Source of the DNA: a virus
Virus record (IMG/VR): IMGVR_UViG_3300045988_123629
Length of the DNA: 64,000 nucleotides
Reading direction: 5' to 3' (one strand)
Positions 1 through 64,000 of the stretch are shown piece after piece. Under the pieces are notes generated by a model. That model saw only the letters and a program-made list of their open reading frames with translations. It did not search any database and was not told the origin of the DNA. Numbering within the stretch: position 1 is the first letter of the stretch; every line of letters begins with the position of its first letter. Position numbers and translations under genes: made by a program.

Positions 1-342
1 CTGCTCTTCCCTCAAAATCATAATTATAAAATATATTTAACAATAGCATACACTCATATTGTGCGATTGGCCATTTATTCAATTCTTTTTGCTAATTTGC
101 CATTTTTTGGTATAACACCCAAAAAGCTTTTCTATATAACCATAAAAAAAGGAGTGATGCTACTAATGCACAACTCAATAATATAATAAAAATAGTTTCC
201 ATAAATACTCCTTTTCTTTTTTCTTATAATAATAATAAAATAAAAATAAAGAAATGTCAAGTCGTAGAGTGTGATTGGGCAAAAGTTATTTGTTTTGTTA
301 AAAAAATTTTTAAATATAAAAAGAAAAAATTTTAAATGAAAC

Positions 343-377
343 TTGACAAAAAAAATTTTTTCGAGTATAATATAAAT
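343..377 (+). promoter_or_regulatory. sigma70-like promoter (TTGACA, spacer of 17 to 18, TATAAT) upstream of the first late gene
   Basis: ttgaca at 343-348, followed by aaaaaaaattttttcga, then gtataat; a Shine-Dalgarno tggaggtag sits 7 nt before the ATG at 396. Confidence 0.5.
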
Positions 378-395
378 ATAGACTGGAGGTAGAAA

Positions 396-1451
396 ATGAT
401 AAAACTTGATTATTCTTTACAAACTCCAGAAGAAAGAAATCAATTAGTCGAACAAATTTTGGCTGATAATCCAGATCCGCCTGAAAAGTATTTAGAAATT
501 TTAGCAGACTATTTGGTTCTTTGTATGGAGAAACAAGAAAAAAAGGAGAAAAAATTATTAACTGATAATCGTATGGCTACAGTTAATAAGCGTGAGACTT
601 CTTTTGAAGGTCTTGTTTCCCAACTCGAAAATGGCGAAGATGGAATTTATAATTTAATTACAGATAATAGAAATACAATATTTCAACCACATATTACAAT
701 TACAAAAAAAGATTTAGAAGAGATACCAAGTTTAAATTAGTTAAGAGAAGCCATTAATGTTTGGGAGGCTAAATTAAAAGTAACAGAAGGCAAAGATGCT
801 TTTGTTATTAAAAAGGCTCTTATTGAAATGCGTAAAGATTAGTATGTTATGAAAAATGCTTATCGTCGTCCAATAGTGCCTACAAAATTAACCAGATCAA
901 AGTCTTATATTCCATTAGACGATAAAACATTTATTTTTGATGATGATGGTTTTCCCATTCCTGATGGAATTAGTTTATTAAGACCTGAAATATGTTCTGC
1001 GGTTTTATGTAATTATTCCCGATTAAAGCAAGATAGTTGGGGCGAATATGATAAAGACTTATGGTATTTAATGGAGGATTTTGATAAGCTTTGTGATAAA
1101 GCTTTAGCTAATTATCCTCTTTATGATAGAATCGTTGAATATAAAATTGATGGTTTACAAAATATTGACATTCAAGAGAAAATACAAATGGAATTTGGTA
1201 TTAAACATAGTCTTGAATATATTTCAAGTTTATGGCGTAATAAAATTCCAAAATTAATTGCTTCGACTGCGGAAGATGAATATTTAGATAATTATTATTT
1301 AAATGTTGAAAAAGGTAAATATAAAAAATGTAGTCGTTGTGGTAAAATAAAATTAGCTCATAATAAATATTTTAGTAAAAATAAAACAAGTAAAGATGGC
1401 TTTTATAGTATTTGTAAAAGTTGTCGAAATTCTAAGGTCAAAAAATCTTAA
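396..1451 (+). CDS. hypothetical protein with C-terminal C4 zinc ribbon; requires read-through of 2 in-frame TAGs
   Basis: ORFs 396-740 and 849-1451 are in the same frame and separated only by TAGs at 738 and 840; strong RBS; C-terminus has CSRCGK...CKSC; TAA stop. Confidence 0.6.
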
Positions 1452-1500
1452 TATTGTCCTTTTGTTTATAATAAATAATTGAAAGGAGAATTTTTTATTT

Positions 1501-2688
1501 ATGGCTGAAACATATTATTGCGAAAAATGTAATCGCACAATGAATGGCACAGAATTTTATTCATCTAATAATTTAGAAAAATATCCTAATGATGGTAAAT
1601 TTCCTGTGTGCAAAAAATGTATGACAATGCACGTTGATAATTGGAATCCAGATACTTATTTATGGATTTTACAAGAAGCGGATGTTCCTTATGTTCCAGA
1701 TGAATGGAATAAATTAATGGAAAAATATGGACGCGATCCGCAGTCTATGACCGGTATGACAATTCTTGGACGTTATTTGTCAAAAATGAAACTCAAATAG
1801 TTTAAAGATTATCGTTGGAAAGATACAGAATTTTTACAGTAGATGGCAAATAATAAATTAGAGCAAACTATGAAACGTCAAGGGTATGATGCTCAATAGA
1901 TTGCAACCGCTATTGAAAAAAGTTCTATCACTATTCCAGAAGGAGAACTAAAAGAGCCGGTTTACGCTCCACCACCCAATGCCCCTACGGAAGATTATTT
2001 CGCACAATAGAGCGGTGAAGTGGAACAAGAATTAGACTTAACTGATGAAGACCGCACTTATTTAAGACTTAAATGGGGCAAAACTTATAAACCTGAAGAA
2101 TGGGTTAAACTTGAATAGTTATATGAAGAAATGATGGCTTCTTATGATATTCAAGGCGCCGGACATAAAGATACGCTAAAATTAATATGTAAGACATCTT
2201 TAAAGGCAAATCAATTGATCGATATTGGTGATATTGAAGGTTTCCAAAAGATGAGCAAAGTATACGATAGCTTGATGAAGTCTGGTAAATTTACCGCTGC
2301 TCAAAACAAAGCAGAATCAGGTGAATTTGTTGATTCAATTGGCGAATTAATTGAATTATGTGAAAAAGAAGGATATATTGAAAGATATTATGTTGAATAG
2401 CCACATGATAAAGTGGATTTAACTATTCAAGATATGCAACGTTATACTCGCACTCTTATCGAAGATGAAACTAATATTAGCACAATGGTAGAAAAGGCTT
2501 TACGCGAAAATGCTAAAGAAGATGAAGAGAAAGCAAAGAACGCGGAAAGCGATATTGTTGATGATGCTGATTTAAGTATTGAAGAACTTGAAAAAACTAT
2601 TAAAGATAGTGATTACGCGGATTTTGAGGAATTTAAAGAATAGGAGTCCGCGCAAGATAATGAGTTCTTATAGGGTTTAGATAAATAA
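1501..2688 (+). CDS. Zn-ribbon protein immediately upstream of TerL, possible terminase small subunit; 8 in-frame TAGs
   Basis: One frame is continuous from the ATG at 1501 to the TAA at 2686-2688, with TAGs at 1798, 1840, 1897, 2008, 2116, 2398, 2641 and 2671; N-terminus has CEKCNR...CKKC; RBS aaaggag; the stop overlaps the TerL start in a TAATG. Confidence 0.4.
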
Positions 2689-4427
2689 TGGCATTACAAG
2701 ATTTACTGTAGTTAAGTGATAGCCGTAGAAAAATAGGTCTATCACCGGAGCGAGTAGAAGCGGTAATGCCCACTATCCGCAAATACGTTGCCTTTTGGAG
2801 AGAATATCCTGATTTATTTGTAGATTTTATGGTGCGAGGAAGACGCACTGAAATAAAAGATGGAGAATTTAATTTTTATTTTTATTAGAGAGTATTTCTC
2901 CGTTCTGTTATGCGTTATTAGTATGTTTACGCGGTTTTTCCTCGTGCTTATTCTAAATCATTTTTGTCTGTTATGGCATTAATGATTAGATGTATTTTAT
3001 ATCCTGGCGCACATTTGTTTGTTACTTCTGGAGGTAAAGAGCAAGGTGCTAGTATTCTTCATGATAAAGTTCAAGAAATATGTGAACTTATTCCAAGCTT
3101 TAATCGAGAAATTGATTGGAGTCGAGGAAAAACTCTTGAAGGAAAAGATAAAGTTAGATATGTGTTTAAAAATGGTTCAGTTTTGGATAACCTCGCAGCC
3201 CGTGAAAGCACTCGTGGTCAGCGTCGTCATGGTGGACTAATGGAAGAATGTGTCGGTATTGATGATGCTATTCTTCGTGAAGTTATTATTCCTGTTATGG
3301 CAATTTCTCGTAGAGCTAAAGATGGCACTACCAATGAACAAGAGCCATTAAACAAATCACAAATCTATATTACTACTGCTGGTTATAAGGGCACATTCCC
3401 TTATGATAGACTTATTGGTTTCTTAGTTCGTATGGTGACTTAGCCCGATCGTTGTATGGTATTAGGTGGAACATGGCGAACTCCTGTTGCGGTAGGATTA
3501 CAAAGTAAAACATTTATTACTGACCAAAAGAATGAAGGAACTTATAATGAAGCTTCATTCGAACGTGAATATGAATCTAAGTGGTCAGGAACTGTTGAGG
3601 ATGCTTTCTTTAATGGAGAGCATTTTGATAGAAATAGAAAATTATTATAGCCTGAGTATGAAGCTTCTGGACGGGCGGGCGCACAAGCTTATTATGTACT
3701 TTCTGTAGATGTAGGTCGTAAAGGATGCGATTCAGTAGTTTGTGTATTTAAAGTAACACCACAAGCCCAAGGTCCAGCTATTAAGTCTTTAGTAAATATG
3801 TATACTATGTCAGATGATCATTTTGAAGATTAGGCTATTAAATTAAAGAAATTATTTTATAAATATAAAGCTAAAACTTTAGTTATAGATGGTAATGGTT
3901 TAGGTATTGGACTTTTGGATTATATGGTAAAATCTCAAAATGATGAAGATGGTGAATTTTTACCTGATTTTGGTGTTGAGAATGATGATGATGGATATTA
4001 TAAAAAATATCGCACACCAAATACTCAATTTGATGCTATGTATGTTATTAAAGCAAATGCTCCAATAAATACTGAATGTCATGCTAATGCTTAGACTCAG
4101 TTACAAGCGGGTAAGGTAAAATTCTTAATAGATGAGAGAACAGCTAAAGAAAAATTATTAGCTACTCAAAAAGGTTCAAAAATGACTCCTGAACAAAGGG
4201 CAGATTATTTAAAACCATTTACTTTAACCTCCATATTAAAAGAAGAAATGATGAATTTACGCGAAGAAAATGAAGGTATTAATATTATTTTAAAATAGGC
4301 AAATCGCGGAATTCGTAAAGATAAATTTTCGGCTTTTGAATATGGATTATATTATTTAAAACTTGAAGAAGATAAAAAGAAAAAACGTAAAAAGTTTAAT
4401 GCGGCTGATTGGTGCTTTTTAAATTAA
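2688..4427 (+). CDS. terL: terminase large subunit
   Basis: ATG at 2688-2690, which overlaps the upstream TAA; one continuous frame across several TAGs to the TAA at 4425-4427; ORF-track fragments (FYFYQRVF..., ...GGKEQGAS..., ITTAGYKG...) resemble terminase ATPase and nuclease regions. Confidence 0.8.
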
Positions 4428-4439
4428 GGAGGGTGGAAA

Positions 4440-4796
4440 GTGCGTGCTTCAAGAGGAGAAATTAAAATTGAAGAAATCTTAGAAGAAGCAGGACTACCTT
4501 TTAAAATGGAATACATCTTTCCAGATTTAAAAAGCCCAAGCGGGCGTCCGCTTCGTTTTGATTTTGTTATATTTGATGATGATGGAAAAATTGATTTCAT
4601 TATTGAGTATTAGGGAAAATAGCATTATGAAGCCAGTTCTAAATTTGGTGGAAAGCGCGGTTTATACCAGTAGCAATATAATGATAATCAAAAAAGACGT
4701 TTTTGCGCTTTACATGATTTTAGATTAATAGAGATTCCATATACCGACGAAAACCTTATTTCTTATGATTATATAATGAAATTAGCAGGTTATTAA
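4440..4796 (+). CDS. small PD-(D/E)xK-type nuclease-like protein, possibly a free-standing or homing endonuclease
   Basis: GTG start 9 nt after aaggaggg; product has RFDFVIFDDDGKIDFIIEYQGKQHY, which matches a D...(D/E)xK pattern; 2 in-frame TAGs; TAA stop. Confidence 0.45.
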
Positions 4797-4809
4797 AGGA
4801 GGTGGAACT

Positions 4810-6459
4810 TTGGATACGCAAGATCGTAATGAATAGATTCATGCTAAAGGTTTTGATATTTATAATAGTCGTTATGAATATAATTACAATGATACTATGG
4901 ATTATGCTAATAGAAAAATAAAAGTTGGCACAAAAACTTTAGATGATGCTATTTTAAAACTTGGTGATTATAGTAAGATTAGATACCCAGGTCAAACTCG
5001 TATTATCACGAAACCCGATGTGCTTCGCGCACTAGCAGAAAGAGATTTAAATGCTTTGCGATATATTTCTAATTTTTATTATGATATAAGTGGTGTATAT
5101 CAACGAGTTTGTAATTATGTTGCTTTTTTATACCGCTATGACTGGTATATCGCGGCTGAGACTTATGATGATAGTGTAAAAGAAGAAAAAGTTTTAAAAG
5201 ATTTTTATAGAATGTTGAATTATTTTGATAATAGTTATATTAAAAAGATTTGTGGAGATATTGCTTTACAAGTTGTTAAAAATGGATGCTATTATGGATA
5301 TATAGTTCCTTCAGAGAAAAATCTAATTTTACAAGAATTACCAGTTAGATATTGTAGAACACGTTATAGTGTAAATAATACCCCAGTTGTTGAATTTGAT
5401 ATGCGATTTTTTGATACTTTTAGAGATATGAATTATCGTTTAAAAGTATTAAAATTATTTCCAGAAGAATTTGCTAAAGGTTATGTTCTATATAAACAAG
5501 GAAAACTTGCTTTAGAAGAGGCAGTTGGATGCTAGCATACTGGTAGTTGGTATGTTCTTGAACCAGAAAATTGTGTTAAATTTAATATTAATAATAGTGA
5601 TGTTCCTATTTTTGTAAATTCGATTCCTACTATTATGGATTTAGATGCGGCGCAAGATCTTGATCGCAAGAAACAAATGTAGAAGTTACTTAAAATTTTA
5701 GTCCAAAAGCTCCCAATGGATAAAAATGGTGATTTGATATTTGATGTTGATGAAGCCAGAGATATCCATAATAATGCCGTTTAGATGTTATAGAGGGCTA
5801 TTGGAGTAGATGTTTTAACTACATTTACTGACGTAGATTCTATTGATATGTCTGATAAGAATACTACTACAACGACAGATGATTTAGCTAAAGTTGAACG
5901 TAGTGTTTATAATTCATTAGGTATTTCATAGAATTTATTTAATACTGATGGTAATATGGCTTTAGAAAAATCAGTATTAAATGATGAATCTACAATAAGA
6001 AGTTTAATTTTATAGTTTAATATATTTTTTAATAGAATTATTGAAAAAAAGAGTAGTAATAAGAAATATAATTTTAGATTTTATTTATTAGAAACTACTT
6101 AGAATAATTATCAAACACTTTCTAAAATGTATAAAGAACAAGCGCAAATGGGACAATCAAAGTTATTGTCTTAGATTGCTCTTGGACATTCGTAGAGTTT
6201 TATTCTTAATGCAGCTCATTTTGAAAATGAGATTTTACATTTAAGTGAAATTATGATTCCTCCTCTTATGAGTTCTACTATGGGTAGTGAAGATATTTTG
6301 GGTTTAAAAGGTTCATCATCTAATAATAAAACTCAAAATAATTCAGGAAGCTCAGGTTCTGGAACTGCTAAAGCTTCTAATGGTGAGGCAGGACGTCCGG
6401 AAAAACCTGACGATTAGAAAAGTGAAAAAACTATTCAAAATAAAGAAGCAATGAAATAA
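4810..6459 (+). CDS. putative portal protein, about 549 aa
   Basis: TTG start after aaggaggtgg; a single frame (includes ORF 4897-5535) is continuous across many TAGs to the TAA at 6457-6459; size and position after TerL fit a portal; the acidic Ser/Gly-rich C-terminus is typical. Confidence 0.45.
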
Positions 6460-6468
6460 GGAGGATTT

Positions 6469-8046
6469 ATGAAACATACAAGTATTAAATTAAATACACC
6501 TTGTGAGTTTATAAATATAACTCCTGTAAATCCTTTAATTTCTAAATGCCAAATTAAGGTTTGCTATGTAGATGATAAACCTAATCGCAATAAAAGCGTA
6601 ATTACTAAAGACGTAGCAACTGAGATGGCTAATAGCCTTCCTGGTAGTCCTATTGTTGGTTTTTTTAATGAAAATACCGAAGATTTTGAAGAACATAATA
6701 GGATAATTGAATTATCTAATGGCGAATTTAGAATGAAAGATAATACTCGCCCTTATGGTTTTGTTGATCTTGGAGCTAGAGTTTGGTTTTAGAAATTTTT
6801 GGATGATGGTGTTGTCGAACGTGAATATTTAATGACTGAAGGTTATTTGTGGACTGGTTAGTATCCTGAATGTAAACGTGTAGTTAATAAAGGAAATAAT
6901 CATTCTATGGAGCTTGATGAAAAAACATTAAATGCTACGTGGGCAAAAGATAGCAATGGAAAACCTTAGTTTTTTATTATAAATAAGGCAATTATTTCTA
7001 AACTTTGTATTTTGGGAGAAGAAAATGAACCTTGTTTCGAAGGCTCCCAAATCAATGTGAATTTTTCATTCGATGATGGTTTTAAGAACACTTTGTTCTC
7101 CATGATGAATGAACTTAAAGAATTTATGAAAGAAGGAGGAGCCAAAGTGTTTACACAATACGCTGTTAATATTGGCGACAATTTGTGGAATTCTCTTTAT
7201 TCTTATATTGAGAATAAGTATCCTGTCGAACCAAAGAATTATTGTTCTGTTTATCGCATTGAAGGCGTTTGCGAAGATGGTGAACAAAAGTTTGCTGTTT
7301 TGAAGAATAAGCAAGATGAAAAATACTATCGTATGGATTTTTCTCTTGAAGCAGAGAATTTCGTTCCTTCTGATACTTTAATTGAAGTAACTGATTATGC
7401 TCCTGCGGCCGAGCCTCAGTTTGCTCTTAATGCTGTAGAAGAATTTGAAAATGAGTATGCTTCAAAAAAGAAAGCAGAAGAGGACAAAAATAATAAATCA
7501 AATAATCCTGACGGTGAAAATAAATCAGAGGGTAATGATAATAAAAAGAACCCTGATAATGGAGATCCCTCTAATAAGTCTGATAAAGGCGACAACGGTG
7601 AGAATGATGATGATAAAAAGAAAAAGAAAAATTATTCTCTTGAGGATGTTGTTGAATATACTGAACTTAAAGCTCAGTATGATGAATTACAGACTAAATT
7701 CGCGGCTCTTGAAACTGAAAATAATAGCTTGAAAGAGCAAATTGCTCCACTTGCTGAATTTAAAAATGCCGCTGAAAAGAAAGATAAAGAAGATATGATT
7801 GCTAAATTCTATATGCTTTCTGATGAAGATAAGGCTGATGTTGTTGAAAATATTGATAAATATTCTCTTGATGATATTGAAGCTAAATTATCTGTTATTT
7901 GTGTTCGCAACAAGGTGAGTTTCGACCTTGACGAAAATAATAAGCCCAATGGTGCTACTACTTTTAATTTGAACGATAATGGTTCAGAAGATGATGATAT
8001 GCCCGCTTGGGTGAAGGCGGCTTTTGCTACCGCCAACAAAAATTAA
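6469..8046 (+). CDS. putative scaffolding protein with acidic coiled-coil C-terminal half
   Basis: ORFs 6469-6792 and 7012-8046 are in the same frame, joined across TAGs at 6790, 6859 and 6967; C-terminal half is D/E/K-rich with heptad-like ELQTKFAALETENNSLKEQI; RBS aaggagg. Confidence 0.45.
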
Positions 8047-8063
8047 TAAGGAGGACATACTAA

Positions 8064-8981
8064 ATGTTTAAAGACTTTTTGAATAAGAATCTTCCTATTA
8101 AGTCTCAGGCAAAGTATGTTGAGTTTGGTTACGGTCAGGTCGAGCCTAATCACCTTTCCGCACAAAGAAATGCTCAAATCTATGCTCAACTTCCCGCCAA
8201 TAAAGACATTGAGATTCTTGAAAATGGTCAGTTTGTAAAGTATGACTATGCTGCTAATAATAACGGTGTCGGCGAAGTCAACTTCACTGGCGAAGGCGAA
8301 TGGATGCTCGTTTATAACGAGATTAAACTTTATCGTGATCATTATGATGGCAGTAAGCAGTGGGATTGCGAATTTGCTATGATTAAAGATGACTATCAGG
8401 CTCGTGTTTATAGCCCTTATGATTGGGAGCATACCGAGGTTGAATATGGTGGTCGTTTCTGGAATGGTGTTGATGAAAAGGGTCAAACCTATAAGTTAAT
8501 CAATCAGACCGTTTCCGCAGATCAAGGTTTAAAGACTGTTACTATTGCTGGTCGTGTTTATGATGTTGATGAAACCGGCAAGTTTACTTATGATGGTAAT
8601 GAATATACTCTTGATAGTAATCATCAGGTTGCTAATGTTCCTGTAAAGTATTACTATGATAAGCTTCTTACTGATGTTCCTGATATGTATGAAATGAATT
8701 GGACCAATGATCCATATCATAAGTTAGGTATTTATCATGAGAAGTTCATGGAATCTGGCACTTCTATGGTTCCTCGTGTATTTAAGACCATGATTGGTGA
8801 TCTTTATACTACTAATATGATTAATGAAGAGACTCTTGCTGTTGGAGATAAGCTTTCTCCTTCTGCTGCTACAAAGGGTATTCTTAGCAAAACTGGCGAC
8901 GATTCAATGACCTGGCAGGTTGTTAAGGTTTATACTATGCCTGATGGTCAAAAGGGTGTCAAGGTAATGCGTATTAAGTAA
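8064..8981 (+). CDS. head or virion structural protein (decoration or second head protein); TAG-free
   Basis: RBS aaggaggacatactaaATG; no in-frame TAG; higher GC and codon usage typical of highly expressed genes; lies between scaffold and capsid candidate. Confidence 0.4.
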   Translation: MFKDFLNKNLPIKSQAKYVEFGYGQVEPNHLSAQRNAQIYAQLPANKDIEILENGQFVKYDYAANNNGVGEVNFTGEGEWMLVYNEIKLYRDHYDGSKQWDCEFAMIKDDYQARVYSPYDWEHTEVEYGGRFWNGVDEKGQTYKLINQTVSADQGLKTVTIAGRVYDVDETGKFTYDGNEYTLDSNHQVANVPVKYYYDKLLTDVPDMYEMNWTNDPYHKLGIYHEKFMESGTSMVPRVFKTMIGDLYTTNMINEETLAVGDKLSPSAATKGILSKTGDDSMTWQVVKVYTMPDGQKGVKVMRIK

Positions 8982-8998
8982 GAAAGGAGAAAAGGATA

Positions 8999-10105
8999 AT
9001 GTTAGATAAAAATAATTTAATTGCTCTTATGAAGCAAGTTGCTAAGGCTGATCCTTCTGCTCCTGTTGCTTATAGTTATGAGGGAAAAAATCTTAGTTAT
9101 GAAGCCTTAAATGAAACTCTTCGTAATGAAATGAATGAGTTGGCTGGTACTTACGCTCTTTATCGTGAAAATAAGAATCTTATTTTCTCTATGATTGAGC
9201 AGACTCTTGATGAGGTTCTTCCTAAGAAAGTTATTCAGCAATATGATCAGTTTGCTGAGGTTAAGACTTTCGCTCAGGGTGATAAGCCTATTTTCCGCCG
9301 TCCTCTTAATAATCGTGCTCGTGCTAAGCAGTTTGTAACTCGCGTTGGTCTTGCTGGTATTTATGAAGTCTTCAAGCTCGGACCTAAAGAGAATGAAGCC
9401 TTCGAGGTACGCACTAGCGCTATCGGCGGAGCTGCTCAGATTGGCTTCGAAGAATTCCTTGATGGTCGTGTTGATTTTGGTGAAGTAACCAAGATCATCA
9501 TGGATGGTATGGATGAACTTATTTATAAAGAAGTCGCTGCTGCTCTTAGATCTTCTATCAATCAGCTTCCTCCTGCTAACCGCGTTGCGGCTGCCGGATT
9601 TGATGAAGCTGCTATGGATCGTTTGATCACTATTGCTTCTGCTTATGGTACTCCTACTATTTATTGTACTTATGAGTTTGCTGTTAAGATGATTCCTCAT
9701 GAGGCTTGGAGATATACTGAAGCTATGAAGAACGAGCTTTGGAATAATGGTCGTCTTGCCACTTACAAGGGTACTAAGGTTATTATTCTTGAGCAGGGCT
9801 TTGAAGATGAAACCAATACTCGTAAGGTTATTGATCCTGGTTATGCTTGGGTTATTCCTACGGGCGCTGATGGTAAGCCTGTAAAGATTGCTTTCGAAGG
9901 TGGCACTATTGTTGATGAATTCAACAATTATGATCGTTCTCGTGAGATTCAGGTTTACAAGAAGGTTGGCGTAGTTTGTATGCTTGCCAATAACATCTGT
10001 GCTTATGTTGATACTTCACTTCTCGGTCAGATGTATACTTGGAATTATGATGGAGTTACTGGTAAGGTTATCACTTATGATGGTCGCCTTGACGGTACTG
10101 TCTAA
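8999..10105 (+). CDS. major capsid protein candidate, 368 aa, TAG-free
   Basis: RBS aaaggagaaaaggataATG; no TAG; expression-optimised codons; followed by a strong rho-independent terminator; size and position consistent with an HK97-fold capsid protein. Confidence 0.5.
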   Translation: MLDKNNLIALMKQVAKADPSAPVAYSYEGKNLSYEALNETLRNEMNELAGTYALYRENKNLIFSMIEQTLDEVLPKKVIQQYDQFAEVKTFAQGDKPIFRRPLNNRARAKQFVTRVGLAGIYEVFKLGPKENEAFEVRTSAIGGAAQIGFEEFLDGRVDFGEVTKIIMDGMDELIYKEVAAALRSSINQLPPANRVAAAGFDEAAMDRLITIASAYGTPTIYCTYEFAVKMIPHEAWRYTEAMKNELWNNGRLATYKGTKVIILEQGFEDETNTRKVIDPGYAWVIPTGADGKPVKIAFEGGTIVDEFNNYDRSREIQVYKKVGVVCMLANNICAYVDTSLLGQMYTWNYDGVTGKVITYDGRLDGTV

Positions 10106-10121
10106 TTTAATATAAATTATT

Positions 10122-10168
10122 CCATGGGGAGAAGGGATTAAACTCCCTCTCCCCATATTTTTGTTTTA
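10122..10168 (+). terminator. rho-independent terminator after the capsid gene
   Basis: ggggagaaggga, loop ttaaac, tccctctcccc, then atatttttgtttt. Confidence 0.7.
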
Positions 10169-10191
10169 TGAGTAAAAGGAGAAATTGAATA

Positions 10192-10785
10192 ATGATTAAT
10201 AATGAAGATATTTATAATGTAAAAAATAGAAGCACTAGTGTAGTTGTTTATACTATTCCTGATACTAATTTGCGTCGTGAATTTGCGCCCGGTGAAACTA
10301 AGCGCATTCCATTTGGTGAGCTAGAGAAGTTAACTTATCAGGCGGGCGGCCGCGAATTAATTGCTAATTTTTTACAAATTTTAGAGCCAGAAGTAACTCA
10401 TACTCTTAATGTTCATACTGAACCTGAATATAATATGTCAGAGCAACAAGTTGCTGATTTAATTCTTAATGGCTCATTAGATGCTTTTTTAGATGCTCTT
10501 GATTTTGCTCCTATTGGAATTATTGACTTAATCAAGAATTTATCTGTTAGCCTTCCTATTACTGATATTAATAAGCGTAGAGCTTTGAAGGAAAAAACTG
10601 GGTTTGATGTTGATAAAGCTATTGCTAATGATATCGCTAGTAAAGAAGAAGATACTATTGTAGAGAAAGAACCCGCTGCTAAGCGTCGTGTAGTAAGAGA
10701 AGAACCTGTTACTCAAGGTCGTCGCACAAGCGGTTCTGGATATAAAGTAATTAATAAAACCGAGGAAACTTCCTCCAAGAAATAA
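10192..10785 (+). CDS. hypothetical head-tail connector or head completion protein with basic C-terminus
   Basis: RBS aaaaggag; 197 aa with no TAG; C-terminus is K/R-rich (AKRRVVREEPVTQGRRTSGSGYK). Confidence 0.4.
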   Translation: MINNEDIYNVKNRSTSVVVYTIPDTNLRREFAPGETKRIPFGELEKLTYQAGGRELIANFLQILEPEVTHTLNVHTEPEYNMSEQQVADLILNGSLDAFLDALDFAPIGIIDLIKNLSVSLPITDINKRRALKEKTGFDVDKAIANDIASKEEDTIVEKEPAAKRRVVREEPVTQGRRTSGSGYKVINKTEETSSKK

Positions 10786-10804
10786 TTTATAGGAGGGTGA
10801 TTAA

Positions 10805-11377
10805 GTGGGAACATTATTCTCAACTGTTTATAATCGCTTTCTAAACAAGGTTACTGATGATATGTATCTGGAATTAACTCCCGAAGATACTCTAAGAGAT
10901 TTATAGAATCTTATAATAGATGCTATTCCTGGATTTGAATTTCCGCGAAAAAATCTTTTAGATTATAATTTAGATGTCGCTACTATTAATGAATCTGATG
11001 CTATGCCGGATGATTTTATTGTAGGAACAGTATGGGGGGAACTTCCAGAACCGGGTGGAGAACCTCAAGTTTTAGTTGATAGATCCAGTTTTAATTGTGA
11101 TCTAACTGAAGAAGAAATTAATATTTTAGCTATTTTAATGATGTGCGGTTGGACGCAAAGACAAGTCACTTCAATTGAGAATACTCGAATGAAATATAGT
11201 GGCTCTGATTTTAAATTTACTTCTTAGGCAAATCATCTATCAAAGCTATTGAATTTATTAGGTGAATGCCAAAGACAATCTCACCATATGTAGCGTTTAT
11301 ATAAACGCAGACGTCTAAATAACAAAGGTGAGTATGAATCTAATTGGGATGTGTTTAAAAGTCGATATGATTACTAA
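10805..11377 (+). CDS. hypothetical connector or neck protein
   Basis: GTG start 8 nt after aggaggg; same frame as ORF 11003-11227; continuous across TAGs to the TAA at 11375-11377. Confidence 0.4.
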
Positions 11378-11658
11378 ATATAATTTTGATATTCCAATAG
11401 AGAGTATAAAAGTAAATTGTTTGCGCTTAACCAATCAATTATGGAAATTAATTCCAATGCGCGAAAATAATGAAGATTGGCATAAATAGCTAGAAACTGT
11501 TATAAATGAAATTGTGGGGTTTAGTGTGATTTTTAACGCTGAACCCCTTTATTTATAGTTATTAAATAAACTTGAGGGATTGTAGAATCAAGATACTGAT
11601 TTTAATTTTTATCGTAAGACTGTGTTTGAAACGATCAGTCTTTTATAGGAGATAAATT

Positions 11659-12723
11659 ATGGCGTCAGGGTTTGATTATAGTAGTAAGCAACCTTTTAGA
11701 TTATAGCAAGGTCGCTTAGAAATTTATGATAAGCCACCCTTTAAAGGTAGCCCTGTTGAAGGCGTTAATTATATGGCGGTTCGGCTCGGTCAGATGGGCG
11801 GAAATCGCCAACAAGAGCGTATGATTTTATCTAAGCGCAGAAGTTTAGATAGAGCAGTATGGAATTCATACCAAGCCGCGGAAATCATTAAATAGGATGC
11901 GGAATATAAAAAACCTATTAGGTGTTTGATTAATCCTAATAAATTAAAATAGGATTATGATGACAAGATTTTGTCTGTTGGAAATGAATATTAGTTTAAA
12001 CCAGGAGATATTTTTGAATGGTGTGGAACTAATACCTATTGGATTTGTTATCTTTAGGATTTGACTGAATTAGCTTATTTTAGAGGAGATATTAGAAAAT
12101 GCTCTTATAAAATAAATTGGGTAGATGAGGGAGAGAAGAAATCTACTTATGCAGCAATTCGCGGTCCTGTAGAAACGAAAATTAATTATATTCAGAAACA
12201 TGAAATTAGTATAGATAATCCTAATTATTCATTAAATATTTTAATGCCAAAAAATAAAGATACATTAAGATATTTTAAACGTTATACTAAATTTTATTTA
12301 GATAGTTAGGATGAGGGAGACAATTTAATTTGTTGGCGTGTTGAAGCTGTAGATTCTATAAGTATGCCTGGCATTTTAGAAATCAATGCGACTGAATATT
12401 ATACTAATGAGTAGGAAGACAATTTAGACGATAAGACTGTTGGTTCTTTAATTACAGAACCAATTGATCCAAATCCTACGACAACTGATATTATAGGGGA
12501 AACATTTATTTTTCCAAAGAAAACTTATACTTATTATTTTGATGGTAAAGCTATTTTAGAATGGGAAATAAAAAATAATAAAAAGTTGCCGGTTTCTTTA
12601 AAAGTTATTAAAGAAGCAAAAAAGCCAACAGTTGAAATAAGTTGGGCTTCTGGATATAGCGGATAGTTCGATTTATGTTATGGAGACCATAAGAAAACGA
12701 TTGTAGTTCAATCATTGTTTTAA
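11659..12723 (+). CDS. hypothetical structural protein, 354 aa
   Basis: aggag RBS then ATG at 11659; same frame as ORF 12061-12309; in-frame TAGs only, up to the TAA at 12721-12723. Confidence 0.45.
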
Positions 12724-12738
12724 GGAGTAAAAGGTGTT

Positions 12739-13320
12739 ATGAAAATTAATGGTGTAAATTTACCTAAATCAAGTTTTCTTTCTGTTGAAAAAGATTTAGA
12801 AATTATTGTAAAACATCTCTGCAAAAATGAGAGATTAAAGCGCTTATTATATTATACAACAAAAGATGCTATTGATAAGCCAGATTTAAATGACGAACAA
12901 ATGATTCAATTATTTAATAAAAATATTAAATTAATTCCTAAACTTTATGTTGATGGAAGTGTATTAAATTATGTAATTATTAATTTTGATAATTTTACAC
13001 AAAGCGGAAATCCTGAGTTTAGAGATAACATTATTGAATTCGATATTATTTGTCATTTTGATCAATGGCATTTGAAAGATTATCAATTGCGCCCTTATCG
13101 TATTGCCGCGGAAATTGATAGCATGATAGATAAAACGCATTTAACTGGTATTGGTAAGTTAGAATTTCTTGGTGCAAATCAAATTATTTTAACTGATGAA
13201 TATGCGGGTTTGTGTCTTATGTATCAGGCAGTTCATGGTGAAGAAGATAAAAAATCTATGCCCAATCCCAATGACGAGGAAAGATTTATAGAAGATTTTA
13301 AAAAAAGAACTGAAGAGTAA
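12739..13320 (+). CDS. hypothetical neck or tail-terminator-like protein; TAG-free
   Basis: RBS aaggagtaaaaggtgttATG; 193 aa; TAA stop overlaps the next ATG. Confidence 0.4.
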   Translation: MKINGVNLPKSSFLSVEKDLEIIVKHLCKNERLKRLLYYTTKDAIDKPDLNDEQMIQLFNKNIKLIPKLYVDGSVLNYVIINFDNFTQSGNPEFRDNIIEFDIICHFDQWHLKDYQLRPYRIAAEIDSMIDKTHLTGIGKLEFLGANQIILTDEYAGLCLMYQAVHGEEDKKSMPNPNDEERFIEDFKKRTEE

Positions 13321-14045
13321 TGGATATCAGACTTGGACTAATGACCGGTATTGATTTACCAATACCTGAATTAGAAGTCACTATTCATTAGCCATCTATA
13401 AAAGAAATTTCTTTTATAGGGGAAAAAGATCTTTTCTTGGGGATTTAGTGCTTATGTATTGATAAAAACATAATAGAGAATTCGGGCGAAAGTCTTTTAA
13501 GAGAAACAAATAATTTTTAGATATTTATGACAATGATGAAAGAAAAAGAGATGGTCGATAAAAAACAAGCATCTATGTAGGTTCTTACATTATTGTTTCC
13601 AAAGCAAAATGTTTTATTTACCCCTAGGTCAATTGTTTTACAAGGTGACCCACAAATAATGATTGACGAAAGCAATTTTAATATATTATAGGAATATATT
13701 AAAGAAATATTTTGTTTTAAATCTAATGCTTCGCAAGAAATGGGATTTAATCCTGGAAATGCGGCCGCGAAAAAGATAGCCGATAAATTAATGCGAGGTA
13801 GACAACGTGTCGCTGAATTAAACGGCACGGCTAATGCTAGTATATTTAGTTAGTATCTTTCAATGCTCACTATAGGTCTTGATTCAATGTCTTTACAGGA
13901 TTTAATGGATTTAACAATGTTCCAACTCTATGACCTTGTTGAAAGATATCAACTTTATATTAATTGGGATATTGATATCCGGTCTAGATTAGCTGGCGCG
14001 AAGCCTGATAACAAGCCGGATAACTGGATGAAAAATATCCATTAA
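13320..14045 (+). CDS. hypothetical protein, 241 aa
   Basis: ATG at 13320 overlaps the upstream TAA (TAATG); same frame as ORF 13863-14045; 8 in-frame TAGs. Confidence 0.4.
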
Positions 14046-14069
14046 ATTTTTTAAGGAGGAAAAAAACCT

Positions 14070-15053
14070 ATGAAATTTGGTGTACGCGAAATTTGCGATG
14101 TCGTTTTAAAGGCAAAGGCTAATCAAAAGATTGGTAATAAGCAATTTTATAAGAATGAGCCAGTTATTTATTTCGACACTTTAAAGACTTCCAGTATGGA
14201 AGGCGCTGCTACCACCGTATACGCACAGGGCGGTCGTGGTAATACTAACTTAGTCGCATGGGAAGGCGAGCGTACTGTTACCTTCACAATGGAAGATGCT
14301 CTTATTTCTCCTGAAGGTTTCATGATTCTTTCCGGTGCTGGTCTTGTTGAGGCTTCTGCTAACAATAAGATTAAGCAACATATTACTCAAACTGTTGATA
14401 AGACTAAAGACATTGTCCCTGCTAATACTGGAAAAGACATTAAAACTGATGGACTAATCATCCCTGTTTCTTATGCACCTTATCTTGATAAAGAGCATAA
14501 AGATGATGACTATGTTTATGTTTTCTTTATGAAAGATGGCGAAATTATTTCTGAGCCTTATTTAGCACACGAAGGAGTTGCTGAGGGAGACGCCGGTTTT
14601 AGTGTTACTGTAAAAGGATTTGATCGTGCTACTGGAGCGGCTTATACCGCTAATGACTTGGAAGCTGATTATGCTAAATGCGACTCTGTAATGGTTGATT
14701 ATTACACTGAGCGTGAATCTGGTGCTAAGCAGATCGAAATTACTGCTGATAAATTTGGTGGTAACTATTATCTTGAAGCTTCTACTTTATTCCGTAACCA
14801 AGACGGCGTAGATATGCCTGCTGAATTTATTATTCCTAACTGTAAGATTCAGTCCAACTTTAACTTCACAATGGCTTCTTCTGGTGATCCTTCCACTTTC
14901 ACCTTTACTATGGATGCGTTCCCTGATTACACTCGTTTCGATCATAGTAAGAAAGTTTTGGCTGCTATTCAGATTATTGAAGAAGACGAAACTGTTGACA
15001 ACGATATTCGTAGAAAGACCGCTGCTAATAGCACCATTGCTGTTGGAGGCTAA
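14070..15053 (+). CDS. major tail (tube) protein candidate, 327 aa, TAG-free
   Basis: RBS aaggaggaaaaaaacctATG; no TAG; expression-optimised codons; terminator two genes downstream; position upstream of chaperone and tape measure protein. Confidence 0.45.
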   Translation: MKFGVREICDVVLKAKANQKIGNKQFYKNEPVIYFDTLKTSSMEGAATTVYAQGGRGNTNLVAWEGERTVTFTMEDALISPEGFMILSGAGLVEASANNKIKQHITQTVDKTKDIVPANTGKDIKTDGLIIPVSYAPYLDKEHKDDDYVYVFFMKDGEIISEPYLAHEGVAEGDAGFSVTVKGFDRATGAAYTANDLEADYAKCDSVMVDYYTERESGAKQIEITADKFGGNYYLEASTLFRNQDGVDMPAEFIIPNCKIQSNFNFTMASSGDPSTFTFTMDAFPDYTRFDHSKKVLAAIQIIEEDETVDNDIRRKTAANSTIAVGG

Positions 15054-15058
15054 TTGAT

Positions 15059-15241
15059 ATGGTTGTAAAAGGTCCAGTAAAATATACTCCACCAAAACAG
15101 CCTAAAAAAGAATCTACTAAAAAGCAGCCAAAAGTAGAAAAGGCTGTAAAGAAAGAGCTTATCGAGCCTATTGAGGAAGTAATTCTTCAAGAGGAAGATG
15201 AGGTAAGTAAGATTTTATCTGAATTAGATAAAAAAGATTAA
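15059..15241 (+). CDS. small 60-aa protein with basic N-terminal half and acidic C-terminal half
   Basis: ATG 5 nt after the tail-gene stop; MVVKGPVKYTPPKQPKKESTKKQPK... then EEDEVSKILSELDKKD; TAG-free. Confidence 0.35.
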   Translation: MVVKGPVKYTPPKQPKKESTKKQPKVEKAVKKELIEPIEEVILQEEDEVSKILSELDKKD

Positions 15242-15246
15242 TTAAT

Positions 15247-15282
15247 GGGAGAGAATAGAAATATTCTCTCCCATTTTTTCGT
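15247..15282 (+). terminator. rho-independent terminator
   Basis: gggagagaat, loop agaa, atattctctccc, then attttttcg. Confidence 0.7.
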
Positions 15283-15302
15283 TATGTGGAAAAGGAGACA
15301 AT

Positions 15303-16373
15303 ATGATTATTAAATCAGATGGAAGTATTAAAGGTTCTATTATTAATGAAACTGAAAAATAGATTATTTAGGATATGAATACTGCTACTTAGTAGGATTG
15401 GGGACCTTTATTACAAAAATGGTCGATGGATATTTATAAATGGTTAAATAAAGCAAGGGCTTATGTAGTATCTCAAAATTCTGTTATAGAAAAATTATCT
15501 TCTTCTTTAATTATAACTAATAAAACTGGAAAACAAGAAATTAATTTAGTTGAAATTAATACTATGAAAAAAATGAGAATTAGTAAAAAAAATATTAATA
15601 ATAAAGAAATTTTATGGGAAGGATATAGATTATTAAATGAGATAGGTGAAACTTTACGTGGAGAAGAAATAATGTATTCTATTACTTTTACTAAAACTGG
15701 TGAAACTATAAGTAATTCTAATGAAGTATATACTTGGACTGTTCCAATGAGTGAGTTTTTTAATTTAGTTAGATTTAGTGAAACTCGTATAACTTTAAGA
15801 GATTCAAGTGCTATATATAAAATGATGTAGAAACAAATTTAGAATGATGAAAAAGATACTATGATTGAAAAATGGACTGAATAGAAAATTTAGGATTATG
15901 CTTTATTTAATGACGAAGTTAGAAATAATCCAAATTGGGAAAAATGGCATAAAATTAATGAAGGTAATATGCTTGAAAGTTATTTAAGACTTTTGAGAAA
16001 TGGTGGAACTGTATAGGATAGGAATAAAGTAAAAAAAGATTCAGAATATTGGCATAAATTAGGAACTGCGGTTTCTTCTACTATGAAGTCTCCTGATGCA
16101 TTCTTTAAAGGCGGAGATATTGATAACGAACAAATTAAAGGATTACACGCTTCGGTTACTAATATTAATACTTTAATGTTAAACTTATAGAAAGTTTTTG
16201 CTATTTTAAAAAATGCTAAAATTAATGAAGAAGTTTTAAATAAATATTATAAAAAAAGCGGATTAAATTTAAAATAGTAGCAAAAAGAAGTAGAACAAGA
16301 AGTTATAAATAAATTAACTGATTTCTTTAAAAGTAAAATTGATAGAAATATAAATACTATAATTGAATTTTGA
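15303..16373 (+). CDS. hypothetical AT-rich protein, 356 aa, very TAG-dense (moron-like insertion in the tail module)
   Basis: RBS aaaaggagacaatATG; same frame as ORF 15426-15830; 11 in-frame TAGs including two TAG-TAG doublets; TGA stop overlaps the downstream promoter -35. Confidence 0.45.
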
Positions 16374-16398
16374 CTAAATAAAAAATTTTTTGTATAAT
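16370..16398 (+). promoter_or_regulatory. internal sigma70-like promoter (TTGACT, 17-nt spacer, TATAAT) with adjacent TG motif
   Basis: ttgact at 16370-16375, spacer aaataaaaaattttttg (17 nt), tataat at 16393-16398. Confidence 0.5.
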
Positions 16399-16425
16399 AT
16401 AATAAAGAGTAAAAGGAGGCTAATT

Positions 16426-16959
16426 ATGGCTAAAATTTCATATAATAAATTAGGAATTACTAAAGATGAACTTAATAGAGTTCAAACTGTTGAATATAAT
16501 GATTAGACTATTGAGGTAAAGCAATATCTTCCTATTGCGGAAAAGAGTGAATTGATTACTCGTGTATTGAATAATTCAGTGGATGAAAATACTGGATATT
16601 ATAATCTTTTAAAGTTAGATATGAATCTTGGTTTAGAAATTGTTTATGCTTATAGTAATATTTCATTTACCGAAAAACAAAAGGAAGATCCAATGAAGCT
16701 TTATGATATGCTTAATGCTTCTAAAGTACTTAATCTTATTATTGGCCTTGTGCCAGATGGAGAATTTTATTATTTAAATAAAACAACTCATGAGATGGCT
16801 AATAATATTGTGACATATCGCAACTCTGTAATGGGTATTATGGAAGCAATTTCTACTGATTATAGTAATTTAGATTTGGATGCAACAGATATTCAAAAGA
16901 AGTTAAATGATCCAGATAATATGGCTTTATTAAAAGATGTGCTTACTAAATTGGGCTAA
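16426..16959 (+). CDS. putative tail assembly chaperone, 177 aa
   Basis: RBS aaaaggaggctaattATG; same frame as ORF 16552-16959 across one TAG; acidic; immediately upstream of the tape measure gene. Confidence 0.4.
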
Positions 16960-17004
16960 TTAAATTAGTTAATAATATTATTTTTTGAAAAATAATAGAG
17001 TGAT

Positions 17005-17047
17005 GGGGATAAGAGTATAATTGCTCTTATCCCCGTTTTATTTTTAT
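17005..17047 (+). terminator. rho-independent terminator
   Basis: ggggataagag, loop tataattg, ctcttatcccc, then gttttatttttat. Confidence 0.65.
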
Positions 17048-17081
17048 ATAAAGATAAAACTTGGAGAGAAAGGAGATTTCT

Positions 17082-20000
17082 ATGGCTAAACAATTAAATA
17101 GTTATTAGGTTAATTTACAGTTTACTGCTGATTCTAAATAGGCTCAACAATAGTTGAAAGATTTACAAGAATAGCTTAATAATTTAACAAAAAATGTTAA
17201 CAGCTATGGTAATTTAAGTTTATCGCAAGAAATTCAAAAAGCCTTGCCTTATGTTAGTGAATTACAAGGGATGTTAGTTACTTGTCGAACAGAGGCGGGG
17301 ACTATTGATTTAGGAAAATTTAATCAATCATTAAAAAAAAGTGGAAGAACTATTAGTGAGTATGGAGATTAGCTACAAATTTTAGGTAGAGAAGGCGAAT
17401 AGGCTTTCGCTAATTTAGCAAAATCTATTTCTACGGCGGAGTTGCCTTTAAAAAGAAGTAACGCTTTATTAAAAGAATTTGGAACTACTTTAGCTAACAC
17501 GGCTCGTTGGCAAATATCTTCAAGTATTTTACATGGCTTTATGGGAGCAGTATAGTCTGCTTATTATTATGCTTAGGATTTAAATAAATCTTTAAATAAT
17601 ATTCGTATTGTTACCGGGCAAAGCGCCGATTAGATGGCAAAATTTGCAGTTTAGGCAAATAAAGCCGCTAAGGAGTTAAGCACTACAACTACTAAATATA
17701 CTGATGCAGCCTTAATTTATTATCAGTAGGGTTTAAATGATGAATAGGTAAAAGAGCGCACTGATATTACTATAAAAATGGCAAATGTTGCTCGTGAAAG
17801 TGCTGAAATTGTTTCAGACCAAATGACTGCCGTTTGGAATAACTTTTATGATGGAAGTTAGTCATTAGAGCATTATGCTGATGCTATGGTGCGTTTAGGT
17901 GCAGATACCTCATCTAGCTCTGATGAGATTGCTGGCGGTCTGGAAAAATTCGCTGCAGTTGCTAATACAATTGGTTTAAGCTTTGATAATGCAGCAGCTG
18001 CACTGGCTACCATTACTGCTACTACTCGTCAAAGTGAAGACGTTGTAGGTACTGCTTTAAAAACGATTTTTGCTCGTATTCAAGGTTTAAAACTTGGTGA
18101 AACTTTAGAAGATGGCACTACATTAAATCAATATTCATAGGCTCTTGAAAAAGTTGGAATTAATATCAAAGATTCTAATGGTGAATTAAAAGATATGGAT
18201 AATATCATCGAAGAGATGGGCAATAAATGGTAGAATATTGATAAAGATTAGCAAGTAGCTTTAGCGCAATAGGTTGCGGGTGTTCGTCAATATACTCAAT
18301 TAATTGCTTTGATGGATCACTTTGATTATTATAAAGAAAATCTTGCTAGGGCACAGAGTGCTGATAGGTCTCTTCAAGAACAAGCTGATATTTATGCAGA
18401 ATCTTGGGAGGCTGCTAGAGATAGAGTTACTGCTTCTTTAGAAACTATTTATGACTAGCTATTGGATGATAAAGCTTTTATTCAATTAACTAATATTTTT
18501 GCAAAATTATTAAATGCTATTAGTTAGTTAATCAAAGCGTTAGGAGGACTTCCTGGAGTTTTATCCATTATTGGAACTATTGGATTTAAAGTATTTGGGA
18601 ATGATATTACAAAATCTATTCAACGAATGATGTATAATATTAAAATTTCTTCTAAAAATGGAATAGATGAAATTGTAAAAATGCGTCAAGAAGCTAATAA
18701 TAAATTAAGATCTATTATGGCAGATAATGTTGATTAGGGGCCTGATTATTCTACTCGCAGTGATATTTATACTTAGTAGGCTAATTTACAAGATGTTTTA
18801 ATTTAGAAACAAAGAGAATTAATTGCTTAGGGAAGTTAGTTGACTGAAGAAGAATAGGCGTAGGCTAAATTTATTATAGATATTAATGAAAAACTTGGAG
18901 AACGAGCAATTAAGAGTGCTCAAGATTTAGAACAATAGCAAAAAATAACTCGTCAATTAGAAAGATAGTTTGAAACGCAAATTAGGATGAAACAAGGGAA
19001 TGTTTAGGATTATAGATCTTAGATAAATTCCACTAAACAGAATTTTGTTTTATCTAGCGTTTTAGATGATTTCCAAAGTGCTACAAGAGATATTGAAAAT
19101 TTAGATGAATTAAAAGAAAAACTCCAACAGGTTCGTGATAAAACTTCTTAGTTAGGGATGTCTTTTAATAATTTAGATAATATTCTTAATGGGACTTATA
19201 ATACAACTGAAGAATTTAGAAATTAGTTAAATAGTTTAATTACTATTACAGAAAATGAAGCTAATTCAGCATTTTCATAGTTACGAAGCACTTTAGAAGG
19301 TACTTAGATGACTGAAGAACAGATTGAAAATACTATTAATTCACTACAAGATTCATATTCTTCTATGGTTATTGAAATTCTTAATAATGTATAGGCTACT
19401 AATAGAGCCACTGATGCTAATCAAGAATATATTAATACTATAAATTCTTTTAAGGGAGTATTGCCCTCAGCAGAAGCAGGAGTAGCTTCTTTTGCTTAGG
19501 GATTAAGCAGTATTGCTATGGCAATAACTTCTATAAAAGGAATTGTAGATACATGGAATAATGATGAAATTGGTATTGGAGATAAATTACTTTCAACCGT
19601 AACTGCTTTATCTATTGCCTTACCCTTATTAATGAATTCTTTAAATAAGACTTCAATTGCTAATATGGGAATGTTATCTAGTTCTTTAATGACTGCTGTT
19701 GGATTAAATGGATAGGCCTTAGAACAAGAAGCGTTAAATTTAGTTACTTTAAAAGGAGCAGCAGCTTTTAAATTAGCAATTAAGGTATTTACTAAATCTT
19801 TAGGGCCAATAGCTTTGGTTGGTGCCGCTATTGGTGCGTTAGTGTTTATTATTAAATCTGCTATAGATGAATATAATAAAGCAGATAATAATTTAAAATC
19901 TGCTAGTGAAACAGTAGAAAAATTAACTGAAAAATACAATGAATTAACTTCATCAATTGAAGAATTTAAAAATAAAGCTAATGATTATACTACAGCCGTT

Positions 20001-23000
20001 GAGGCGCTTAATGGGTTAGATAAAAAAACATAGGAGTATACAGATTCTTTAGAATCAGCTAATGAGAAAGCTAAAGAACTAATTGAAACTTATAGATTAT
20101 GGGACAAATATGAAATTAAAGATGGCTTAATTGTTTTTGATACAGGAGCTATTGAAGAAGCTCAAAAGAAGATTAATGATACTGCAAATAATATAAAAGT
20201 TCTTTAGTAGAGTGCTAAAATTGATGTTGAATCTGCTAAAAAAGAAGTTTCTAATACTGATTTAAGTAGAAATATTGGTAAAGTAAAGCGAGAAGGAAAC
20301 TCTGGCACAATTACAAATGGTGAAATTGAATTAATTACTCAATTTGCTATTGAAGCATAGAAAGAAAGTATAAAAACTCATAAGAGTTAGGATGAAATTT
20401 TAAGACAAAAATTAGAAGAAAATACAACGTTTTATTCTGAGAGTATTGATAAAATTATGGAAAGTAGTGATGCTTTCTTTAATTTAGCAGATAGTATTAC
20501 TGAAGCCACTAAAGCTACTGATTATTATAGTAATGAAATATTAAAAAGTAAAAATATTCAAAATAATTCTGGACGAGTTGAAAAGATTACTGATAATATT
20601 GTTTTATAGGATTATATTTATGCTGCTGAAGCAGGATATTAGCGTCAAATTCTTAAAAATAACGGTAAAGATTTTACTAATTTAACTTTGCCAGCTCATA
20701 ATAATAATGCTGATTTAAATATAAATAATGATAAAGAATTAGCAAAAGCTTATGCAAGAGAAGTTTTAGGATTAACAGAAGAAGAGTTAGGTCAATATAT
20801 TTATAGTGGTGGGACTGGAAAAGGAACTTTAAAGAATATAAACGGAACTGTTCTTTTTGAAGACGAAAATGATTCTTATATGCGAGAATAGATCGCTAGG
20901 AAAAGAGCAACAGATGAAATTTTTAATTCTTTAGAAAATAATGATTCTTATAATTTAGGAGAATTTGATAAATCTATTGAAAGCCTTCTTAAGAAAACAG
21001 AATTTTTTGATAAAACATTTGGTGCTAATTTTTCATAGGCAATTCTTGATAGTCTAGCAAATGCCGAAAGTGGTTTAGATTTAACTTCTATTTTATCTGA
21101 ATTGTCTCCTGATTAGGTTGAAGAATTAAAACAACTTGGATCAGATGGATTTGCAGAAGCTTTAGGATTAACTAAAGAACAAATGGAATCTTTAGGATTA
21201 AATGATGGAGAAACTTGGCTAGAAGGATTCGAAAATAGTTTAAATAATTATAATCCTGATAATTATAATTAGAGAATTGTTGACGCTGCCAAAACGGGCG
21301 AAAAAAATGCTTCTAATTTAATCAGTGGATTATAGAGTGGAGATGTTACTCAAGAAAATATTTCTTCTAATGAAGATTATTCTAACTTGATATAGCAATT
21401 AGAAATAATAAAAAAACAATATCCTGAATTAGAATCTGCGGCTTTAGAATTATCTCATACTTGGAATGTTGGTAGTCAAACTTATTATGAAGCTTTAGAA
21501 CAAGTCCAAGATAAAATGGCTGAAATCAAATTAAATGATTTAAATAAAGATTCAGATAAACTTCTTAAAGAACTTCAACAAAATTTATAGATCATAAATA
21601 AAAAAGAAGGAGTAAATGTTACTGTAGAGGCTGATCTTAGTAAATTTAAAGATTCTATGGATGAATTAGCGGATTAGCAATATAGTATAAATGTTGAAGT
21701 TCATGGCCAAGCAGAACAAGAATTTAATAGTATTACGAATGCTATTAAAGATATGAATACTTAGGCTTCTAAAATTGGTCCTAATTATACTGTTGCTGCT
21801 GATGACATTCGAGAATTAAATAATGTTTTTCCTGGCATTATTGAAGGAATGACAATAGCTAAAGATGGATCAGCTAAATTAAAAGAAAGTGTTGTTAAAG
21901 ATTGTTTTGATGCTGCTAAAGCAGAAATTGCTGCTGACGCTGAAGCTACTGTTGAATAGTTAAATAATTAGGCTACTTTATTAGAAGCGAAAGCCGTAAA
22001 TTATAAAAATATAGCTCATTTAGCAGAAATTCTTGCCACAGCTGAAAATTTAAGTGCTCAGGAGTCTGCTGCTATTAGAAGTAGTATTTCTGGTAATTTA
22101 GCTGAATTAGAATCAAAAAATAGTAAAGATACAACTGATACATAGGCTGATAATCAAGAAATTGTTGCCAATTCTTCAAAAGATAACGCTAAAGTTGTAG
22201 CGGAAAATTGGTAGAAAGCTTTTAAATCAGCGGCATAGAATTCTGTAGATTTTGCTAATACTGCTATAAATAATATGAAAAAAGCAGTTAGCGGAAAAGG
22301 AAAAGGAAAACTAGAAGGAAAATTCTAGGTCGATTATAAAGGGTCAACGGGTGTTAGCGCCGAAGCAAAAGTCTTAGAAGATGCATAGAAGACGTTAGAT
22401 GAAGCATTAGCAGATGGAGAAAATACTTCCAAAGAAACTTGGGCTAAAATTGCAGCTACTTATAATTCCCTTTATGCTTCTACTATGGCATAGGCGAATG
22501 ATATTCGCGGAATGATTGCTTCTGTTGGAGCATCAACTTTAGAAACCAATAATGCTTTTAAAAATCTTGGAAAAAATGCGTCTGGGACTGCTAAAGAATT
22601 ACAAAAAGTCGCTAAGCGCTATCATGAAATAACTCGTGAAATTCAATATTATCAAAAACTTTTAGATAAATTAGCGGATAGTAAAGATAAACTTTATGGA
22701 AAAGCTAAAATTGATAATATAAATCAAGAAATTGAAGCTAATAAAAAATTAATTGATTTATAGTCTTAGTTGTATAATTTAATTTTAGCAAATGTGGCTG
22801 TAGACCGGCAGGAAGTCCAAAAGCAGTTTGGTGGATAGGCAATTTTTAATAAGGACACATTAGAAATTGATAATTATACTACTTTATATAATAAAGCTAC
22901 TACTGATAAACAAAGAGAAGCTTTAGAACAATATGAAGAAACTTTAGATAAATTAAAAGAGCAGGAAAAAGCTTTAATTGATTTAAAGAATACAGTTCAA

Positions 23001-25394
23001 GAATTACATTATGAAAAATTAACTTATGAAGTTGAAGTAAAAATTCAATTAGATGAAAATGATACTAAAAAATTAGAATATTATTTTGATAAATTAAGTG
23101 ATAATATTTATAAAGCTGCTGAAGCTCTTGGATATTTACAAGGTCAATTTGATCCAGTAATTAGCCAATTAGGAACTTATGAAAATTTCTATGGTTAGTT
23201 AAACAATGCTTATTCTAATGGAGAAATTTCTCAAGAAAATTATATTGAAGGCTTACAAGATGTATATGATAATACATTAGATAATTTAAATGCTTTGTAG
23301 GATTTAGATAAAGAAATGCTTGAATATTATGGTAATACTATAGATTTAGCAAATGATGAATTATCTAAATATACAGATCATATGGAGCATTTAACTAGTG
23401 TATTGGATCATTATTGTTCTATTATTACTTTGTTAGGTAAAGACAAAGATTATGATAAAGTTTTATCAGTTTTGAATGGAACTGCTTAGACTAAGAAAAA
23501 TAATTTTGATACTTCTAAACAATGGTATGAAAGCTTGAAGCGTGAACGTGATGCAGCAGCCGCAACTTTAGCCAGTTCAACCGATGAGGCTGAGCGTGAA
23601 GTGCTTCAAAAGAATTATGATGCTATATTAGCTGCATTCGATGAAGCGGAAGAAGATATGCTTTCTAAAGCTGAAGAATATGGTGAAGCATTAAAAGAAA
23701 TCCTTACTACAAAGATGGAACAAGCTGCGGATGAAATGAATAAGCAATTAAGCACTACCAAAGTGAGTATTAATGGTAATAACTTTAATATTTCCGGTTG
23801 GGATGCTTTAAATGATGCTTTGGATAGAATGTCTTCTTACCAAGATGAATATTTAACAAAAACTAATTAGATTTATGAAATGAATAAACTACTTAATAAT
23901 GTTAATTAGGCTATTGATAAGACAAATAATCAAGCAGCTAAAAATAGATACCAGCAATTTACTAAAGAAATTGAGTAGTTAAGAGATAAAGATAAATTAA
24001 GTCAATTAGAATTAGAAATTGCTTAGGCTAAATATAAAGTGCTTGAAGCGCAAATCGCGTTAGAGGAAGCTCAAAACGCAAAATCCACAGTTAGATTACA
24101 ACGTGATAATGAGGGTAATTTTGGTTATGTGTATACCGCAGACCAAGAGAAAGTAAATGATGCGCAATAGGCTTTGGCGGACGCGGAAAATGATTTATAT
24201 AACATTCGCCTTGATGCGACAAATAAATATGGTCAACAAAAACTTCAATATGAGAAAGAGTTGGCTGACAAACTTGCGGAACTTAATTAGAAAGCCGCGG
24301 AAGATGCTGTTTACCGTGAGACTACATATCAGCAAGAACGTGCGTTAGTAATTCAACAATATACTGATTTAATTACTACTGCTGGAAATCTTTATGCGAA
24401 AGCTCAAGAAGAGGATAGTAGAGTCGTTCAAGACGCTTGGGTAAATTCTTTTGATATTATCAAAGATAATAGTAATAGTTGGAAAGATACTATTACTGAA
24501 AACACTAATATTATCAATGATACATTTAAAGAATGGCAAGATAGCATGGATGAAATTAGTAAAATTGTTGGTGATGATTTAAAAGATACTCAATAGAAAG
24601 TTAAAGATGTTACTGATGAAAGTAATAAACTTTATCAAGAAGTATCTAATAAAGTTATCCCCGCTCTTGAAGGTGAGTTAAGTTCCGTTCGTAGTGCCAC
24701 TGAAGCTTGGGCACAACATCGTCAGCAATTACTTGATACTATTAGAGCTTATGAAGAGCTTTTGAACGCCATTCAAGCGACATTGCGCGCTTAGAGTGGA
24801 TTTGGTAGCGATAGTAGTAATTCTTCAACAAGAGTTGATTGGTCTGAAAAAATGGGTCAAGTTGAATATGGTTCTGATAAATATAATGAATATTATCAAA
24901 ATCGTGAAGATGTTATTAAAGGAGGATATGACATTAAAACAGCTACAAATGCTCGTGTTAATGCTTTTTATCAAAAAGGATTGACATTACCAATTACCCG
25001 CAATGGAAAAACTTATACTCATTTTACTGATATTCCTGATAGCGTTTGGAAACAATTAGTTGGGTTTAGAAGTGGCGGCTATACTGGCACTTGGAATGAT
25101 GGTGGAAAATTAGCGTTCTTACATTAGAAAGAATTAGTTCTTAATGCTGATGACACGGAAAATATGTTAGCTTCTATCCAATTAGTTAGATAGATCGCGA
25201 AACAATTAGATTTCAATAGTCAACAAATTTCTACTCTTTCTTCTTCTGGATTTACTGTTAGTTCTCAAGATGGAACATTAGAATAGAATGTTAGAATTGA
25301 AGCTAATTTCCCGAACGCAACTGATAGATACGAAATTCAAGAAGCATTTAATACATTAGTTAATGTAGCTTCTCAGTATGCCAATAGAAAATAA
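17082..25394 (+). CDS. tail tape measure protein, about 2770 aa
   Basis: All ORF-track fragments at 17886, 19518, 19815, 20688, 22512, 23535 and 24852 are in one frame and joined only by TAGs; the fragment GTALKTIFARIQGLKLGE resembles the TP901-type tape measure motif; hydrophobic Gly/Ala-rich segments near 19500-19900; TAA at 25392-25394 followed by a terminator. Confidence 0.8.
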
Positions 25395-25400
25395 AATTAA

Positions 25401-25437
25401 GGGTGAAGTCTTATAGGCTTCACCCTTTTTCTTTTTG
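25401..25437 (+). terminator. rho-independent terminator
   Basis: gggtgaag, loop tcttatag, gcttcaccc, then tttttctttttggg. Confidence 0.7.
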
Positions 25438-25509
25438 GGTAATTATATTGAATAAAACTAATTAATTTTTTAGAAAATTATAGAGTAATGAGTAAAAGGA
25501 GGGATTATT

Positions 25510-28500
25510 TTGGCTGATAATGCACTAAATATTCAAGAAAGTTTATGTCAAGCAATGAGTATTATTGCCAATTCAAGTGTTGATAAAGTTAAATTTGATA
25601 GTACCATTGAATGTACTATTATTGACGCAACTGATAAACTTATTGGTAAGTATAAGGTCAAAAATGAATCTTATGCGGAATTTTATGCTTATTCCCAAAT
25701 AACCACTTATAACAAAGGCGATAAAGTGTATGTATAGATTCCAAAAGGAGATTATAATAGCACTAAATTTATTGTCGGTAAAAAGACAGATAAAAATGAA
25801 AATAAACCATATAATTTTGTCAATCCTTTTAATACTTTTATTGATTTAACTGGTAATTTTTTTATTGCCAAAGATAATAATAAAGAAATTTGGAGTATCT
25901 TAGCTAATGGTAATGAAGAGGAAATTGAGATTACTCCAAATGGCGGAATTACCTTTACTGATGAGCAATAGGGATTTACGCGATTGGGGCTGCGTGCCGA
26001 TTTCCGCGCCTGGCTTGAAACACTCGGTGTAATAAGTGGTAATTATGGATTAAAAATAAATATATATGGTATTAAAGATGATACTGCGGATAATATTAAA
26101 AAAATAGAAGCAAGTATCAAAAATAATGGAGAAACCCCTTTAATCGCATCCATTGATTTAGATACTAATGACATGTATGGCAATCCCTATAATTTTGAAG
26201 GATATTATTCTCAAGAAATTGTTATTGATACTAGCGCAGTAGCTAAAATATATAATATAAAAATATTTTTATATCAAAAAGATAATTTTAAAGATAGTAA
26301 TAATAATTTAATTAGTTATGCCAATGATTTCAATATGTCAATTCCGCCTAATAATATCTTTGTAAAAGATATATATATGGGATTAGGTATTTCCGCAGAT
26401 GAAATAGAAAATGAATATGTAAGACTGTATTCATTAGATGGAAGTACTTATGTAATTGATGATAAAGGTTAGATTGATTCTAAAACTATTAAATTGAAAT
26501 GGGTTCATTTTGATGAAGATGGCAATAGAACTCAAATAACTGAACATAAAAAAGAAGATACATTTGAAGTTCGCTGGTATGCGTATGAATTTGGAGCACC
26601 TTCCGCGGACGAATATTCTGGTGTCTATTGGACTGCGATTGAAGATAATAAAAATAATTTTTATTATTAGCTAAAACCGCGCTCTAATAAAAATCAAGAA
26701 TAGGTTAAAGTAATTATTTTATATAATGGAAAAGTTTATAGAAGTAATATAATTACTTTTAATAATGAAAAACAAGTTCCTAATGATGCGACTATTGATA
26801 GTTTAAATGCTTTGTCTATTCACTGTGAAGATTAGACTAATGGTAATTATTTAATTTATAATTAGGCTAATTATTTGATGAATAGATCAGATGGAAAGAT
26901 TAGTCGTAAATTAACTTTGCATTTTGATTCTAAGACTTATGCTATTAATAATGGTATAATTGGTAAAAATTAGGATGGAGAAAGTAAATTAGTTGAAGCT
27001 TAGAGAGTAATTTGGCAAATTCCTATTAAAAATACTATGCTTAATTTTGGTATTAAAGATGATGGAACTGATGCTACTTATAAAGAAATTATTATTGATT
27101 TAACTAATGAAAACGTCAATGTTTCTCCTGGAGAATTTTCTTTAAATTATACTATTAATACTTTTTATAGTAGTAATAAATCTAATAATACCGTAATTGC
27201 TAAAGTAGAAAAAGATGGTATTGTTTATACCTCCATTAAAGATTTCACTTTTGGATAGGTAGGAACTAATGGCACTGATTGTACTTTGGTAATTGATATG
27301 ATAGCTCACGAGAATTTAAATAATAAAGTATTTACTGCTATAAAAAGTGGAGTAAGAGATAATTATACTTTTAGAGCTTAGTTATATGATAATGAAGGTA
27401 AAGAAATTACTAATTTTGAAAAATGTAATTGGACTTGGAGTTTTATGGCTGGATCAACGGTTAATAATGTTGATTTATAGAATATTAATAATTAGAATTG
27501 TGTGTTAAGAGTTAATACTACAAACTCTATAATGAGTAATTTAATTATTTTGTAGGTAAAATTATCTGGTTGGGGAGACTATGATTTAACTGCTTACTAT
27601 CCAGTTCCTATTACAACTTTAGATAATACTTATATAAATGGTCCAACAGAGGTAATTTATTTAAGTAATGGTGAACCTACATTTTCTAAAGAGCCTTATA
27701 AATTATTTGTAAATGGCGAAGTAGATGAAATTGCGACTTGGAGTATTTATTCTAGTAATTCTAATGATGCTTTTATCGGTAAGATTAATTATAATGAAGA
27801 TAAAAAAGAGTATAGATTAAGTCCTATGAGTTTTTATGTTGATGGAGTAAGCGTTTATGGAGTCCAAGGAAAATAGGGAAATAAGATAGTTTGGACGTAG
27901 CCTATTTTAGTATTATAGAATAAATATCCATCTGCTATGGTAAATAAATGGGATGGAAAATTTTATACTGATGTAGAAAATAATTTTTTAGGTGTAGCTT
28001 AGATTGCTGCAGGTAAAAAAGATAAAAATGCTAATACTTTTACCGGAGTATTAATAGGTGATTTTGGAACAAAACAAAATGCAGATTCAAGTATTTCTTA
28101 TAATACTGGGGTTTATGGATATAATAATGGATATCAAGTTTATGCTTTAAAAGATGACGGAACTGCTACTTTTGGTAAATCTAGCACAGGATAGATTATA
28201 ATTAATGGAACTTCAAGTATTATAGAATCTAAAGATTTTGAATATACTTATAATGAGTCTGGAGCTAGTGTAATAACAGGGTTAAGTTTAGATTTATTAA
28301 ATGGTAAAATTTATGCTTAGTCTGGTACTTTTAGTGATAATATTAAAATTAATTATAATGGTTCTACGGGATAGCCTTGGTATATTTAGTATGGAGCGGG
28401 AGAAAAATCATTAAGTGATATATTAAATGCAATTGGTAGCGCTGCTGCTGAAGCTAAAAGTGCCGCTAGTGCGGCGGGGGCTGCTGCTACTAAAGCTCAA

Positions 28501-28827
28501 TAGGCAGCAGATGCAGCCGCGGATGTAGCGGAAACAGCTGCTTCAATTTCTATAGTAGCTAGCAATGCTGCGTCTAATGCATAGAGTGCGGTAGATGATT
28601 TAAGTTATTTATCAAAAATTTTGAATTATAAAAATAGTAGTAATATTTATTTAGGTCCTTCTGTTGAATATTCTTCTACTCCCAATTTAACTATTTTTAA
28701 TGGCACAATTGGCTTAATGGGAGGAACTGGTAATTATCTTAATGTGACTGATAGGTCTATCTATTTACAAGGTCCCGTTGTAATAAATGGTTCATTGACT
28801 CTCAATGGAAAAGAAATAACAGGTTAA
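25510..28827 (+). CDS. large distal tail protein (Dit-like or fibre-like), 1105 aa
   Basis: TTG start after aaaaggaggg; ORFs 25510, 25984, 27037 and 28621 are in one frame across TAGs; Ala-rich collar segment AAAEAKSAASAAGAAATKAQ near the C-terminus. Confidence 0.5.
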
Positions 28828-28849
28828 ATTAAAAAGGAGAAAAAGGAAA

Positions 28850-29026
28850 ATGAAAGAACAAGATATTAATTTTTTAAAAGTTTTATACAATACTCTTTCT
28901 TTAGTATCAACTAAAGGAGAAGATACTATTCTTATGGGAGAGTGTTTAAAACAATTAAGAGATTTTACAAATAGATTAGTAGATCTTCAAGAGGAGAAGA
29001 ATAACGAGAATAATTAGGAGGGATAA
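28850..29026 (+). CDS. small hypothetical protein, 58 aa
   Basis: RBS aaaaaggagaaaaaggaaaATG; one in-frame TAG that also forms the RBS (taggaggg) of the next gene. Confidence 0.35.
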
Positions 29027-29027
29027 A

Positions 29028-31919
29028 ATGGTTAATAAATTATATCCACCTATTATATCTGGAACTTTACCAGCATTTGTTGGATAGGAAATTACTATTC
29101 CATTTCAAATGAATCGTGCAGTTAGTATGGTAGAAGTTTCAGGATTATGTTATATAATTAAAACAGTGTCAAGCAATGTCGTAATTGCTTAGGGAACAAC
29201 CGCGGATTTTACTCCAAGCAAAGTCCGCGGTTGTTTGGAACAAGGTTCTATTACTTTTAATATAAATCTTAAATCAATTACTAATAATGGAAAACCTATT
29301 CAATATAAATTAAATCCAGGATAGTCTTACAAAATTCAGTTAGCATATATTAATACTAATGGAGTAGTTGGATATTATTCTACGGTTGGTATTGCTAAAT
29401 GCACGACTAAGCCCGCAGTTTATATAAAAGGTTTTGAAGATAATTTAGTAGGAATAAATAAAACAAATTTTATTGGAGTATATAGCCAAAAAGAAAAAAA
29501 TGATGATATTACTGAAAAAGTTTATTCATATAGATTTAAAGTGTATGATGAAAATGGTAATATTTTTGCTGATAGTGGAGAGCAATTACATAATTCAATT
29601 AATGACACGGAATTAAATGAAAGTTATGATAGTTTTGAATTAAATAAAGAATTACAAAAAAATAAAAATTATTTTATTCAATATTCTATAACTACTATTA
29701 ATAACTATGAAGCAGAGAGTGTTAGATACCAAATCATTAATAGAGAAACTATTAATCCAGAATTACAAGCAACCCTTTCCGCTACTATGGATGAAAATAA
29801 TGGATATGTAAAAATTAATTTAAATGGAATCCGCGATAAAAAAACAGGGTTAGAAATTCCTGCTACTGGGGCTTTTGCTTTATTAAGAGCCAGTAGCGAA
29901 GATGATTTCAATACTTGGAATACAGTATTAAAATTTAAATTAGTTGGTGAAACTCCATCAAGAGAATTATATAGAGATTTTACTGTCGAGCATGGGTTTA
30001 GTTATCAATATGCGGTTCAGCAATATAGCGACGAAACTGCGGTCCGCAGCAATAAAATCTTTTCTAATACTGTATATAGTATTTTTGAAGATAGTTTTTT
30101 ATATAATAATGGATAGTTATTAAAAATAAGATTTAATCCAAAAGTAAGCAATTTTAAAATTAATACCCTTGAAAGTAAAACTGATACTATTGGAAGCCAA
30201 TATCCTTATATTTTTAGGAATGGAAATACTTATTATCACGAATTTCCTATAAGTGGTTTAATTTCTTACCTTATGGATGAAGACCATTTATTTATAGGTA
30301 AATTAGGCGATGATGAAATTAAAGATTTTACATCAACTGATTTAACTAACTATAATATTAATATAGAACGTCAATTTAAAACTAAGGCTTTAGAATTTTT
30401 AACTGATGGAGAACCTAAATTATTTAAATCTCCAACAGAAGGAAACTTTATTGTGCGTTTGTTAAATGTAAGTTTAAGCCCTGAAGATAAATTAGGACGT
30501 ATGCTTCATACATTTAGTGGAACTGCATATGAGATTGATAAAGTTAGTTTTGATAATCTTACTACTTATGGATTTATTGACGCGGACCCGCCCGAGAGCG
30601 AAATTCTTAAATGGGATAGTATTTCTTTTGATGGATGGTATAAAATTAATGGGTATATTAATGATGTAAATACCTATATTGATAATTTGAAAGATGAAAA
30701 TCTGACTTAGGTAGAAATTAATAAATTACAAGCAAATAAACAAACTTGTTTAGATAATTTATTACAAACATTAAGTTTTTATCCTATGTTTGAATTACTT
30801 TATGACGGAGATCATTATAGTTTATAGACCAAAGATATTTTAGCTAATTCTCCTGCGATAACGATTCGATTTGAAGGTTTTGCTCCTGGAGATAAGTTCA
30901 GCATTGATGGAGAAGAAATTGTTATTGGTATTACAGGAGCTTATTTAATAGATCATGTTGCTCCAATCTATAGTGTTAAAGTAGTAGAATTATCTGACGT
31001 GGGCTTATAGCAAGGAACTATTGTATATTCTTATTATGGCAAGCAGGCAAGTAAGTTTGATACTATTAATGATATTCAAGTTGCGGATTTGCCTTTAGAG
31101 CAATATTATGGAACTGAAGGTAATATTTTAAATCTTTATAATGATGATTTTAAATACAAAGTAACATAGATTTATTTCTTGCGTTTTACTAAGCGTGATG
31201 TATAGAAATTATATACAAGTAATAAAGTTAATTTTTATACTACTCCCGGCAGAGCAATTAGTGAAGAAGAAGGAGAAAAAGATCATTCTGTAGAAATTAA
31301 ACGTGTAGATTTTGATCCTACCTTAATTTATCATATCTATTTAGTAAGTCAAACTGAAGAACAAGATTACTATATTGATGGATATACTAAGAAAGAAATT
31401 TATGATTCTGGCGTATTAGTTAGTGAAAAGAATTGGGCTTGTAATATTAGAATAAATGAAGATGATAAACAAATTATTGGTATTGATTAGAAGAATGAAT
31501 ATTAGATTAAAGACTTAACTGATATTACTTCTATTGAAATCGATCCAGGCGTTTTATGCGAATTATCAGTTCAACGTCAAGAAGTAGTTTACTCTTTTGA
31601 AAATGATAATCAAACTACTTATAGAATTTTTAATGGTTAGAATTATACTACAACTACAATTTATCAATTAAAGCAAAATTGGTTAAGGGCTAAGAAGGCT
31701 TTAAAAGATTTTAAAGAATTAGAGCAAGATAAAAGCAATCCTGATTTTACTAAAGATGATCCATTTTATAATGTAAATTAGAGTAATATTTAGACTTGTA
31801 TAAAAAATTATAATAATAAAGTAGCAGAATTACAAAAGATAGTTGATGAAACATATACTTTATTTATTGATACTTTAAGAAAGGCGGTAGAGGATTATGA
31901 AGACTCAAAGACAATATGA
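29028..31919 (+). CDS. large tail protein (Tal-like or baseplate), 963 aa
   Basis: ATG at 29028 after taggaggg; ORFs 29541 and 30273 are in the same frame; continuous across TAGs to the TGA at 31917-31919, which overlaps the next gene. Confidence 0.5.
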
Positions 31920-34203
31920 TACCGACTTTCTTAAAAAATTAGACGAATTTAAACATAAAGTAGTTTATGCTCGTATTGAGCTATTAACATTTGATGAATT
32001 GCCAATAGAGAGTATAGAAGGCAAGATAACCAGCGGATCGATTAATATTGATGGAACATCTGCGGTCCGCAGGTCTTGTTCCCTTACTATGATGACTAAT
32101 AAGAAATTATATAGACAATATTCTTGGGGTTTAAATTCTAAATTTAGTTTAGCTATTGGATTAGAAAATAAGATTGATAGTAAATATCCAGATATTATTT
32201 GGTTTAATCAAGGTATTTATTTAATTACTTCTTTTAATACTTCTCAAAGTGCTAGCTCATATAGCATTTCTATTCAAGGTAAAGACAAAATGTGTTTATT
32301 AAATGGAGATTTGGGAGGAGATTTACCTGCTTCTATAGATTTTGGATAGGAAGAAGTAATTACTTATACTTATAATAAACAAGATAATATAACCAAAGAT
32401 AACTATATAAAAGGTAAATATTGCTATATTGTCAATAGTGAGGAAGAAGCTAAGAAACATAACGTTTATTATATTTCTACTTAGAATAAACAAACCACTT
32501 ATTACGTTTTAGATGAAGAAGAATTTAGTAATAGAGAATACTATTTAAGAGAAAGTTATTTAAATTTAATTCAAATTCCTATTTAGACTATTATTAAAAA
32601 ACTTCTTACAGTTTATGGCAAAGAAAAAGAAAGTAATATAGTTATTAATGATTTAGATCAATATGGTTATGAATTATTGGCTAATAAATGTGATGAAACT
32701 ATGTATTTTTTTAAAGACGCGCAAACTAATAGAATAGTTAATGCTTCAATAGGGACATTGCCAGATTTATTAGATATAAATAATGTAAAAATAACTGATA
32801 CAAGCAATATTAAATTTGATAATTTAGATAGTAATAAATTATTAGATGATGCCCCTAAACCAACTAAAGTAAGATTAGTAAATAATGGGACTATTTATAC
32901 TATTGTAAGTCGAACAACTAATGAAACAGTTGGTTATCGTATTTGTGATTTGGTTTACGCTGGAGATCTTATCACCAGTGTTGGTGAAAATGTGGCTAGC
33001 GCGTTAGACAAAATTAAAAATATGTTAAGTTGTTTTGAATATTATTATGATATAGATGGTAGATTTATTTTCCAAAGAAAGAAATTTTATGAATATTAGT
33101 CTTGGACTAGTATAGTGAATAATTCTAATGGAGATAGTTATATTGAGCCTGCAGTTTATTCTTCATCTTCAATTTATTCATTTAGAGACGGATAGACAAT
33201 TATTTCTTTTAACAACACTCCACAGATTGCTAATTTAAGAAATGATTTTTCTATTTGGGGATAGAGAGAAAGTGCGAGTGGTGCTGAGATTCCTATTCAT
33301 CTAAGATACGCGATAGACCAAAAGCCTATTTAGTATACTACGATTATTGTAAATGATAATGATATAAATAGATATAAATCTACAATGTATAATAATGATA
33401 TTTTTGATACTATGAATCCGCAATTAGAACAAAAAACTTATAAAAATAAGTGGTATCGAAGTGAAAATGAACCAGGAGTTATTTATTGCGATTGGCGCGA
33501 AGTTCTATATCGTATGGCTGTAGATTATTATCAATATAATTATGCAGATGATTTTACCAGTAAAGTGGCGACCGCGAATCCTGACCTCTATCCTTCTGGA
33601 ATAACTGGTTATGAGACTTATTATGTAGATTTATTCTCCTTTTGGAGAGATATTTATGATTATGATAAATTAGATTTCAAGGAAGAAGTAAAAAATAATC
33701 CTGAGAATTTAAATTTTTGGTTTGATTTTATTGGGGAAGAAAATGCGGACATTGCTAAATATTCAGTCCAATTAATTGGAGATAGAACAAAAGCAATTAA
33801 TGATACTAATGTAAAAGTTATATGTTATAGAGATACACCTGATGTATTATTTATGACATAGACAGATTATGATTCTATTATTTAGAATAATTATCCAACA
33901 GAAAGTGGGTATATTTGGATTAATATTCCTTCTGGATATGATAATTATTTTAAAATTAGTTCTAAAGGTAAGAGTGCGGTTGATGAAATTGAAGATTTAC
34001 TTTATACAACAGCCTATTGTACGGAAAGCGTTTCAATTTCTACTATTCCAGTTTATTATTTAGAGCCTAATAATAGAATTTATATTGAAGATAAAAGAAG
34101 TGGCGTTGAAGGAGAATATTTAGTTAATAAAATAACTATTCCATTAACTTATAATGGTTCAATGTCTATTAGTGCCACCAAAGCAATATCAAGAGTATAT
34201 TAA
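31897..34203 (+). CDS. tail or baseplate protein, 768 aa
   Basis: ORFs 31897, 32677 and 33385 are in one frame across TAGs to the TAA at 34201-34203. Confidence 0.5.
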
Positions 34204-34216
34204 GGAGGACCACTAA

Positions 34217-34561
34217 ATGGCAAGAAAGATAAGACAAATTCGTTATTATGGTGAAGGTCTTAATTCTAAGAACTATCCAAGTGATGTTAATATGAGTAAA
34301 TTAATTACAGGAACCGCATTTAAAAATAATAACCAAAATGTATTAATTACTCAATTAGGTATTTAGACTTTGCCAGGAACGAAATTTTATTTAAATGATA
34401 GCGCTAATGCTATTATTGTTGGAAATACTGGTATTTATGAATTAGATTTAGAAGGTATTTCTACTATTAATTTGATTAAATTTGATAGAAGCTCTATGAA
34501 TTTGATTAATCAAAATCAAGAAGCATATCTTATTATAGATTATTTATTTGAGGAGGGTTGA
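34217..34561 (+). CDS. hypothetical small tail-associated protein, 114 aa
   Basis: RBS aaggaggaccactaaATG; one in-frame TAG; TGA overlaps the next ATG. Confidence 0.4.
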
Positions 34562-34563
34562 TA

Positions 34564-36834
34564 ATGGGTTTTTATGGTAATATAACTAATACTTCAAAAA
34601 CAACCTTTACTTTTGATAAAATTTACAGTAATAGACTTCAAATGGATAATAGCTGTACGAGTGATGGTATATTTTTAGGACGCTATGTTTTAGTTGAATA
34701 TGGTCTTCCCGCCACTCAATATTTAGTAGGATATCTTGATAATAAAATTATGTATGATGATCCTTCTGATAGAAGTGATTCTCATATTATTTTATGTGAG
34801 AATGGAAAATTAGTAAAAGTTAAAAGAAGCAACCAATGGTATTTATATGTGGGAAATATAACCGCGAGTGGGGTTAAAGAGTGGAAATATCTCACTAGAA
34901 TTACTAATGACAGAGTTGATGATGAATAGTATAATTTAAATTATCAAATAGATTATCCTGTTTATGGTCGTGGCTATGATTCTACAGTTTGGATAAAACA
35001 ATACATCAATAATCAAGAGACTTATGTTTAGATTGCTGAATTAAATACTGTTGTTCCTAATTTTTCAATTTACCCACTACTTCCTCAAGATCCCTATGTC
35101 GCAGTTGATGATAGTAATATCGTATATTAGCCAGGTAAGTATTATTATTATGATGAAACTGATAGTCATTATAAATTAGATAATAATGATACTAAAACCG
35201 AGGGGCGCGTTTACTATTTAGAAAGTGAACTTGGACCTGCGATAACTACAGATCAAAGTAGCACAAATTTACTTTATAAATTAAGAGTTCCTACTAATTT
35301 CCAGCTTGATTTAGACGATAATAATATTTATTATAATAAAGAAGGATTTAGTAAGACAAAACATTTTCGTGATGATAAAACAGAAAATACTATTAATTAT
35401 AAATTAAGTTAGTCAGGATATAGATTTTACTATAATGTAGAATAGGATAATGTTGTTGGTGAGCCGATCGAAGATGGCTACGACCGCAAATCTCTCGTTG
35501 TAAAACTTCCTGCTCTTGGTAATGCGGTATGCGACACTTATGATTTGCTTTACGGTCAAAATCGCAATGATTCTGCTACCAATTTTGATAAAACTAACAT
35601 TAAAGGTGCTTTAAATACTCTTAATAGAAAAATGAACTTAGATAAATTAGATACTAATAAACTTATTTATTTTTCTACTGAGACTGATAATAATATTAAT
35701 GATAATTATATGAAGTCTGCGACTATCAAAGGAGATAATTTGATTTCAGTAGATGCTAATATTGAGAAGAATAACGGAGTTATTAAAGTTACTCATAATA
35801 ATTTAGATGTAAACAAAGCATCAAAAAGTTATGGTAAAGATGTTGATTTTAGTACTTTTGGTTCTTCTATTACTTTACCTAAATTATTTACTGATAAAGC
35901 GGGACATATTGTAAAAGAAGAAACATTTTCAGTTAGTATTCCAAAAGGCTCTTATACTAATACTAAAGAAGGTAATGTTTTTACTTCTTTAAGTTTCACT
36001 GGTACTACTGGAGCTTTAAGTAGTGAGAAATCTTATTTAGGAACTTTAGCATTAGGTGAAGGGTATATTATTAACAATAAATTAAATACTATTACTAAAG
36101 ACACAACTCTTAATGATAGTATTAGTAAATTGATTGATAATAGTGATAGTAAATATAATACTTTATTAGGTCAATCTAATAATAATTTTGGTAAAGATAT
36201 TATCCCGACTCTTTATGGGTTAAGATAGGGGATTAATGCTGATAGAGATAATATTAGTAATTTAAGCGGTAAAATTGATGTATTAAATGGAACTGTATCT
36301 ACAACAAATTCAGTTGCTTATAGCATTAAATAGGCTATTGATAAATTAGATAAAGCTGATAATAAAGTAGATAAACAATTCGTTACGGCGGTAGAAGAAA
36401 AAGATGGTTTAATAACTGTTTCAAGAAGCGCTTTACAAGAAAGTGATTTACCTATTACTTTTGATGGAACTTATAGTAGTAGTAATAAAGTTGCTACTAT
36501 GAGTAGTTTAAATACTTTAAAAACTAATCTTTTAGGTGGCTATACTGGCACATTAGCTGATATAAATACTTTAGCAAGTGGCAAATTAAATGAAGGCGCG
36601 GTCCGCGGCCTTACATACAATGCGACTTCTGGAAATAATGGAGCTAAAACAATAGCAGAGATGTTTGATTTAATTGTAGAATTATAGAATAAAAATACAT
36701 AGTTAAATACAACTATCAAAGCCCTATAGGATAAAGATATTGAATTAAATAATTTAATTATTGGATTAAGAACTGATGTTGATGCTTTAAAAAATAGCTC
36801 AAATAATACTGATACTCCATCTGAAACAACTTAA
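34564..36834 (+). CDS. tail fibre-like protein with C-terminal coiled coil, 756 aa
   Basis: ORFs 34558, 35545 and 36499 are in one frame across TAGs; C-terminus has heptad-like LQNKNTQLNTTIKALQDKDIELNNLIIGLRTDVDALK; terminator follows. Confidence 0.5.
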
Positions 36835-36843
36835 TTTAAATAA

Positions 36844-36874
36844 GGGTTTGGTCTTAATAGGCCAAACCCTTTTA
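36844..36874 (+). terminator. rho-independent terminator
   Basis: gggtttggtc, loop ttaatag, gccaaaccc, then ttttag. Confidence 0.65.
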
Positions 36875-36921
36875 GTATTGATTAAAAAGATTTTATAAAT
36901 AATAGAAAGGAGTCGATTATC

Positions 36922-37503
36922 TTGCCTAATACATTAAATAAATATGTAAAATTTGTCAGAGGTTCTAAAACCGCTTTTGAAAATTTAGGGAATAGAAGAG
37001 ACAATGATACTTTATATTTTATTTATGGGAAAAATGATTCTTCTGGAGAACTTTATTTAGGTAGTCGTCTAATTTGCGGTGGAATTAGTTCCGCGGGTAA
37101 GTTAAGCGATTTAAGTGATATTGTTCTCAATGAAGTTAAAACAAATCAAGTTTTAATTTATGATGAAGAACAAAAGAAATGGGTTAATTAGGGTTTAGAA
37201 AATAATGAGACTTTAATTAATTCTATTGTTGAAAAATTATCTACAGAAGAAAATTTAGCTAAATTAGCTCCTGTTTTTAAGGGCACAGTTCCAGGGTTAG
37301 TTCCAGTTTCTTTACATGAAACTAAAGGAAAGCATATTCTTACCGATGCAGGTACATGGATTGATATGCCAGTAGGAACATTAACTTAGGGAGATATTGA
37401 AACAATTAATATAGCTAATAAATATTTAGTAGATAAAGGTCCTGATAATTTGGTAACTCGTGTTGAAGCAGTCGAACAAACTGTTTCTTGGGCTGATATT
37501 TAA
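36922..37503 (+). CDS. fibre-like protein with conserved N-terminal anchor motif, 193 aa
   Basis: TTG start 9 nt after aaaggag; N-terminus VKFVRGSKTAFENL...DTLYFIYGKN; 2 in-frame TAGs; TAA at 37501. Confidence 0.45.
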
Positions 37504-37517
37504 AGGAGTGAAAAAGA

Positions 37518-39178
37518 TTGAACGTTAAGTTTTTAAAAGGTTCTCAAGCCGAATTCGAAAAAGTGGCAGGTAGATATAAACCTGGTGCATTTTATTTAGT
37601 AATTAATGATAATAAGTCCGCAGAGGATTATAAAAAACCAAGTCGTCTTTACTATGGTGTAGATGAAAATAATTGCGTTCCTGTAAATTAGGGTATTAAT
37701 GTAGTTGATACTACAGCAGGTTTACCTCAAAGTTTTAACCAAAATACAGCAGGCGAATTTTATTATGTAAAAGATAAAAATATTTTATGTATTAACAATG
37801 GTAAAGGCTGGATTCAAACAAATACTGATACTGTTTTGGATACTGATAAGAAAAATAGTAATGTGTCAGTAAATACCAGCCCTAATAATGCTAACGGGGC
37901 TTCTATAACTAATACTATTGCTGATAGTAGCGGTAATGTTATTACTGAGACTTATGATATTGTTGGTAGTGATTATATTCAAGTTGAAGTAATTCCTGCG
38001 ACCGATAATAAAGGTGTAGACACTGTTAAATTAAGTTTAAAAGGAGTTAATTATCAATTAAGTTCTTCTTTAAATAAAAAAACTTTAAATGTTAATCTAA
38101 AAAATGAAGATAAAGATGCGGGTAATTTTAATATTATTGCTGGTAGTAATGTCAATATTGCTGAAAGTTCTGCGGGTAATTATACTTTAAGTGTCGATAA
38201 AGCAGTTAATGATATTAACATAATTAATCACGCTACTGGTACTGGTTTTACTGCTTCTATTAGCGGCCCTGGCGTTGAAGGAGCTAGTAATAGCACAACT
38301 TTATCTGCTGATATTGATCCAGAAATTGCTTTAGAAGGTAAGGACGGTAGCTATAAATTTAAAGATGGTGTTTTAACTCTTCCAGTTTATAGTAAGCAAG
38401 ACATTGATAATCAGCTTAGAACGATCAATGCTATGGTTTTCCGTGGCGGATTCCAAATTAAAGATGGAGCCATTATCTATGATAGTTCTGATATTACTGA
38501 AATTGCTGAAGGTAATACCTTTATTTATACTGGCGCTGAAGATACTCTTTGGAACGGCCATTATTTACGTCCTGGGGATTTAATTATCGCTTCTGGTAAA
38601 GAGGTTGATGGAGTTATTACTAGCACTATTAACTGGACTTATGTTCCTTCTGCTGATGATCCTGTTACCGAGGTTGAAGGAGCTAAAGATGAGAGCACTA
38701 CTGGTTTTATTATTAAACTTGGTCCTACCAAAGAACTTTTAGAGTATGCTCTTAAAGGCGAAAATGGTATCACTTTAGAGACGAAAGTTATAAAAGATCC
38801 AAGTAATAACCCTACAAATTCTAAAGAAGTTACTATTAAACATAGTAATACTTTAACTGTAAATGCTCCAGTCTCTCAAGATTATGCTGATGAGTAGACT
38901 ATTGTTATCAATGAACCAACTGAAATTGATGCTCAAGGACATGTAGTAAAATCTACTCAAAAGACTTTTACAGTAAAAAATACTCATCAAGAGATTACTA
39001 ATGCAGATTATACAGTAAATGGTACTGATACTTTAATTCCTAATCTTAAAGTTGCCGGTGCTGATCTTGAAGGTAAACCACTTGTTTTCGCTAGTGACAG
39101 CTTAAAGGTTAATGTTTCTGCGGCGACTACTACTAACGATGCAAAAGTTAGTTTTGAGTTAGAGTGGGGAACATTCTA
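37518..39178 (+). CDS. tail fibre or receptor-binding protein, 553 aa
   Basis: TTG start 9 nt after aaaggag; N-terminus VKFLKGSQAEFEKV...GAFYLVIN, the same motif as 36922; only 2 TAGs; strong terminator follows. Confidence 0.5.
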
Positions 39179-39240
39179 AGGGCAATACTATTTAATAATA
39201 AATATAATTTTTTCTATTTTATATAGAAGAATGTTTTTAT

Positions 39241-39277
39241 GGGGAAAGATGAAATATTCTTTCCCCATATTTTTTTT
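39241..39277 (+). terminator. rho-independent terminator
   Basis: ggggaaagat, loop gaaata, ttctttcccc, then atatttttttt. Confidence 0.7.
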
Positions 39278-39297
39278 AGGATAGAAAGGAGTAAATT

Positions 39298-42200
39298 ATG
39301 TCTAAGATACGTTTTCGTCCTGTATAGGGTCCAGAAGAAAAGATAAAAGCATATCCACAAACTGATGGATATTTTTATGTGGCAACAGATACCGGACGAG
39401 TTTATTTAGATACAGCGACTGAGAATAAAATACCAATAGGTTCAAGTGGCGTTTAGGTAATTTATGGAACTGAAAAAGACGTCGGAATTGATTATGATGC
39501 GGATGAAAACCCAATCGGATATTCAATTCGTTTATCTAATTTATCAAGTTCTAATCCTCATGTAAATGATTTAATTTTAAATAGCGATGGAGCATTTTAT
39601 CGTATTAAAGAATTTAAATTAAATGATGATAAAGAAGAAGTCGCAAGTTGTGAAAAATTATTGGCGGGCGGTGGAAGTCAAGACCAAGAAGTCAAAGTAA
39701 ATGGTACTGTTTCTTTAACTTTAGATGGGCCTACTGATGTGCTTAATGGTGAATCAGTAAGCGTGACCGCGCTTGTAAAATGTAGAACAATAAACGGAGA
39801 ACCAGTTCTTGATTCTGTTGAAGGTACTTTAACTATTAGATAGAAAAAGAGTGATGGTTCTTGGGAAGATATTTATAGTGAAGCAAAAACTTATCAACAT
39901 AATAAACCAATTACTATTGATATTTCTGCTCATTTAAGAAAATCTTCCACACATGAAATTGAGTTTATTGTTAGTAAAAATAGTGACTCTACTAACAATC
40001 ATTTTTCTGCAACTAAGAAAACTCAATTTATAACTACTCATGAATTAACTCTTTAGTGGTAGGAAAGTAAATTTAATAATAATTTACCTTTTGATAATGG
40101 TTAGATTAATGTTACTTGGTTGATGTCTAATAAAGTAAATAGTGCTATTGAAGTTTATTTTGATAATTATTTAGTTTTAGATAAAGAATATGATAATACT
40201 AATACCAGAAATGAAGATAGTGTTACTATAATAAAGAATACAATTATTTTAAATAATAATAATGATTCTACAATAACTTTAGCAAATTATTTTCTTCATG
40301 GAGAACATACTATTAAAGCTAAACTTTATTTAGTTAACAACGGTGAAAAAGGAAATGGTACTGATTTTATTGAGAAAGAAATTGTTATTTTAGATAAAAG
40401 TAGTAAAACTCCTTTAATTTGGACTGGCGATTTTAAAACTGAATATTATACTTATGAAACTATTAAAATTCCTTTTAGAGTATATGATCCAAATGTAATA
40501 ACTGCGAAAGTTAGTTTGTATAAAAATGGTGTTTTATTAAGTACTCGTGAAATTAATGATTAGACTATATGGCAATACTGGGAAATTACTAATCTTTCTG
40601 TTAATGATAGTTCCTATTATACAATTAAAGTAGGAACTGAGCCATATGATTATTCTCGTAATTTTACTTTTACAATTAAAATAGACCCATTGAGAAATAT
40701 GGAGTTGGCTAGAAGTAATGATTTAAAAGTTAATTTTGTTGCTACTGGACGCTCTAATTCTGAGAGTAAATTAAGCCGTGAAACATTAGAAATTAATGGT
40801 AAATATGCGGAATTTAAAAACTTTAATTGGTATAATAATGGTTGGGTTTTTGATGATAATAATACTACTTGTTTAAGAGTTAGTAATGGAGCTGAAGTCT
40901 CTATTCCTATTGGATCATTATCTTTTGATAATAGTTCTTCTACTCCTACTCATAGTATTGAAATTCAATTTAAAATTAGAAATCCACAAAATTATTCTAA
41001 AGTAATTACAAAGTATACTCGTTATAAAGCAAGTGATGATTCTGGAAAATCTTGGACTGATAGAGACGCCTGGAATGCATTTAAAGATTAGTCTACTTAT
41101 ATTAATTATGATGAATTCTTAACAAAAAAATATTTACCAGAACATCCAGAAGCACCAAGTTATGATGAATTAACTTATAATGGATTAGATCAAGATTTTA
41201 ATTTAAATAATCTTGTTTGTGCTTACGGTTCTTTAAAAAATCCTTTAGGTATTTATTTTAGCCCTCAAGATGCTGTATTTACAGCTAATGGTGATGAAGA
41301 GACTGTTTCAGTTGATTTTGTAGAAGATGAAATGTTATATTTAACATTTGTTTATACAAGTTCTAAGCCTGGTCATACTGGTGGAGATTCTAAATTATTA
41401 GAAATTTTTTTAAACGGTGTTTTAACTAGTGTAGCTCGTCGTTCTGATAAATCTAGCAATTCTGCTTGGACAATTGATTCTGATGTGATTAAATTTATGT
41501 CTAATACTTGTGATATTGATATTTATAGTATTAGAGTTTATGATGCTAGCTTAACTATTCCTGACGTAGTTTAGAATTATGCTTTTGATAAAAAAGATAT
41601 TAATCAATGGGATCAAAAAGATTTATATGATTATAATACTATTTTAAACGATTACGTATTTTCTTATCGTAAAATGCTTGATTACAATACTGACCATAGT
41701 GATAAACCATTAATGCCATATATTATTTTAAAAACTACTAAAAATAATAGTGAAAGCACTGATAATAGACTTCCATACTCTAAAGAGAATGGTGCTCAAA
41801 AAGGAACTATGGAATTCGTAAATGTCCCATTAGATATTGCTTATGCTAAGGGCGAACTTGATAAAATAGTTGAAAAAGAGGGCTGGAAACCAGTAATAGA
41901 TGAAGAAACTAAGGAAATAAAATATACTGCGGTATAGAATTATTATTTACATCATTGCCCTAGCTTTATAACTCTTTTTGATAAAGCAACATTTTAGGTT
42001 TAGGGAACTTCTTCTCGTAATTACCCAAGACGTAATTATAAGGCTAAATGTAAAGAAGCTATGTTTATGAATAGAGGACCTTTTGAATCTATTTATAAAG
42101 AAGAAGAAGCAAATAATAATTTAAATACAAAAAGTAAGAGTTATCTTAAATTTTTCTATATGGATAATAATACTGTCGGTACTACTAAGTTTACTCTAAA

Positions 42201-45200
42201 AATTGATTTTATGGAATCTTCTGGAGATTATAATAGAGGATTTGCTAATTTAGTTAATGAAACTTATTCTAAGCATCCAATAGAAGATTATCAAGAGTCT
42301 TTTGACAAATATGATTTATATGGAAATGCTGATGATTATAGAACTTCTATGAAAGGATATCCTGTTTTAGCATTTCATTGGCCTTCAACTAATGACAATG
42401 AATATAGTGAAAACGATATTATTTATATTGGAAAATATAATATGTTATTAGATAAGGGGTCTGATGAATGTTTTGGATTTAAACCTGATAAAAAGGTTTT
42501 ATAGAATCAAATTAATGGAACTCCAAAAGTAAGAGATATTGCTGAATGTTGGGAATTTTAGAATAATTCAAGAACATATTGTTCTTTCCGTGACCCTTGG
42601 AATAGATATAAATTATCTTTTAGACCTCCATTAATGGATGATAAAAATTCAACAGGTTACTTAACTTCTGGCGGAGCTCCAATAGTTGCTGACTCTTTTG
42701 AAGTTAGATATAACTCTAATGATGATTTAATCACAGACCAATTATTTAAGTGCATTTCAGCGGAAGCTACCGACGCGGACAAGATAATTGAATTTACTGA
42801 CGCAATAAATAATACAGTTCCCAATAGATTAAAATCAGAAACCATTATTGATAATTCTACTGGTATTAAACATAAACAATGGACTATTACTAATCCAGGA
42901 CAAAATCCTATCATCTTTGATATGAAGAATAGAAATACTTCTCGTGAATTACTTCTTGCATTAATGTCAAATTGGGAAGATGCCGTAAGTTGGGTTTGGA
43001 GTACTTGTTTAGATTGTAGCATTGATTTTGATGGAGTTTTATATGAAGTTCCTTCAATGGGTCAATATGAGAAAATAGATTTAGCTGAAGCCAAGTATGA
43101 GCCAAATAAATATTATCTATTTGATAAAGTTGATGAAAATGGTAGCGAAACTTATAAAATTGCCACTGAAGATTTTAATTTAGAAGAAAAATATTATATT
43201 TATAATAAAGATAGTAAAGTTTATAGTATAATTAAATTAACTGATGATGATAATAAAGTTTATTAGATAAATAAATACTATATTTTATAGAATTAGGATA
43301 ATAAAATTTATATCTTAGATTCTGAAAAATATAATCCTTATACAACTTATTATTCTTTTATTGAAGATGAAAGCCAAATTGATGATAGATGGTTATTACC
43401 TACACCGATAATTTATAACTCAATTACTTACCATAAAGATAGTAAGGAATATCGTCAAGCTAAATTTAAAAATGAGTTAAGCAATTATTTTAATATTGAA
43501 TATTTAGCTACTTATTTTTTAATGACTGAGATTTTTGAATGTTATGACTCTCGTGGTAAAAATGCAATGTTTGCTTCTTGGGGTCCTCAAAAAGGAAATA
43601 TTGAAAAAACCACTGGAATTCAACATTATATTTGGTATCCTATTTTTTATGATATTGATACTCAATTAGGCATTAATAATACTGGTATTCCATCATTTGA
43701 ATATTATGTTGATGCTACTGAAGATGGTAGTTATTCTACTAATGATAGCGTATTATGGAATAATTTCTATACTTTTTTTAAGAGTAAAATTATTGATAAA
43801 TACAAGCAATTAATGGGTAAGCCAAATGGATCTTATGATTAGAGTCAAGTAAAACAAATTTTTAAGAAAGAGTCTGGAACTTCCTCTAAAAAAAGTGATG
43901 TTGTTGATAAATGGTATAAAACAGATCCTTCTTTATTCCCAGGTAGTTATGCTGTATAGGGAGAGCGTCCTATTATTGCTTTAAATTTAGATGAAGAATA
44001 TAAATATATTATTCCAACTAATTCAGCAGCCAAGGATACTATTTTTGGTCGTATTACTAATGGTGGTTAGTACGAAGTAGAAACTGATTAGTATTTTTAT
44101 GCTTTATAGGGTGACCGCAATCTTTATCGTTCTCAATTTTTAACTAATCGTCTTAATTATATTGACTCTTGGTTAACCGTAGATGAATATTCTGGAGATA
44201 GTGGTAGTAATAATATTATAAGTCGTATTTCTGCTAACAATCCGAATACTACATCTGATGAATGGATTGAAGGAACTAATAATCAAGGCTTAACTAATTT
44301 AATAACTAATTCTCAATATTGGAAAAATGGTACTGAATTTGGTACTAAAAATCATATGTTTGATGGTGAGTATTGGATTAAGATGGAACCCGCGCGTCGT
44401 TCTTATGTTACTGTTGGAACTGATGGAGCAAACTTCCCATCTTAGAAATATGATGGTTTAACTCCTGTTAGATTTACCGCCCCAGATCTAAAGAAAGGTA
44501 TTATGTCAAGTGGTAATTATCGTGAACAATTATATTATATTTATGGCTTAGAATAGATGAAATCTCTTGGAGATTTAAGTAAATTATATTTCCAAGAATT
44601 ATTTATTAGAGGTAAGGCTAATAAATTAGTAGATTTGTTATTAGGATATGATGGTCTTTCTGAAGAAGGAAAAGAATATAAAAATAATGACGTAAATAAT
44701 TGGAGTTATCCTAGTGAGGGTATGCCTTTATTGAAAGAAATGAATCTTTGTAATATTAGATTTTTAAATCCAGTAGCTTTAGATTTAACTAAAAGCGAAA
44801 AATTAGAAAACTTTAGAAATACTGGTTCTAATGTTACTAAAGTGTAGTTTGCAGAAGGTGTCGCGTTAAATACTTTGTATTTAACTGATTATACAAATTA
44901 TTTAAGTTTAATAGAAGCAAATCTTTTAACTAAGTTAGTTACTAAATATGTATATCCTACAGTTAATTCTATCACTAATCGTCTTGAAGTCGCAGAAGAA
45001 AATAAAGGATTGTATATTAAGAATTTAACTGATGCTGAAGATAATGCAATTACAACAAGTATAAAAACTTTTGATATCCGTGGTGGTAATCTAGATTATT
45101 ATTCTTACGAATTATTAAGACGTTATTATCTTGGGTGTGAAAAGAGTAATTTAATTGGATGCGAAGTTAATTTAACTAATGTTCAATGGAGTCCTTATAG

Positions 45201-47001
45201 ATTATTAAATGATGATAAAACAAAGTTAGATAGTGTTAATATTGAATATTATAAAGATAATGGACATTTCCAATTAGAAAAAATTAACGCGGAAGATATA
45301 AGTAAAATTACTCCAAGTGAAATAAAAAATAATTTAATTTATTATTATGATAATAGTGTAAATGGATATAATGATATTCACAATAAAATTATTGATTATA
45401 CTTTATTACGTAGTTTATATGATAAAGCTCCTGTTTATTTCAAAGGCATTAATTAGACTTATCCTAATATAACTGGCATTATTTATATTGAAAATACCCA
45501 AGAGATAGAAGAACACATAATTCAAGAAGAGCTATAGAGTATTTATCCTAATTTAACTATTTTTGTAAAAAATGTTAAGAAAGAGTATTCTGCTAAGTTT
45601 GTCCTTGAGCAAGAAGACGCGAATGGAGTGTTAACTCAAGAAATTTTAAAGACTTAGAAGTTACCTTTATCAAGCTCTAAGTTTTTTGATAATCCTACAG
45701 ATTCTTCAAGTGAAACTTATATTTCTTTTGGTAGTTTACAAGAAAAAATGCCAACCTATAATTTTAAAGGTTGGGAAGACGATACTGGTGAATTAGTAAT
45801 TACAGTTGGAAAAGATGTAAATGAAAAAGATATTGTTTTAAAAGATAATTGGGATTCTTTATCTTTGCGATCTGATAAAATAGATTATATTTTTAAAGCG
45901 AGATTTGAGCGTAAATCTTATACAATTACTTTTGTTAATGGCGATCGTGTTATTGATGATTCAACTGTAAAGAAAGTATTTAATTATGGTGAAAGGATTA
46001 CTGTTCCAGAAGAATTTTATTATTTTAATAATACAGAAGTATCTGATTTACCAGAAGGCGAAGACCCATTAGAATGGACTTGGAGATAGACGGGATGGGC
46101 GGATAAAGATGGAGTTAAAATTGATTTAACTAAACAACTAGCCTATGCTGACCGCGAATTCTATGCTATTGGAGAACCCATTAGTGTTTATAATAATATT
46201 TTAACTAATGATTCTACTCATAAATATTATGATATTATAAACTCTGATGGAGAATTATCATTTGCAATGACTGACTTAGCTAAGAATTTAAAAGGCAAAA
46301 TTACTTTACCTACAACTTATAATGGTTAGCCAATTACAAGAATTAAATATAGCCAAGTTAACCCCTCAGCAGCAGTTGGTATACAAGTAAATCCTAATAT
46401 TACTGCTATATTCTTTGCTCCAAAAGATAGTAATAAAATTTCTGTAATAGATGATTATGCCTTTATTTTAGATAGTGGATTAGAATATTTTTAGTTCAGT
46501 GATTGTTTAAAGAAAATTGGCATTAAGGCATTTTATCAATGTCCTTTAAGTCGTAATAATATAATTCCTTATTCTTCTTCTACGGAAGGTTTGACTTTTG
46601 GAGCTCAAGCATTCTATCAAAGTAAGATGGGGTCTTATTCTCCTTATAATTTAATTATAGAGGGATGTAAAGATGGTATTCTTAACTTTGATGTAAATGC
46701 ATTCTCTGGTTAGACAATTTTAAATATGTCTGGTAATTAGTTTAAGGGTTATACTGGTGCTATTCAAGTATAGATTGGCACTAATAAACATCCAATTAAA
46801 TAGATTACAGCAGATAGTTCTGGTAATATTTTTACCCCTCGTCAAACAGGTATGCCTACTGTTGCCAATGGATATACAGGTCGTTTTAGATATTATTATG
46901 TTGCTAGTTATGGTGAAAGTGTTAAGAATACTTTACATAGAATTTATGAAGCAATGATATCTAATAGAGCAAACTTTGAAGAAGAACCTATTGTAAAGTG
47001 A
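39298..47001 (+). CDS. giant 2567-aa fibre or host-interaction protein with C-terminal BspA-type leucine-rich repeat region
   Basis: Twelve ORF-track fragments (39661, 40120, 40690, 41332, 41674, 42061, 42634, 43522, 44557, 44875, 45748 and others) share one frame from the ATG at 39298 to the TGA at 46999-47001 and are separated only by TAGs; N-terminus RFRPVQG...YFYVATDTGRVYLDT matches the fibre anchor motif; 46090-47001 has LRR_5-like repeats (IFFAPKDSNKISVIDDYAFILDSGLEYFQFSDCLKKIGIKAFYQC). Confidence 0.6.
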
Positions 47002-47010
47002 GGATAAAAT

Positions 47011-47211
47011 ATGGAAAAAGAAATTGTTTATAGATATACGGGTTCTAATGGCATTATTGAATCTTCTATATAGTTAGTAGGAGTGCCTGCGACTAAATTA
47101 TATAGATTAATTGCGGATTATAATAAAAAATTAACGAGAGATGGAAAAGAATTCTTTTCCATCTCTCCCTTAGTTCCCGAGAATGAATTAGAAGAATGGT
47201 ATGAGGTTTAA
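47011..47211 (+). CDS. small 66-aa protein downstream of the giant gene, possibly a fibre assembly factor
   Basis: RBS tgaggataaaatATG; one TAG; TAA then terminator. Confidence 0.35.
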
Positions 47212-47249
47212 ATAGGCCAGAATACATTGATTTAAATATAAAAAAAATT

Positions 47250-47289
47250 AGGTTAAATAGGAAAAGAAACTATTTAACCTAATTTTTTT
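47250..47289 (+). terminator. rho-independent terminator
   Basis: aggttaaatag, loop gaaaagaaa, ctatttaacct, then aattttttt. Confidence 0.65.
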
Positions 47290-47307
47290 AGAAAGGAAGA
47301 GATAGAT

Positions 47308-48993
47308 TTGATAGTTAAAAATGATAGCGTTATCGAACAAGCTAAATGGGAAGAACTTCAAAAGAAAATCAATACTTTAGCTAAAGATAATAAAATAAAA
47401 AACGTTAATGGAAAAATCGTTGAAATAAAATCTATTGAAGACTATTATAGTAACATCACTGGTATCGTTCAAATGAAGAAATTAGATCCATCTGTTCTTC
47501 GTATACCTTTAGATGAGCCTATTATAAATATAAATGCTGATACTCGTCAAATTGAATTAACTAAAGAATTTGGAAAAACTCAATTACTTACTGTTGAAAA
47601 TGATCATTTGGCAGAAACAATTTATTTTCAAATTGATAGATATTTTGATTTACAAGATTTAGCAGCTGATGATATTAAAATTTATATTCAGTATTATTTA
47701 AACGATCAAGTTCAAGGTTATTCTGAAGCTATTTGTCCTGATATCGGGACTGCTGGAAAATTGATTTTTGGATGGCAAATTAGTGATGAAGTGACTAGTG
47801 AATCTGGTACTTTATAGTTTTCTATTATTTTCTTTAAAAAGAATCCAAAAGATAATAATAATTTAATGTATGTATTTAATACATTACCTGCGCAAATGGT
47901 TATTAATAAAACTTTAGATATTGATGAAGATTTAGTCACTGCGCAACCGGTTGATTATTTAACTGGGTATTTAGAAAGTTTAATTGATTCAAAGAAATCC
48001 GCGGGCTTTGGAGTTCCTGATAATGTGGCTTTCTTGACAAGTATTTTAAATAATAAATCAGTTTATTTAACTGGCGATAAATTATATGCTTTAGCTTATA
48101 ATGATACTTTAAACAATCCAGATAATACTACTATTGAATATAAATGGATTTGTAACTATAGAGGAACTAATACTGAATTAAAAAATGGTATCGGCTATGA
48201 ATACAAAAAAATTGTTGATGATAATAGTATTTTTAGTGGAGATATGATTTATAATGAAAAATTAACCTATTTTACTAAAAATGGAGATACTTATATTAAT
48301 AGTAGTAGTGATATTAATCTTGAAAATTACGCTGCTAAAAAGAATGATCTCTATTTAAAAGTTTAGTATTGCGAAGTCGATGGATGCGGAAGTTATAGTG
48401 TGACAGCATTTGGTGCTACTGCAAATCAAGTAAGTAAAGAAGTTAAATGGGCTGGATTAGCTATTTCTGTTGAAGGAATTAGTGAAGATTTTAGAATTGT
48501 TCTTGATCCTTCTCCTGACAATGGATGTTATTATGGTTCTTCTAATATAATTACTGCTACTGGATAGAATGATGAAGGAGTTCAATGCACTTACCTTTGG
48601 ACGAAGAATGGATCTGAATTCAGCACTGAAAAAACTGTAACTTTAACTCAAGAAGATAATTATACTTTAACTGTTCATGGATATAAAAATAAAGATAATA
48701 TAGATTATGGTCCAATTAATTTTACTAATTATTTTGATCCAACTAATTTAAGACCTACTATTGAAAATGATAAAGCAGTAATTGAAAATGAAAAATATAT
48801 TGTTAAGGTCACTAATACTAGTGAATTAGGTAATGGTATTTATGAATATCAATGGAAAAATGCAACTGGAGTTACTTTAAAGACAACTTCTGAAAACTCA
48901 ACAGAAATAGATGAAAATATTACTCAAGGAGCTGTAATTATCAAGAAAGGTGAAAGAAAATCACAACCAGGAACCTTTAAGATTGAGGGGTAA
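47308..48993 (+). CDS. hypothetical tail or baseplate protein, 561 aa (paralog of 48999-49619 in its N-terminal part)
   Basis: TTG start after gaaaggaag; ORFs 47308 and 47866 are in the same frame across TAGs to the TAA at 48991. Confidence 0.45.
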
Positions 48994-48998
48994 GATAA

Positions 48999-49619
48999 AT
49001 GATAACTAATCCAACTGATTATTATAGCGTTTTACATCAAATACAAGATGAAAATTTTCCAGTAAAATATCCAGCTCTTCCTGCTCCAGAAGATGAAAAA
49101 TTAGTTTAGGTAAATTTAAATTCAAGGATTATTAGTAATGAAAATAATTATATTACAGTTGAAGGCGACCATGCTGCTGAAATTATTTATTTTGAAATAG
49201 ATAGATATTTTGATACCATGGATTTAACTAATATGATGTGTATTATTTAGTATATTAATGCTGATAATGAAAAACGCATTTATCCAGTTCCATATTATGA
49301 TACTTTAACTCATAAAGATAAAATTATTTTTCCTTGGGTTTTAAATTATAGTGCTACTAAAAAATCTGGCAATTTAAATTATATGATAACTTTTTATAAA
49401 ATAGAAAAAGATTCTAATAATTTATTATATAATTTAAACACATTGCCAGCAAGTCTTTAGGTTTATTCTAAACTTAATTTAGATTCTATTGTAAAAGAAG
49501 AAGATTATTATGTAATTGATGATAGCCAAGTAGTCCAACAAATTTGGGAGCGTTTAGCTCGTTTAGAAGGATTTGTTGGTGGTAATGGGTTGGATGTTTA
49601 TTGGATTGTTCTTGAATAA
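48999..49619 (+). CDS. hypothetical protein, 206 aa, paralogous to the N-terminal region of 47308-48993
   Basis: Shared colinear blocks: VEGDHAAEIIYFEIDRYFDTMDL with VENDHLAETIYFQIDRYFDLQDL, and NLLYNLNTLPASL with NLMYVFNTLPAQM; 4 in-frame TAGs. Confidence 0.45.
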
Positions 49620-49626
49620 ATAAACT

Positions 49627-49665
49627 AAATGGTATAGAATTATTAATTAATTCTATACCATTAAT
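49627..49665 (+). repeat. perfect AT-rich palindrome, possibly a weak terminator
   Basis: aatggtatagaatta, centre ttaat, then taattctataccatt. Confidence 0.4.
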
Positions 49666-49691
49666 TTATAGAAAGGAGTTATTGAAGATCG

Positions 49692-50720
49692 ATGGCTCTA
49701 TTTAAAATTTTAAAAGGAAACTCAGACAGATTAGTCACCTATAATGCAGAAACAATTAATGGGAAAATACCTTTTCCATCTTTGGATTCTGGAAAAACTT
49801 TATTTACAACAGTAGATGATACTACCCCTATTACAGAAGGGTATGCCTATTTTACAGAAGATACTCATAAATTTTATATTGATACGGCAAACAAAAGATT
49901 AAATTTATATACTGACCATGCGGATTATGCTACTTATGATGAGAATGGACGTAATTTAGCGGAATTGTCAGAAGTATCTTATGAAAATATCGATGATACT
50001 GGAAGTAAAATTGGTACAATAAATATTAATGGAATTGAATATAATGTTACTTGTCCGGCAGATATAGTGAGTAAACCTGTAAATAAATATGTGTTTACAG
50101 CAAAAGCAAACTAGAATACATTTACAATTCCTTTCGATTTTGATGATAGCAGTGCTTTAACTTTATATTATAATGGTATTATGTTAAAAGAAACAGATCA
50201 TTATACTATTAAAGGAAAAGTTATTACTTTAAATGGATGGACTAGTGAAGCTGATGATTATCTTGCGGTTATGGGTATTGAAGGAGCTGCTGCTATTAAT
50301 GTAGATGAAAAAGTTGCTTAGATTTAGGAAGCAATAGATAACGCTGAAGTAACTATTAATAATAAAGTAAGTAGTGCTATTAAACAAATTGACGATAAAT
50401 TAGCAACTGTTCCTGACGATGTAACACAAGCAGTATATAAAAATAAATCTAATATAATGACTGCTGATGGTAGAATTACGATGGATAGTAGTTATGTTCC
50501 TACGGCTGATATGGAATTAGCTACTAAAAAATATGTTGATAATGCTACTCCTCCTACGGTTGGAACTACTACTGATTATTCTATTTATATTGGATCTACA
50601 CAACCTGCTTCGGGGACCGCGCCTTTAGTATGGATAGATACAACTGCCAAAACTGGCACTTTTAAATATAGAACTTCTACCACGGGTACTTGGACACCTG
50701 TTCCTGTAGCTTGGATTTAA
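49692..50720 (+). CDS. fibre-like protein, 342 aa, with anchor-motif N-terminus
   Basis: ORFs 49692 and 50457 are in the same frame across 3 TAGs; N-terminus FKILKGNSDRL resembles the KF(L/V)(K/R)G(S/N) motif of 36922 and 37518. Confidence 0.45.
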
Positions 50721-50754
50721 TATAAATTTATTGTAAGAAAAAGGAGATAATATT

Positions 50755-51165
50755 ATGGATCAAAATTTAATTAATCAATTATTCCAAGTATGTTTGATTC
50801 CTATGCTTGGCGCTTTAACTACTTTTATAGTTATTTGGATTAAAGCAAAAAGCGCGGAATTACAAAAGAAAACTAATAATGATATTTTAAATAAATATGT
50901 GCAAATGGCTACTGACACAATTACTAACTGTGTTATTGCCACTAATCAAACTTATGTAAATTCTCTTAAAGAACAAGGTAAGTTTGATGAAGCTGCTCAA
51001 AAAGAAGCATTTTAGAGAACTTATCAAGCAGTATTGCTTATTTTAAGTGATGATGCTAAAGAGTATTTAAATAATGCTTTTGGTGATTTGAATAAATATT
51101 TACAAGAGAAAATTGAGTCTACAGTAAATAATTATCGTACTCCAAGTAATGATTTAAAACAATAA
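50755..51165 (+). CDS. putative holin (LL-H-like), 136 aa
   Basis: RBS aaaaaggagataatattATG; N-terminal transmembrane helix LIPMLGALTTFIVIWI followed by a charged amphipathic region (QTYVNSLKEQGKFDEAAQKEAF...); one TAG; last gene before the bidirectional terminator. Confidence 0.5.
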
Positions 51166-51212
51166 AAAATAAGGGAGACATTCTTAATTGAATGTCTCCC
51201 TTATTTTTTTTA
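51165..51212. terminator. bidirectional rho-independent terminator between convergent genes
   Basis: aaaaaataagggagacattc, loop ttaatt, gaatgtctccctt, then atttttttt; A-run on the left side and T-run on the right. Confidence 0.7.
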
Positions 51213-51926
51213 TCTAAATGGATTTTTCCATCGTCGATTAATTTCTTCATAGCCTTTTTTAGGAAAATATAAAACTTCACCATTTTTAAAAGTTAAATTA
51301 TCTTTATTCATTATTTTAATTTGATTTAAATTAATAATTAAACTTGGTGGAATAAAGACAAAATCTGGATGATAAACTAAAGTTCCTATATAATTTTCAA
51401 AAGAAGTTTTTAAAGTTTTACTATTTAGAATTTCATTCTCTAAATGACAGCACAAATTTCGTTTTTGAATATCAGCGTATAATACTTTATTTAAATCAAT
51501 TTTTACTTCTCCATTAGGAGTATCTAAATATTTATATTCACGTCTTTTTTCTTCTCTAACTTCATGTAAAATAGAAAAAATTTTTTCTTTATTAACAGGC
51601 TTTTTGACAAAATTAAATGCCTTTACTTCATAAGAAGCTACTCCACAATTTATTTGAGAGGAAACAAAAATTATTTTTCCAATATACCCATTTGTCCTTA
51701 AAAGATGAGCTATTTCAATACCATCCATTTTTTTAAATGTAATCCCTAAAAAAATTGCATCATAATCAATATTAGAGTTAATTAATTTTTCAGGATCAGT
51801 AAATTTATATACATATCCTGGTAAATTAAAATCTTTAAAATACTGATTTATTATTTCTTCCAATGAGTCATTTTGCTAATCGCTATTGTCGCAAACACCT
51901 ACGATAAAAATTTTAATCACCTTCAT
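51210..51926 (-). CDS. LytTR-family response-regulator-like transcription factor with a degenerate receiver domain
   Basis: Minus-strand ATG at 51926 (MKVIKIFIVGVCDNSD), with a TAG in frame to ORF 51210-51863; receiver-like region GKIIFVSSQINC...VKAFNFVKKP and C-terminal LytTR-like region (KIDLNKVLYADIQ...HPDFVFIPPSLIINLNQIK...EVLYFPKKGYEEINRRW); TAA stop; no obvious Shine-Dalgarno. Confidence 0.65.
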
Positions 51927-52058
51927 TTTGTTTATTTTAGAAAAAATTTTTCTATCTTTATATTCTTTCTATATTATAATTATACAAAAATTTTTAAATA
52001 TTGTAAAATAAAAAATTATAAAGTGTCAAATTTATTTAATTTTGAGTAAGTGAAATTT

Positions 52059-52086
52059 TTATCCAAAAAGTGTCAGTAATTATAAT
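52059..52086 (+). promoter_or_regulatory. candidate sigma70 promoter for the island operon
   Basis: ttatcc at 52059-52064, 16-nt spacer, tataat at 52081-52086; about 84-nt leader to the ATG at 52170. Confidence 0.35.
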
Positions 52087-52169
52087 ATATTTACACAAAA
52101 TAAAAGTTATATAATAATGAAAGAAAAAGATAAAACCTTTCATTATTATATTTCTCCGGAGGTAATAAC

Positions 52170-52616
52170 ATGAATACTTATGGTTATCCATAGCAGTAGT
52201 ATCCAATAGGTAATAATAGACCTATTTATGGAACAACTGCTACCCCTGTGATTCAAAACAATACTGCATAGCGAATTAGACCTGTTGCTTCTTTAGAAGA
52301 GGTTCGAGCTATGAATATAGATTTTGATGGTTCAGTTTTTTATTTTCCTGACTATGCTAATCGTAGAATTTATACAAAACAAATAAATATGGATGGAACA
52401 GCTTCTATTAATATGTATGAATTAAAGGAAATCCCGAATTCTTCTTAGCCTAATAATGATTATATAACACGAGAGGAATTTAATACTACCTTAACTTCTA
52501 TTAAAGAAGTTTTTGCATAGATCATGGGATCCAATAACGCGGTTGCGCCGTCCCAAGGGATGGATTAGCCAGCTCAATAGCAACCAGCAGAGAGCAAACC
52601 GCAGTTTAATTTTTAA
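52170..52616 (+). CDS. Gln/Asn-rich hypothetical protein, 148 aa, island gene 1
   Basis: RBS ggaggtaataacATG; 8 in-frame TAGs; product YGYPQQQYPIGNN...PAQQQPAESKPQFNF if TAG is Gln. Confidence 0.45.
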
Positions 52617-52628
52617 GGAGAGTTTCAA

Positions 52629-52877
52629 ATGACACAATCAATGAATCCAATGCAAATTATCGCTATGATTAAAAACGGTCAAAATCCATAGCAATTAGTT
52701 TTATCTATGCTTGAAAATCAAATGGGTGGAACGCCAATGGGCAATAATTTATTACAAATGGCACGGAACGGTCAATCCGATGACATTGAAAAATTTGCTC
52801 GTAATTTGTTTGAATCAAGAGGTTTGAATTTCGATAAAGAATTTAATAGTTTTAAGTCCCAAATGGGGTTTAAATAA
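52629..52877 (+). CDS. small hypothetical protein, 82 aa, island gene 2
   Basis: RBS aaggagagtttcaaATG; one TAG (NPQQLV if TAG is Gln); TAA stop. Confidence 0.45.
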
Positions 52878-52903
52878 ATAAAATTATAGAAAGAGGTTTT
52901 GTT

Positions 52904-53785
52904 ATGTTTAATTACAATTATCCAATGAGCACGCCGAATTATTCATTATCCGATATTGCTGCGGCTTCTGGAAATGGCTATCGTAATAATGATGGCGGAA
53001 TGTGGGGAGACGGAGCATGGTGGATTATTATCCTGTTCTTATTCTGCTTCAATGGTTGGGGCGGTAATGGCTGGGGTAATAATGGTGCTAATGGTTCTGG
53101 TTTCCAAGGCACTACGACTCGAGAAGAATTAAATTATGGTTTTGATATTAGTGATCTTAAATCTGGAGTCAATAGTTTAAATTCTACTCTTTGCAATGGT
53201 TTTAGTGGAGTAAATACTAATCTTTTAAGTGGTTTTGCTAATCTTGCTGAAACTAATAATGCTAATACTCGCACTTTACAGAGTGATATCTGTAATATGG
53301 GTATGAACAATATGCAGAATACCTTTAGTATTACTCAGGCCATTAATGCTGATACTGTAGCAAGTATGCAGAATACTAATAATTTAACTCAGCAATTAAG
53401 TAATATGGCAGCTACTAACGCTCAATGCTGCTGCGAGAATAAACAGTTAATTCAGTCTAGTTTCGCGGATCTTAATTACAATCTTGCTAGTATTGCTTGC
53501 CAGAATCGTCAGGCTACCGTTGATGGTGTCCGCGATATTATTGACAACAATAATGCTAATATGCGTTCTATTCTTGACTTCCTTGTTCAAGATAAAATTG
53601 AGACTCTTACCAGTGAAAATAGCACTCTTAAAAATTAGATTTCTCAAAATCTTCAAAATGCTTATCTTATTGATCAGTTGTCTCCAAAAGCAACTCCTGC
53701 TTATATCGTTGCTAATCCTTATACTGGTGTTAGCTATACCAGTTATGGATGCGGTTATGGTTCAGGATGCGGTTGTAATTCCTGA
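52904..53785 (+). CDS. membrane protein with YjcZ-like Gly/Trp-rich transmembrane N-terminus, Asn/Gln-rich middle and Cys-rich C-terminus, 293 aa, island gene 3
   Basis: RBS gaaagaggttttgttATG; N-terminus GGMWGDGAWWIIILFLFCFNGWGGNGWGNNGANG; CCCENK and C-terminal YGCGYGSGCGCNS; one TAG; TGA stop. Confidence 0.5.
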
Positions 53786-53806
53786 TTGAAGAAAGAAGGT
53801 TAAATT

Positions 53807-54228
53807 ATGGAAATAACGGCTAATGCTTTACAATCAGTTGCTACTGGTTCTAATGTAGTATTCACTAACACAGCTGTTGCTGGAAACTGTTCCATAATGT
53901 ATCGCGAGGGTAGCGGTTTAGTTACCCTCCGCGGTCTTACGAACGGTCAACGCAGAGCTCGCTTCCGCATTTCATTTGGAGGTAATATAGGACTTCCAAC
54001 TACTGGAACTGCGGGTGCTATTTCTTTGGCTATAGCTATTAATGGAGAGCCAGTTACTACTTCTACAATGATTTCCACTCCTACGGCTACTGGATAGTTT
54101 AATAATGTTTCACGTGCTTTATTCCTCGATGTGTTAGGCGGTTGTTGCACTCAAATCAGTATTGAAAACACGAGTTCATAGGCTATTGATGTTGAAAACG
54201 CCAGCTTAATTATCGAGAGAGTGGCATA
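53807..54228 (+). CDS. BclA C-terminal-domain-like (C1q/TNF-like) exosporium-type protein, 140 aa, island gene 4
   Basis: RBS gaaagaaggttaaattATG; NVVFTNTAVAGNCSIMYREGSGLVTLRGL...RFRISFGGNIG...AISLAIAINGEPV pattern; one TAG; TAA stop. Confidence 0.4.
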
Positions 54229-54242
54229 AGGAGGTTTTTTAA

Positions 54243-54788
54243 ATGTGTGATAAATTCCAAGAAATTAAAAAACAATTATTAACTCAAGTAGAAGGCCAAA
54301 TGGCTCATTTAGAATGTGTTGATACAAAGGAAATGGGCGAAGTAATAGATATGATAAAAGACCTTGAAGAGGCTATTTATTATTGCACTATTACTGAAGC
54401 TATGAATGATTTACCTGAAACCACACATTATTATACTGAAAAATATAAATCTCCTCATAAAAAAAGAATCTATAAACCTATGACATATGATTATGATTGG
54501 GAAGATTATGATTATGATGAGCACGAATATGAGATGCCAACGAGTGGAAAATCTCGTGAAACCCATGATAGTAGAGAAGGTCGTAGTGGCGTCCATAGAA
54601 AGATGTATATAGAAGCCAAAGAACTTCATAAAGATAAGAGTGTTCAGATAAAAGAGTTAGATAAGTATCTTCAAGAATTAAGTTCTGATATAGTAGAAAT
54701 GATTGAAGATGCTTCTAATGATGAACGTTCTTATATGGAGAAGAAAATCTAGGCTTTAGCATCTAAAATTGGATCTATGAATGGTTAA
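54243..54788 (+). CDS. acidic Tyr/Asp-rich hypothetical protein, 181 aa, island gene 5
   Basis: RBS aaggaggttttttaaATG; DYDWEDYDYDEHEYE stretch; one TAG; stop overlaps the start of the next gene by 8 nt. Confidence 0.45.
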
Positions 54789-55101
54789 TATTAATAATAG
54801 GAATTGGAGGATACTATTAGTATCTTCCAATCATCCTATGTTAATGCGACCTTCTGGAATATATACTTTAGGTTCTTGTGATGATCCTACTTCAACAATT
54901 TATATTAATGAAAATATTAGCAATAAAAAATTAAAAAAAGTATTAGCACATGAATTAACTCATGCTGCTATTTTTAGCTATGATATTTCATTAAAACCAG
55001 AAGAAGAAGAATTGATTGCAGATTTAGTGGGAACTTATGGCGAAGAAATTATAAATAATACTAATCTTTTATTTAAATAGATAAAAAAAATAAGGGAATG
55101 A
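54781..55101 (+). CDS. mini ImmA/IrrE-like HExxH metallopeptidase, about 106 aa, island gene 6
   Basis: KKVLAHELTHAAIFSYD, where the HExxH is preceded by a basic stretch as in ImmA/IrrE; translationally coupled to 54243-54788; the ORF-track end at 55080 is a TAG and read-through gives a TGA at 55099-55101. Confidence 0.45.
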
Positions 55102-55137
55102 AACTATTTTTGTTTCATTCCCTTATTTTTTTTTATT
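55084..55137. terminator. bidirectional rho-independent terminator
   Basis: aaaaaaaataagggaatgaaac, loop tattttt, gtttcattccctt, then attttttttt. Confidence 0.7.
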
Positions 55138-55564
55138 AGTCTTTAAGCGGTAATTTTAAAGTCCTTTCATAGTACTCTTTAGCCTATCCATTTCCACCTA
55201 AACCTGCATATACTTTAAAGAATTCGACTAACTATTCATACTGCCCTGAAGTCATATATCCTTGTTTTAAGAAACTTTGACATAACTGAATTAATCTAAA
55301 TCTATAAGAAGCAAGAATTATTTCAATATATCTCTCACTAATTTTCTTTTCTTCCAATACGAAAGATCTTAAATTATTTAGATCTTCTTTGATTGGAGCT
55401 ATATGCTCTTCAATTAATTCTTCTAATTGTTCATCTTTCTTTTCTTCTGCCAATTTTTGATACATTTTCATTTGAGTATAAATATATCTACAAAAGGCTA
55501 AGAGGCCAGCAGAAATAAGACCAAAAAATATTTCTATAAAATGCTAGGCAATAAAAGTAGACAT
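55136..55564 (-). CDS. small membrane protein, 142 aa, last gene of the minus-strand module
   Basis: Minus-strand ATG at 55564 after a perfect aaggagg; N-terminal transmembrane helix FIEIFFGLISAGLLAF; ORF 55232-55471 extends through 2 TAGs to the TAA at 55136-55138. Confidence 0.45.
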
Positions 55565-55641
55565 AAAAAATACCTCCTTCCATTAACTTCTAATATATTT
55601 TAAAAAAAAGGAAGGAGGATTATTTATTTAAGGCCTATCTA

Positions 55642-56154
55642 TTATTCCCAATTAAAATTATTATTGGAACTTTCTTTCGTGAAATATGCAGTATATAAAC
55701 ATATAGCATCACATATATCATCATTGGCTTTTATATTATATTTTTGCTATACAAAATCAATATCGGCTTGTTTAAGAGTTTCACGTTTAATACTGCGACC
55801 GGTTTTAATTCCGAGTTTTTTACGCCATTCGCTGGCCTACATCAGCTCTAATGTTTTGGAAGTAAATGAAGAATTAACTTCATGTGCGCCTAACATTACT
55901 GCACCTTGAAGCCACATTAATAAACGTGAAGTGTCAGAATATCCATAAGTTTCAGGATGAACATCTTCCGCTACTATTTTCTCTATATTATATTTTTTTA
56001 CTAATTCAATAATCTAATCTTGTATTTTTTGTATTCTATCTAAATTATTAGAGGAAACTGCGGTTAGCAGTCCATAATTTAACATTTCTCCCTCGTTATT
56101 AGATACACAATAACCAGTAGATTTAGTAGATAAATCTAAAAAGAGGATATTCAA
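55642..56154 (-). CDS. RuvC-like Holliday junction resolvase
   Basis: Minus-strand TTG after aaggaggtaattac; LNILFLDLSTKSTGYCV (N-terminal catalytic Asp block) and ANDDICDAICLY (C-terminal Asp block); 3 in-frame TAGs; TAA stop. Confidence 0.6.
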
Positions 56155-56187
56155 GTAATTACCTCCTTTCTTTAAGGTTTGAGGTAA

Positions 56188-56706
56188 TTACTTTGAAGTT
56201 GAGCCAAATCCTCCAAGGCGGTCACCAGAAGCATTATCGTCTTCGGTGATTAAATAAGGTTTAATAATACCTTGACCAATAACATCACCTTTATGAAGTT
56301 GAATATCAAAAGGAGATAAATTAATCATTTGAAAATAAATATGTCCTTCATTATCAGGATTATTATAATAATCTGCATCAATAATCCCAACGCCATTAGC
56401 AAGAATAAGCCAATATTTTAAAGGGCAAGAACTGCGAACTGACAATTCAAGATATGTATTATCATTTAATTCACATTTAATTCCAGTAGGCACAAGAGTT
56501 GGTTTTGCTTTAAGATTTTTTGTCATATTACCCATATCTTCAAGAGAAATTGAATCAAAATAACGTGTTGGAAATCTATTTAACAAATTCTTGTATGCTG
56601 GAATTACAATATCTTCCGCTACTGTAAAATCGTAGCCTGCGGATTTTGCTGTTTTTCTTACAGGCAAAACCGCATCAGGATATTTGCTTACTCGTTCAAA
56701 CTTCAT
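56188..56706 (-). CDS. dut: dUTP diphosphatase
   Basis: 172 aa; GVGIIDADYYNN and C-terminal GDRLGGFGSTSK motifs of trimeric dUTPases; TAG-free. Confidence 0.8.
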   Translation of the reverse strand: MKFERVSKYPDAVLPVRKTAKSAGYDFTVAEDIVIPAYKNLLNRFPTRYFDSISLEDMGNMTKNLKAKPTLVPTGIKCELNDNTYLELSVRSSCPLKYWLILANGVGIIDADYYNNPDNEGHIYFQMINLSPFDIQLHKGDVIGQGIIKPYLITEDDNASGDRLGGFGSTSK

Positions 56707-56954
56707 TAAAAGCTTACCTCATAATTTACATCAATATTACTAATAGGATCTTTTTCATCATTGAATTTCTTAACAAGAGTGACTTGATACCATTCATCGA
56801 CAATTTCACCCTTAGCCTTTTTTTCTTTCTTTACTGAACTATACTTAGCTAAAATATATTTAGTTTCAGCCTTAGCCTCATCAATAAGCGCGGCCGCACT
56901 CTCTTCATTATCTACACGATAAACTTCTGTAGCACTTACAAGATACTTATTCAT
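56706..56954 (-). CDS. hypothetical protein, 82 aa
   Basis: Start and stop overlap neighbouring genes; TAG-free. Confidence 0.4.
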   Translation of the reverse strand: MNKYLVSATEVYRVDNEESAAALIDEAKAETKYILAKYSSVKKEKKAKGEIVDEWYQVTLVKKFNDEKDPISNIDVNYEVSF

Positions 56955-57214
56955 TAACCTACCTCAACTTTAATTTCTTTTCTATTGGAATAATTTAAAT
57001 TATTACTTTCATAAATTTTTGGAATTAATTCATTAATAAAATCTTCAATACCATATAAACGTATAGTATCAGTATCGTTTTTATAACAAGATGCTACTAA
57101 AACATTTGGAAGATCAGAAATACTACAAGTTCCAATAGTTACTGCCATTCCGTCATCATAAGTTTTAAAAATATTTTGTTCCATTGAAAATAAATTAATA
57201 TTACAAACAATCAT
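56954..57214 (-). CDS. hypothetical protein, 86 aa
   Basis: Tightly packed in the operon; TAG-free. Confidence 0.4.
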   Translation of the reverse strand: MIVCNINLFSMEQNIFKTYDDGMAVTIGTCSISDLPNVLVASCYKNDTDTIRLYGIEDFINELIPKIYESNNLNYSNRKEIKVEVG

Positions 57215-57748
57215 TTAATTACACTCCACAATACCAGCATCATATTGGAATAAATAAAAACAATAAGATTCATTATCAATATTTATCCAAATTTCAATAG
57301 CGCCATTATTATTTTTTTCCCAACCAACAATACTTCCTAATTCTTGACAAAGTATAATTACCATACTCGCTAAAGAACCAGTTGAAATAATTGGAGGAAT
57401 ATTTTTGTGAAAAATGGTATAATAATTATAATCTTTACATAATAACATATAATACATTCCATATTCACTCATTTCATTAATACTACTCATTAATTTATTT
57501 AATTCTTCTTTATTAATCGGATCCATTTGTATCATAATATTTTTATTAAAATCATATAAATTCATTCCAGTTTGAAATGTAGTAGAATTATCTGACAAAT
57601 TATTAGTAGTAGTTCCTATCATTACCCATTCATTTCCAGTGTAACAATATTGTTTCTGATCTTCACCAGAAATGGCAATAGTTCCTTCTTCGAATTTACG
57701 AGGAGAATTATATAATTCTCCCATCGTATTAGTATAAAAAACATTCAT
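57215..57748 (-). CDS. hypothetical protein, 177 aa
   Basis: RBS ataggagattatataacaATG on the minus strand; TAG-free. Confidence 0.45.
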   Translation of the reverse strand: MNVFYTNTMGELYNSPRKFEEGTIAISGEDQKQYCYTGNEWVMIGTTTNNLSDNSTTFQTGMNLYDFNKNIMIQMDPINKEELNKLMSSINEMSEYGMYYMLLCKDYNYYTIFHKNIPPIISTGSLASMVIILCQELGSIVGWEKNNNGAIEIWINIDNESYCFYLFQYDAGIVECN

Positions 57749-57781
57749 TGTTATATAATCTCCTATCTATTTCATAGAAAA

Positions 57782-57810
57782 ATTATATCACAAATTTTCT
57801 TTTTTGTCAA
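57782..57810 (-). promoter_or_regulatory. consensus sigma70 promoter (TTGACA, 17-nt spacer, TATAAT) on the minus strand
   Basis: Reverse complement reads ttgaca aaaaagaaaatttgtga tataat; about 25 nt upstream of the RBS of 57748. Confidence 0.55.
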
Positions 57811-57829
57811 GTTTTAAATTAATAATGTT

Positions 57830-58282
57830 CTAATTGCGAGAACCGCGCAAAGGTAAAGTAATATCTCTTTCCTTTTGGATATATGGTCCATCAATTAGAT
57901 AATCAGCAGTTTTTAGTATATTCTTAATTCTAATATTATTACTATTCTTTAAATCATCATAAACATATCCAGTCCATATATATATTTTAATGTTTGGATA
58001 TATTTTTTTAATTTCAGTAATAACTAAATTAGTTAAAAATTCGTTTTCAGGGCAGAGAGGTTCTCCACCCATAATACAAAGATTACGCGCAACATTATTC
58101 GCATTAATAGCAGTAATTAATTCATCTAATACTTTATTAGTAAATTCTTTGCCACCATTAAAATCCCACGTTTCAGGATTCTGACATCCTTCACAATGGT
58201 GCGGGCACCCTTGTGTAAAAAATGATACACATACTCCGGGTGCCGCCGCCAAATCATTCTTTATAATTCCTGCATATTTCAT
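57830..58282 (-). CDS. nrdG: anaerobic ribonucleotide reductase activating protein (radical SAM)
   Basis: CVSFFTQGCPHHCEGCQN Cx3Cx2C cluster near the N-terminus; start overlaps the nrdD stop (ATGA); TAG-free. Confidence 0.8.
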   Translation of the reverse strand: MKYAGIIKNDLAAAPGVCVSFFTQGCPHHCEGCQNPETWDFNGGKEFTNKVLDELITAINANNVARNLCIMGGEPLCPENEFLTNLVITEIKKIYPNIKIYIWTGYVYDDLKNSNNIRIKNILKTADYLIDGPYIQKERDITLPLRGSRN

Positions 58283-60600
58283 TCTAATGCTCCTGTATGT
58301 TTTACTCTTGCTTCAACTTCTTTTTGTTTACCCCAGTTAAAAGCAGTTTTATAATTGCCTGTAAGATAGCCAGTTACACGACGTAATTGCTGAATATTAT
58401 GGCTTCCACACACTGGGCAAGAATCATTAAATTCATCACAATAACCGCATTCAAGGCAAGTGTCATTAGGAACATTTACTGCGAAATAAGGAATATCATG
58501 ATCCATAGCATAATTAACAATAGTTTCAAGAGCATCAATATTATGTTTTACAGTAGAATCAAGTTCAACATAAGTGATACATCCTGCGGATGAATAACCA
58601 GTCAGCTCAGATTCAATATCAATTTTTTCAAATGGACTCATTTCTTTCCACACCGGAACATGAATACTGTTAGTGAAAAATTCTCTATCACTAACATTAG
58701 GGATAATTCCATACCTTTCTTTAAATTTCGTCATAGCTGTATAACAAAGATTTTCTGCTGGAGTATAGTATACACCAAAATTTAATTTATATTTTTCTTT
58801 GTATTCAGCGCATCTTTCTTTAAATAATTGTTCAATTTGTTTAGCTAATTCCATTCCTTCTGAAGTGGTGTGGTCTTTACCAATAAGAATTTGAAGAGTT
58901 TCTGCCAAACCTAACTGACCAATAGCAAGAGTTCCATGCTTAAGAGCAGAACGAATTCCCTCTTCTGGGATATAGCCTGCCATAACGTTATTTTCATACA
59001 TAAATTTCGCGGAACCTGGATCTTGAGAACAAATCCACTCAAAACGCTCCATTAATTGAATACGCGCTTCATTGATTTTTCTATCGAGTAAAGACATAAA
59101 TCGTTCTACGCCAATTTTAGTCCGTTCTTCTTGAGACAATGATTTATAGTCATCCCAATTATCATTTTCATTTAGAGTAACGGCCATCATCGCTAGAGTA
59201 GGAAGAATAATAGTAACTGGACAAATATTTCCACGTCCATCTTTAAGCTGGCCGAATCCATTAATATCCCATCCATTCGCGGTTCTGCATCCCATCGTAG
59301 AAAAATAAGTGCGAGGATCATTAATATCATATCCAGCATTACCGGACCAATCAACATTTGCATAATTAGGATAAAGGCGTCTTGCGGTGCTTTCTAATGC
59401 TAATCTATATAAATCATAGTTAGGATCACCAGGTTTGCGGTTAACACCTTTCATACATTGGAAAATTCCACAAGGGAAAATCGAAGTTTTATGAAGTTTA
59501 CCAAGACCTTCAATAGAAACATCTAATAACGCCTTAGTCACCATTCTGCCTTCTGGTAAGGTGCAAGTGCCATAATTAATACTCGTAAATGGTAATTGGT
59601 TACCGCTACGAGACTGTAAAGTATTAAGATTATGGTAAAGACCTTCTGCAGCTTGATGAGTCTCACGGACAGTCATATCATAGGCATAATCATAAGCCTT
59701 TTTATAAGTTTCAGAAGCTAATAAATAACTAACTGCATTTTCTTCTTCAGTTTTTGTTGTGGCATTTCGGTATGATTGAATAGGCATTTTTGATGTGTCT
59801 AAATCTCCTAATACATTATTAACAATATAGTTATAATCATTAGGACTATATAAGTATTTAACTCCATCTTTAAAATGCTTCCAAAAAGATTTTCTTACAT
59901 AAGGAACCATAGTCCAATCTAAGTGAGTGGCACTAACTCCGCCAAACTAACAAAGACTTTGGATTTGAAAAATAACAGCAATTAATTGAAATGCTGTATT
60001 AATTGAACCCGCAGGACGAACATCTGCTTGACGAGTATTAAATCCATTAGCAAGCAAATTATCAAAAGGAATACTTAAACAGTTATGAGAACCAACATAA
60101 TAAGAATCAAGATCGTGAGTATATATCATATTATCAATATGATTCTTACGAGCCATAGGGGAAAGTAAGTAATCAAGTGCAAGTTGTTTGGTGACAACAC
60201 CACTTGCTTCACCTATACGACCACCGAATGAATGTTCATCAACATTAGCATTTTGATTTTTTACGTTATTACCATCGAGCTTTTCACGAATTGCTTTAAT
60301 AAAATCATCTTTTTTATTACGAGCAACTTCTTTTTTATATCTATATCTGATATAAGCACGAGCAACATCGCGTCGCTCAGAACGCATTAAATAATCTTCA
60401 ATCCAATCTTGAAGATCTTCTACTCCAACACTTCCATCGGGGAAATGATTTATTTGTCTTTCAATGTCTTCCGCGATATCTTTTGCGGTATCATCTTCAT
60501 ATAGTTTACCATCAACTTCAATAAATGCTTTATTTATTGCGTTAATAATTTTCTTTTTATTAAATTGAGTTATACTTCCATCACGTTTAATAATATACAA
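58279..60600 (-). CDS. nrdD: anaerobic ribonucleoside-triphosphate reductase
   Basis: ORFs 59947-60600 (ATP-cone-like MYIIKRDGSITQFNKKKIINAI) and 58279-59910 are in the same frame, joined across in-frame TAGs; C-terminal CGYCDEFNDSCPVCG Zn ribbon and RVTGYL glycyl-radical motif; TTG start 9 nt after ggagg. Confidence 0.85.
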
Positions 60601-60618
60601 TTTTTTTTGCCTCCAAAC

Positions 60619-60659
60619 TAAATATAGTAGTTCTTTTAGAATATTCTACTATATTTAGG
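60619..60659. repeat. perfect 13-bp inverted repeat with 15-nt spacer, directly upstream of the nrdD RBS
   Basis: ctaaatatagtag, spacer of 15 nt, then ctactatatttag. Confidence 0.6.
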
Positions 60660-60795
60660 TTTTGTTAGTAAATAATTATTTATCTTGGTCCATTTCCGCC
60701 CATTGCTTAACTTTTTGAGTTAAAAGATTAACAATATTATTATAATCTTCTAATGTTTCATTTGTCACAACATTGCACTTAATATCATTCATTAG

Positions 60796-61251
60796 CTAAA
60801 ATTGAATTTCATCAGTAGTATATCTTCTAATGATTTCATTTACATCAGGATTTTTTTCTCTATTTAATTGCCTAATTAAGCGTGTCTTTCCTTTAGCGGT
60901 AATATAATATATCTCCAATTCAATTCTATCATCTTTAAGAAGACTTATAATTCCTTCAGGATTAAAAACACCAATATTAACTTTACTATCAGACAAACTA
61001 TCAATACTTGTGCCATAATACCAATTATTAAAAGAAGTGGTTTCTAACATTTTATTTTCATCAATTAAAGTTAAAAACTGGTCATCTGAAACAAAATGAT
61101 AATTTTTGTCTGCTATTTCTTTTTCACGCTTCGGGCGCGTAGTGTGGCTTATAATAGGATTTAAATATTCCTCTAAGTGGGAAAAGGTAGCCATCATTAG
61201 GCTATCTTTTCCCGCACCAGATTTTCCACATAATGCAATAATTTTATACAT
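60796..61251 (-). CDS. guanylate-kinase-like nucleoside monophosphate kinase
   Basis: P-loop ALCGKSGAGKDS and SHTTRPKREKE...YHFV, as in guanylate kinases; the ATG at 61251 (aggagg 11 nt upstream) overlaps the DnaE stop as ATGTATAA; an alternative in-frame ATG at 61281 has no RBS. Confidence 0.6.
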   Translation of the reverse strand: MYKIIALCGKSGAGKDSLMMATFSHLEEYLNPIISHTTRPKREKEIADKNYHFVSDDQFLTLIDENKMLETTSFNNWYYGTSIDSLSDSKVNIGVFNPEGIISLLKDDRIELEIYYITAKGKTRLIRQLNREKNPDVNEIIRRYTTDEIQF

Positions 61252-64000
61252 CTTCTTCAATTCCTCCTTGATAACGAGCATCTTTTAAAACTAAATCGCC
61301 ATTAGATAAAATTTCATCAATTTTATATAATTGATGCCCTCCAGAAGAAGCATATTTTTTTGACATGAAATTATCTCCATTGCGGATTCCAGAGACTACA
61401 ATCATATTTCCGCGATTAAACCAAGATTTTTCAACAATATGTTTGGTTCCATCTGCACCGCGCTCTGAAATTTGTTTATCAAACAAACTAAAATATTCTT
61501 TTCTAAATTTTACTTCTACAGGACCAGTAGTAGTAAGGATAGTTACGGTACTTTTAGTTTTATTTTTGGCAATACAAGTTCCGCAAATTTTAAATAACTT
61601 ATAAATATGAATAGTATGATTTCCTTTAGTAAAACTTCTATCAATTATTGGGTCTTCTGGAAGTTTAAAGAAATCTACAAATCCATATTTATCATTGTTA
61701 ATATTGTTTAATTCATGAGTATGATAATAATAACAAAGAACTTCCATTTCCCAAGCGGATAGATTATTTTTATTAGCGTATTTATCCCAATCATCTTTAA
61801 ATATTTTTATATTCAGATTATTCAAAATTTCATCTTTATTATTAGCAATCCAAGTGCGAAATATATCCATCCACTTTTGGTATATACCATTCCAAATATT
61901 TTCACTTAAAGAATAATTAGTTCCATCAAATTGAATATTATTATCTTCTCCAATTTCTACTAAGAAATTAATAGCTCGTTCATCAAGTTGATATAAACCA
62001 TTATTTTTTGTAGTTTTACAAATTGCTTTTAAATATCTATTAAATTCATAAATACGGCGAGCCATAATTTGATTTTCATTTTCTTCTGGAAGAAGATCAT
62101 ACTTCATAAGTCCGCCCATATTTTGAAGAGTAATTCTTTTCTTTTTGTCGCAAGTTTCCCAAATATACCAAATCATTAATTCTTTTCTATCCATCATATT
62201 ATCAAAAGCTCCGCCTTTAATAAGAGAAATCATAGCTTGTTTACCTGGCTTAATACGATATAAAAATTCTTTAGGATTTGAATAAGGGCGATTGGCAATG
62301 ATTGTATTAACTAATTCATCACCAACATTTAGCATACCTTTTAGTCCAAAAAGGATTTTATTATTTTCAATATCAGGGGCAAATCCAAATTTAGATTTGT
62401 TAATATCAGGAAGACCTACTTCAATTCCTGCTTTTTGAATGTCACTAATAGCCTTGGCAATTTTTCCATAATCAGTAGCCGCGGTTTTGCGGATTTTGCC
62501 ACTTTTGTCAGGAAGATCTTCAAATGTTACTCCATTAGCTAAATCATCGCCTTCAGGAGCATAAATATCGACAATCTCTTCTTCGCTATTATCTTCAAGG
62601 GAACCACTATTAACAATTAAACAAGCGGTATCCCAATAGATAGGATTAAAATGAATTACTAAGTAAATCATTTGAATTGCTACAAATGAATAAGGAAGGG
62701 AATGGTTAAGGCTAAATGCATATCCTAATTGAGGAGCAACTGCAATTTCCCAAAAGTATTCAGCAGATTTTTCATTATCAAATTTACTAAATACTTGTTC
62801 TCTCAGTTGTGGAATTTTAGCCATTTGCTTTTTAGCAACAATCTTACGCGCAGTATTAGCTTCACCAAGAGTAAAATGAGCTACATCCATAAGGATTTCC
62901 ATCATTTGCTCTTGAATAGGACAACATCCATAATATTTATCACAATGCTTATGCATCTTATCAATTAATTCTTGTGGAAGATGCTGAGCCTTCATTTCAT
63001 CATCAAATACTTTAATACCCGAATGTTGAATGCGATAATATCTATCTTGCTGTGATTCCTTGCCTTTTTCAGACATAAGACGCATCATAGCATTTGCCGC
63101 CGTCATTTCCATAGGGTCTTGGGGTTTAAGACGTTTCGCAATTGCTAAACCAACTCCCGTAGAAAATTGGAATACATCTAATACATCACCCGCGGCAAGG
63201 TGGTCCCAAATTGCTTGGTCAGTTGTATCTATTACTTCTGGATGAATATATTTATTATAGAATTCTCGTAAAGATAATTCTGGAATTTGTTTATCTTTTA
63301 GAAGTAATTGATAACAAGTAATAATTTTGTCAGAAGCTTCAGTTACAAGGAAGTCATATTTTGTATCTCCCGCGGCTTCCGCTTTATGAAGATCCCAACA
63401 AGTAATCATATCTCCACTAGGAGTTCTCATAAATGATGCTGTATCAAATGGATCGTCACCATACAAAATAACGCCAGAAGCATGAGAAGAACGTTTATTA
63501 ACCATTCCTTCAATATATACAATAATATTCAAAAGACCAGGATATTGGTTTACTTCTCGAATAAATGCTTGAACGGGTTTACGGTCTTTTTCTTCATTAC
63601 CATAAATAACATCATGGATAGGCCATAAAAATCCACGCTCTTGGGGAATTAATGAAGACATATATTGAGCATTATCAACATCAATTCCTTCTGGAAATTC
63701 TTCACTTCTATATCCACGACAAGCAGTTAAAATACTTTGTTTAGTGCCTTCAGTTCCAAATGTAGCAACTTGAACCAATCCCAATTCTCCGCGTTCTTTT
63801 CTAATTGCTTTAAAAATTGCGGGACGCTTACTTGGGGCAAGGTCAATATCAATATCGGGCAATTCCGCGCGCTCCTTATTTAAAAATCTCCAATAAGGAA
63901 GTCCCCAACGAATTGGGTCTAATTGAGTAATACCTAAAAGATAATTAGATAAAAAGCCAGTCGCAGAACCACGTCCAGGACCTACAATACTTCCACATTC
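61244..64000 (-). CDS. dnaE: DnaE-type DNA polymerase III alpha subunit, C-terminal two thirds; the 5' end lies beyond the window
   Basis: Frame is open to the window edge; ...VGPGRGSA... and LPDIDIDL palm-domain motifs; VATFGTEGTK, HASGVILYGD and KYDFLV blocks colinear with E. coli DnaE; TAG-free over more than 900 codons. Confidence 0.8.
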   Translation of the reverse strand, partial: ECGSIVGPGRGSATGFLSNYLLGITQLDPIRWGLPYWRFLNKERAELPDIDIDLAPSKRPAIFKAIRKERGELGLVQVATFGTEGTKQSILTACRGYRSEEFPEGIDVDNAQYMSSLIPQERGFLWPIHDVIYGNEEKDRKPVQAFIREVNQYPGLLNIIVYIEGMVNKRSSHASGVILYGDDPFDTASFMRTPSGDMITCWDLHKAEAAGDTKYDFLVTEASDKIITCYQLLLKDKQIPELSLREFYNKYIHPEVIDTTDQAIWDHLAAGDVLDVFQFSTGVGLAIAKRLKPQDPMEMTAANAMMRLMSEKGKESQQDRYYRIQHSGIKVFDDEMKAQHLPQELIDKMHKHCDKYYGCCPIQEQMMEILMDVAHFTLGEANTARKIVAKKQMAKIPQLREQVFSKFDNEKSAEYFWEIAVAPQLGYAFSLNHSLPYSFVAIQMIYLVIHFNPIYWDTACLIVNSGSLEDNSEEEIVDIYAPEGDDLANGVTFEDLPDKSGKIRKTAATDYGKIAKAISDIQKAGIEVGLPDINKSKFGFAPDIENNKILFGLKGMLNVGDELVNTIIANRPYSNPKEFLYRIKPGKQAMISLIKGGAFDNMMDRKELMIWYIWETCDKKKRITLQNMGGLMKYDLLPEENENQIMARRIYEFNRYLKAICKTTKNNGLYQLDERAINFLVEIGEDNNIQFDGTNYSLSENIWNGIYQKWMDIFRTWIANNKDEILNNLNIKIFKDDWDKYANKNNLSAWEMEVLCYYYHTHELNNINNDKYGFVDFFKLPEDPIIDRSFTKGNHTIHIYKLFKICGTCIAKNKTKSTVTILTTTGPVEVKFRKEYFSLFDKQISERGADGTKHIVEKSWFNRGNMIVVSGIRNGDNFMSKKYASSGGHQLYKIDEILSNGDLVLKDARYQGGIEEDV

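What the first reader, a model, noticed from the sequence alone, without database searches (positions are those of the whole stretch)
1..64000. TAG stop codon is reassigned to a sense codon, probably Gln (table 15 style)
Seen directly: nearly every late gene is a single reading frame that the ORF track splits only at TAG. For example 1501-2688 is one frame with 8 TAGs, and TerL 2688-4427 keeps colinear terminase sequence across TAGs. The tape measure gene 17082-25394 and the giant gene 39298-47001 are each assembled from 7 to 12 same-frame fragments. None of the roughly 60 delimited genes ends in TAG; all use TAA or TGA. TAGs sit inside CAA/CAG runs (cca TAG cag TAG tat cca; caa TAG caa cca) and the resulting Q-runs (YGYPQQQYP, PAQQQPAES, NPQQLV) look natural, which supports Gln.
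Basis: partly seen in the sequence, partly recalled or inferred. Interest (0 to 1): 0.8.

Follow-up and report, generated by a model that had tools for sequence, protein, structure and literature searches.

The report
Gut phage reads TAG as glutamine
This 64-kb piece of a roughly 196-kb human-gut phage really does use the stop codon TAG as a glutamine codon. This kind of recoding is already well documented in gut phages, including this phage's own wider clade.

Summary

- **Gene structure.** With TAG read as sense, the window resolves into 51 genes. They hold 276 in-frame TAGs in 39 genes, and all end in TAA (42) or TGA (9).
- **Amino acid.** In a standard-code relative (MT836163), 21 of 46 aligned TAG positions are Gln (background 3.6%, p=1e-18). 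Among about 75 related genomes TAG exchanges mainly with CAA (30 sites) and CAG (12 sites), and never with TAA or TGA.
- **Distribution.** TAG makes up 36% of Gln codons in late + strand genes and 9% in the - strand replication genes. It is absent from five CAG-rich late genes, which are probably the most abundant virion proteins.
- **Decoder.** The window has no tRNA. Conspecific genomes (95-98% nt identity) carry a tRNA(CUA) gene in a tRNA array about 60 kb past the window's right end. No release-factor gene was found in the roughly 150 kb examined.
- **Relatives.** The phage is a distant, syntenic relative of phAss-1 (NCBI "Caudoviricetes code 15 clade") and of Enterococcus phage EF1-like siphoviruses.

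The finding is real, but it is a new member of a known kind (code 15 phages; Ivanova 2014, Borges 2021/22, Peters 2022, Babkin 2023). Interest is modest.

The parts
396..1451 (+). Sigma-factor-like gene with 2 in-frame TAGs. The third TAG, at 390-392, lies upstream of the likely start and is TAA in most relatives.
   Evidence: phrog_5767 match; gene table; relatives' codons
1501..2688 (+). Conserved packaging-module gene (phrog_3314) with 8 in-frame TAGs
2688..4427 (+). Large terminase with 8 in-frame TAGs. Five of them align to Gln in MT836163.
   Evidence: 61% aa identity over 573 aa to L001
4810..6459 (+). Portal protein with 11 in-frame TAGs
   Evidence: phrog_2739, profile 61-494 of 501; tblastn to portals of Firmicutes siphoviruses
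8064..10785 (+). Three consecutive late genes with no TAG, rich in CAG. The function of 8999-10105 as major capsid protein is inferred from its position only.
   Evidence: CAG/CAA 24/23 against 32/374 in TAG-containing late genes, p=2.5e-12; phrog_4088 and phrog_35301
14070..15053 (+). TAG-free virion structural protein. It is probably the major tail protein, inferred from position.
   Evidence: phrog_2729
17082..25394 (+). Tape measure protein, 2,770 aa, with 79 in-frame TAGs
   Evidence: synteny with the tape measure genes of VRE9_4 and phAss-1
25510..36834 (+). Tail/baseplate module of five large genes carrying 24, 14, 9, 1 and 10 in-frame TAGs
   Evidence: phrog_1887 tail protein for 31897-34203
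39298..47001 (+). Giant late gene, 2,567 aa, with 35 in-frame TAGs and no CAG at all. No family match was found.
52170..52616 (+). Small Gln-rich gene with 7 TAGs.
55136..64000 (-). Replication and nucleotide-metabolism block with a low TAG load (9 TAGs in 2,832 aa). The DNA polymerase III alpha gene runs off the window.
- RuvC-like gene 55642-56154: 3 TAGs.
- dUTPase-like gene 56188-56706: 0 TAGs.
- NrdG 57788-58282: 1 TAG, at 57830-57832.
- NrdD 58279-60600: 1 TAG, at 59947-59949.
- Guanylate-kinase-like gene 60676-61260: 1 TAG, at 60796-60798.
- DNA polymerase III alpha 61244-64000: 0 TAGs.
   Evidence: Among relatives, the NrdD TAG alternates with CAA (11 TAG, 10 CAA) and the guanylate-kinase TAG site reads CAG (9) or CAA (8).

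Best explanation
The window is about one third of a roughly 196-kb tailed phage from the human gut. The phage is a distant relative of phAss-1 and of the large Enterococcus, Bacillus and Clostridioides siphoviruses, and it is translated with genetic code 15. TAG encodes glutamine, and TAA and TGA remain the only terminators.

**Shown**
- TAG is in-frame in most genes.
- It behaves in evolution as a third Gln codon.
- It is concentrated in late structural genes. It is rare in replication genes and absent from a few CAG-rich late genes that are probably highly expressed.
- Conspecific genomes encode a tRNA with anticodon CUA in a tRNA array about 60 kb beyond the window.

**Inferred**
- That tRNA is expressed during infection. 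It is charged with Gln by host enzymes, either GlnRS or GluRS plus the GatCAB amidotransferase, and it outcompetes host RF1 at UAG.
- Before the suppressor accumulates, TAG-rich late genes would be truncated. Recoding could therefore delay structural and lysis functions, as in the model of Borges et al.
- The near-complete replacement of CAG by TAG outside the TAG-free genes suggests that C-to-T mutation pressure drives the spread of TAG in a 30% GC genome. Selection would keep TAG out of genes that need early or very high expression.
For: **ORF statistics and gene table.**

**Homology across TAGs.**

**Gln at TAG columns.**
- 21 of 46 in MT836163, p=1e-18, with the Gln substitution profile best by 38 log-likelihood units.
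- 15 of 104 in VRE9_4, p=7e-4.
- The NrdD TAG aligns to the Q of 'SSQYGG' in PDB 9d3x.

**Codon exchange among relatives**.
- At TAG sites the alternates are CAA at 30 sites and CAG at 12.
- At the window's CAA sites the second commonest alternate is TAG (45 sites).
- There is no exchange with TAA or TGA.

**Terminators.** 0 of 51 genes end in TAG, against about 15-20% of long ORFs in standard-code relatives.

**Late versus early.** The odds ratio for TAG use is 5.5, p=1e-8.

**Suppressor tRNA.**
- A tRNA(CUA) lies at L493:8360-8432, in a contig 94.8-97.8% identical to the species proxy L332.
- It scores 51.8 bits on the Rfam tRNA model and folds as a cloverleaf.
- Its anticodon arm GGTCTCTAAAACC is shared with phAss-1 suppressors and with at least 120 IMG/VR contigs.

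**Literature.**
- bioRxiv 10.1101/2021.08.26.457843 (Borges et al.).
- PMC10607447 (Babkin et al.).
- PMC9523058, seen only as an abstract: proteomic proof of code 15 in crAss-like phages.
Against: - The suppressor tRNA was found in conspecific genomes, not in the window or in its exact source contig. About 50 kb of the genome remained unexamined.
- The ancestry of the commonest 73-nt suppressor is unresolved. Crude isotype profiles score Thr 19.1 and Gln 17.5, and by pairwise identity the nearest non-suppressor tRNA is Trp. Its T loop (AUCGACA) and its U1-C72 mismatch are unusual.
- Replication genes are not TAG-free. A RecJ-like gene just outside the window has 7 TAGs, so a strict early/late code switch is not supported.
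- There is no protein-level evidence.
- The host is unknown. Placement in MAGs suggests Bacillota. From general knowledge, many Bacillota lack GlnRS, which complicates the charging step.
Confidence: 0.93

Rival explanations
1. TAG is a sense codon but encodes another amino acid, such as Glu, Trp, Lys, Ser, Tyr or pyrrolysine. One route to Glu would be a suppressor charged by a non-discriminating GluRS and not amidated. A Trp-derived suppressor could keep its Trp identity.
For: - Glu is the second commonest residue at TAG columns: 6 of 46, with GAA or GAG as alternates at 10 sites.
- The 73-nt suppressor's anticodon arm differs from that of a related phage's tRNA-Trp by one base.
- ARAGORN labels CUA tRNAs 'Pyl'.
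Against: - Gln dominates at TAG columns, at a rate equal to or above that of true Gln codons.
- The Glu share at TAG sites is about the same as at ordinary CAA sites.
- Trp is aligned at 0 of 46 TAG columns and 1 of 104.
- The 'Pyl' label comes from the anticodon only. No Pyl machinery was seen, and the tRNA lacks Pyl-type architecture.
Confidence: 0.03
2. Recoding is real, but this genome does not decode TAG with its own tRNA. It would instead rely on a host suppressor, or on near-cognate reading of UAG by tRNA-Gln(CUG) after RF1 is inhibited or depleted.
For: - No tRNA is present in the window, nor in 10 kb to its left or about 50 kb to its right in conspecifics.
- Borges et al. detected TAG suppressor tRNAs in only 40% of TAG-recoded genomes.
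Against: Conspecific contigs (L493, L494, L495, L498, L491, L492) all carry a tRNA(CUA) in the same Val-Tyr slot. This slot starts right at the edge of the IMG/VR proxy locus.
Confidence: 0.06
3. The recoding has no timing or regulatory role. It is neutral codon capture: once a suppressor is present, AT-biased mutation converts CAG to TAG wherever selection on translation efficiency is weak.
For: - CAG is almost gone from TAG-containing late genes (32 CAG against 374 CAA) but retained in TAG-free genes (24 against 23).
- TAG also occurs in replication genes.
- TAG load varies from 2 to 31 per 1,500 aa across related lineages.
Against: - TAG use is about fivefold higher (odds ratio 5.5) in late than in replication genes.
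- The same late-gene and lysis-gene bias has been reported in unrelated recoded phages.
- The two views are not mutually exclusive.
Confidence: 0.35
4. The genome uses the standard code, and the in-frame TAGs are pseudogenes, sequencing errors or assembly artefacts.
For: None beyond the fragmented standard-code ORF map.
Against: - Only TAG interrupts frames, never TAA or TGA.
- The same pattern appears in many independent assemblies.
- TAG positions are conserved or swap with Gln codons.
Confidence: 0.005

Closest known systems
Code 15 (TAG to Gln) recoded gut phages: crAss-like phages, Lak phages and the Firmicutes-infecting clades of Borges et al. (bioRxiv 10.1101/2021.08.26.457843). Proteomic validation is reported in PMC9523058. 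Ivanova et al. 2014 is cited from my own knowledge.
   Same: - In-frame TAG decoded as Gln.
- A phage-encoded tRNA(CUA).
- A low-GC genome.
- Recoded codons enriched in late structural genes.
- No dedicated aminoacyl-tRNA synthetase.
- A host presumed to use the standard code.
   Different: - A different phage lineage: a large siphovirus-like genome related to Enterococcus, Bacillus and Clostridioides phages, not Crassvirales or Lak.
- No RF2 gene found.
- Replication genes are only partly TAG-free.
phAss-1 / proposed genus Phassvirus and its wider monophyletic group (Babkin et al. 2023, PMC10607447; GenBank OQ749652; NCBI 'Caudoviricetes code 15 clade')
   Same: - Syntenic head and tail module, with 30-50% aa identity (TerL 44%, portal 40%, the 8999-10105 protein 50%).
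- A very long tape measure gene.
- NrdD/NrdG and DNA polymerase III alpha genes.
- TAG-to-Gln recoding.
- tRNA(CUA) genes with the same GGTCTCTAAAACC anticodon arm.
- Enterococcus phage EF1 is a standard-code relative.
   Different: - Genome about 196 kb at 30% GC, against 136 kb at 44.5% GC.
- In phAss-1 two suppressor genes sit next to nrdD. Here that position has no tRNA and the suppressor lies in a distant array.
- The divergence is far beyond genus level.
Classical E. coli amber suppressors supE (tRNA-Gln CUA) and su7 (tRNA-Trp with a CUA anticodon, charged mostly with Gln). This comparison is from my own knowledge.
   Same: A tRNA whose CUA anticodon keeps U35, with a weak 1-72 pair and G73, is expected to be accepted by the Gln charging system.
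   Different: - The gene is phage-encoded.
- The T loop is aberrant.
- Charging is untested.
- The host may lack GlnRS.

Membership tests
Genetic code 15 phage (TAG reassigned to Gln) | In-frame TAGs whose read-through restores full-length, colinear homologues of conserved phage proteins | tested here: met
   TerL, portal, NrdD, NrdG and other genes
Genetic code 15 phage (TAG reassigned to Gln) | TAG is not used as a terminator | tested here: met
   0 of 51 genes end in TAG. There is no TAG-to-TAA or TAG-to-TGA exchange at 18 stop sites or 47 TAG sites. Standard-code relatives use TAG stops.
Genetic code 15 phage (TAG reassigned to Gln) | TAG positions correspond to Gln in standard-code homologues | tested here: met
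   21 of 46, p=1e-18. Alternates among relatives are mainly CAA and CAG. 15 of 104 in VRE9_4.
Genetic code 15 phage (TAG reassigned to Gln) | A phage-encoded suppressor tRNA with anticodon CUA. This is common but not universal in the family. | tested here: met
   The gene is not in the window. It is present in conspecific contigs that are 95-98% identical to the species proxy. The window's own genome could not be read that far.
Genetic code 15 phage (TAG reassigned to Gln) | Recoded codons enriched in late (structural and lysis) genes | tested here: met
   TAG/(TAG+CAA+CAG) is 0.36 in late genes and 0.09 in replication genes, p=1e-8. Replication genes are not strictly TAG-free.
Genetic code 15 phage (TAG reassigned to Gln) | Accessory release factor (RF2) or aminoacyl-tRNA synthetase gene. 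Only a minority of members have one. | tested here: not met
   No GGQ release-factor motif appears in any six-frame translation of the window or of any fetched locus. About 50 kb of the genome was not examined.
Genetic code 15 phage (TAG reassigned to Gln) | Peptides with Gln at TAG positions | not testable with these tools
   This needs proteomics.
Proposed genus Phassvirus (phAss-1) | High nucleotide identity (80-86% among members) and shared genome synteny, including the unusual multi-domain capsid protein | tested here: not met
   Only 30-50% aa identity, with a different GC content and genome size. No blastn match to OQ749652 was seen in the TerL search. The phage belongs at most to the wider group.
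Pyrrolysine decoding of TAG | A Pyl-type tRNA with PylRS and pylBCD, and TAG at Pyl positions | tested here: not met
   The tRNA(CUA) has an ordinary cloverleaf, and TAG columns are Gln. No dedicated search for pyl genes was run. The family scans of selected ORFs returned none.

The most novel reading that the evidence does not exclude
Two things may be going on in this species beyond ordinary code 15 use.

- **Active codon capture.** TAG has almost entirely displaced CAG as the G-ending Gln codon, except in a handful of very highly expressed genes.
- **A fast-swapping suppressor cassette.** Three unrelated tRNA(CUA) genes occupy the same Val-Tyr slot in genomes more than 90-95% identical. The commonest one has an aberrant T loop and a 1-72 mismatch. 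This could reflect an arms race with host tRNA-targeting defences, or adaptation to hosts that make Gln-tRNA by the transamidation route.
Probability: 0.25. Interest if true: 0.5.

Novelty: new member of a known kind. Interest (0 to 1): 0.28.

Why it matters
**Practical.** Any annotation of this phage with the standard code shatters most of its late genes. For example, the tape measure gene breaks into 78 pieces. The genome must be called with translation table 15.

**Biological.** The window adds one more well-supported case, in a lineage of large phages probably infecting Bacillota, to the known pattern that gut phages reassign TAG to Gln and load it into late genes. It does not open a new question.

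**Side observations.** Three details could interest people working on how codon reassignment spreads:
- the replacement of CAG by TAG;
- the TAG-free genes that are probably the most abundant virion proteins;
- the interchangeable suppressor tRNA genes within one species.

Tried and rejected
- **Pfam on ten late proteins.** This gave nothing useful. PHROGs was needed.
- **PDB sequence alignments for NrdG and the guanylate-kinase-like protein.** These did not reach the TAG column.
- **tRNA searches.** ARAGORN and Rfam on the window found no tRNA. Six successive 10-kb hops through IMG/VR relatives reached only a first tRNA array without a CUA tRNA. The suppressor turned up on the metagenome scan.
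- **Collection-wide pattern search.** It also used a D-arm anchor (TAG) that this species' tRNA lacks, so it said nothing about this species.
- **Isotype assignment of the suppressor.** Home-made sequence profiles were inconclusive for the 73-nt type: Thr 19.1, Gln 17.5. They were clearly Gln for other types.
- **Release-factor motif search.** Negative.
- **Crude ORF-coverage classifier of relatives' codes.** It was confounded by a GC-rich flank. It was replaced by counting in-frame stops in three orthologous genes.
- **A frame error.** An error for the polymerase gene was corrected.
- **Host inference.** Placement in MAGs is weak: one conspecific contig is binned as 'Mollicutes', others as Clostridia.
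- **No family match.** The giant gene and several tail genes matched no family.

Full report

The window is 30.3% GC and has no tRNA gene.
- Under the standard code, ORFs of at least 100 aa hold 13,184 aa and the longest is 918 aa. With TAG read as sense these figures become 23,870 aa and 2,778 aa. Treating TGA as sense gives little gain.
- A simple code 15 gene model gives 51 genes. Of these, 39 contain in-frame TAG (276 TAGs in 20,408 codons). All end in TAA (42) or TGA (9).
1501-2688 has 8 TAGs, TerL 2688-4427 has 8, the tape measure gene 17082-25394 has 79, and the giant gene 39298-47001 has 35.
- The last two genes are cut into 78 and 36 pieces under the standard code, not 7-12.
- The quoted nucleotide contexts are at 52188, 52575 and 52683.
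- Standard-code relatives end roughly 15-20% of long ORFs in TAG, so 0 of 51 is not a chance result.

**2. Are these real genes read through TAG?**

- PHROG profiles cover the proteins across TAG positions. The portal matches profile positions 61-494 of 501. TerL, a sigma-factor-like protein and several conserved virion proteins also match.
- Pfam domains of NrdG and a guanylate-kinase-like protein span their single TAGs. NrdD aligns end to end with solved anaerobic ribonucleotide reductases.
- The portal finds portals of large siphoviruses of Bacillus, Lactococcus, Enterococcus, Clostridioides and Staphylococcus.
- Gene order matches the cultured, standard-code Enterococcus phage VRE9_4.

**3. 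Which amino acid?**

*Closest public record.* MT836163 (12.3 kb, human faeces) shares 50-60% aa identity with the window. Its few in-frame TAGs all fall outside the aligned gene bodies, so it uses the standard code.
- Of 46 window TAG codons that align to it, 21 face Gln (14 CAA, 7 CAG), 6 face Glu, and the rest are scattered.
- That is 45.7%, against a Gln background of 3.6% (binomial p=1e-18). It is at least as high as the conservation of ordinary CAA/CAG positions (38%).
- The Gln substitution profile fits the TAG columns better than any other amino acid, by 38 log-likelihood units.

*Codon exchange among relatives.* About 75 related genomes with at least 75% nt identity were fetched around both ends of the window.
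- 38 of 47 TAG sites vary. The alternates are CAA at 30 sites, CAG at 12, GAA at 6, GAG at 4 and AAG at 3.
- CAA is two substitutions from TAG, so this is synonymy, not mutational proximity.
- Conversely, TAG is the second commonest alternate at the window's CAA sites (45 sites, after CAG with 61).
- TAG never exchanges with TAA or TGA.

*Other checks.*
- The more distant VRE9_4 gives a weaker signal in the same direction: Q at 15 of 104 columns against a 5.6% background, p=7e-4.
- The single TAG in NrdD faces the Q of 'SSQYGG' in PDB 9d3x.

*Verdict.* TAG is a Gln codon here.

**4. Distribution within the genome**

- In the + strand late module (up to 51.2 kb), TAG makes up 36% of all Gln codons (253 TAG against 456 CAA+CAG). 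In the - strand replication and nucleotide-metabolism block it is 9% (9 against 90). The odds ratio is 5.5, p=1e-8.
- The DNA polymerase III alpha and dUTPase-like genes have no TAG. NrdD, NrdG and the kinase-like gene have one each.
- The separation is not strict. A RecJ-like gene just right of the window has 7 TAGs, and an amidase has 8.
- Five late genes of more than 150 aa are TAG-free: 8064-8981, 8999-10105, 10192-10785, 12739-13320 and 14070-15053. They are also the only CAG-rich late genes (CAG 24, CAA 23). TAG-containing late genes have almost no CAG (32 against 374; p=2.5e-12).
- I infer from their position that these are the most abundant virion proteins. That function was not tested.
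- The pattern fits CAG-to-TAG drift under AT pressure wherever selection on translation is weak.

**5. How is TAG decoded?**

*Finding the rest of the genome.*
- The window is not identical to any public contig I could reach. It is 96-97% identical to a set of IMG/VR contigs of 110-200 kb.
- One of these, 196,076 bp long, wraps around on itself, so the genome is about 196 kb.

*Walking outward from the window*.
- Walking in 10-kb steps through these conspecifics showed no tRNA in 10 kb to the left or about 50 kb to the right.
- Next came a first tRNA array: Cys, Met, Lys, Gly, Leu, Ser, Ser, Thr. It has no CUA anticodon.
- Beyond a block of fibre-like genes, human-gut metagenome contigs carry a second array. 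These contigs are 94.8-97.8% identical to the proxy over the shared 10 kb.

*The suppressor.*
- The second array contains a 73-nt tRNA(CUA) between tRNA-Val(UAC) and tRNA-Tyr(GUA), at L493:8360-8432.
- It scores 51.8 bits on the Rfam tRNA model and folds as a cloverleaf.
- The gene lies about 60 kb beyond the window's right end.
- Its anticodon arm GGTCTCTAAAACC is shared with the phAss-1 suppressors and with at least 120 IMG/VR contigs.
- It has a U1-C72 mismatch and G73, and it keeps U35. From textbook knowledge of supE and su7 suppressors, these features are compatible with Gln charging.
- Its ancestry is unresolved and its T loop (AUCGACA) is odd.

*Not found.* No release-factor-like gene appeared in any fetched sequence. 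About 50 kb of the genome remains unread.

*Still inferred.* Charging of the tRNA by host enzymes, its competition with RF1, and any timing role.

**6. What is known**

- Stop-codon recoding of TAG to Gln in gut phages, with suppressor tRNAs and enrichment in late and lysis genes, is described by Borges et al. [quoted passage not shown]
- Proteomic confirmation exists for crAss-like phages (PMC9523058, abstract).
- Babkin et al. described phAss-1, a 136-kb siphovirus-like gut phage with 41 TAG-interrupted ORFs and three tRNA(CUA) genes. They also described a wider group that includes Enterococcus phage EF1 and other partly recoded genomes.
- The window's proteins are 30-50% identical to and syntenic with those of phAss-1. 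EF1-type phages were among the TerL hits.
- Across relatives, the number of in-frame TAGs in three packaging genes ranges from 0 to 31. Recoding is therefore patchy in this clade, as the literature already says.

**7. Verdict**

- This is a new member of a known kind, not a new phenomenon.
- Its practical value is for annotation: the genome must be called with table 15.
- The side observations are the CAG/TAG trade-off, the swappable suppressor genes, and a tRNA-Lys gene split by a tRNA-like insert in some strains. They are mildly interesting and are listed separately.

Noticed in passing
L332:12780-12919 (also L260, L333, L338, L340, L268, L269); conspecific genomes, outside the window: A tRNA-Lys(UUU) gene carries a 68-nt insert exactly between U34 and U35 of the anticodon.
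- The insert looks like a small tRNA: it has a 7-bp acceptor stem, a T arm and an encoded CCA.
- Other strains (L334, L337, L339) have the uninterrupted gene.
- The insert has no other copy in any fetched sequence.
- RNA-ligase-like and polynucleotide-kinase-like genes lie about 10 kb away (L233:3153-4535 and 9360-9941).
   Followed up: partly
L493:8360-8432, L492:1597-1686, L490:3199-3271: Three unrelated tRNA(CUA) genes occupy the same slot between tRNA-Val and tRNA-Tyr in genomes 90-95% identical to the species proxy.
- One is a 73-nt type.
- One is a 90-nt type with a long variable arm.
- One is a Gln-like type.
   Followed up: partly
window 8064-10785, 12739-13320, 14070-15053: Late genes without TAG are the only CAG-rich late genes. 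Elsewhere CAG has almost vanished; the giant gene, for example, has CAA 47, CAG 0 and TAG 35. This suggests that TAG has replaced CAG.
   Followed up: yes
L332:11575-11703 and L339:10839-10967: A RAGATH-33 RNA scores above Rfam's gathering threshold (126.8 against 120.4 bits) inside the first tRNA array. A sub-threshold twister-P1-like match lies at L493:2881-2931.
   Followed up: no
L027-L029, L343:1021-1094, L516:5217-5296, L517:7660-7739: More distant relatives carry tRNA genes with anticodon UCA (opal-suppressor-like), some alongside a tRNA(CUA). No in-frame TGA was seen in the three packaging genes of the relatives examined.
   Followed up: no
L140:1-9000 (just left of the window in conspecifics): A block of small - strand genes has about 42% GC, against 30% in the window. 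It has no in-frame TAG and includes an AbrB/SpoVT-like protein.
   Followed up: no
L519 (CAMELE010000001.1) and L520-L531: A conspecific 164-kb contig is binned as an 'uncultured Mollicutes' MAG. Relatives sit in MAGs labelled Clostridium, Lachnospiraceae, Erysipelotrichaceae and Bacilli. These are probably binning artefacts, but they hint at Bacillota hosts.
   Followed up: partly
window 390-392: The TAG just upstream of the sigma-factor-like gene's likely start is TAA in 23 of 25 relatives. That gene therefore probably starts at 396, not at 336.
   Followed up: yes

What the first reader, a model, noticed from the sequence alone, without database searches (positions are those of the whole stretch)
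39298..47001. Giant 2567-aa virion protein ending in a BspA-type leucine-rich repeat array
This is one frame of 7704 nt, continuous only if TAG is sense. The N-terminus carries the fibre anchor motif. The C-terminal roughly 300 aa (46090-47001) shows the 20 to 25 residue periodicity and consensus of LRR_5/BspA-like repeats, which are used by gut and oral Firmicutes and Bacteroidetes for adhesion. A phage using a BspA-type LRR as a receptor-binding tip on a 2500-aa fibre is unusual.
Basis: partly seen in the sequence, partly recalled or inferred. Interest (0 to 1): 0.65.

Follow-up and report, generated by a model that had tools for sequence, protein, structure and literature searches.

The report
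Giant phage tail protein, LRR tip
This is a real 2,567-residue tail-module gene of a gut phage that reads TAG as glutamine. It combines a CotH-kinase-like core with an exchangeable BspA-type leucine-rich-repeat tip, so it is a new variant of a giant phage tail protein type that has been noticed before but never studied.

Summary
Window 39298-47001 is one 2,567-codon frame with 35 in-frame TAGs and no TAA or TGA before the final TGA (chance about 1e-79). TAG means glutamine. All 8 TAG-involving codon differences from a 93%-identical relative are swaps with CAA or CAG. A non-recoded homologue has true Gln codons at 7 of 31 aligned TAG sites. The invariant Q902 is TAG here.

The body is homologous to the 2,245-aa DGR target of Bacteroides Hankyphage. 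Here an LRR_5 tip replaces the hypervariable lectin, and it varies by module exchange (tip 97-99% identical on bodies 60-69% identical).

The receptor-binding and virion roles are inferred. The result is of moderate interest.

The parts
39241..39277 (+). Hairpin (GGGGAAAGA...TCTTTCCCC) followed by a T-run, terminator-like, after the preceding gene
   Evidence: Read directly from the sequence
39285..39291 (+). Shine-Dalgarno AAAGGAG, 6 nt before the ATG
39298..47001 (+). Giant gene: 2,567 codons plus a TGA stop, with 35 in-frame TAG codons read as Gln
39298..39672 (+). Conserved N-terminal module (aa 1-125), a putative tail-attachment domain. It has no match in the PDB or PHROGs and is shared with the gene at 49692-50720
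39748..40983 (+). Beta-rich region (aa 151-562) matching phrog_24896 (unknown function). It is collinear with Hankyphage DGR target residues 383-748
40975..41577 (+). LamG/jelly-roll lectin-like domain (about aa 560-760)
41935..44217 (+). CotH-kinase-like fold (about aa 880-1640) with a large insertion (about aa 1100-1390)
42001..42015 (+). Invariant Q-G-T-S-S motif (aa 902-906). Q902 is encoded by TAG
43546..43563 (+). Invariant D-S-R-G-K-N motif (aa 1417-1422), putative catalytic loop
   Evidence: The equivalence to CotH D228 is inferred
43648..43662 (+). Invariant Y-D-I-D-T motif (aa 1451-1455), putative metal-binding Asp
   Evidence: The equivalence to CotH D251 is inferred
44545..45147 (+). 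First LRR solenoid (LRR-A, about aa 1750-1950) of the canonical LxxLxLxxN type. It is shared with the Hankyphage protein
   Evidence: AF2 secondary structure. BLASTP alignment extends to residue 1871. No Pfam hit
45580..46182 (+). Two beta-grasp domains (about aa 2095-2295) resembling the internalin B-repeat / Listeria-Bacteroides repeat
   Evidence: Foldseek match to 2y5p, prob 1.00, TM 0.65. Faint Flg_new hit
46294..46812 (+). BspA/TpLRR-type (LRR_5) solenoid tip (aa 2333-2505), about 6-7 turns
46879..46998 (+). C-terminal cap (strand, long helix at aa 2536-2555, strand)
   Evidence: AF2 model
49692..50720 (+). 342-aa tail-fibre-like gene that shares the giant protein's N-terminal module
   Evidence: hmmsearch 22.6 bits, E=2e-7 in a 31-sequence database

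Best explanation
The gene encodes a giant multi-domain distal tail protein of a roughly 190-196-kb siphovirus-type gut phage that decodes TAG as glutamine in its late genes.

Domain order from N to C:
1. A 125-aa module that probably docks it to the tail tip.
2. Beta-rich spacer domains.
3. A LamG-like lectin domain.
4. A complete CotH-kinase fold with invariant Asp/Asn motifs.
5. A canonical LRR.
6. Two internalin-type B-repeats.
7. A terminal BspA/TpLRR-type LRR_5 solenoid.

The LRR_5 tip is most likely the ligand-binding end that recognises a host-cell surface molecule. Its specificity changes by swapping the tip module between phage lineages. In the homologous Hankyphage protein, the same position is instead varied by DGR mutagenesis of a C-type lectin.

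Shown here: the gene, the code, the domain folds, the homologies and the tip mosaicism.
Inferred: presence in the virion, tail attachment, receptor binding and enzymatic activity of the CotH core.
For: Code: 35 TAG and no other internal stop. All 8 TAG-involving codon differences from the 93%-identical L004 gene are with CAA or CAG, and the gene uses CAA 47 times, TAG 35 times and CAG 0 times. The non-recoded homologue P0027 has CAA/CAG Gln at 7 of 31 aligned TAG sites against a 2.9% background (binomial p=2.7e-5).

Tail context: the gene lies downstream of a 2,770-aa tape-measure-like protein and PHROG 'tail' proteins. Its Hankyphage homologue follows the tape measure, baseplate hub and minor tail protein.

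Tip as specificity module: tip/body identity is discordant. In Hankyphage, the DGR variable repeat sits at the equivalent C-terminal end of the homologous scaffold.

Against: - There is no experimental or proteomic evidence that the protein is in the virion.
- The N-terminal module matches nothing known, and the Hankyphage homologue has a different N-terminus.
- The models show a chain of globular domains, not a trimeric fibre shaft. Oligomeric state was not tested.
- The target's own LRR_5 score is below Pfam's cutoff.
- An invariant kinase-like active site suggests the protein does more than bind.
Confidence: 0.62

Rival explanations
1. The protein is mainly an enzyme delivered with the virion. 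The CotH-like kinase would phosphorylate (or otherwise modify) a host envelope or host intracellular substrate at or after adsorption. The LRR domains would serve to recruit the substrate rather than to determine host range.
For: The CotH block is the most conserved part of the protein: 76-80% identity at residues 1401-1500 in homologues that are about 40% identical overall. The putative catalytic residues are invariant in 54 of 54 sequences. The whole kinase fold is retained. Roux et al. proposed host-signalling manipulation for the CotH-containing DGR targets (10.1101/2020.04.01.020958).
Against: Equivalence of D1417 and D1452 to CotH D228 and D251 is inferred from motif resemblance and spacing (22-24 residues in compact members, 35 in the target), not from a residue-level alignment. 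The family profile does not reach 5jda by sequence. No activity data exist. This reading does not explain the rapid exchange of the tip, and it is compatible with the main explanation rather than exclusive of it.
Confidence: 0.2
2. The LRR_5 tip and lectin-like domains attach the phage to something other than its host, such as animal mucus, epithelium or non-host bacteria. This would be a 'bacteriophage adherence to mucus'-type function, as BspA proteins do for bacteria.
For: LRR_5/BspA proteins are adhesins of gut and oral bacteria (general knowledge). LamG/CBM40-like and B-repeat domains are typical of surface adhesins. Relatives of the tip come from human faecal viromes.
Against: The gene sits among baseplate and fibre genes, not capsid-decoration genes. 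The homologous position in Hankyphage is a DGR-diversified lectin, which is classically a receptor-binding element. Lineage-specific tip swapping fits an arms race with hosts.
Confidence: 0.1
3. The long frame is an artefact: a string of separate standard-code genes or a decaying pseudogene that happens to lack TAA and TGA.
For: Under the standard code the frame breaks into pieces of 234 codons or fewer. No suppressor tRNA lies in the window.
Against: The chance probability is about 1e-79. Full-length collinear homologues exist down to 20% identity, including one with no TAG at all. TAG interchanges only with CAA and CAG. Both models are confident across TAG positions. The related phAss-1 group carries suppressor tRNAs elsewhere in the genome (PMC10607447).
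Confidence: 0.01

Closest known systems
DGR variable protein of Bacteroides 'Hankyphage' p00 (BK010646, 2,245 aa). This is the 'category f1' class of DGR targets (Wu et al. 2018, PMC5758913), PC_00012 (Roux et al., 10.1101/2020.04.01.020958) and 'domain group 3' (Macadangdang et al. 2024, 10.1101/2024.11.15.621889)
   Same: Both are over 2,000 aa and occupy the same place in the tail module. BLASTP homology is collinear over target residues 175-565, 646-1098 and 1379-1871 (best E=1e-18). That covers the beta-rich region, LamG, the CotH motifs (QGTSS..YP.KN, D.R.KN, YD.DTQ.G) and the first LRR.
   Different: Hankyphage ends in a C-type-lectin variable region diversified by a DGR (VR, TR and RT are annotated). 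The window protein ends in two B-repeats plus an LRR_5 solenoid, with no TR/VR-like repeat in 36-64 kb. The N-terminus differs. The phage is different: about 190 kb and TAG-recoded, against a 43-kb temperate Bacteroides phage.
BspA/TpLRR-type LRR proteins (Pfam LRR_5): TpLRR 6mlx, BACOVA_04585 4fs7, Faecalibacterium 4gt6, Eubacterium 4h09, pneumococcal PcpA 4cp6
   Different: Those are bacterial surface or secreted proteins. Here the domain is the C-terminal tip of a phage tail protein. It has only about 6-7 irregular repeats (spacing 23-30 residues) and is below Pfam's cutoff on its own.
Bacillus CotH spore-coat protein kinase (5jda; Pfam PF08757)
   Different: About 12% identity. It contains a roughly 290-aa insertion and is embedded in a 2,567-aa tail protein. 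Pfam detects it only in homologues. Activity and substrate are unknown.
Listeria internalin B (LRR + B-repeat)
   Same: An LRR solenoid combined with B-repeat beta-grasp domains (Foldseek 7nms/7pv9 and 2y5p).
   Different: The matches are weak (E about 0.04). The order of the domains and the LRR subtype differ. This is a resemblance of architecture only.
phAss-1 group of TAG-to-Gln gut siphoviruses (PMC10607447)
   Same: TAG-to-Gln recoding concentrated in structural genes, a very long tape measure, and a major-capsid-like protein about 50% identical.
   Different: phAss-1 is 136 kb. Its tail fibres carry pectate-lyase domains, and no homologue of the giant protein was found in it.

Membership tests
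Pfam LRR_5 (BspA/TpLRR-type LRR) | The protein's own sequence reaches Pfam's gathering score for PF13306 | tested here: not met
   17.9 bits (full length) and 23.3 bits (tip alone, E=6e-5) against a cutoff of 27.7. This is an operational threshold, so see the next rows.
Pfam LRR_5 (BspA/TpLRR-type LRR) | Homology to the family at profile level, at the same position | tested here: met
   Nine of 9 aligned homologue tips score 31-59 bits. The tip profile that includes the target hits 4fs7 at 6e-12, 4gt6 at 4e-8 and 4h09 at 4e-6. The family profile hits 4fs7 at 3e-36, 4gt6 at 4e-34, PcpA at 1e-21 and TpLRR at 4e-14.
Pfam LRR_5 (BspA/TpLRR-type LRR) | TpLRR-type solenoid fold | tested here: met
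Pfam LRR_5 (BspA/TpLRR-type LRR) | Adhesin function | not testable with these tools
   No binding data.
CotH kinase (PF08757) | Pfam match above the gathering score | tested here: inconclusive
   The target has no hit. Homologue P0027 scores 25.7 bits against 23.8, in the block that is about 78% identical to target residues 1400-1520. P0058 scores 25.9 bits.
CotH kinase (PF08757) | CotH kinase fold | tested here: met
CotH kinase (PF08757) | Catalytic Asp residues (B. subtilis D228 and D251) conserved | tested here: inconclusive
   D1417, N1422, D1452 and D1454 are invariant in 54 of 54 sequences, with spacing of 22-24 residues in compact members. Residue equivalence was not established by alignment. 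The catalytic residues are taken from PMC7821199.
CotH kinase (PF08757) | Protein kinase activity | not testable with these tools
   Needs biochemistry.
Giant LamG-CotH DGR-target tail proteins (Hankyphage type) | More than 2,000 aa with LamG and CotH motifs, and homologous to the Hankyphage target | tested here: met
   The class is described in PMC5758913.
Giant LamG-CotH DGR-target tail proteins (Hankyphage type) | C-terminal C-type-lectin variable region with a cognate template repeat and reverse transcriptase | tested here: not met
   The tip is LRR_5. There is no TR/VR-like direct repeat in 36-64 kb, and no RT among the ORFs scanned. Only 64 kb of the roughly 192-kb genome was seen.
Phage tail fibre / receptor-binding protein | Encoded in the tail/baseplate module | tested here: met
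Phage tail fibre / receptor-binding protein | N-terminal attachment domain shared with other tail proteins | tested here: inconclusive
   The module is shared with the gene at 49692-50720, but it matches nothing in the PDB or annotated PHROGs.
Phage tail fibre / receptor-binding protein | Distal module exchanged between related phages | tested here: met
   Tip 97-99% identical on bodies 60-69% identical, and tip 38-41% identical on bodies 63-74% identical.
Phage tail fibre / receptor-binding protein | Present in virions and binds the host receptor | not testable with these tools
   No proteomic or binding data.
TAG-to-Gln recoded phage (genetic code 15) | In-frame TAG corresponds to Gln in relatives | tested here: met
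TAG-to-Gln recoded phage (genetic code 15) | Suppressor tRNA(CUA) encoded by the phage | tested here: inconclusive
   There is no tRNA in the 64-kb window. The rest of the genome was not available.

The most novel reading that the evidence does not exclude
The giant protein is a virion-borne, catalytically active CotH-type kinase (or phosphotransferase) held at the tail tip. Its exchangeable LRR_5 tip would bring the enzyme onto a specific host-surface molecule, and modification of that molecule would be part of adsorption or envelope penetration. That would be an enzymatic entry mechanism not described for any phage. It would be shared with the DGR-diversified Hankyphage-type proteins that are ubiquitous in the human gut.
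Probability: 0.2. Interest if true: 0.85.

Novelty: new variant of a known kind. Interest (0 to 1): 0.55.

Why it matters
Giant CotH-containing tail proteins are among the most common DGR targets in human-gut phages, yet the literature calls them unstudied (PMC8008677).

This window shows that the same scaffold exists in a very different phage lineage: about 190 kb, TAG-recoded, and probably with an anaerobic Firmicutes host. Here a BspA-type LRR tip replaces the hypervariable lectin.

So two independent routes, DGR mutagenesis and module swapping, vary the same end of the same protein. That points to this end as the specificity determinant. The strictly invariant kinase-like centre then stands out as the conserved working part.

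The result gives a concrete, testable set of residues (D1417, N1422, D1452, D1454) and a defined tip domain for binding studies. It also gives a clean natural demonstration of TAG=Gln at an invariant functional residue (Q902).

Tried and rejected
- blastn of the gene against 50,697 phage records gave only a 145-nt chance-level match.
- phmmer of the full protein against PDB sequences gave nothing meaningful.
- A profile of the central segments against PDB sequences did not reach CotH 5jda, so there is no residue-level alignment of the active site.
- The N-terminal module gave no hit against the PDB and only weak hits to unannotated PHROG families.
- A search for a bacterial donor of the tip found only three short metagenomic fragments and no close bacterial LRR_5 protein. 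Recent capture from a host gene is therefore not supported within that tool's sensitivity.
- A DGR hypothesis for this gene was rejected: there is no template/variable repeat pair.
Exact substrings of P0001 were used instead.
- Literature searches for BspA/LRR_5 as a phage receptor-binding domain found nothing relevant.
- The pseudogene/artefact reading was rejected (see the rival explanations).
- The representative-library search and the collection scans were not used, because they carry no annotation that would change the verdict.
Full report
OBSERVATION. Window 39298-47001 (+) translates as 2,568 codons. They contain 35 in-frame TAGs, no TAA, and a single TGA as the last codon. The other two frames of the same stretch hold 127 and 434 TAA/TGA codons. 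From base composition, the chance of a TAA/TGA-free frame of this length is about 1e-79. Under the standard code the longest open piece is 234 codons. The ATG is preceded by AAAGGAG (39285-39291), by an in-frame TAA at 39292, and by a hairpin plus T-run from the upstream gene. The whole + strand block 336-54788 reads as TAG-sense genes. TAG density is 15.9 per 1,000 codons there, against 4.0 in the minus-strand block. No tRNA lies in the window.

MEANING OF TAG. Fifty-five full-length homologues (2,122-2,674 aa) exist in metagenomes, on contigs up to 196 kb. The closest, P0001, is 95% identical at protein level and 93% at nucleotide level. It has the same length and lies on a 192.6-kb contig with identical gene order. 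Three lines of evidence agree:
- Between the window and P0001's gene, all 8 codon differences involving TAG are exchanges with CAA (7) or CAG (1). Within the window gene, Gln is encoded by CAA 47 times, TAG 35 times and CAG never.
- A distant homologue, P0027 (36% identity, 98% coverage, 168-kb contig), has no in-frame TAG. It has genuine CAA/CAG Gln at 7 of 31 aligned TAG sites, against a 2.9% background (p=2.7e-5). That rate is similar to the conservation of the window's own CAA Gln codons (8 of 47).
- Q902 of the Q-G-T-S-S motif is invariant in 54 of 54 sequences. It is TAG in the window and CAG in both homologues for which I have DNA.
TAG=Gln (code 15) is therefore established for this gene. 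The major-capsid-like gene (8999-10105) is about 50% identical to that of phAss-1, a described TAG-to-Gln gut siphovirus, and 39% identical to those of 140-kb Enterococcus siphoviruses (PMC10607447).

CONTEXT. Upstream lie a 2,770-aa coiled-coil tape-measure-like protein (17082-25394, 79 TAGs) and four large proteins, two of which have PHROG 'tail' matches. Downstream lie more fibre-like genes, then a LytTR-type response regulator, NrdD and DNA Pol III alpha. The gene is thus in the distal-tail part of the late module.

C-TERMINAL TIP. On its own, the protein matches Pfam LRR_5 below the curated cutoff: 17.9 bits full length, and 23.3 bits (E=6e-5) for the tip alone at residues 2379-2441, against a cutoff of 27.7. 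The evidence that it is nevertheless a BspA/TpLRR-type domain is as follows:
- The tips of nine divergent homologues, cut at the columns aligned to target residues 2290-2567, all pass the cutoff (31-59 bits) at the same relative position.
- A profile of the target plus four 32-41%-identical tips hits the solved LRR_5 proteins 4fs7, 4gt6 and 4h09 (E=6e-12, 4e-8, 4e-6).
- The full-family profile hits 4fs7 (3e-36), 4gt6 (4e-34), PcpA and 4h09 (1e-21), and TpLRR (4e-14), always through its C-terminal positions.
- An AlphaFold2 model of residues 1700-2567 of P0001 has mean pLDDT 88.8.

REST OF THE C-TERMINAL HALF. Upstream of the tip the model shows two beta-grasp domains resembling the internalin B-repeat (2y5p, Foldseek prob 1.00, TM 0.65; faint Flg_new hit). 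Before those is a first LRR of the canonical LxxLxLxxN type at about residues 1750-1950, which has no Pfam hit.

RELATION TO KNOWN PROTEINS. tblastn against phage genomes found only 'hypothetical proteins' of Bacteroides Hankyphage-type phages. In p00, the hit lies in a 2,245-aa ORF directly after the tape measure, baseplate hub and minor tail protein. Its last roughly 180 nt contain the annotated DGR variable repeat, followed by the template repeat and the reverse transcriptase. BLASTP shows collinear homology over target residues 175-565, 646-1098 and 1379-1871. That includes the CotH motifs and the first LRR.

This is the class described in three papers:
- 'Category f1' DGR targets: about 2,000 aa with weak CotH and Laminin_G_3 motifs (PMC5758913).
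- PC_00012: 2,284 aa with a CotH-like kinase (10.1101/2020.04.01.020958).
- 'Domain group 3': over 2,000 aa with CotH motifs, carbohydrate-binding motifs and LRRs (10.1101/2024.11.15.621889).
Benler et al. call these proteins 'currently unstudied' (PMC8008677).

The window protein shares that scaffold but ends in B-repeats plus LRR_5 instead of a hypervariable C-type lectin. No TR/VR-like repeat is present in 36-64 kb.

TIP EXCHANGE. Against the target, homologues P0004-P0012 are 60-69% identical over the body (77% in the N-terminal 120 aa) but 97-99% identical in the tip. P0014-P0022 are 63-74% identical in the body but only 38-41% in the tip. This discordance is the signature of recent horizontal exchange of the tip module. 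It is the behaviour expected of a host-specificity determinant. Together with the DGR-diversified tip at the equivalent end of the Hankyphage protein, it is my main argument that the LRR_5 domain is the ligand-binding end.

N-TERMINUS. The first 125 residues are conserved family-wide: 31-43% identity even where the rest is about 20% identical. They match nothing in the PDB and no annotated PHROG family. A profile of this module does hit a second tail gene of the window (49692-50720; 22.6 bits, E=2e-7 in a 31-sequence database). It does not hit the Hankyphage protein. A shared docking module is plausible but unproven.

HOW COMMON. Strong LRR_5 tips from homologues match two PHROGs of unknown function and a handful of uncultivated gut-phage contigs, but no isolated phage. 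No close bacterial counterpart of this tip was found. The searchable literature has nothing on LRR_5 as a phage receptor-binding domain.

VERDICT. The protein is not a simple fibre, though. Its defining feature is a CotH-kinase-like core, and the scaffold is a known, uncharacterised class. I rate it a new variant of a known kind, with interest 0.55. The most novel reading still open is that the invariant CotH core is an active, virion-borne enzyme used during adsorption or entry (probability about 0.2).

Noticed in passing
window 51210-51926 (-): A 238-aa response regulator sits inside the phage genome between the tail genes and the replication block. Its receiver domain scores 34.4 bits, above the Pfam cutoff. 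Its LytTR DNA-binding domain scores 20.3 bits, just below cutoff. It is conserved in the 192-kb relative (L004 21911-22627). A phage-encoded AgrA/LytTR-type regulator could link infection to host quorum sensing.
   Followed up: partly
window 39298-47001: Gln codon usage in the giant gene is CAA 47, TAG 35, CAG 0. So TAG appears to have completely replaced CAG rather than merely being added to the code.
   Followed up: partly
window 17082-25394 (+): A 2,770-aa tape-measure-like protein with 79 in-frame TAGs. It implies a very long tail, as in the phAss-1 group, whose tape measure is 3,149 aa.
   Followed up: no
window 47473-48993 and 48999-49619 (+): Two adjacent genes downstream of the giant gene share a paralogous N-terminal domain (DNA repeat 47588-47649 / 49153-49214, 79% identity; protein motif 'DH.AE.IYF.IDRYFD'). 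Neither has a PHROG match, and neither was scanned against Pfam.
   Followed up: no
window 49692-50720 (+): A 342-aa fibre-like protein carries the same N-terminal 'G-Y-x-Y-F-x-x-D-T-x-K-x-Y-I-D' module as the giant protein, which suggests a common docking site on the tail.
   Followed up: partly
window 58279-60387 (-) and 61244-63661 (-): An anaerobic ribonucleotide reductase NrdD (478 bits) and a DNA polymerase III alpha subunit. The same pair flanks the giant-protein homologue in the non-recoded 168-kb relative (L002). This fits an obligately anaerobic host.
   Followed up: partly
window 336-10105 (+): The candidate terminase, portal and capsid genes get no Pfam hit at E<=1e-3. The capsid-like protein is recognisable only by tblastn to phAss-1 and the Enterococcus and Bacillus siphoviruses. 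The lineage is poorly covered by family libraries.
   Followed up: partly
window 47136-47167 (-): A strong 14-bp hairpin with a T-tail is predicted on the minus strand, in the 470-nt gap after the giant gene's stop. It is palindromic, so it might act as a bidirectional terminator. Small ORFs of 37-44 aa lie in the gap.
   Followed up: no
L002 (ENA ERZ28654570 scaffold_92, 168 kb): A relative of this phage family encodes the giant protein with no TAG at all. Recoded and non-recoded members therefore coexist within one protein family, which is useful for dating the code change.
   Followed up: partly

What the first reader, a model, noticed from the sequence alone, without database searches (positions are those of the whole stretch)
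51210..51926. Phage-encoded LytTR response regulator whose phospho-acceptor Asp appears replaced by Gly
The C-terminal half matches the LytTR DNA-binding domain. The N-terminal half aligns colinearly with AgrA-type receiver domains: ...GKIIFVSSQ... matches ...GNIIFVTSHS..., and VKAFNFVKKP matches VAAMDFIFK. The position corresponding to the phosphorylated Asp (FLDI in AgrA) reads IFLGI. No histidine kinase gene is nearby. This looks like an orphan, phosphorylation-independent LytTR regulator, divergently oriented from the island operon. It carries one recoded TAG and lacks an obvious Shine-Dalgarno.
Basis: partly seen in the sequence, partly recalled or inferred. Interest (0 to 1): 0.7.

Follow-up and report, generated by a model that had tools for sequence, protein, structure and literature searches.

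The report
Phage response regulator lacking phospho-acceptor Asp
A large gut phage that reads the stop codon TAG as glutamine carries a well-conserved AgrA/ComE-type transcription factor whose phosphorylation site is replaced by glycine, so it probably works without a kinase; this kind of protein is known but has not been studied in phages.

Summary
Window 51210-51926 (-) encodes a 238-aa protein with one in-frame TAG at codon 17, read as Gln. It has a CheY-like receiver domain followed by a LytTR DNA-binding domain. The model has pLDDT 95, and full-length ComE is the best structural match. Gly61 sits at the phospho-acceptor position, where 121 of 137 homologues have Asp. The second metal-binding Asp is Asn14. 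Ser89 and Lys109 are kept. This makes it an aspartate-less pseudo-receiver.

The gene is under purifying selection (dN/dS 0.10-0.17). It keeps the same position, between the holin gene and a divergent six-gene operon, in every lineage of this ~110-200 kb TAG-recoded phage family that I recovered. Orthologues have either Gly or Asp at the acceptor site. Two near-identical genomes differ by GGT versus GAT there. No histidine kinase was found in the window or beside any orthologue.

A conserved box lies exactly 37 nt upstream of the operon's probable -10 in six lineages. It forms an AAGTG direct-repeat pair 20 nt apart, which is LytTR-operator-like geometry.

My best reading is a kinase-independent local regulator of the divergent operon and of its own promoter. 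The DNA target and the regulatory role of the early TAG are inferred, not shown. Novelty is modest: a new member of a known kind.

The parts
51210..51926 (-). Response-regulator gene. It is 238 codons from ATG 51926 and stops with TAA at 51210-51212. It is the only minus-strand gene inside the plus-strand block 336-55101.
   Evidence: dN/dS is 0.10-0.17 against relatives. There are 7424 HMMER hits, mostly ~240-aa LytTR-type regulators. PHROG 8810 matches at 6e-25 over the full length.
51876..51878 (-). In-frame TAG at codon 17, at the N-terminus of helix alpha1, read as Gln.
   Evidence: A TAG is kept at this codon in L012 and L018, and 1-3 codons away in L022, L026 and L027.
51543..51908 (-). 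Pseudo-receiver (REC) domain, residues 7-128. Key residues are Asp13, Asn14, Gly61, Ser89 and Lys109.
   Evidence: Pfam PF00072 scores 34.4 bits. The AlphaFold model has a (beta-alpha)5 fold with pLDDT 95. Foldseek matches receiver domains with TM 0.8-0.89.
51744..51746 (-). Codon 61, GGG = Gly, at the position of the phosphorylated Asp.
51225..51536 (-). LytTR DNA-binding domain, residues 131-234.
   Evidence: Pfam PF04397 scores 20.3 bits, below the gathering score of 22.6. 89 of 126 homologues match LytTR. The family profile hits full-length ComE at 5e-21 and the LytTR domain 3d6w at 1e-12. Foldseek matches AgrA LytTR with TM 0.78-0.80. dN/dS is 0.06.
51909..51924 (-). SD-like GAAGGTGA (51924-51917) followed by an in-frame ATT (51911-51909). 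This is a possible true start, homologous to the ATG of the Asp-type orthologues.
   Evidence: In the 137-sequence alignment, Met of 90 homologues aligns with residue 6.
51164..51209 (.). Bidirectional terminator hairpin with a 20-bp stem, between the convergent holin and regulator genes.
50755..51165 (+). Holin gene, convergent with the regulator. It is the neighbour on this side in every lineage.
   Evidence: phrog_13712 matches at 6.7e-38. Synteny is shown.
51979..52029 (-). Two overlapping sigma-70-like promoters for the regulator gene: TTTACA-N17-TATAAT (52007..51979) and TTGACA-N18-TACAAT (52029..52000). Box 3, AAAGTGTCA at 52020-52028, lies within this stretch.
   Evidence: These are consensus matches only.
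52044..52077 (+). Candidate operator. Box 2 (GAGTAAGTGAAAT, 52044-52056) and box 1 (CAAAAAGTGTCAG, 52065-52077) are AAGTG direct repeats 20 nt apart, about -71 and -51 from the operon's inferred transcription start.
   Evidence: The box 1 core lies exactly 37 nt upstream of TTATATA in six lineages, while the sequence between them diverges. AAGTG-N15-AAGTG occurs once in 64 kb. The 11-mer TGACACTTTWT occurs only at boxes 1 and 3.
52107..52151 (+). Conserved TTATATAAT, the probable -10 of the divergent operon. It is embedded in a 15-bp perfect inverted repeat (52109-52123 / 52137-52151) just upstream of the GGAGG of the first operon gene.
   Evidence: The arms differ in sequence but still pair in other lineages.
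52170..55101 (+). Divergent six-gene operon of 148, 82, 293, 140, 181 and 106 aa. It is TAG-rich and of unknown function. The last gene has an HExxH metallopeptidase-like motif. This is the proposed target.
   Evidence: It is syntenic in all lineages. Parts of it are deleted together with the regulator's 5' end in L011 and L017.

Best explanation
The gene encodes a phage transcription factor derived from an AgrA/ComE-type (REC plus LytTR) two-component response regulator. Its receiver domain has become a pseudo-receiver. It keeps the fold, the Ser/Lys switch residues and the aromatic residue at K-3. It has lost the phosphorylated Asp (Gly61) and the second metal-binding Asp (Asn14), so no histidine kinase can switch it.

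I propose that it acts constitutively once made, probably as a dimer. It would bind the AAGTG direct repeats (boxes 1 and 2, 52044-77) that sit at about -51 and -71 of the divergent operon 52170-55101, and box 3 beside its own promoter. In this way it would control that TAG-rich operon and itself.

Control would then lie in how much protein is made rather than in phosphorylation. The gene has a weak initiation signal (no SD before the ATG, or an ATT start). It also has a TAG at codon 17 that can only be passed once the phage has established TAG-to-Gln decoding.

Shown here: the domain architecture, the residue replacements, purifying selection, conserved synteny and the conserved, precisely positioned upstream box. 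Inferred: DNA binding to that box, activation rather than repression, kinase independence, and gating by the TAG.
For: **Architecture and fold.**

**Active-site residues.** Gly61, Asn14, Ser89 and Lys109 come from the 137-sequence alignment and the PDB alignments.

**Selection.** dN/dS is 0.10-0.17 overall, 0.06 in the LytTR half and 0.27 in the REC half.

**Conserved position.** The gene sits in the same place in six further lineages with 33-68% identity.

**Acceptor site under relaxed constraint.**
- Orthologues carry Gly (window, L012, L018, L022, L042, L026) or Asp (L043, L027, L045, L047).
- Other catalytic residues are also degenerate. Thr is Gly in L045 and L047. In L026 the Asp pair is Ser-Tyr and Lys is Tyr.
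- L042 and L043 differ by GGT versus GAT, among only 14 differences in 770 nt.

**No kinase.** None was found among about 40 window proteins or in up to 8 kb of flank in L018, L022 and L026. The nearest cellular homologue with context, P0013, sits next to an AgrC-like HATPase_c_5 kinase.

**Candidate operator.**
- The box 1 core is exactly 37 nt from the conserved TTATATA in six lineages.
- The AAGTG pair 20 nt apart occurs only here in the window.
- A 9-bp repeat plus a 12-bp spacer is the classical LytTR site layout (established knowledge for AgrA, ComE and PlnC).

**Link to the operon.** Natural deletion variants remove the regulator's 5' end together with the first operon genes.

**TAG usage.** TAG makes up 36% of Gln-type codons in the structural block, and there are 7 TAGs in the first operon gene.
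Against: - No binding or expression data exist.
- Boxes 2 and 3 are poorly conserved outside the window, L012 and L018 lineages.
- A k-mer conservation scan of the AT-rich spacer did not clearly stand out from shuffles.
- Box 3 overlaps a perfect TTGACA and may simply be a -35 element.
- In the orphan LytTR regulator CdtR, Asp61Ala abolishes function (PMC6699598). Loss of the Asp is therefore not automatically compatible with activity.
- The Asp in L043 could mean that phosphorylation still matters in some members.
- The clustering of early TAG sites is not statistically convincing. The probability is 0.21 for any 4-codon window, and 0.017 only if the first 20 codons are specified after the fact.
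- The suppressor tRNA is not in the window.
Confidence: 0.55

Rival explanations
1. Host-directed regulator or decoy. The pseudo-receiver keeps its dimerisation or kinase-docking surfaces. The protein would then act on the host rather than on phage promoters. It could form heterodimers with a host AgrA/ComE-like regulator, titrate its kinase, or occupy host LytTR operators, so as to rewire quorum-sensing, bacteriocin or autolysis genes during infection.
For: The closest cellular relatives are AgrA/AgrC-type systems. The REC half is still under purifying selection (dN/dS 0.27), with Ser89, Phe106 and Lys109 retained. The regulator evolves faster than all its neighbours, 33-47% identity against 55-83%, as expected for a host-interaction protein. 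Earlier authors suggested that phage LytTR genes might 'listen in' on agr signalling (PMC3901668).
Against: The host is unknown, so no host target can be named. The fixed position next to a conserved promoter box points to a local target. So does co-deletion with the adjacent operon.
Confidence: 0.2
2. The protein is still a phosphorylation-controlled regulator. A host kinase or a small phospho-donor would modify another residue (for example Asp56 or Asp13), or the Asp-bearing variants would be the functional form and Gly61 a low-activity allele.
For: Asp-type orthologues exist in the same position (L045, L047, L027), and there is an apparent Gly-to-Asp change in L043. Ser89, Lys109 and Asp13 are retained. 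CdtR needs its Asp (PMC6699598).
Against: Gly61 is fixed in at least four deep lineages under purifying selection. The direct metal ligand DD2 is Asn. Position D+4, usually Pro, is Lys. No kinase was found. L026 has in addition lost both acidic residues and the Lys.
Confidence: 0.1
3. The gene is a decaying, dispensable remnant with no current function, or only an N-terminally truncated product is made from TTG 51863.
For: The start signal is poor and there is an early TAG. Three of 17 close relatives carry a frameshift or a deletion: L016, L011 and L017. The 216-aa homologue P0005, as it stands in the protein collection, begins at the ATG after the TAG.
Against: dN/dS is 0.10-0.17, and 0.06 in the DNA-binding half. 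The gene is intact in all other lineages over deep divergence. Strand beta1 upstream of the TAG keeps the h-h-h-x-h-C-D pattern in all lineages. It is the central strand of the confidently predicted fold.
Confidence: 0.07

Closest known systems
AgrA / ComE / LytR / BtsR-type response regulators (REC plus LytTR; PDB 4cbv, 3bs1-type LytTR domains)
   Same: The two-domain architecture, length (~240 aa) and fold are the same. ComE is the best structural and profile match. The best NCBIfam hits are LytR, BtsR and AgrA. The gene lies next to a divergent promoter region with short direct repeats, as in agr P2/P3.
   Different: It lacks the phospho-acceptor Asp and the second metal ligand. It has no cognate kinase. 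It scores far below every equivalog cut-off. It is encoded by a phage and translated with TAG read as Gln.
Aspartate-less receivers / pseudo-receivers (for example RitR, ChxR, HP1043-type, CmrT; PMC4395418, PMC12632262)
   Same: Software recognises the domain as a receiver, but catalytic residues are missing. DD2 is non-acidic, as in ~80% of pseudo-receivers. D+4 is not Pro. The protein is presumably active without Asp phosphorylation.
   Different: The output domain is LytTR rather than OmpR or NarL type. The replacement is Gly, which is 11% of ALRs, and no characterised example existed in 2015 (PMC4395418). It is viral rather than cellular.
CdtR of Clostridioides difficile (orphan LytTR response regulator)
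   Same: It is an orphan REC plus LytTR regulator in a low-GC Gram-positive setting, encoded next to the genes it controls.
   Different: CdtR keeps Asp61, and Asp61Ala is non-functional (PMC6699598). The phage protein has Gly at that position and is nevertheless under purifying selection.
PHROG 8810 and other phage LytTR-domain genes (Pseudomonas phages Lu11, PMG1 and D3 noted in PMC3901668; 'two-component response regulator' of Clostridioides phages LIBA2945 and LIBA6276)
   Same: These are phage-borne members of the same superfamily. PHROG 8810 matches the full length at 6e-25.
   Different: All are uncharacterised. The GenBank phage hits are only 20-31% identical. None is reported to lack the Asp or to come from a recoded phage.
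Stop-codon recoding as a post-transcriptional timer in gut phages (Borges et al., bioRxiv 10.1101/2021.08.26.457843)
   Same: The phage is TAG-recoded, with TAG enriched in the structural and lysis-proximal genes and depleted in the replication genes. The regulator lies beside the holin.
   Different: That work concerns lysis and structural genes. A transcription factor carrying a single 5'-proximal TAG was not described there (no hit for 'response regulator' or 'LytTR').

Membership tests
CheY-like receiver domain (PF00072) | (beta-alpha)5 fold and a profile score above Pfam's gathering threshold | tested here: met
   The score is 34.4 bits against a threshold of 30.2. The model has pLDDT 95.4, with strands 7-12, 37-42, 57-61, 84-89 and 105-108. 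Foldseek gives TM 0.8-0.89 to receiver domains.
CheY-like receiver domain (catalytically competent) | Phospho-acceptor Asp at the C-terminal end of beta3 | tested here: not met
   The residue is Gly61 (GGG, 51744-51746). Asp occupies this column in 121 of 137 homologues. It aligns to the Asp of MrkE and 6m8o.
CheY-like receiver domain (catalytically competent) | Acidic pair after beta1 that binds Mg2+ | tested here: not met
   Asp13 is kept, but the second position is Asn14, where the consensus is Asp in 109 of 137.
CheY-like receiver domain (catalytically competent) | Thr/Ser at the end of beta4 and Lys at the end of beta5 | tested here: met
   Ser89 and Lys109-Pro110 are present, and the aromatic Phe106 is at K-3.
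Pseudo-receiver / aspartate-less receiver | Recognised as a receiver but lacking one or more of the five catalytic residues, including the Asp | tested here: met
   Definitions are from PMC4395418 and PMC12632262.
LytTR DNA-binding domain (PF04397) | Profile score above Pfam's gathering threshold | tested here: not met
   The score is 20.3 bits against 22.6, E 6e-4, covering profile positions 4-97 of 98.
LytTR DNA-binding domain (PF04397) | Homology and beta-rich LytTR fold | tested here: met
   89 of 126 full-length homologues match PF04397, best E 3e-21. The family profile hits ComE over residues 2-235 at E 5e-21 and the LytTR domain 3d6w at 1e-12. Foldseek matches AgrA LytTR 4g4k and 4xqj with TM 0.78-0.80.
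LytTR regulators | Binds pairs of ~9-bp direct repeats about 21 bp apart, upstream of target promoters | not testable with these tools
   A candidate site exists: AAGTG repeats 20 nt apart, with box 1 at a fixed 37 nt from the -10 region. Binding was not tested.
Two-component system | Cognate histidine kinase encoded with the regulator | tested here: not met
   No HisKA or HATPase family was found among about 40 window proteins or in the flanks of orthologues. The rest of the ~190-kb genome was not available.
LytTR regulatory systems (HdrRM / BrsRM type; PMC6193735 was only listed by a search, not read; the defining feature is from my own knowledge) | LytTR regulator without a receiver domain, co-transcribed with a membrane inhibitor | tested here: not met
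   A full receiver-fold domain is present. The gene is monocistronic between a terminator and a divergent promoter.

The most novel reading that the evidence does not exclude
A family of large TAG-recoded phages has turned a captured two-component response regulator into a kinase-free transcription factor. Its production, not its phosphorylation, would be the signal. A 5'-proximal TAG and a near-cognate start codon would make the protein appear only after the phage has switched the cell to TAG=Gln decoding. It would then turn on a TAG-rich operon beside the lysis cassette. This would link the genetic-code switch directly to a transcriptional switch.
Probability: 0.15. Interest if true: 0.65.

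Novelty: new member of a known kind. Interest (0 to 1): 0.4.

Why it matters
Pseudo-receivers make up several percent of all receiver domains, yet how they are controlled is largely unknown (PMC12632262). No Gly-type example had been characterised when the class was surveyed (PMC4395418).

This family is a natural experiment. Orthologous regulators sit in one fixed genomic context and carry either Asp or Gly at the acceptor site. This includes a near-isogenic GGT/GAT pair, and the candidate operator is only a few dozen bases away. That makes it straightforward to test what a receiver domain does once phosphorylation is lost.

It would also be one of the first defined transcription factors in the uncultivated, alternatively coded gut phages. 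If the early TAG matters, it would be a concrete case of recoding controlling a regulator rather than a lysis or structural gene.

Tried and rejected
1. **Truncated start at TTG 51863 (217 aa, from the code-11 ORF list).** Rejected, because strand beta1 upstream of the TAG is conserved in all lineages and is needed for the fold.
2. **Longer N-terminal extension, as in the database protein P0002.** Rejected, because L012 has an in-frame TAA there.
3. **Pseudogene.** Rejected by dN/dS.
4. **Significance of the early-TAG cluster.** A site-placement simulation gave p = 0.21, so I do not claim it.
5. **K-mer conservation scan of the intergenic region.** It was confounded by AT-richness and was not decisive.
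6. **Looking for further copies of the box in the window.** There are none beyond chance, so there is no evidence for a wider regulon here.
7. **Rfam scan of 51000-52400.** It gave only sub-threshold chance hits on the terminator hairpin.
8. **tRNA scan for the suppressor.** There are no tRNAs in the window.
9. **Host identification through genome contigs.** The only hit is a 164-kb contig labelled as a Mollicutes MAG, which is most likely the phage itself.
10. **GenBank phages.** No relative is closer than ~31% identity.
11. **Function of the divergent operon.** Pfam, PHROGs and NCBIfam gave nothing beyond a weak HExxH peptidase match for the last gene.

Full report
**1. What is at the coordinates**

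The minus strand of 51210-51926 carries an ORF of 238 codons that ends in TAA. It has one internal TAG at codon 17 (51876-51878).

The window as a whole is a TAG-recoded phage:
- Reading TAG through turns fragmented ORFs into genes of up to 2779 aa, and nearly doubles the length covered by ORFs of at least 100 codons.
- The 46 genes contain 276 in-frame TAGs, and all 46 end in TAA or TGA.
- In two close relatives, a second TAG replaces a Gln codon of the same gene: IIN*YF versus IINQYF.
- PHROG matches identify a terminase, a holin, a DNA polymerase and a resolvase. Pfam adds a dUTPase and a radical-SAM protein. Relatives of this gene lie on IMG/VR contigs of 110-196 kb.
- Most genes have GGAGG-type ribosome-binding sites. 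That fits a Bacillota-like host, but the host was not identified.

**2. Is it a LytTR response regulator?**

Yes, by several independent tests.
- On its own, the sequence passes Pfam's receiver threshold (34.4 bits against 30.2). It narrowly misses the LytTR threshold (20.3 against 22.6).
- An exhaustive HMMER search with the 98%-identical database copy P0001 found 7424 relatives. Most are ~240 aa and align end to end.
- Of 126 of these relatives, 116 match Response_reg and 89 match LytTR.
- A profile built from them hits full-length ComE of S. pneumoniae (E 5e-21, residues 2-235) and an isolated LytTR domain.
- An AlphaFold model of P0001, made with that alignment, has mean pLDDT 95.4. It shows a (beta-alpha)5 receiver (residues 7-128) followed by a beta-rich domain (131-234).
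- Foldseek ranks ComE first and matches the AgrA LytTR domains with TM about 0.8.
- The best NCBIfam hits are LytR, BtsR and AgrA. All fall far below the equivalog cut-offs, so the protein is not an orthologue of any named regulator.
- PHROG 8810 (function unknown) matches the full length at 6e-25.

**3. Is the acceptor Asp really missing?**

Yes.
- PDB alignments place DAIFLGITF opposite DAIFLDINI (MrkE) and DIIFLDVNL (6m8o).
- In the 137-sequence alignment, the column of Gly61 is Asp in 121 sequences.
- In the model, Gly61 ends strand beta3.

The other catalytic positions are as follows:

| Position | Residue here | Consensus |
|---|---|---|
| First acidic residue (DD1) | Asp13 | Asp |
| Second acidic residue, direct metal ligand (DD2) | Asn14 | Asp |
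| End of beta4 | Ser89 | Thr/Ser |
| End of beta5 | Lys109-Pro110 | Lys-Pro |
| D+4 | Lys65 | Pro |
| K-3 | Phe106 | aromatic |

This is the typical signature of a pseudo-receiver as summarised by Bourret et al. (PMC12632262). Maule et al. found Gly in 11% of aspartate-less receivers. They noted that it was the only common substitution without a characterised example (PMC4395418).

**4. Evolutionary context**

The gene is a fixed part of a conserved module. In six further lineages it is always the lone gene on its strand. These lineages are:
- L018, 68% identical;
- L022, L042 and L043, about 47%;
- L026, 36%;
- L045 and L044, 33%;
- L047, 35%.

In each case the gene is convergent with the holin gene. 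It is divergent from the same operon of about six small genes.

The regulator is the fastest-evolving gene of the module. In L026, for example, it is 36% identical while its neighbours are 53-83% identical.

It is nevertheless under clear purifying selection. dN/dS is 0.10-0.17 overall, 0.06 in the LytTR half and 0.27 in the receiver half.

The acceptor residue is not constant among orthologues:
- Gly occurs in the window, L012, L018, L022, L042 and L026.
- Asp occurs in L045, L047, L027 and L043.
- L042 and L043 differ at only 14 of 770 nucleotides, one of which is GGT versus GAT at this codon.
- Other catalytic residues also drift. Thr is Gly in L045 and L047. In L026 the acidic pair is Ser-Tyr and the Lys is Tyr.

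The simplest reading is that phosphorylation chemistry is not under selection in this phage family, whereas the fold and the DNA-binding domain are.

No kinase was found beside any orthologue or among about 40 proteins of the window. A cellular homologue, P0013 (31% identical, Asp-type), is followed by an AgrC-like HATPase_c_5 kinase.

Three of 17 close relatives are damaged:
- L016 has a frameshift.
- L011 has a clean deletion of window-equivalent 51866-54499.
- L017 has a clean deletion of window-equivalent 51365-52983.

Both deletions remove the regulator's 5' end, the intergenic region and the first operon genes together. The module therefore seems dispensable, at least in some populations, and is lost as a unit. 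Assembly artefacts are not excluded.

**5. Start codon and the TAG**

The 20 nt before ATG 51926 contain no Shine-Dalgarno sequence. Comparison between lineages suggests why.
- The Asp-type orthologues have AAAGGAGG followed by ATG, giving MLSIAI(Y/F)DD.
- At exactly the homologous codon, the window, L012 and L018 have ATT preceded by GAAGGTGA.
- At that codon L022 has ATA preceded by AAAGGAGG.
- The window's ATG corresponds to TTG in L012 and to TGG in L018.
- In 90 of 137 homologues the initiator Met aligns with residue 6.

The true start may therefore be ATT 51911, a weak initiator. This is inferred, not shown.

A TAG lies within four codons of the beta1-alpha1 junction in all Gly-type lineages and in L027. 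It falls at three different codons. It is the only TAG in the window's gene and in L012's.

This is suggestive of a gate that requires TAG suppression, in the spirit of Borges et al. (10.1101/2021.08.26.457843). My simulation gives p = 0.21 for such clustering anywhere in the gene, so I treat it only as a hypothesis.

TAG makes up 36% of Gln-type codons in the structural block and 11% in the replication block. The first gene of the divergent operon has 7 TAGs in 148 codons.

**6. Candidate DNA target**

The 243-bp spacer contains the following elements:
- consensus-like promoters for the regulator gene;
- a conserved TTATATAAT (52107-52115), probably the -10 of the operon;
- a conserved box, CAAAAAGTGTCAG (52065-52077).

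The GTGT(C/G) core of that box lies exactly 37 nt upstream of TTATATA in six lineages, although the sequence between them is unrelated.

A second AAGTG lies 20 nt further upstream (21 nt in L018). A third copy, the exact 9-mer AAAGTGTCA, sits beside the regulator's promoter.

AAGTG-N15-AAGTG occurs once in the 64-kb window, at this spot. From the shuffle mean of 0.58 matches per window, I estimate about 0.002 expected by chance in these 243 bp.

Direct repeats of about 9 bp with centres about 21 bp apart, placed just upstream of a weak -35, are the established layout of AgrA, ComE and PlnC sites. This comparison rests on my own knowledge and was not tested here.

I therefore propose that the protein binds here and controls the divergent operon and itself.

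Weak points of this proposal:
- Boxes 2 and 3 degrade in distant lineages.
- Box 3 overlaps a perfect TTGACA.
- The spacer is very AT-rich, which weakens conservation statistics.

**7. Comparison with what is known, and verdict**

The protein works like, and descends from, AgrA/ComE-type regulators. It fails the catalytic membership tests for a phosphorylatable receiver, so it belongs with the aspartate-less pseudo-receivers.

Phage-borne LytTR genes have been noticed before (PMC3901668; PHROG 8810), but none has been characterised. In the orphan LytTR regulator CdtR, removing the Asp kills function (PMC6699598). The phage lineage must therefore have compensated for the loss or use the protein differently.

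The finding is a solid but modestly novel example of a known class. Three features make it a good experimental system: Gly and Asp orthologues in one fixed context, an apparent non-AUG start plus an early TAG, and a precisely positioned candidate operator.

Interest 0.4.

Noticed in passing
L011 (lacks window-equivalent 51866-54499) and L017 (lacks 51365-52983): Two independent clean deletions in related phage contigs. Each removes the regulator's 5' part, the intergenic region and the first genes of the divergent operon together. L016 has a frameshift in the regulator.
   Followed up: partly
L042 versus L043, codon homologous to window 51744-51746: Near-identical phage genomes (14 differences in 770 nt) differ by GGT (Gly) versus GAT (Asp) at the phospho-acceptor codon.
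   Followed up: partly
window 52109-52151: A 15-bp perfect inverted repeat (ATATAATAATGAAAG / CTTTCATTATTATAT, 13-nt loop). It overlaps the probable -10 and precedes the GGAGG of gene 52170. Other lineages keep a hairpin here with different arm sequences. It could be a 5'-UTR stabiliser, an attenuator or an operator.
   Followed up: partly
window 336-55101 (+) versus 55136-63661 (-): TAG makes up 35.6% of Gln-type codons in the structural and late block, but only 10.6% in the replication block (DNA polymerase, NrdD-like, dUTPase, resolvase). This matches the early/late code partition proposed for recoded phages.
   Followed up: partly
window 54781-55101 (+): The last gene of the divergent operon encodes a 106-aa protein with an HELTH (HExxH) motif. 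It gives weak matches to DUF2268, Peptidase_M78 (IrrE-like) and SprT-like metallopeptidases.
   Followed up: no
window 52904-53785 and 53807-54229 (+): These are conserved operon proteins of unknown function. The 293-aa protein has a Gly/Trp-rich membrane segment and a Cys-rich tail (phrog_16490). The 140-aa protein (phrog_20016) is the best-conserved gene of the module, at up to 85% identity between lineages.
   Followed up: no
L051 = CAMELE010000001.1 (163,874 bp): A contig deposited as part of an 'uncultured Mollicutes bacterium' MAG carries a 95%-identical copy of the regulator. It is probably this phage's genome binned as a bacterium.
   Followed up: no
window 36835-38432 and 47002-47472: My TAG-aware ORF list left these stretches without any called gene of at least 70 codons. 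I did not examine them.
   Followed up: no
window 1-64000: No tRNA gene, and so no suppressor tRNA, lies in this 64-kb window even though TAG is heavily used as a sense codon. The decoding machinery must be encoded elsewhere in the ~190-kb genome.
   Followed up: no

Follow-up and report, generated by a model that had tools for sequence, protein, structure and literature searches.

A compact block of six genes in the window, the 64,000-nucleotide stretch of phage DNA analysed here, raises the question of what function a phage could draw from a set of proteins that were thought to recall a spore surface. The preliminary description of the locus had read them as a regulator-controlled module of spore-coat or exosporium mimics in a phage of a spore former, with no described equivalent. 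Indeed, no equivalent was found in the databases and literature searched, and all database names of the cassette members are "hypothetical". From our analysis we would tentatively suggest that these genes are a copy of an accessory cassette that is widespread and horizontally mobile among Clostridia phages; its core is g1-g5, joined here by g6.

Genomic setting and control of the cassette

The window belongs to a jumbo phage in which TAG is recoded to Gln, and the contigs of its relatives are about 195 kb long. When TAG is read as Gln, six plus-strand ORFs appear between 52170 and 55101 (Table 1). This reading is supported by the 13 in-frame TAG positions, which hold Q or other sense residues in homologues, those of standard-code phages included, and by the database homologues of the cassette proteins, which are full length. 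All six genes are under purifying selection (dN/dS 0.017-0.116 against the relative L004), and by these sequence criteria g1-g6 are real genes under selection. Shine-Dalgarno sites of their own precede g1-g5, while the start of g6 overlaps the g5 stop by 8 nt, and g6 reads through a TAG at 55078 to a TGA at 55099.

Table 1. Features of the cassette and its flanks (positions in the window)
Feature	Position	Strand	Length	Description
Holin-like protein	50755-51165	+	136 aa	N-terminal TM and helical domain; phrog_13712 'holin', E 6.7e-38
Symmetric hairpin terminator	51164-51209	both		A-run, GC-rich stem, T-run; between holin and LytTR 3' end
Atypical REC + LytTR response-regulator-like protein	51210-51926	-		Divergent from cassette; Pfam/NCBIfam matches
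AT-rich control region	51927-52169	+		Direct repeats, promoter-like -35/-10, Shine-Dalgarno GGAGG
g1	52170-52616	+	148 aa	Q/N/P/Y-rich low-complexity N-terminus, beta-rich core, C-terminal helix
g2	52629-52877	+	82 aa	Small M/Q/N-rich helical protein
g3	52904-53785	+	293 aa	Hydrophobic helix, coiled coil, Cys-rich tail
g4	53807-54229	+	140 aa	Predicted stand-alone C1q/TNF-superfamily jelly roll, BclA-C/ExsF-like
g5	54243-54788	+	181 aa	Acidic; N- and C-terminal helices flank disordered centre
g6	54781-55101	+	106 aa	Predicted minimal HExxH metallopeptidase, translationally coupled to g5
Bidirectional intrinsic terminator	55085-55131	both		Strong hairpin; serves cassette and convergent minus-strand gene
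Convergent TM protein	55136-55564	-		N-terminal TM, coiled coil, conserved C-terminal domain (..GLGGNGQAK.YY..)

The six-gene plus-strand block was correctly recognised before, but its supposed orientation opposite to the surrounding genes was not: everything upstream from 336 to 51165 is also on the plus strand, comprising structural genes and the holin, which is the last gene of this long late module, and the LytTR gene is the sole minus-strand gene upstream of the cassette. The cassette follows tail-fibre genes in this phage and is placed where the late (+) and replication (-) arms converge. In-frame TAG is present in each of its genes, most densely for the whole window in g1 (7 codons, 4.7 per 100 aa); the codon is missing from the genes for DNA polymerase III alpha and dUTPase and occurs once in the 702 codons of NrdD, although further minus-strand genes contain it. 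Since the cassette shares its strand with the 51-kb structural module and all six genes carry in-frame TAG, its genes are assigned by sequence to those made late in infection.

Signal peptides are absent from all cassette proteins. A canonical holin-endolysin lysis cassette was rejected, for although a holin-like gene adjoins, g1-g6 gave no muralytic domain match in Pfam, PHROG and NCBIfam searches. PADLOC models (E <= 0.01) matched neither g1-g6 nor the regulator nor the downstream TM protein, so that no known anti-phage defence system was recognised.

Both of the terminators reported earlier exist and have the 13-nt arm AAAAAATAAGGGA in common, and a terminator scan scored on both strands gave 6 terminator-like sites against 2.3 +/- 1.6 expected. 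The upstream hairpin, however, does not sit at the cassette edge, and the cassette's own upstream boundary is the 243-nt promoter region. This contains direct repeats AAGTG(T/A)(C/A)A at 52021, 52048 and 52068 (spaced 26 and 20 nt start to start) and, downstream of them, the promoter-like -35/-10 at 52090-52118; the divergent LytTR-bearing relatives L030, L032 and L057 keep the AAAAAGTGT element, the -10 box TATATAAT and the RBS.

The product of the LytTR gene matches Pfam Response_reg above cut-off (E 2.6e-8) and Pfam LytTR just under it (E 6.3e-4; 20.3 bits, cut-off 22.6), with weak NCBIfam LytR/BtsR/AgrA matches, in agreement with the divergent atypical LytTR regulator proposed earlier. Its phospho-acceptor Asp is replaced by Gly (the position reads FLGI), and the regulator is therefore probably independent of phosphorylation; we infer that it binds at the conserved repeats of the control region. 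In this lineage the cassette is transcribed from a promoter region of its own, with the atypical LytTR gene alongside and a terminator at the end. The LytTR gene is no general companion of the cassette, being found in 17 of about 100 cassette loci, those of the closest phage relatives only. A second lineage with its own regulator is the Ruminococcus phage, which has a sigma-region-4-like gene upstream of g1.

The cassette proteins

In the monomer model g4 forms a jelly-roll beta sandwich of ten strands that can be superimposed on BclA-CTD, C1q or TNF, and as modelled it is a stand-alone C1q/TNF jelly roll of BclA-C/ExsF type, in agreement with the fold first read from its strand pattern. The best solved matches are the exosporium proteins F-BclA, BclA and ExsFA/BxpB (TM 0.73-0.75 for the last), at 12-19% sequence identity to solved C1q/TNF members. 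A BclA-type exosporium nap glycoprotein was rejected for g4: Pfam BclA_C (PF18573) gave no match at E <= 1, an NCBIfam scan at E <= 1 found no exosporium leader, g4 has no repeats, and the collagen-like GXY stalk is absent from the 150 best family representatives (71-196 aa). Moreover, viral fibres too have the C1q/TNF fold as their standard head, so the fold of g4 alone does not imply spore mimicry. The family, with at least 4,719 clusters at 90% identity, mostly from gut metagenomes, has an invariant GCC motif and is the most conserved and slowest-evolving of the cassette, keeping 60-98% identity where neighbouring cassette genes keep 30-55%. In the 150 representatives listed and in the cassette loci g4 is never fused and comes immediately after g3, and there is no fused g3-g4 protein among the matches listed.

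The g3 family (phrog_16490, E 2.8e-32; at least 7,508 clusters at 90% identity, mostly gut metagenomes) is recognised in its alignment by an N-terminal peptide YSLxDIAAA, a near-invariant hydrophobic helix WWIIILFLF with G/W-rich linkers on both sides and an invariant motif P-x-Y-x-V-x-N-P-Y (PAYxVxNPY). The Cys clusters indicated before are present, CCC at 175-177 in an N/Q/S/T-rich coiled coil of about 180 residues and GCGYGSGCGC at 282-291 in the tail, but the likeness to YjcZ and to coat proteins did not survive HMM scans. YjcZ-type proteins are tiny (about 30-50 aa), and no YjcZ match was obtained for g3 in Pfam or NCBIfam, nor in Pfam for 45 family members (E <= 1). A CotY/CotZ/ExsY protein is likewise discarded, as Pfam Spore-coat CotZ matched neither the window protein nor the 45 family members, and the Cys clusters are the sole shared trait. 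The AF2 monomer model, of low confidence (pLDDT 55), places helices at 39-49, 82-147 and 155-259, and the trimeric coiled coil TolA_bind_tri is weakly matched by 17 of the 45 family members.

The remaining core proteins are of low complexity. The Gln/Asn richness ascribed to g1 is real (N 10.8%, Q 9.5%); the family alignment shows a conserved, beta-rich core about 55 aa long, IRPVASLEEVRAMNIDFDGSVFYFPD..RIYTKQINMDGTA, and a C-terminus (E/Q)F(K/N)F, and it matches phrog_21718 (E 5e-7; the homologue in Ceridwen 1e-29), Pfam and PDB searches being without match. Found in 96 of about 100 loci, every time between g1 and g3, g2 has DUF6240 as its sole and sub-threshold Pfam match. The acidic g5, correctly noted as Tyr/Asp-rich and coupled to g6, is E/K/D/Y-rich with a net charge of -14; its disordered centre, rich in Tyr, Asp, Arg, Ser and Gly, keeps an RDSREGRS motif in the family alignment, transitive BLAST joins it to the Dulem, Ruminococcus-phage and Ceridwen versions, and it has no Pfam or PDB match.

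The mini HExxH protease suggested for g6 stands: judged from its motifs and profile matches it is a minimal zinc-peptidase-like protein of gluzincin/M78-like kind. It carries HELTH at residues 56-60 and an acidic EEEE at 74-77, matches Pfam DUF2268 at 24.5 bits (cut-off 23.6), Peptidase_M78 under cut-off (E 3.2e-4; 20.9 bits against 22) and a SprT-like family, and is related to the metallo-protease PHROGs phrog_1233 and phrog_87 (E 3.9e-6 for the latter). The nearest solved sequence (E 0.025) is MJ1213 of M. jannaschii, PDB 4QHF-4QHJ, which we take to be 'selecase'. With this minigluzincin and with ImmA/IrrE (M78) g6 shares, by weak matches, a size of about 100 aa and HExxH followed by acidic residues. 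ImmR/ImmA pairs have an adjacent HTH repressor, whereas g6 is coupled to the disordered g5, and such a repressor-protease pair was rejected because g5 and 9 other family members show no HTH and no other significant Pfam domain. The gene occurs in 54 loci, with its N-terminus conserved in homologues.

Distribution among phages

Across about 100 loci the order g1-g2-g3-g4-g5 hardly varies, and hundreds of phages of gut and rumen Clostridia carry the cassette. It is found in recoded jumbo phages, in a group of 45-kb Ruminococcus phages, in Dulem viruses and, as g1-g5, in the lytic Butyrivibrio phage Ceridwen; these carriers include jumbo phages as well as 40-kb ones of siphovirus type, whose virion genes are unrelated. 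The locus is therefore no island missing from syntenic relatives; conservation of these genes in all relatives, which the preliminary description would have counted against itself, is found in part as this collinearity of g1-g5. Variants exist: in C. perfringens phages another Cys-rich protein stands in place of g4, and in temperate phages a small Cys/His protein, without Peptidase_C39 or other Pfam match, replaces g6. Natural deletions and chimeras (L014, L017, P0245, P0259, P0364) and the variable position of the cassette within late regions argue for accessory status. Homing endonucleases and an intron-like element also target the cassette.

As to position, the cassette lies between portal/MuF and scaffold/capsid genes in the 45-kb Ruminococcus group and outside the head module in every other lineage; in Dulem 36 it comes directly after the receptor-binding protein, and in Ceridwen and Dulem 33 after lysis genes, with an endolysin and small genes upstream. 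The holin is directly upstream of g1 in 42 loci and is the usual upstream neighbour in jumbo relatives. The convergent TM protein (phrog_4257 and phrog_4105, E about 7e-14) has its gene next to the cassette in 34 loci and next to the holin in relative L071. Small TM and coiled-coil genes lie in or beside the cassette of Dulem 36 and 39, CPD1 and the Ruminococcus phage, and the proteins from Dulem 36, 39 and the Ruminococcus phage gave no Pfam or PHROG holin match.

Discussion

With some hesitation we lean towards a late accessory complex that would act on the envelope around lysis and would consist of a coiled-coil stalk anchored in the membrane (g3), a head of C1q/TNF type (g4) and partners of low complexity. 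g3 would trimerise and anchor in the cytoplasmic membrane and g4 would cap it or dock onto it, giving the anchor-stalk-head architecture of TNF ligands and BclA split over two genes; g1, g2 and g5 would be abundant partner or matrix proteins, and g6, or the small Cys/His protein of temperate phages, would process one of these. Assembled in the infected cell late in infection, the complex may act on the cell envelope when the holin triggers lysis or shortly afterwards. It might, for instance, control or assist release, or coat membrane debris and neighbouring cells, and it would be dispensable for virion production and not spore-specific. The near-invariant gene order across phage types suggests that g1-g5 behave as a complex; the fold of g4, the helices and weak trimeric matches of g3 and the stand-alone g4 right after it point to head and stalk; the holin, the endolysin of Ceridwen and Dulem 33, the small TM and coiled-coil genes and the convergent TM neighbour point to the envelope and lysis. 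In solved structures of ExsF trimers, a Pro-rich leader peptide is docked in the clefts between subunits (PMC12357932), which, taken with the invariant g3 motif, suggests that this g3 peptide may bind g4 as the exosporium leader binds ExsF.

Several points speak against the complex at the envelope. Membrane insertion and topology of g3 are putative, its hydrophobic run being short (13-18 aa) and without positive-inside signal, and its model is poor. As g4 has no signal peptide, an outward-facing head would require lysis or an N-out/C-in topology; g3 and g4 are not fused in any match listed, and five conserved proteins are many for a lysis helper. The head-module position in the Ruminococcus group and that after the receptor-binding protein in Dulem 36 fit a virion role at least as well.

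Such a role could be that of an accessory fibre or decoration on the virion, with g3 as trimeric shaft, g4 as C1q/TNF knob, g1, g2 and g5 as chaperones or linkers and g6 as maturation protease, non-essential like lambda side tail fibres and binding glycans on host cells or mucus. PRD1 P5, adenovirus and reovirus fibres and collagen-like phage fibres would be its models by analogy; the heads of PRD1 P5, of cyanophage A-1(L)/A4 short tail fibres and of collagen-like fibres in giant viruses and uncultured Caudovirales have the same fold as g4, and the logic of a trimeric shaft is alike. The co-orientation with structural genes, the place after tail-fibre genes here and beside them in some phages, and weak tblastn matches of the g3 C-terminal coiled coil to proteins annotated viral fibre or spike agree with it. 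We nevertheless hold a fibre to be unlikely: in viral fibres the knob is fused to a shaft and a virion-attachment domain, while g4 stands unfused in the 150 representatives listed, no capsid- or tail-attachment domain was recognised in Pfam and PHROG searches, and the near-invariant membrane-type g3 helix is atypical of a soluble fibre. The same cassette, besides, serves jumbo and small phages whose virion genes are unrelated, follows lysis genes in Ceridwen and Dulem 33, and has in g4 its slowest-evolving member, unlike receptor-binding heads. Packaging with the DNA and ejection as a host-membrane channel, g6 being the processing protease, seems very improbable to us. Ejection proteins are often disordered with a hydrophobic helix, as some cassette proteins are, a small protease is present, and the Ruminococcus cassette lies between a MuF-like minor head protein and the scaffold; yet every other lineage has it outside the head module, it is common to phages with unrelated capsids, deletion variants exist, and no role inside capsids is known for a TNF-like trimer.

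The mimicry of spore coat or exosporium, by Cys- and Tyr-rich self-assembling proteins, made in the cytoplasm, and an ExsF/BclA-like trimer that are placed on the spore as it develops in a sporulating host, or imitate its surface, so that the phage is carried on or in spores or alters their surface, has in its favour the solved matches of g4 (TM up to 0.75), the lack of signal peptides and the richness in Cys, Tyr and low-complexity sequence, as in coat proteins, and the variants in phages of C. perfringens, a spore former; spore formers are also numerous among the Lachnospiraceae and Ruminococcaceae. Of this reading the fold has held, while the link to a spore former is weak and the whole appears quite improbable: complete g1-g5 occur in lytic Ceridwen of Butyrivibrio fibrisolvens, whose genus is not known to sporulate, no HMM likeness was found to BclA_C, the exosporium leader, YjcZ, CotY/Z, CotF or any coat family, no listed g4 relative has a collagen-like region, late lytic expression beside a holin is not a sporulation context, and MAG bins name Mollicutes, Anaeroplasmatales, Clostridium and others, phage contigs being swept into bins. 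Improbable, too, is an effector freed by lysis or exported via the adjoining holin-like protein to act on other cells, be it a membrane-active bacteriocin-like g3, whose N-terminal peptide is leader-like and whose hydrophobic segment is rich in G/W, and g4 as binding subunit, or a superinfection-exclusion or receptor-masking layer. Late, lysis-released phage cargo (Shiga toxin, PVL) and morons beside lysis genes have a similar position, the cassette is here bounded by terminators and has a regulator of its own, a small Cys/His protein or HExxH peptidase accompanies it, and the g3 N-terminus YSLADIAAATG fits most positions of the double-glycine leader consensus. Against this, G23 is not followed by a conserved Gly, the Cys/His protein gave no match to Peptidase_C39, neither an ABC transporter nor an immunity gene is evident, the size of g3 far exceeds that of known class II bacteriocins, PADLOC gave no match, and exclusion genes are normally expressed from prophages while Ceridwen is lytic.

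Compared with known systems, g4 fits the fold and size of the basal-layer adaptor ExsFA/BxpB, and PAYxVxNPY would be by analogy a candidate leader-like peptide. From the BclA/F-BclA and ExsFA/BxpB proteins of the Bacillus cereus group it differs by its low identity and missing BclA_C match, and the cassette differs by having no collagen repeats or exosporium leader, by being phage-encoded with late lytic genes, by pairing g4 with a coiled-coil protein with hydrophobic anchor instead of an ExsY/CotY lattice protein, and by its occurrence in a phage of Butyrivibrio, not known as a sporulating genus. TNF ligands and C1q join a type II membrane anchor or collagen stalk to a trimeric jelly-roll head; the cassette splits anchor-stalk and head, with a presumed g3-g4 contact, has an alpha-helical coiled coil as stalk, and belongs to a bacterial and viral setting with no receptor-type partner. 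Lysis cassettes of Firmicutes phages contain extras such as the PBSX XepA/YomS beta-sandwich oligomers, XhlA and BhlA/UviB-type TM and coiled-coil peptides, which are late, signal-peptide-less, uncharacterised and placed beside holin and endolysin. The cassette resembles them in joining a signal-peptide-less beta sandwich and small TM/coiled-coil proteins at such a place and time, although no sequence similarity was found, and XepA is reported to be pentameric, not TNF-like.

The cassette is abundant, strictly ordered and under purifying selection, and yet every member is annotated hypothetical; as Ceridwen is cultured and carries g1-g5, its function is directly testable. It is also conceivable, if rather unlikely, that these phages of gut and rumen Clostridia build late in infection a self-assembling, cross-linkable exosporium-like layer or fibre array on membranes, progeny virions or cell remnants, its parts being the Cys-rich coiled-coil g3 with its hydrophobic anchor, the ExsF/BclA-like trimer and the three low-complexity proteins, and this would be a protective or adhesive coat made by the phage, for which no counterpart has been described in tailed phages. 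If g3 and g4 do form a membrane-anchored, C1q/TNF-headed complex, it would be a new, split, phage-borne branch of the BclA/ExsF/TNF architecture and would point to an unknown late-infection step in Gram-positive anaerobes, be it release, masking of debris, adhesion or particle protection.

A conserved phage cassette and its carriers

Tblastn searches and locus retrieval gave 102 loci, roughly 100 of which carry the genes under study (g1 to g6, in order on the + strand) as a cassette with a near-invariant g1-g2-g3-g4-g5 order, so that the block, taken in the preliminary description for an island, is instead a widely kept arrangement. Homology of the distant versions was traced through shared PHROGs for g1, direct BLAST for g3 and g4, and transitive BLAST links for g5, and all source names read "hypothetical protein". 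A scan of genome contigs gave only 9 loci, which are apparently phage contigs binned into MAGs and therefore give no reliable host or chromosomal context.

The carriers fall into four groups. The first consists of recoded jumbo phages, about 100-200 kb in size, where 42 loci have a holin upstream of the cassette, 54 have g6 behind it and 34 have a convergent TM protein downstream; the divergent LytTR regulator gene is found in 17 loci only, those of the closest relatives. The second, which is very common, is a phage or prophage of Ruminococcus sp. OM02-16LB, 45 kb in size, in which the cassette is flanked by portal/MuF and scaffold/capsid genes and preceded by a Cys/His protein (phrog_3754), a TM plus coiled-coil protein and a sigma-region-4-like gene. 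A C39 peptidase identity considered for this small Cys/His protein was dropped, as neither C39, nor any other Pfam family, nor a PDB entry matched. The same phage shows two unusual placements, a 574-aa protein that by eye is right-handed beta-helix-like (depolymerase-like) between portal and MuF, and a 3-TM holin-like gene within the head-tail connector module. The third group consists of Dulem viruses 33, 36 and 39 and the lytic Butyrivibrio phage Ceridwen, the cassette lying downstream of the endolysin region in Ceridwen and Dulem 33 and downstream of the receptor-binding protein in Dulem 36. In the fourth, C. perfringens phages (CPD1 and others), g4 is swapped for another Cys-rich beta protein.

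Genetic code, timing and control region

When TAG is read as a sense codon, the summed length of ORFs of at least 100 aa nearly doubles and the phage map becomes coherent; TAG is reassigned to Gln throughout the window (1-64000), with very uneven usage, and where g1-g6 have their 13 in-frame TAG codons, homologues have Gln or other sense residues, those of standard-code phages included. Rfam and tRNA searches of the window gave no match, thus no suppressor tRNA lies within it. Close relatives lie on contigs of ~190-198 kb, from which we take the phage to be a jumbo phage with code 15. Its + strand carries large structural genes from 336 to 51165, including those of 2770-aa and 2567-aa proteins, the last gene being holin-like (phrog_13712, E 6.7e-38), and the - strand from 55136 on is given to replication and nucleotide metabolism, with RuvC-like, dUTPase, NrdG/NrdD, guanylate kinase and DNA polymerase III alpha genes (Pfam labels on relatives). 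The central region of the 2567-aa late protein seemed to resemble a CotH kinase domain, an identity set aside because Pfam gave nothing for residues 601-1700 at E <= 0.01.

Contrary to the preliminary description, the six genes are not opposite to their surroundings; they are co-directional with the 51-kb late module, and the LytTR gene alone intervenes on the other strand. Two strong hairpin terminators do bound the region, but the upstream one lies beyond the LytTR gene, and the inter-terminator unit thus comprises the regulator, the control region and the six genes. Both hairpins have an identical 13-nt arm, AAAAAATAAGGGA, and the same design, with a 20-bp stem including A/T runs.

TAG is present in all six cassette genes and is denser in g1, at 4.7 per 100 aa, than in any other gene of the window; the range for other late genes is 2-4.7 per 100 aa, apart from several TAG-free and probably highly expressed structural genes. 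The genes for dUTPase and DNA polymerase III alpha lack TAG, and NrdD has one in its 702 codons, a gradient that is suggestive only, since other - strand genes do have TAG. Recoding has been proposed, as outlined in a preprint, to delay late-gene translation (bioRxiv 10.1101/2021.08.26.457843), and this idea, together with the strand, would put the cassette in the late class.

A 243-nt region ahead of g1, at 51927-52169, holds a promoter-like site and, just upstream of it, three AAGTG(T/A)(C/A)A direct repeats, spaced 26 and 20 nt. Divergent relatives that bear LytTR still keep the -10, the RBS and the AAAAAGTGT element, and this conservation makes AAAAAGTGT a candidate LytTR operator; the 8-mer AAGTGTCA has only 4 occurrences in the 64-kb window. 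The divergent REC-LytTR protein has Gly in place of the acceptor Asp, and the repeats and promoter-like site fit activation of the cassette through putative binding by this protein. The suggestion of a regulator-controlled module thus stands for two lineages, with LytTR here and a different regulator type in the Ruminococcus phage, but it is not general.

Proteins of the cassette

The six ORFs, their compositions and their Cys motifs were found as first described, and all six genes are under purifying selection (dN/dS 0.017-0.116 against one close relative). The g5/g6 overlap amounts to 8 nt, and the longer g6 reading has an N-terminus conserved among homologues.

The AlphaFold2 model of g4, made with 34 homologues, is confidently all-beta (pLDDT 88.9, pTM 0.85), and Foldseek relates it to F-BclA (E 5e-7) and to BxpB and ExsFA (TM 0.73-0.75), so the BclA-type assignment that the strand pattern had suggested is borne out at fold level; Pfam and NCBIfam models do not detect it. 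Nearest in a viral structure library is its own family, stand-alone phage proteins of 130-145 aa, two of them named "BclA protein". An exhaustive profile search gave 838 clusters at 50% identity, and the best 150 of these are 71-196 aa long, none with a fused collagen or fibre domain. A ~125-aa Cys-rich beta-type protein unrelated to the TNF-like g4 follows g3 in its place in Dulem virus 36, in C. perfringens phages and in some uncultured phages. It bears a C-x-CC or CGGC motif near the N-terminus. It has no Pfam, PHROG or PDB match, and an Ena-like pilin, considered for CPD1 and Dulem 36, found no support in Pfam or PDB; the protein may be an alternative "head" for g3.

In the g3 protein (phrog_16490) a conserved peptide at the N-terminus (YSLxDIAAA) is followed in turn by a hydrophobic, near-invariant helix, WWI(I/L)(I/L)LFLF, that is G/W-rich on both sides, by two long helices at 82-147 and 155-259 with the CCC motif within them, by an invariant PAYxVxNPY motif and by a Cys-rich tail. 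The g3 monomer model is poor (pLDDT 55, too low for a fold search), as expected of an oligomeric coiled coil, and TolA_bind_tri, a trimeric coiled coil, matches weakly in 17 of 45 members. The likeness to YjcZ and CotY/Z found no HMM match, with YjcZ and CotZ each in 0 of the 45, nor did an HMM search match an exosporium leader. The hydrophobic run of only 13-18 residues carries no positive-inside signal. A double-glycine leader at the N-terminus, consensus-like in appearance, was rejected because the -1 Gly varies.

As for the other proteins, g1 combines a head rich in Q/N/P/Y with a ~55-aa beta-rich core, g2 is small, helical and M/Q-rich, and g5 is acidic, helical at both ends and Y/D/R/S/G-rich in the centre; none of the three has detectable relatives with known structure or function. 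Profiles of g1, g3 and g5 against PDB, and their members against Pfam, gave chance-level coiled-coil matches only. The g6 protein is, as had been proposed, a predicted minimal HExxH peptidase (scoring above the cut-off for DUF2268 and below it for M78 and SprT-like), MJ1213 being its nearest solved sequence. PADLOC matched no known defence system.

Deletions and mobile elements

One locus (L014) is without g2-g3 and another (L017) without g6, and recurrent chimeras, in which the N-terminus of the Cys/His protein or of g1 is joined to the C-terminal part of g4 with g2 and g3 gone (metagenome proteins P0245, P0259 and P0364 and a gene of L014), appear to be decay products. As deletion derivatives exist, the cassette is dispensable.

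Sequence inspection revealed free-standing homing-endonuclease-like genes between g4 and g5 in Ceridwen and between g2 and g3 in CPD1. The g3 gene, uninterrupted in the window, contains in several relatives a 230-342-nt insert exactly inside the codons of the WWIIILFLF helix, and in one case a 797-nt insert that includes a homing-endonuclease ORF of HNH/NUMOD-like type. The last base of exon 1 is U and that of the insert is G, removal restores the A-W-W-I-I-I frame, and among five copies compensatory changes are seen at 22 of the 59 base pairs predicted; judged by these features, the insert looks like a group I-type self-splicing intron, and Rfam gave no match even at E <= 1. The nrdD gene, one ORF in the window, is split in relatives, which again speaks for traffic of mobile elements among these phages.

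Positions of the features discussed (L numbers, retrieved relative loci)
Feature	Sequence	Position (nt)	Detail
g1	window	52170-52616	+ strand
g2	window	52629-52877	+ strand
g3	window	52904-53785	+ strand
g4	window	53807-54229	+ strand
g5	window	54243-54788	+ strand
g6	window	54781-55101	+ strand
LytTR gene	window	51210-51926	- strand
Strong hairpin terminators	window	51164-51209; 55085-55131	
Direct repeats	window	52021-52075	
Convergent TM protein	window	55136-55564	
Late 2567-aa protein	window	39298-47001	
TAG-free structural genes	window	8064-8981; 8999-10105; 10192-10785; 12739-13320; 14070-15053	
DNA polymerase III alpha gene	window	61244-63661	
nrdD	window	58279-60387	one 702-aa ORF
Split nrdD	L008	12371-14859	two called pieces, 402 and 311 aa
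Split nrdD	L011	12948-15724	215-aa product, faint HNH match, between two NRDD-domain pieces
Cys-rich g4 replacement	L021 (CPD1)	7902-8279	
Cys-rich g4 replacement	L022	7387-7770	
Cys-rich g4 replacement	MT835477.1	44092-44367	
g3 insert	L008/L009	6890-7231	
g3 insert	L013	7051-7280	
g3 insert	L034	7107-7336	
g3 insert	L039	2454-2793	
g3 insert	L048	6685-6920	
g3 insert with endonuclease ORF	L042	6223-7019	797 nt
Homing-endonuclease-like gene	L001 (Ceridwen)	7512-8306	
Homing-endonuclease-like gene	L021 (CPD1)	6570-7193	
Deletion chimera	L014	219-899	
Beta-helix-like protein	L089 (Ruminococcus phage)	1727-3451	
3-TM holin-like gene	L089 (Ruminococcus phage)	12192-12461	

Proposed function and alternatives

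The proteins are encoded in strictly collinear order, well translated, of low complexity and for the most part non-enzymatic, with a single small peptidase that is optional; such a set resembles an assembly of several proteins. In the most economical model g3 would be a trimeric stalk seated in the membrane and g4 its C1q/TNF head, and the TNF-ligand/BclA architecture would then be divided over two adjacent genes. In the solved ExsF trimer a Pro-rich leader peptide docks in clefts (PMC12357932), and by analogy g4 could hold a conserved g3 peptide in a similar docking mode. Holins, endolysins and small TM plus coiled-coil proteins are recurrent neighbours, signal peptides are absent and the timing is probably late, all of which speaks for a role at the envelope at about the time of lysis. 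We suggest tentatively, rating it as possible and somewhat short of an even chance, that a g3 stalk and g4 head complex acts there, its interaction, location and phenotype all being proposed steps.

The main rival, a non-essential virion fibre or decoration, would agree with the viral distribution of the C1q/TNF fold and with the position of the cassette in Dulem 36 and the Ruminococcus phage; counter-evidence comes from the hydrophobic helix of g3, from g4, which evolves slowly, and from the fact that unrelated virion types share the cassette, and we regard this rival as unlikely, though worth keeping in mind. That the products are a released effector or an exclusion layer seems to us rather improbable. 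The preliminary reading as spore-coat or exosporium mimics has a real fold match of g4 to spore-surface proteins in its favour, but the presence of the cassette in a Butyrivibrio phage, the missing coat-family HMM matches and the lytic context leave it a distinctly slim chance, and a role as ejection proteins would be slimmer still.

PHROGs already contains the cassette families, classed as "unknown function", and the name "BclA protein" is attached to a few relatives of g4. Our limited literature search found no paper on the cassette, in line with the earlier remark that no described equivalent was known to its author, and no proteomic data on it. Compared with trimeric C1q/TNF-headed stalk systems, the g3-g4 complex that we propose would differ in being phage-borne and split, with a putative hydrophobic-helix anchor, and in being accompanied by four further conserved proteins. 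The cassette is abundant and conserved, and a cultured phage is available for a test of its function.
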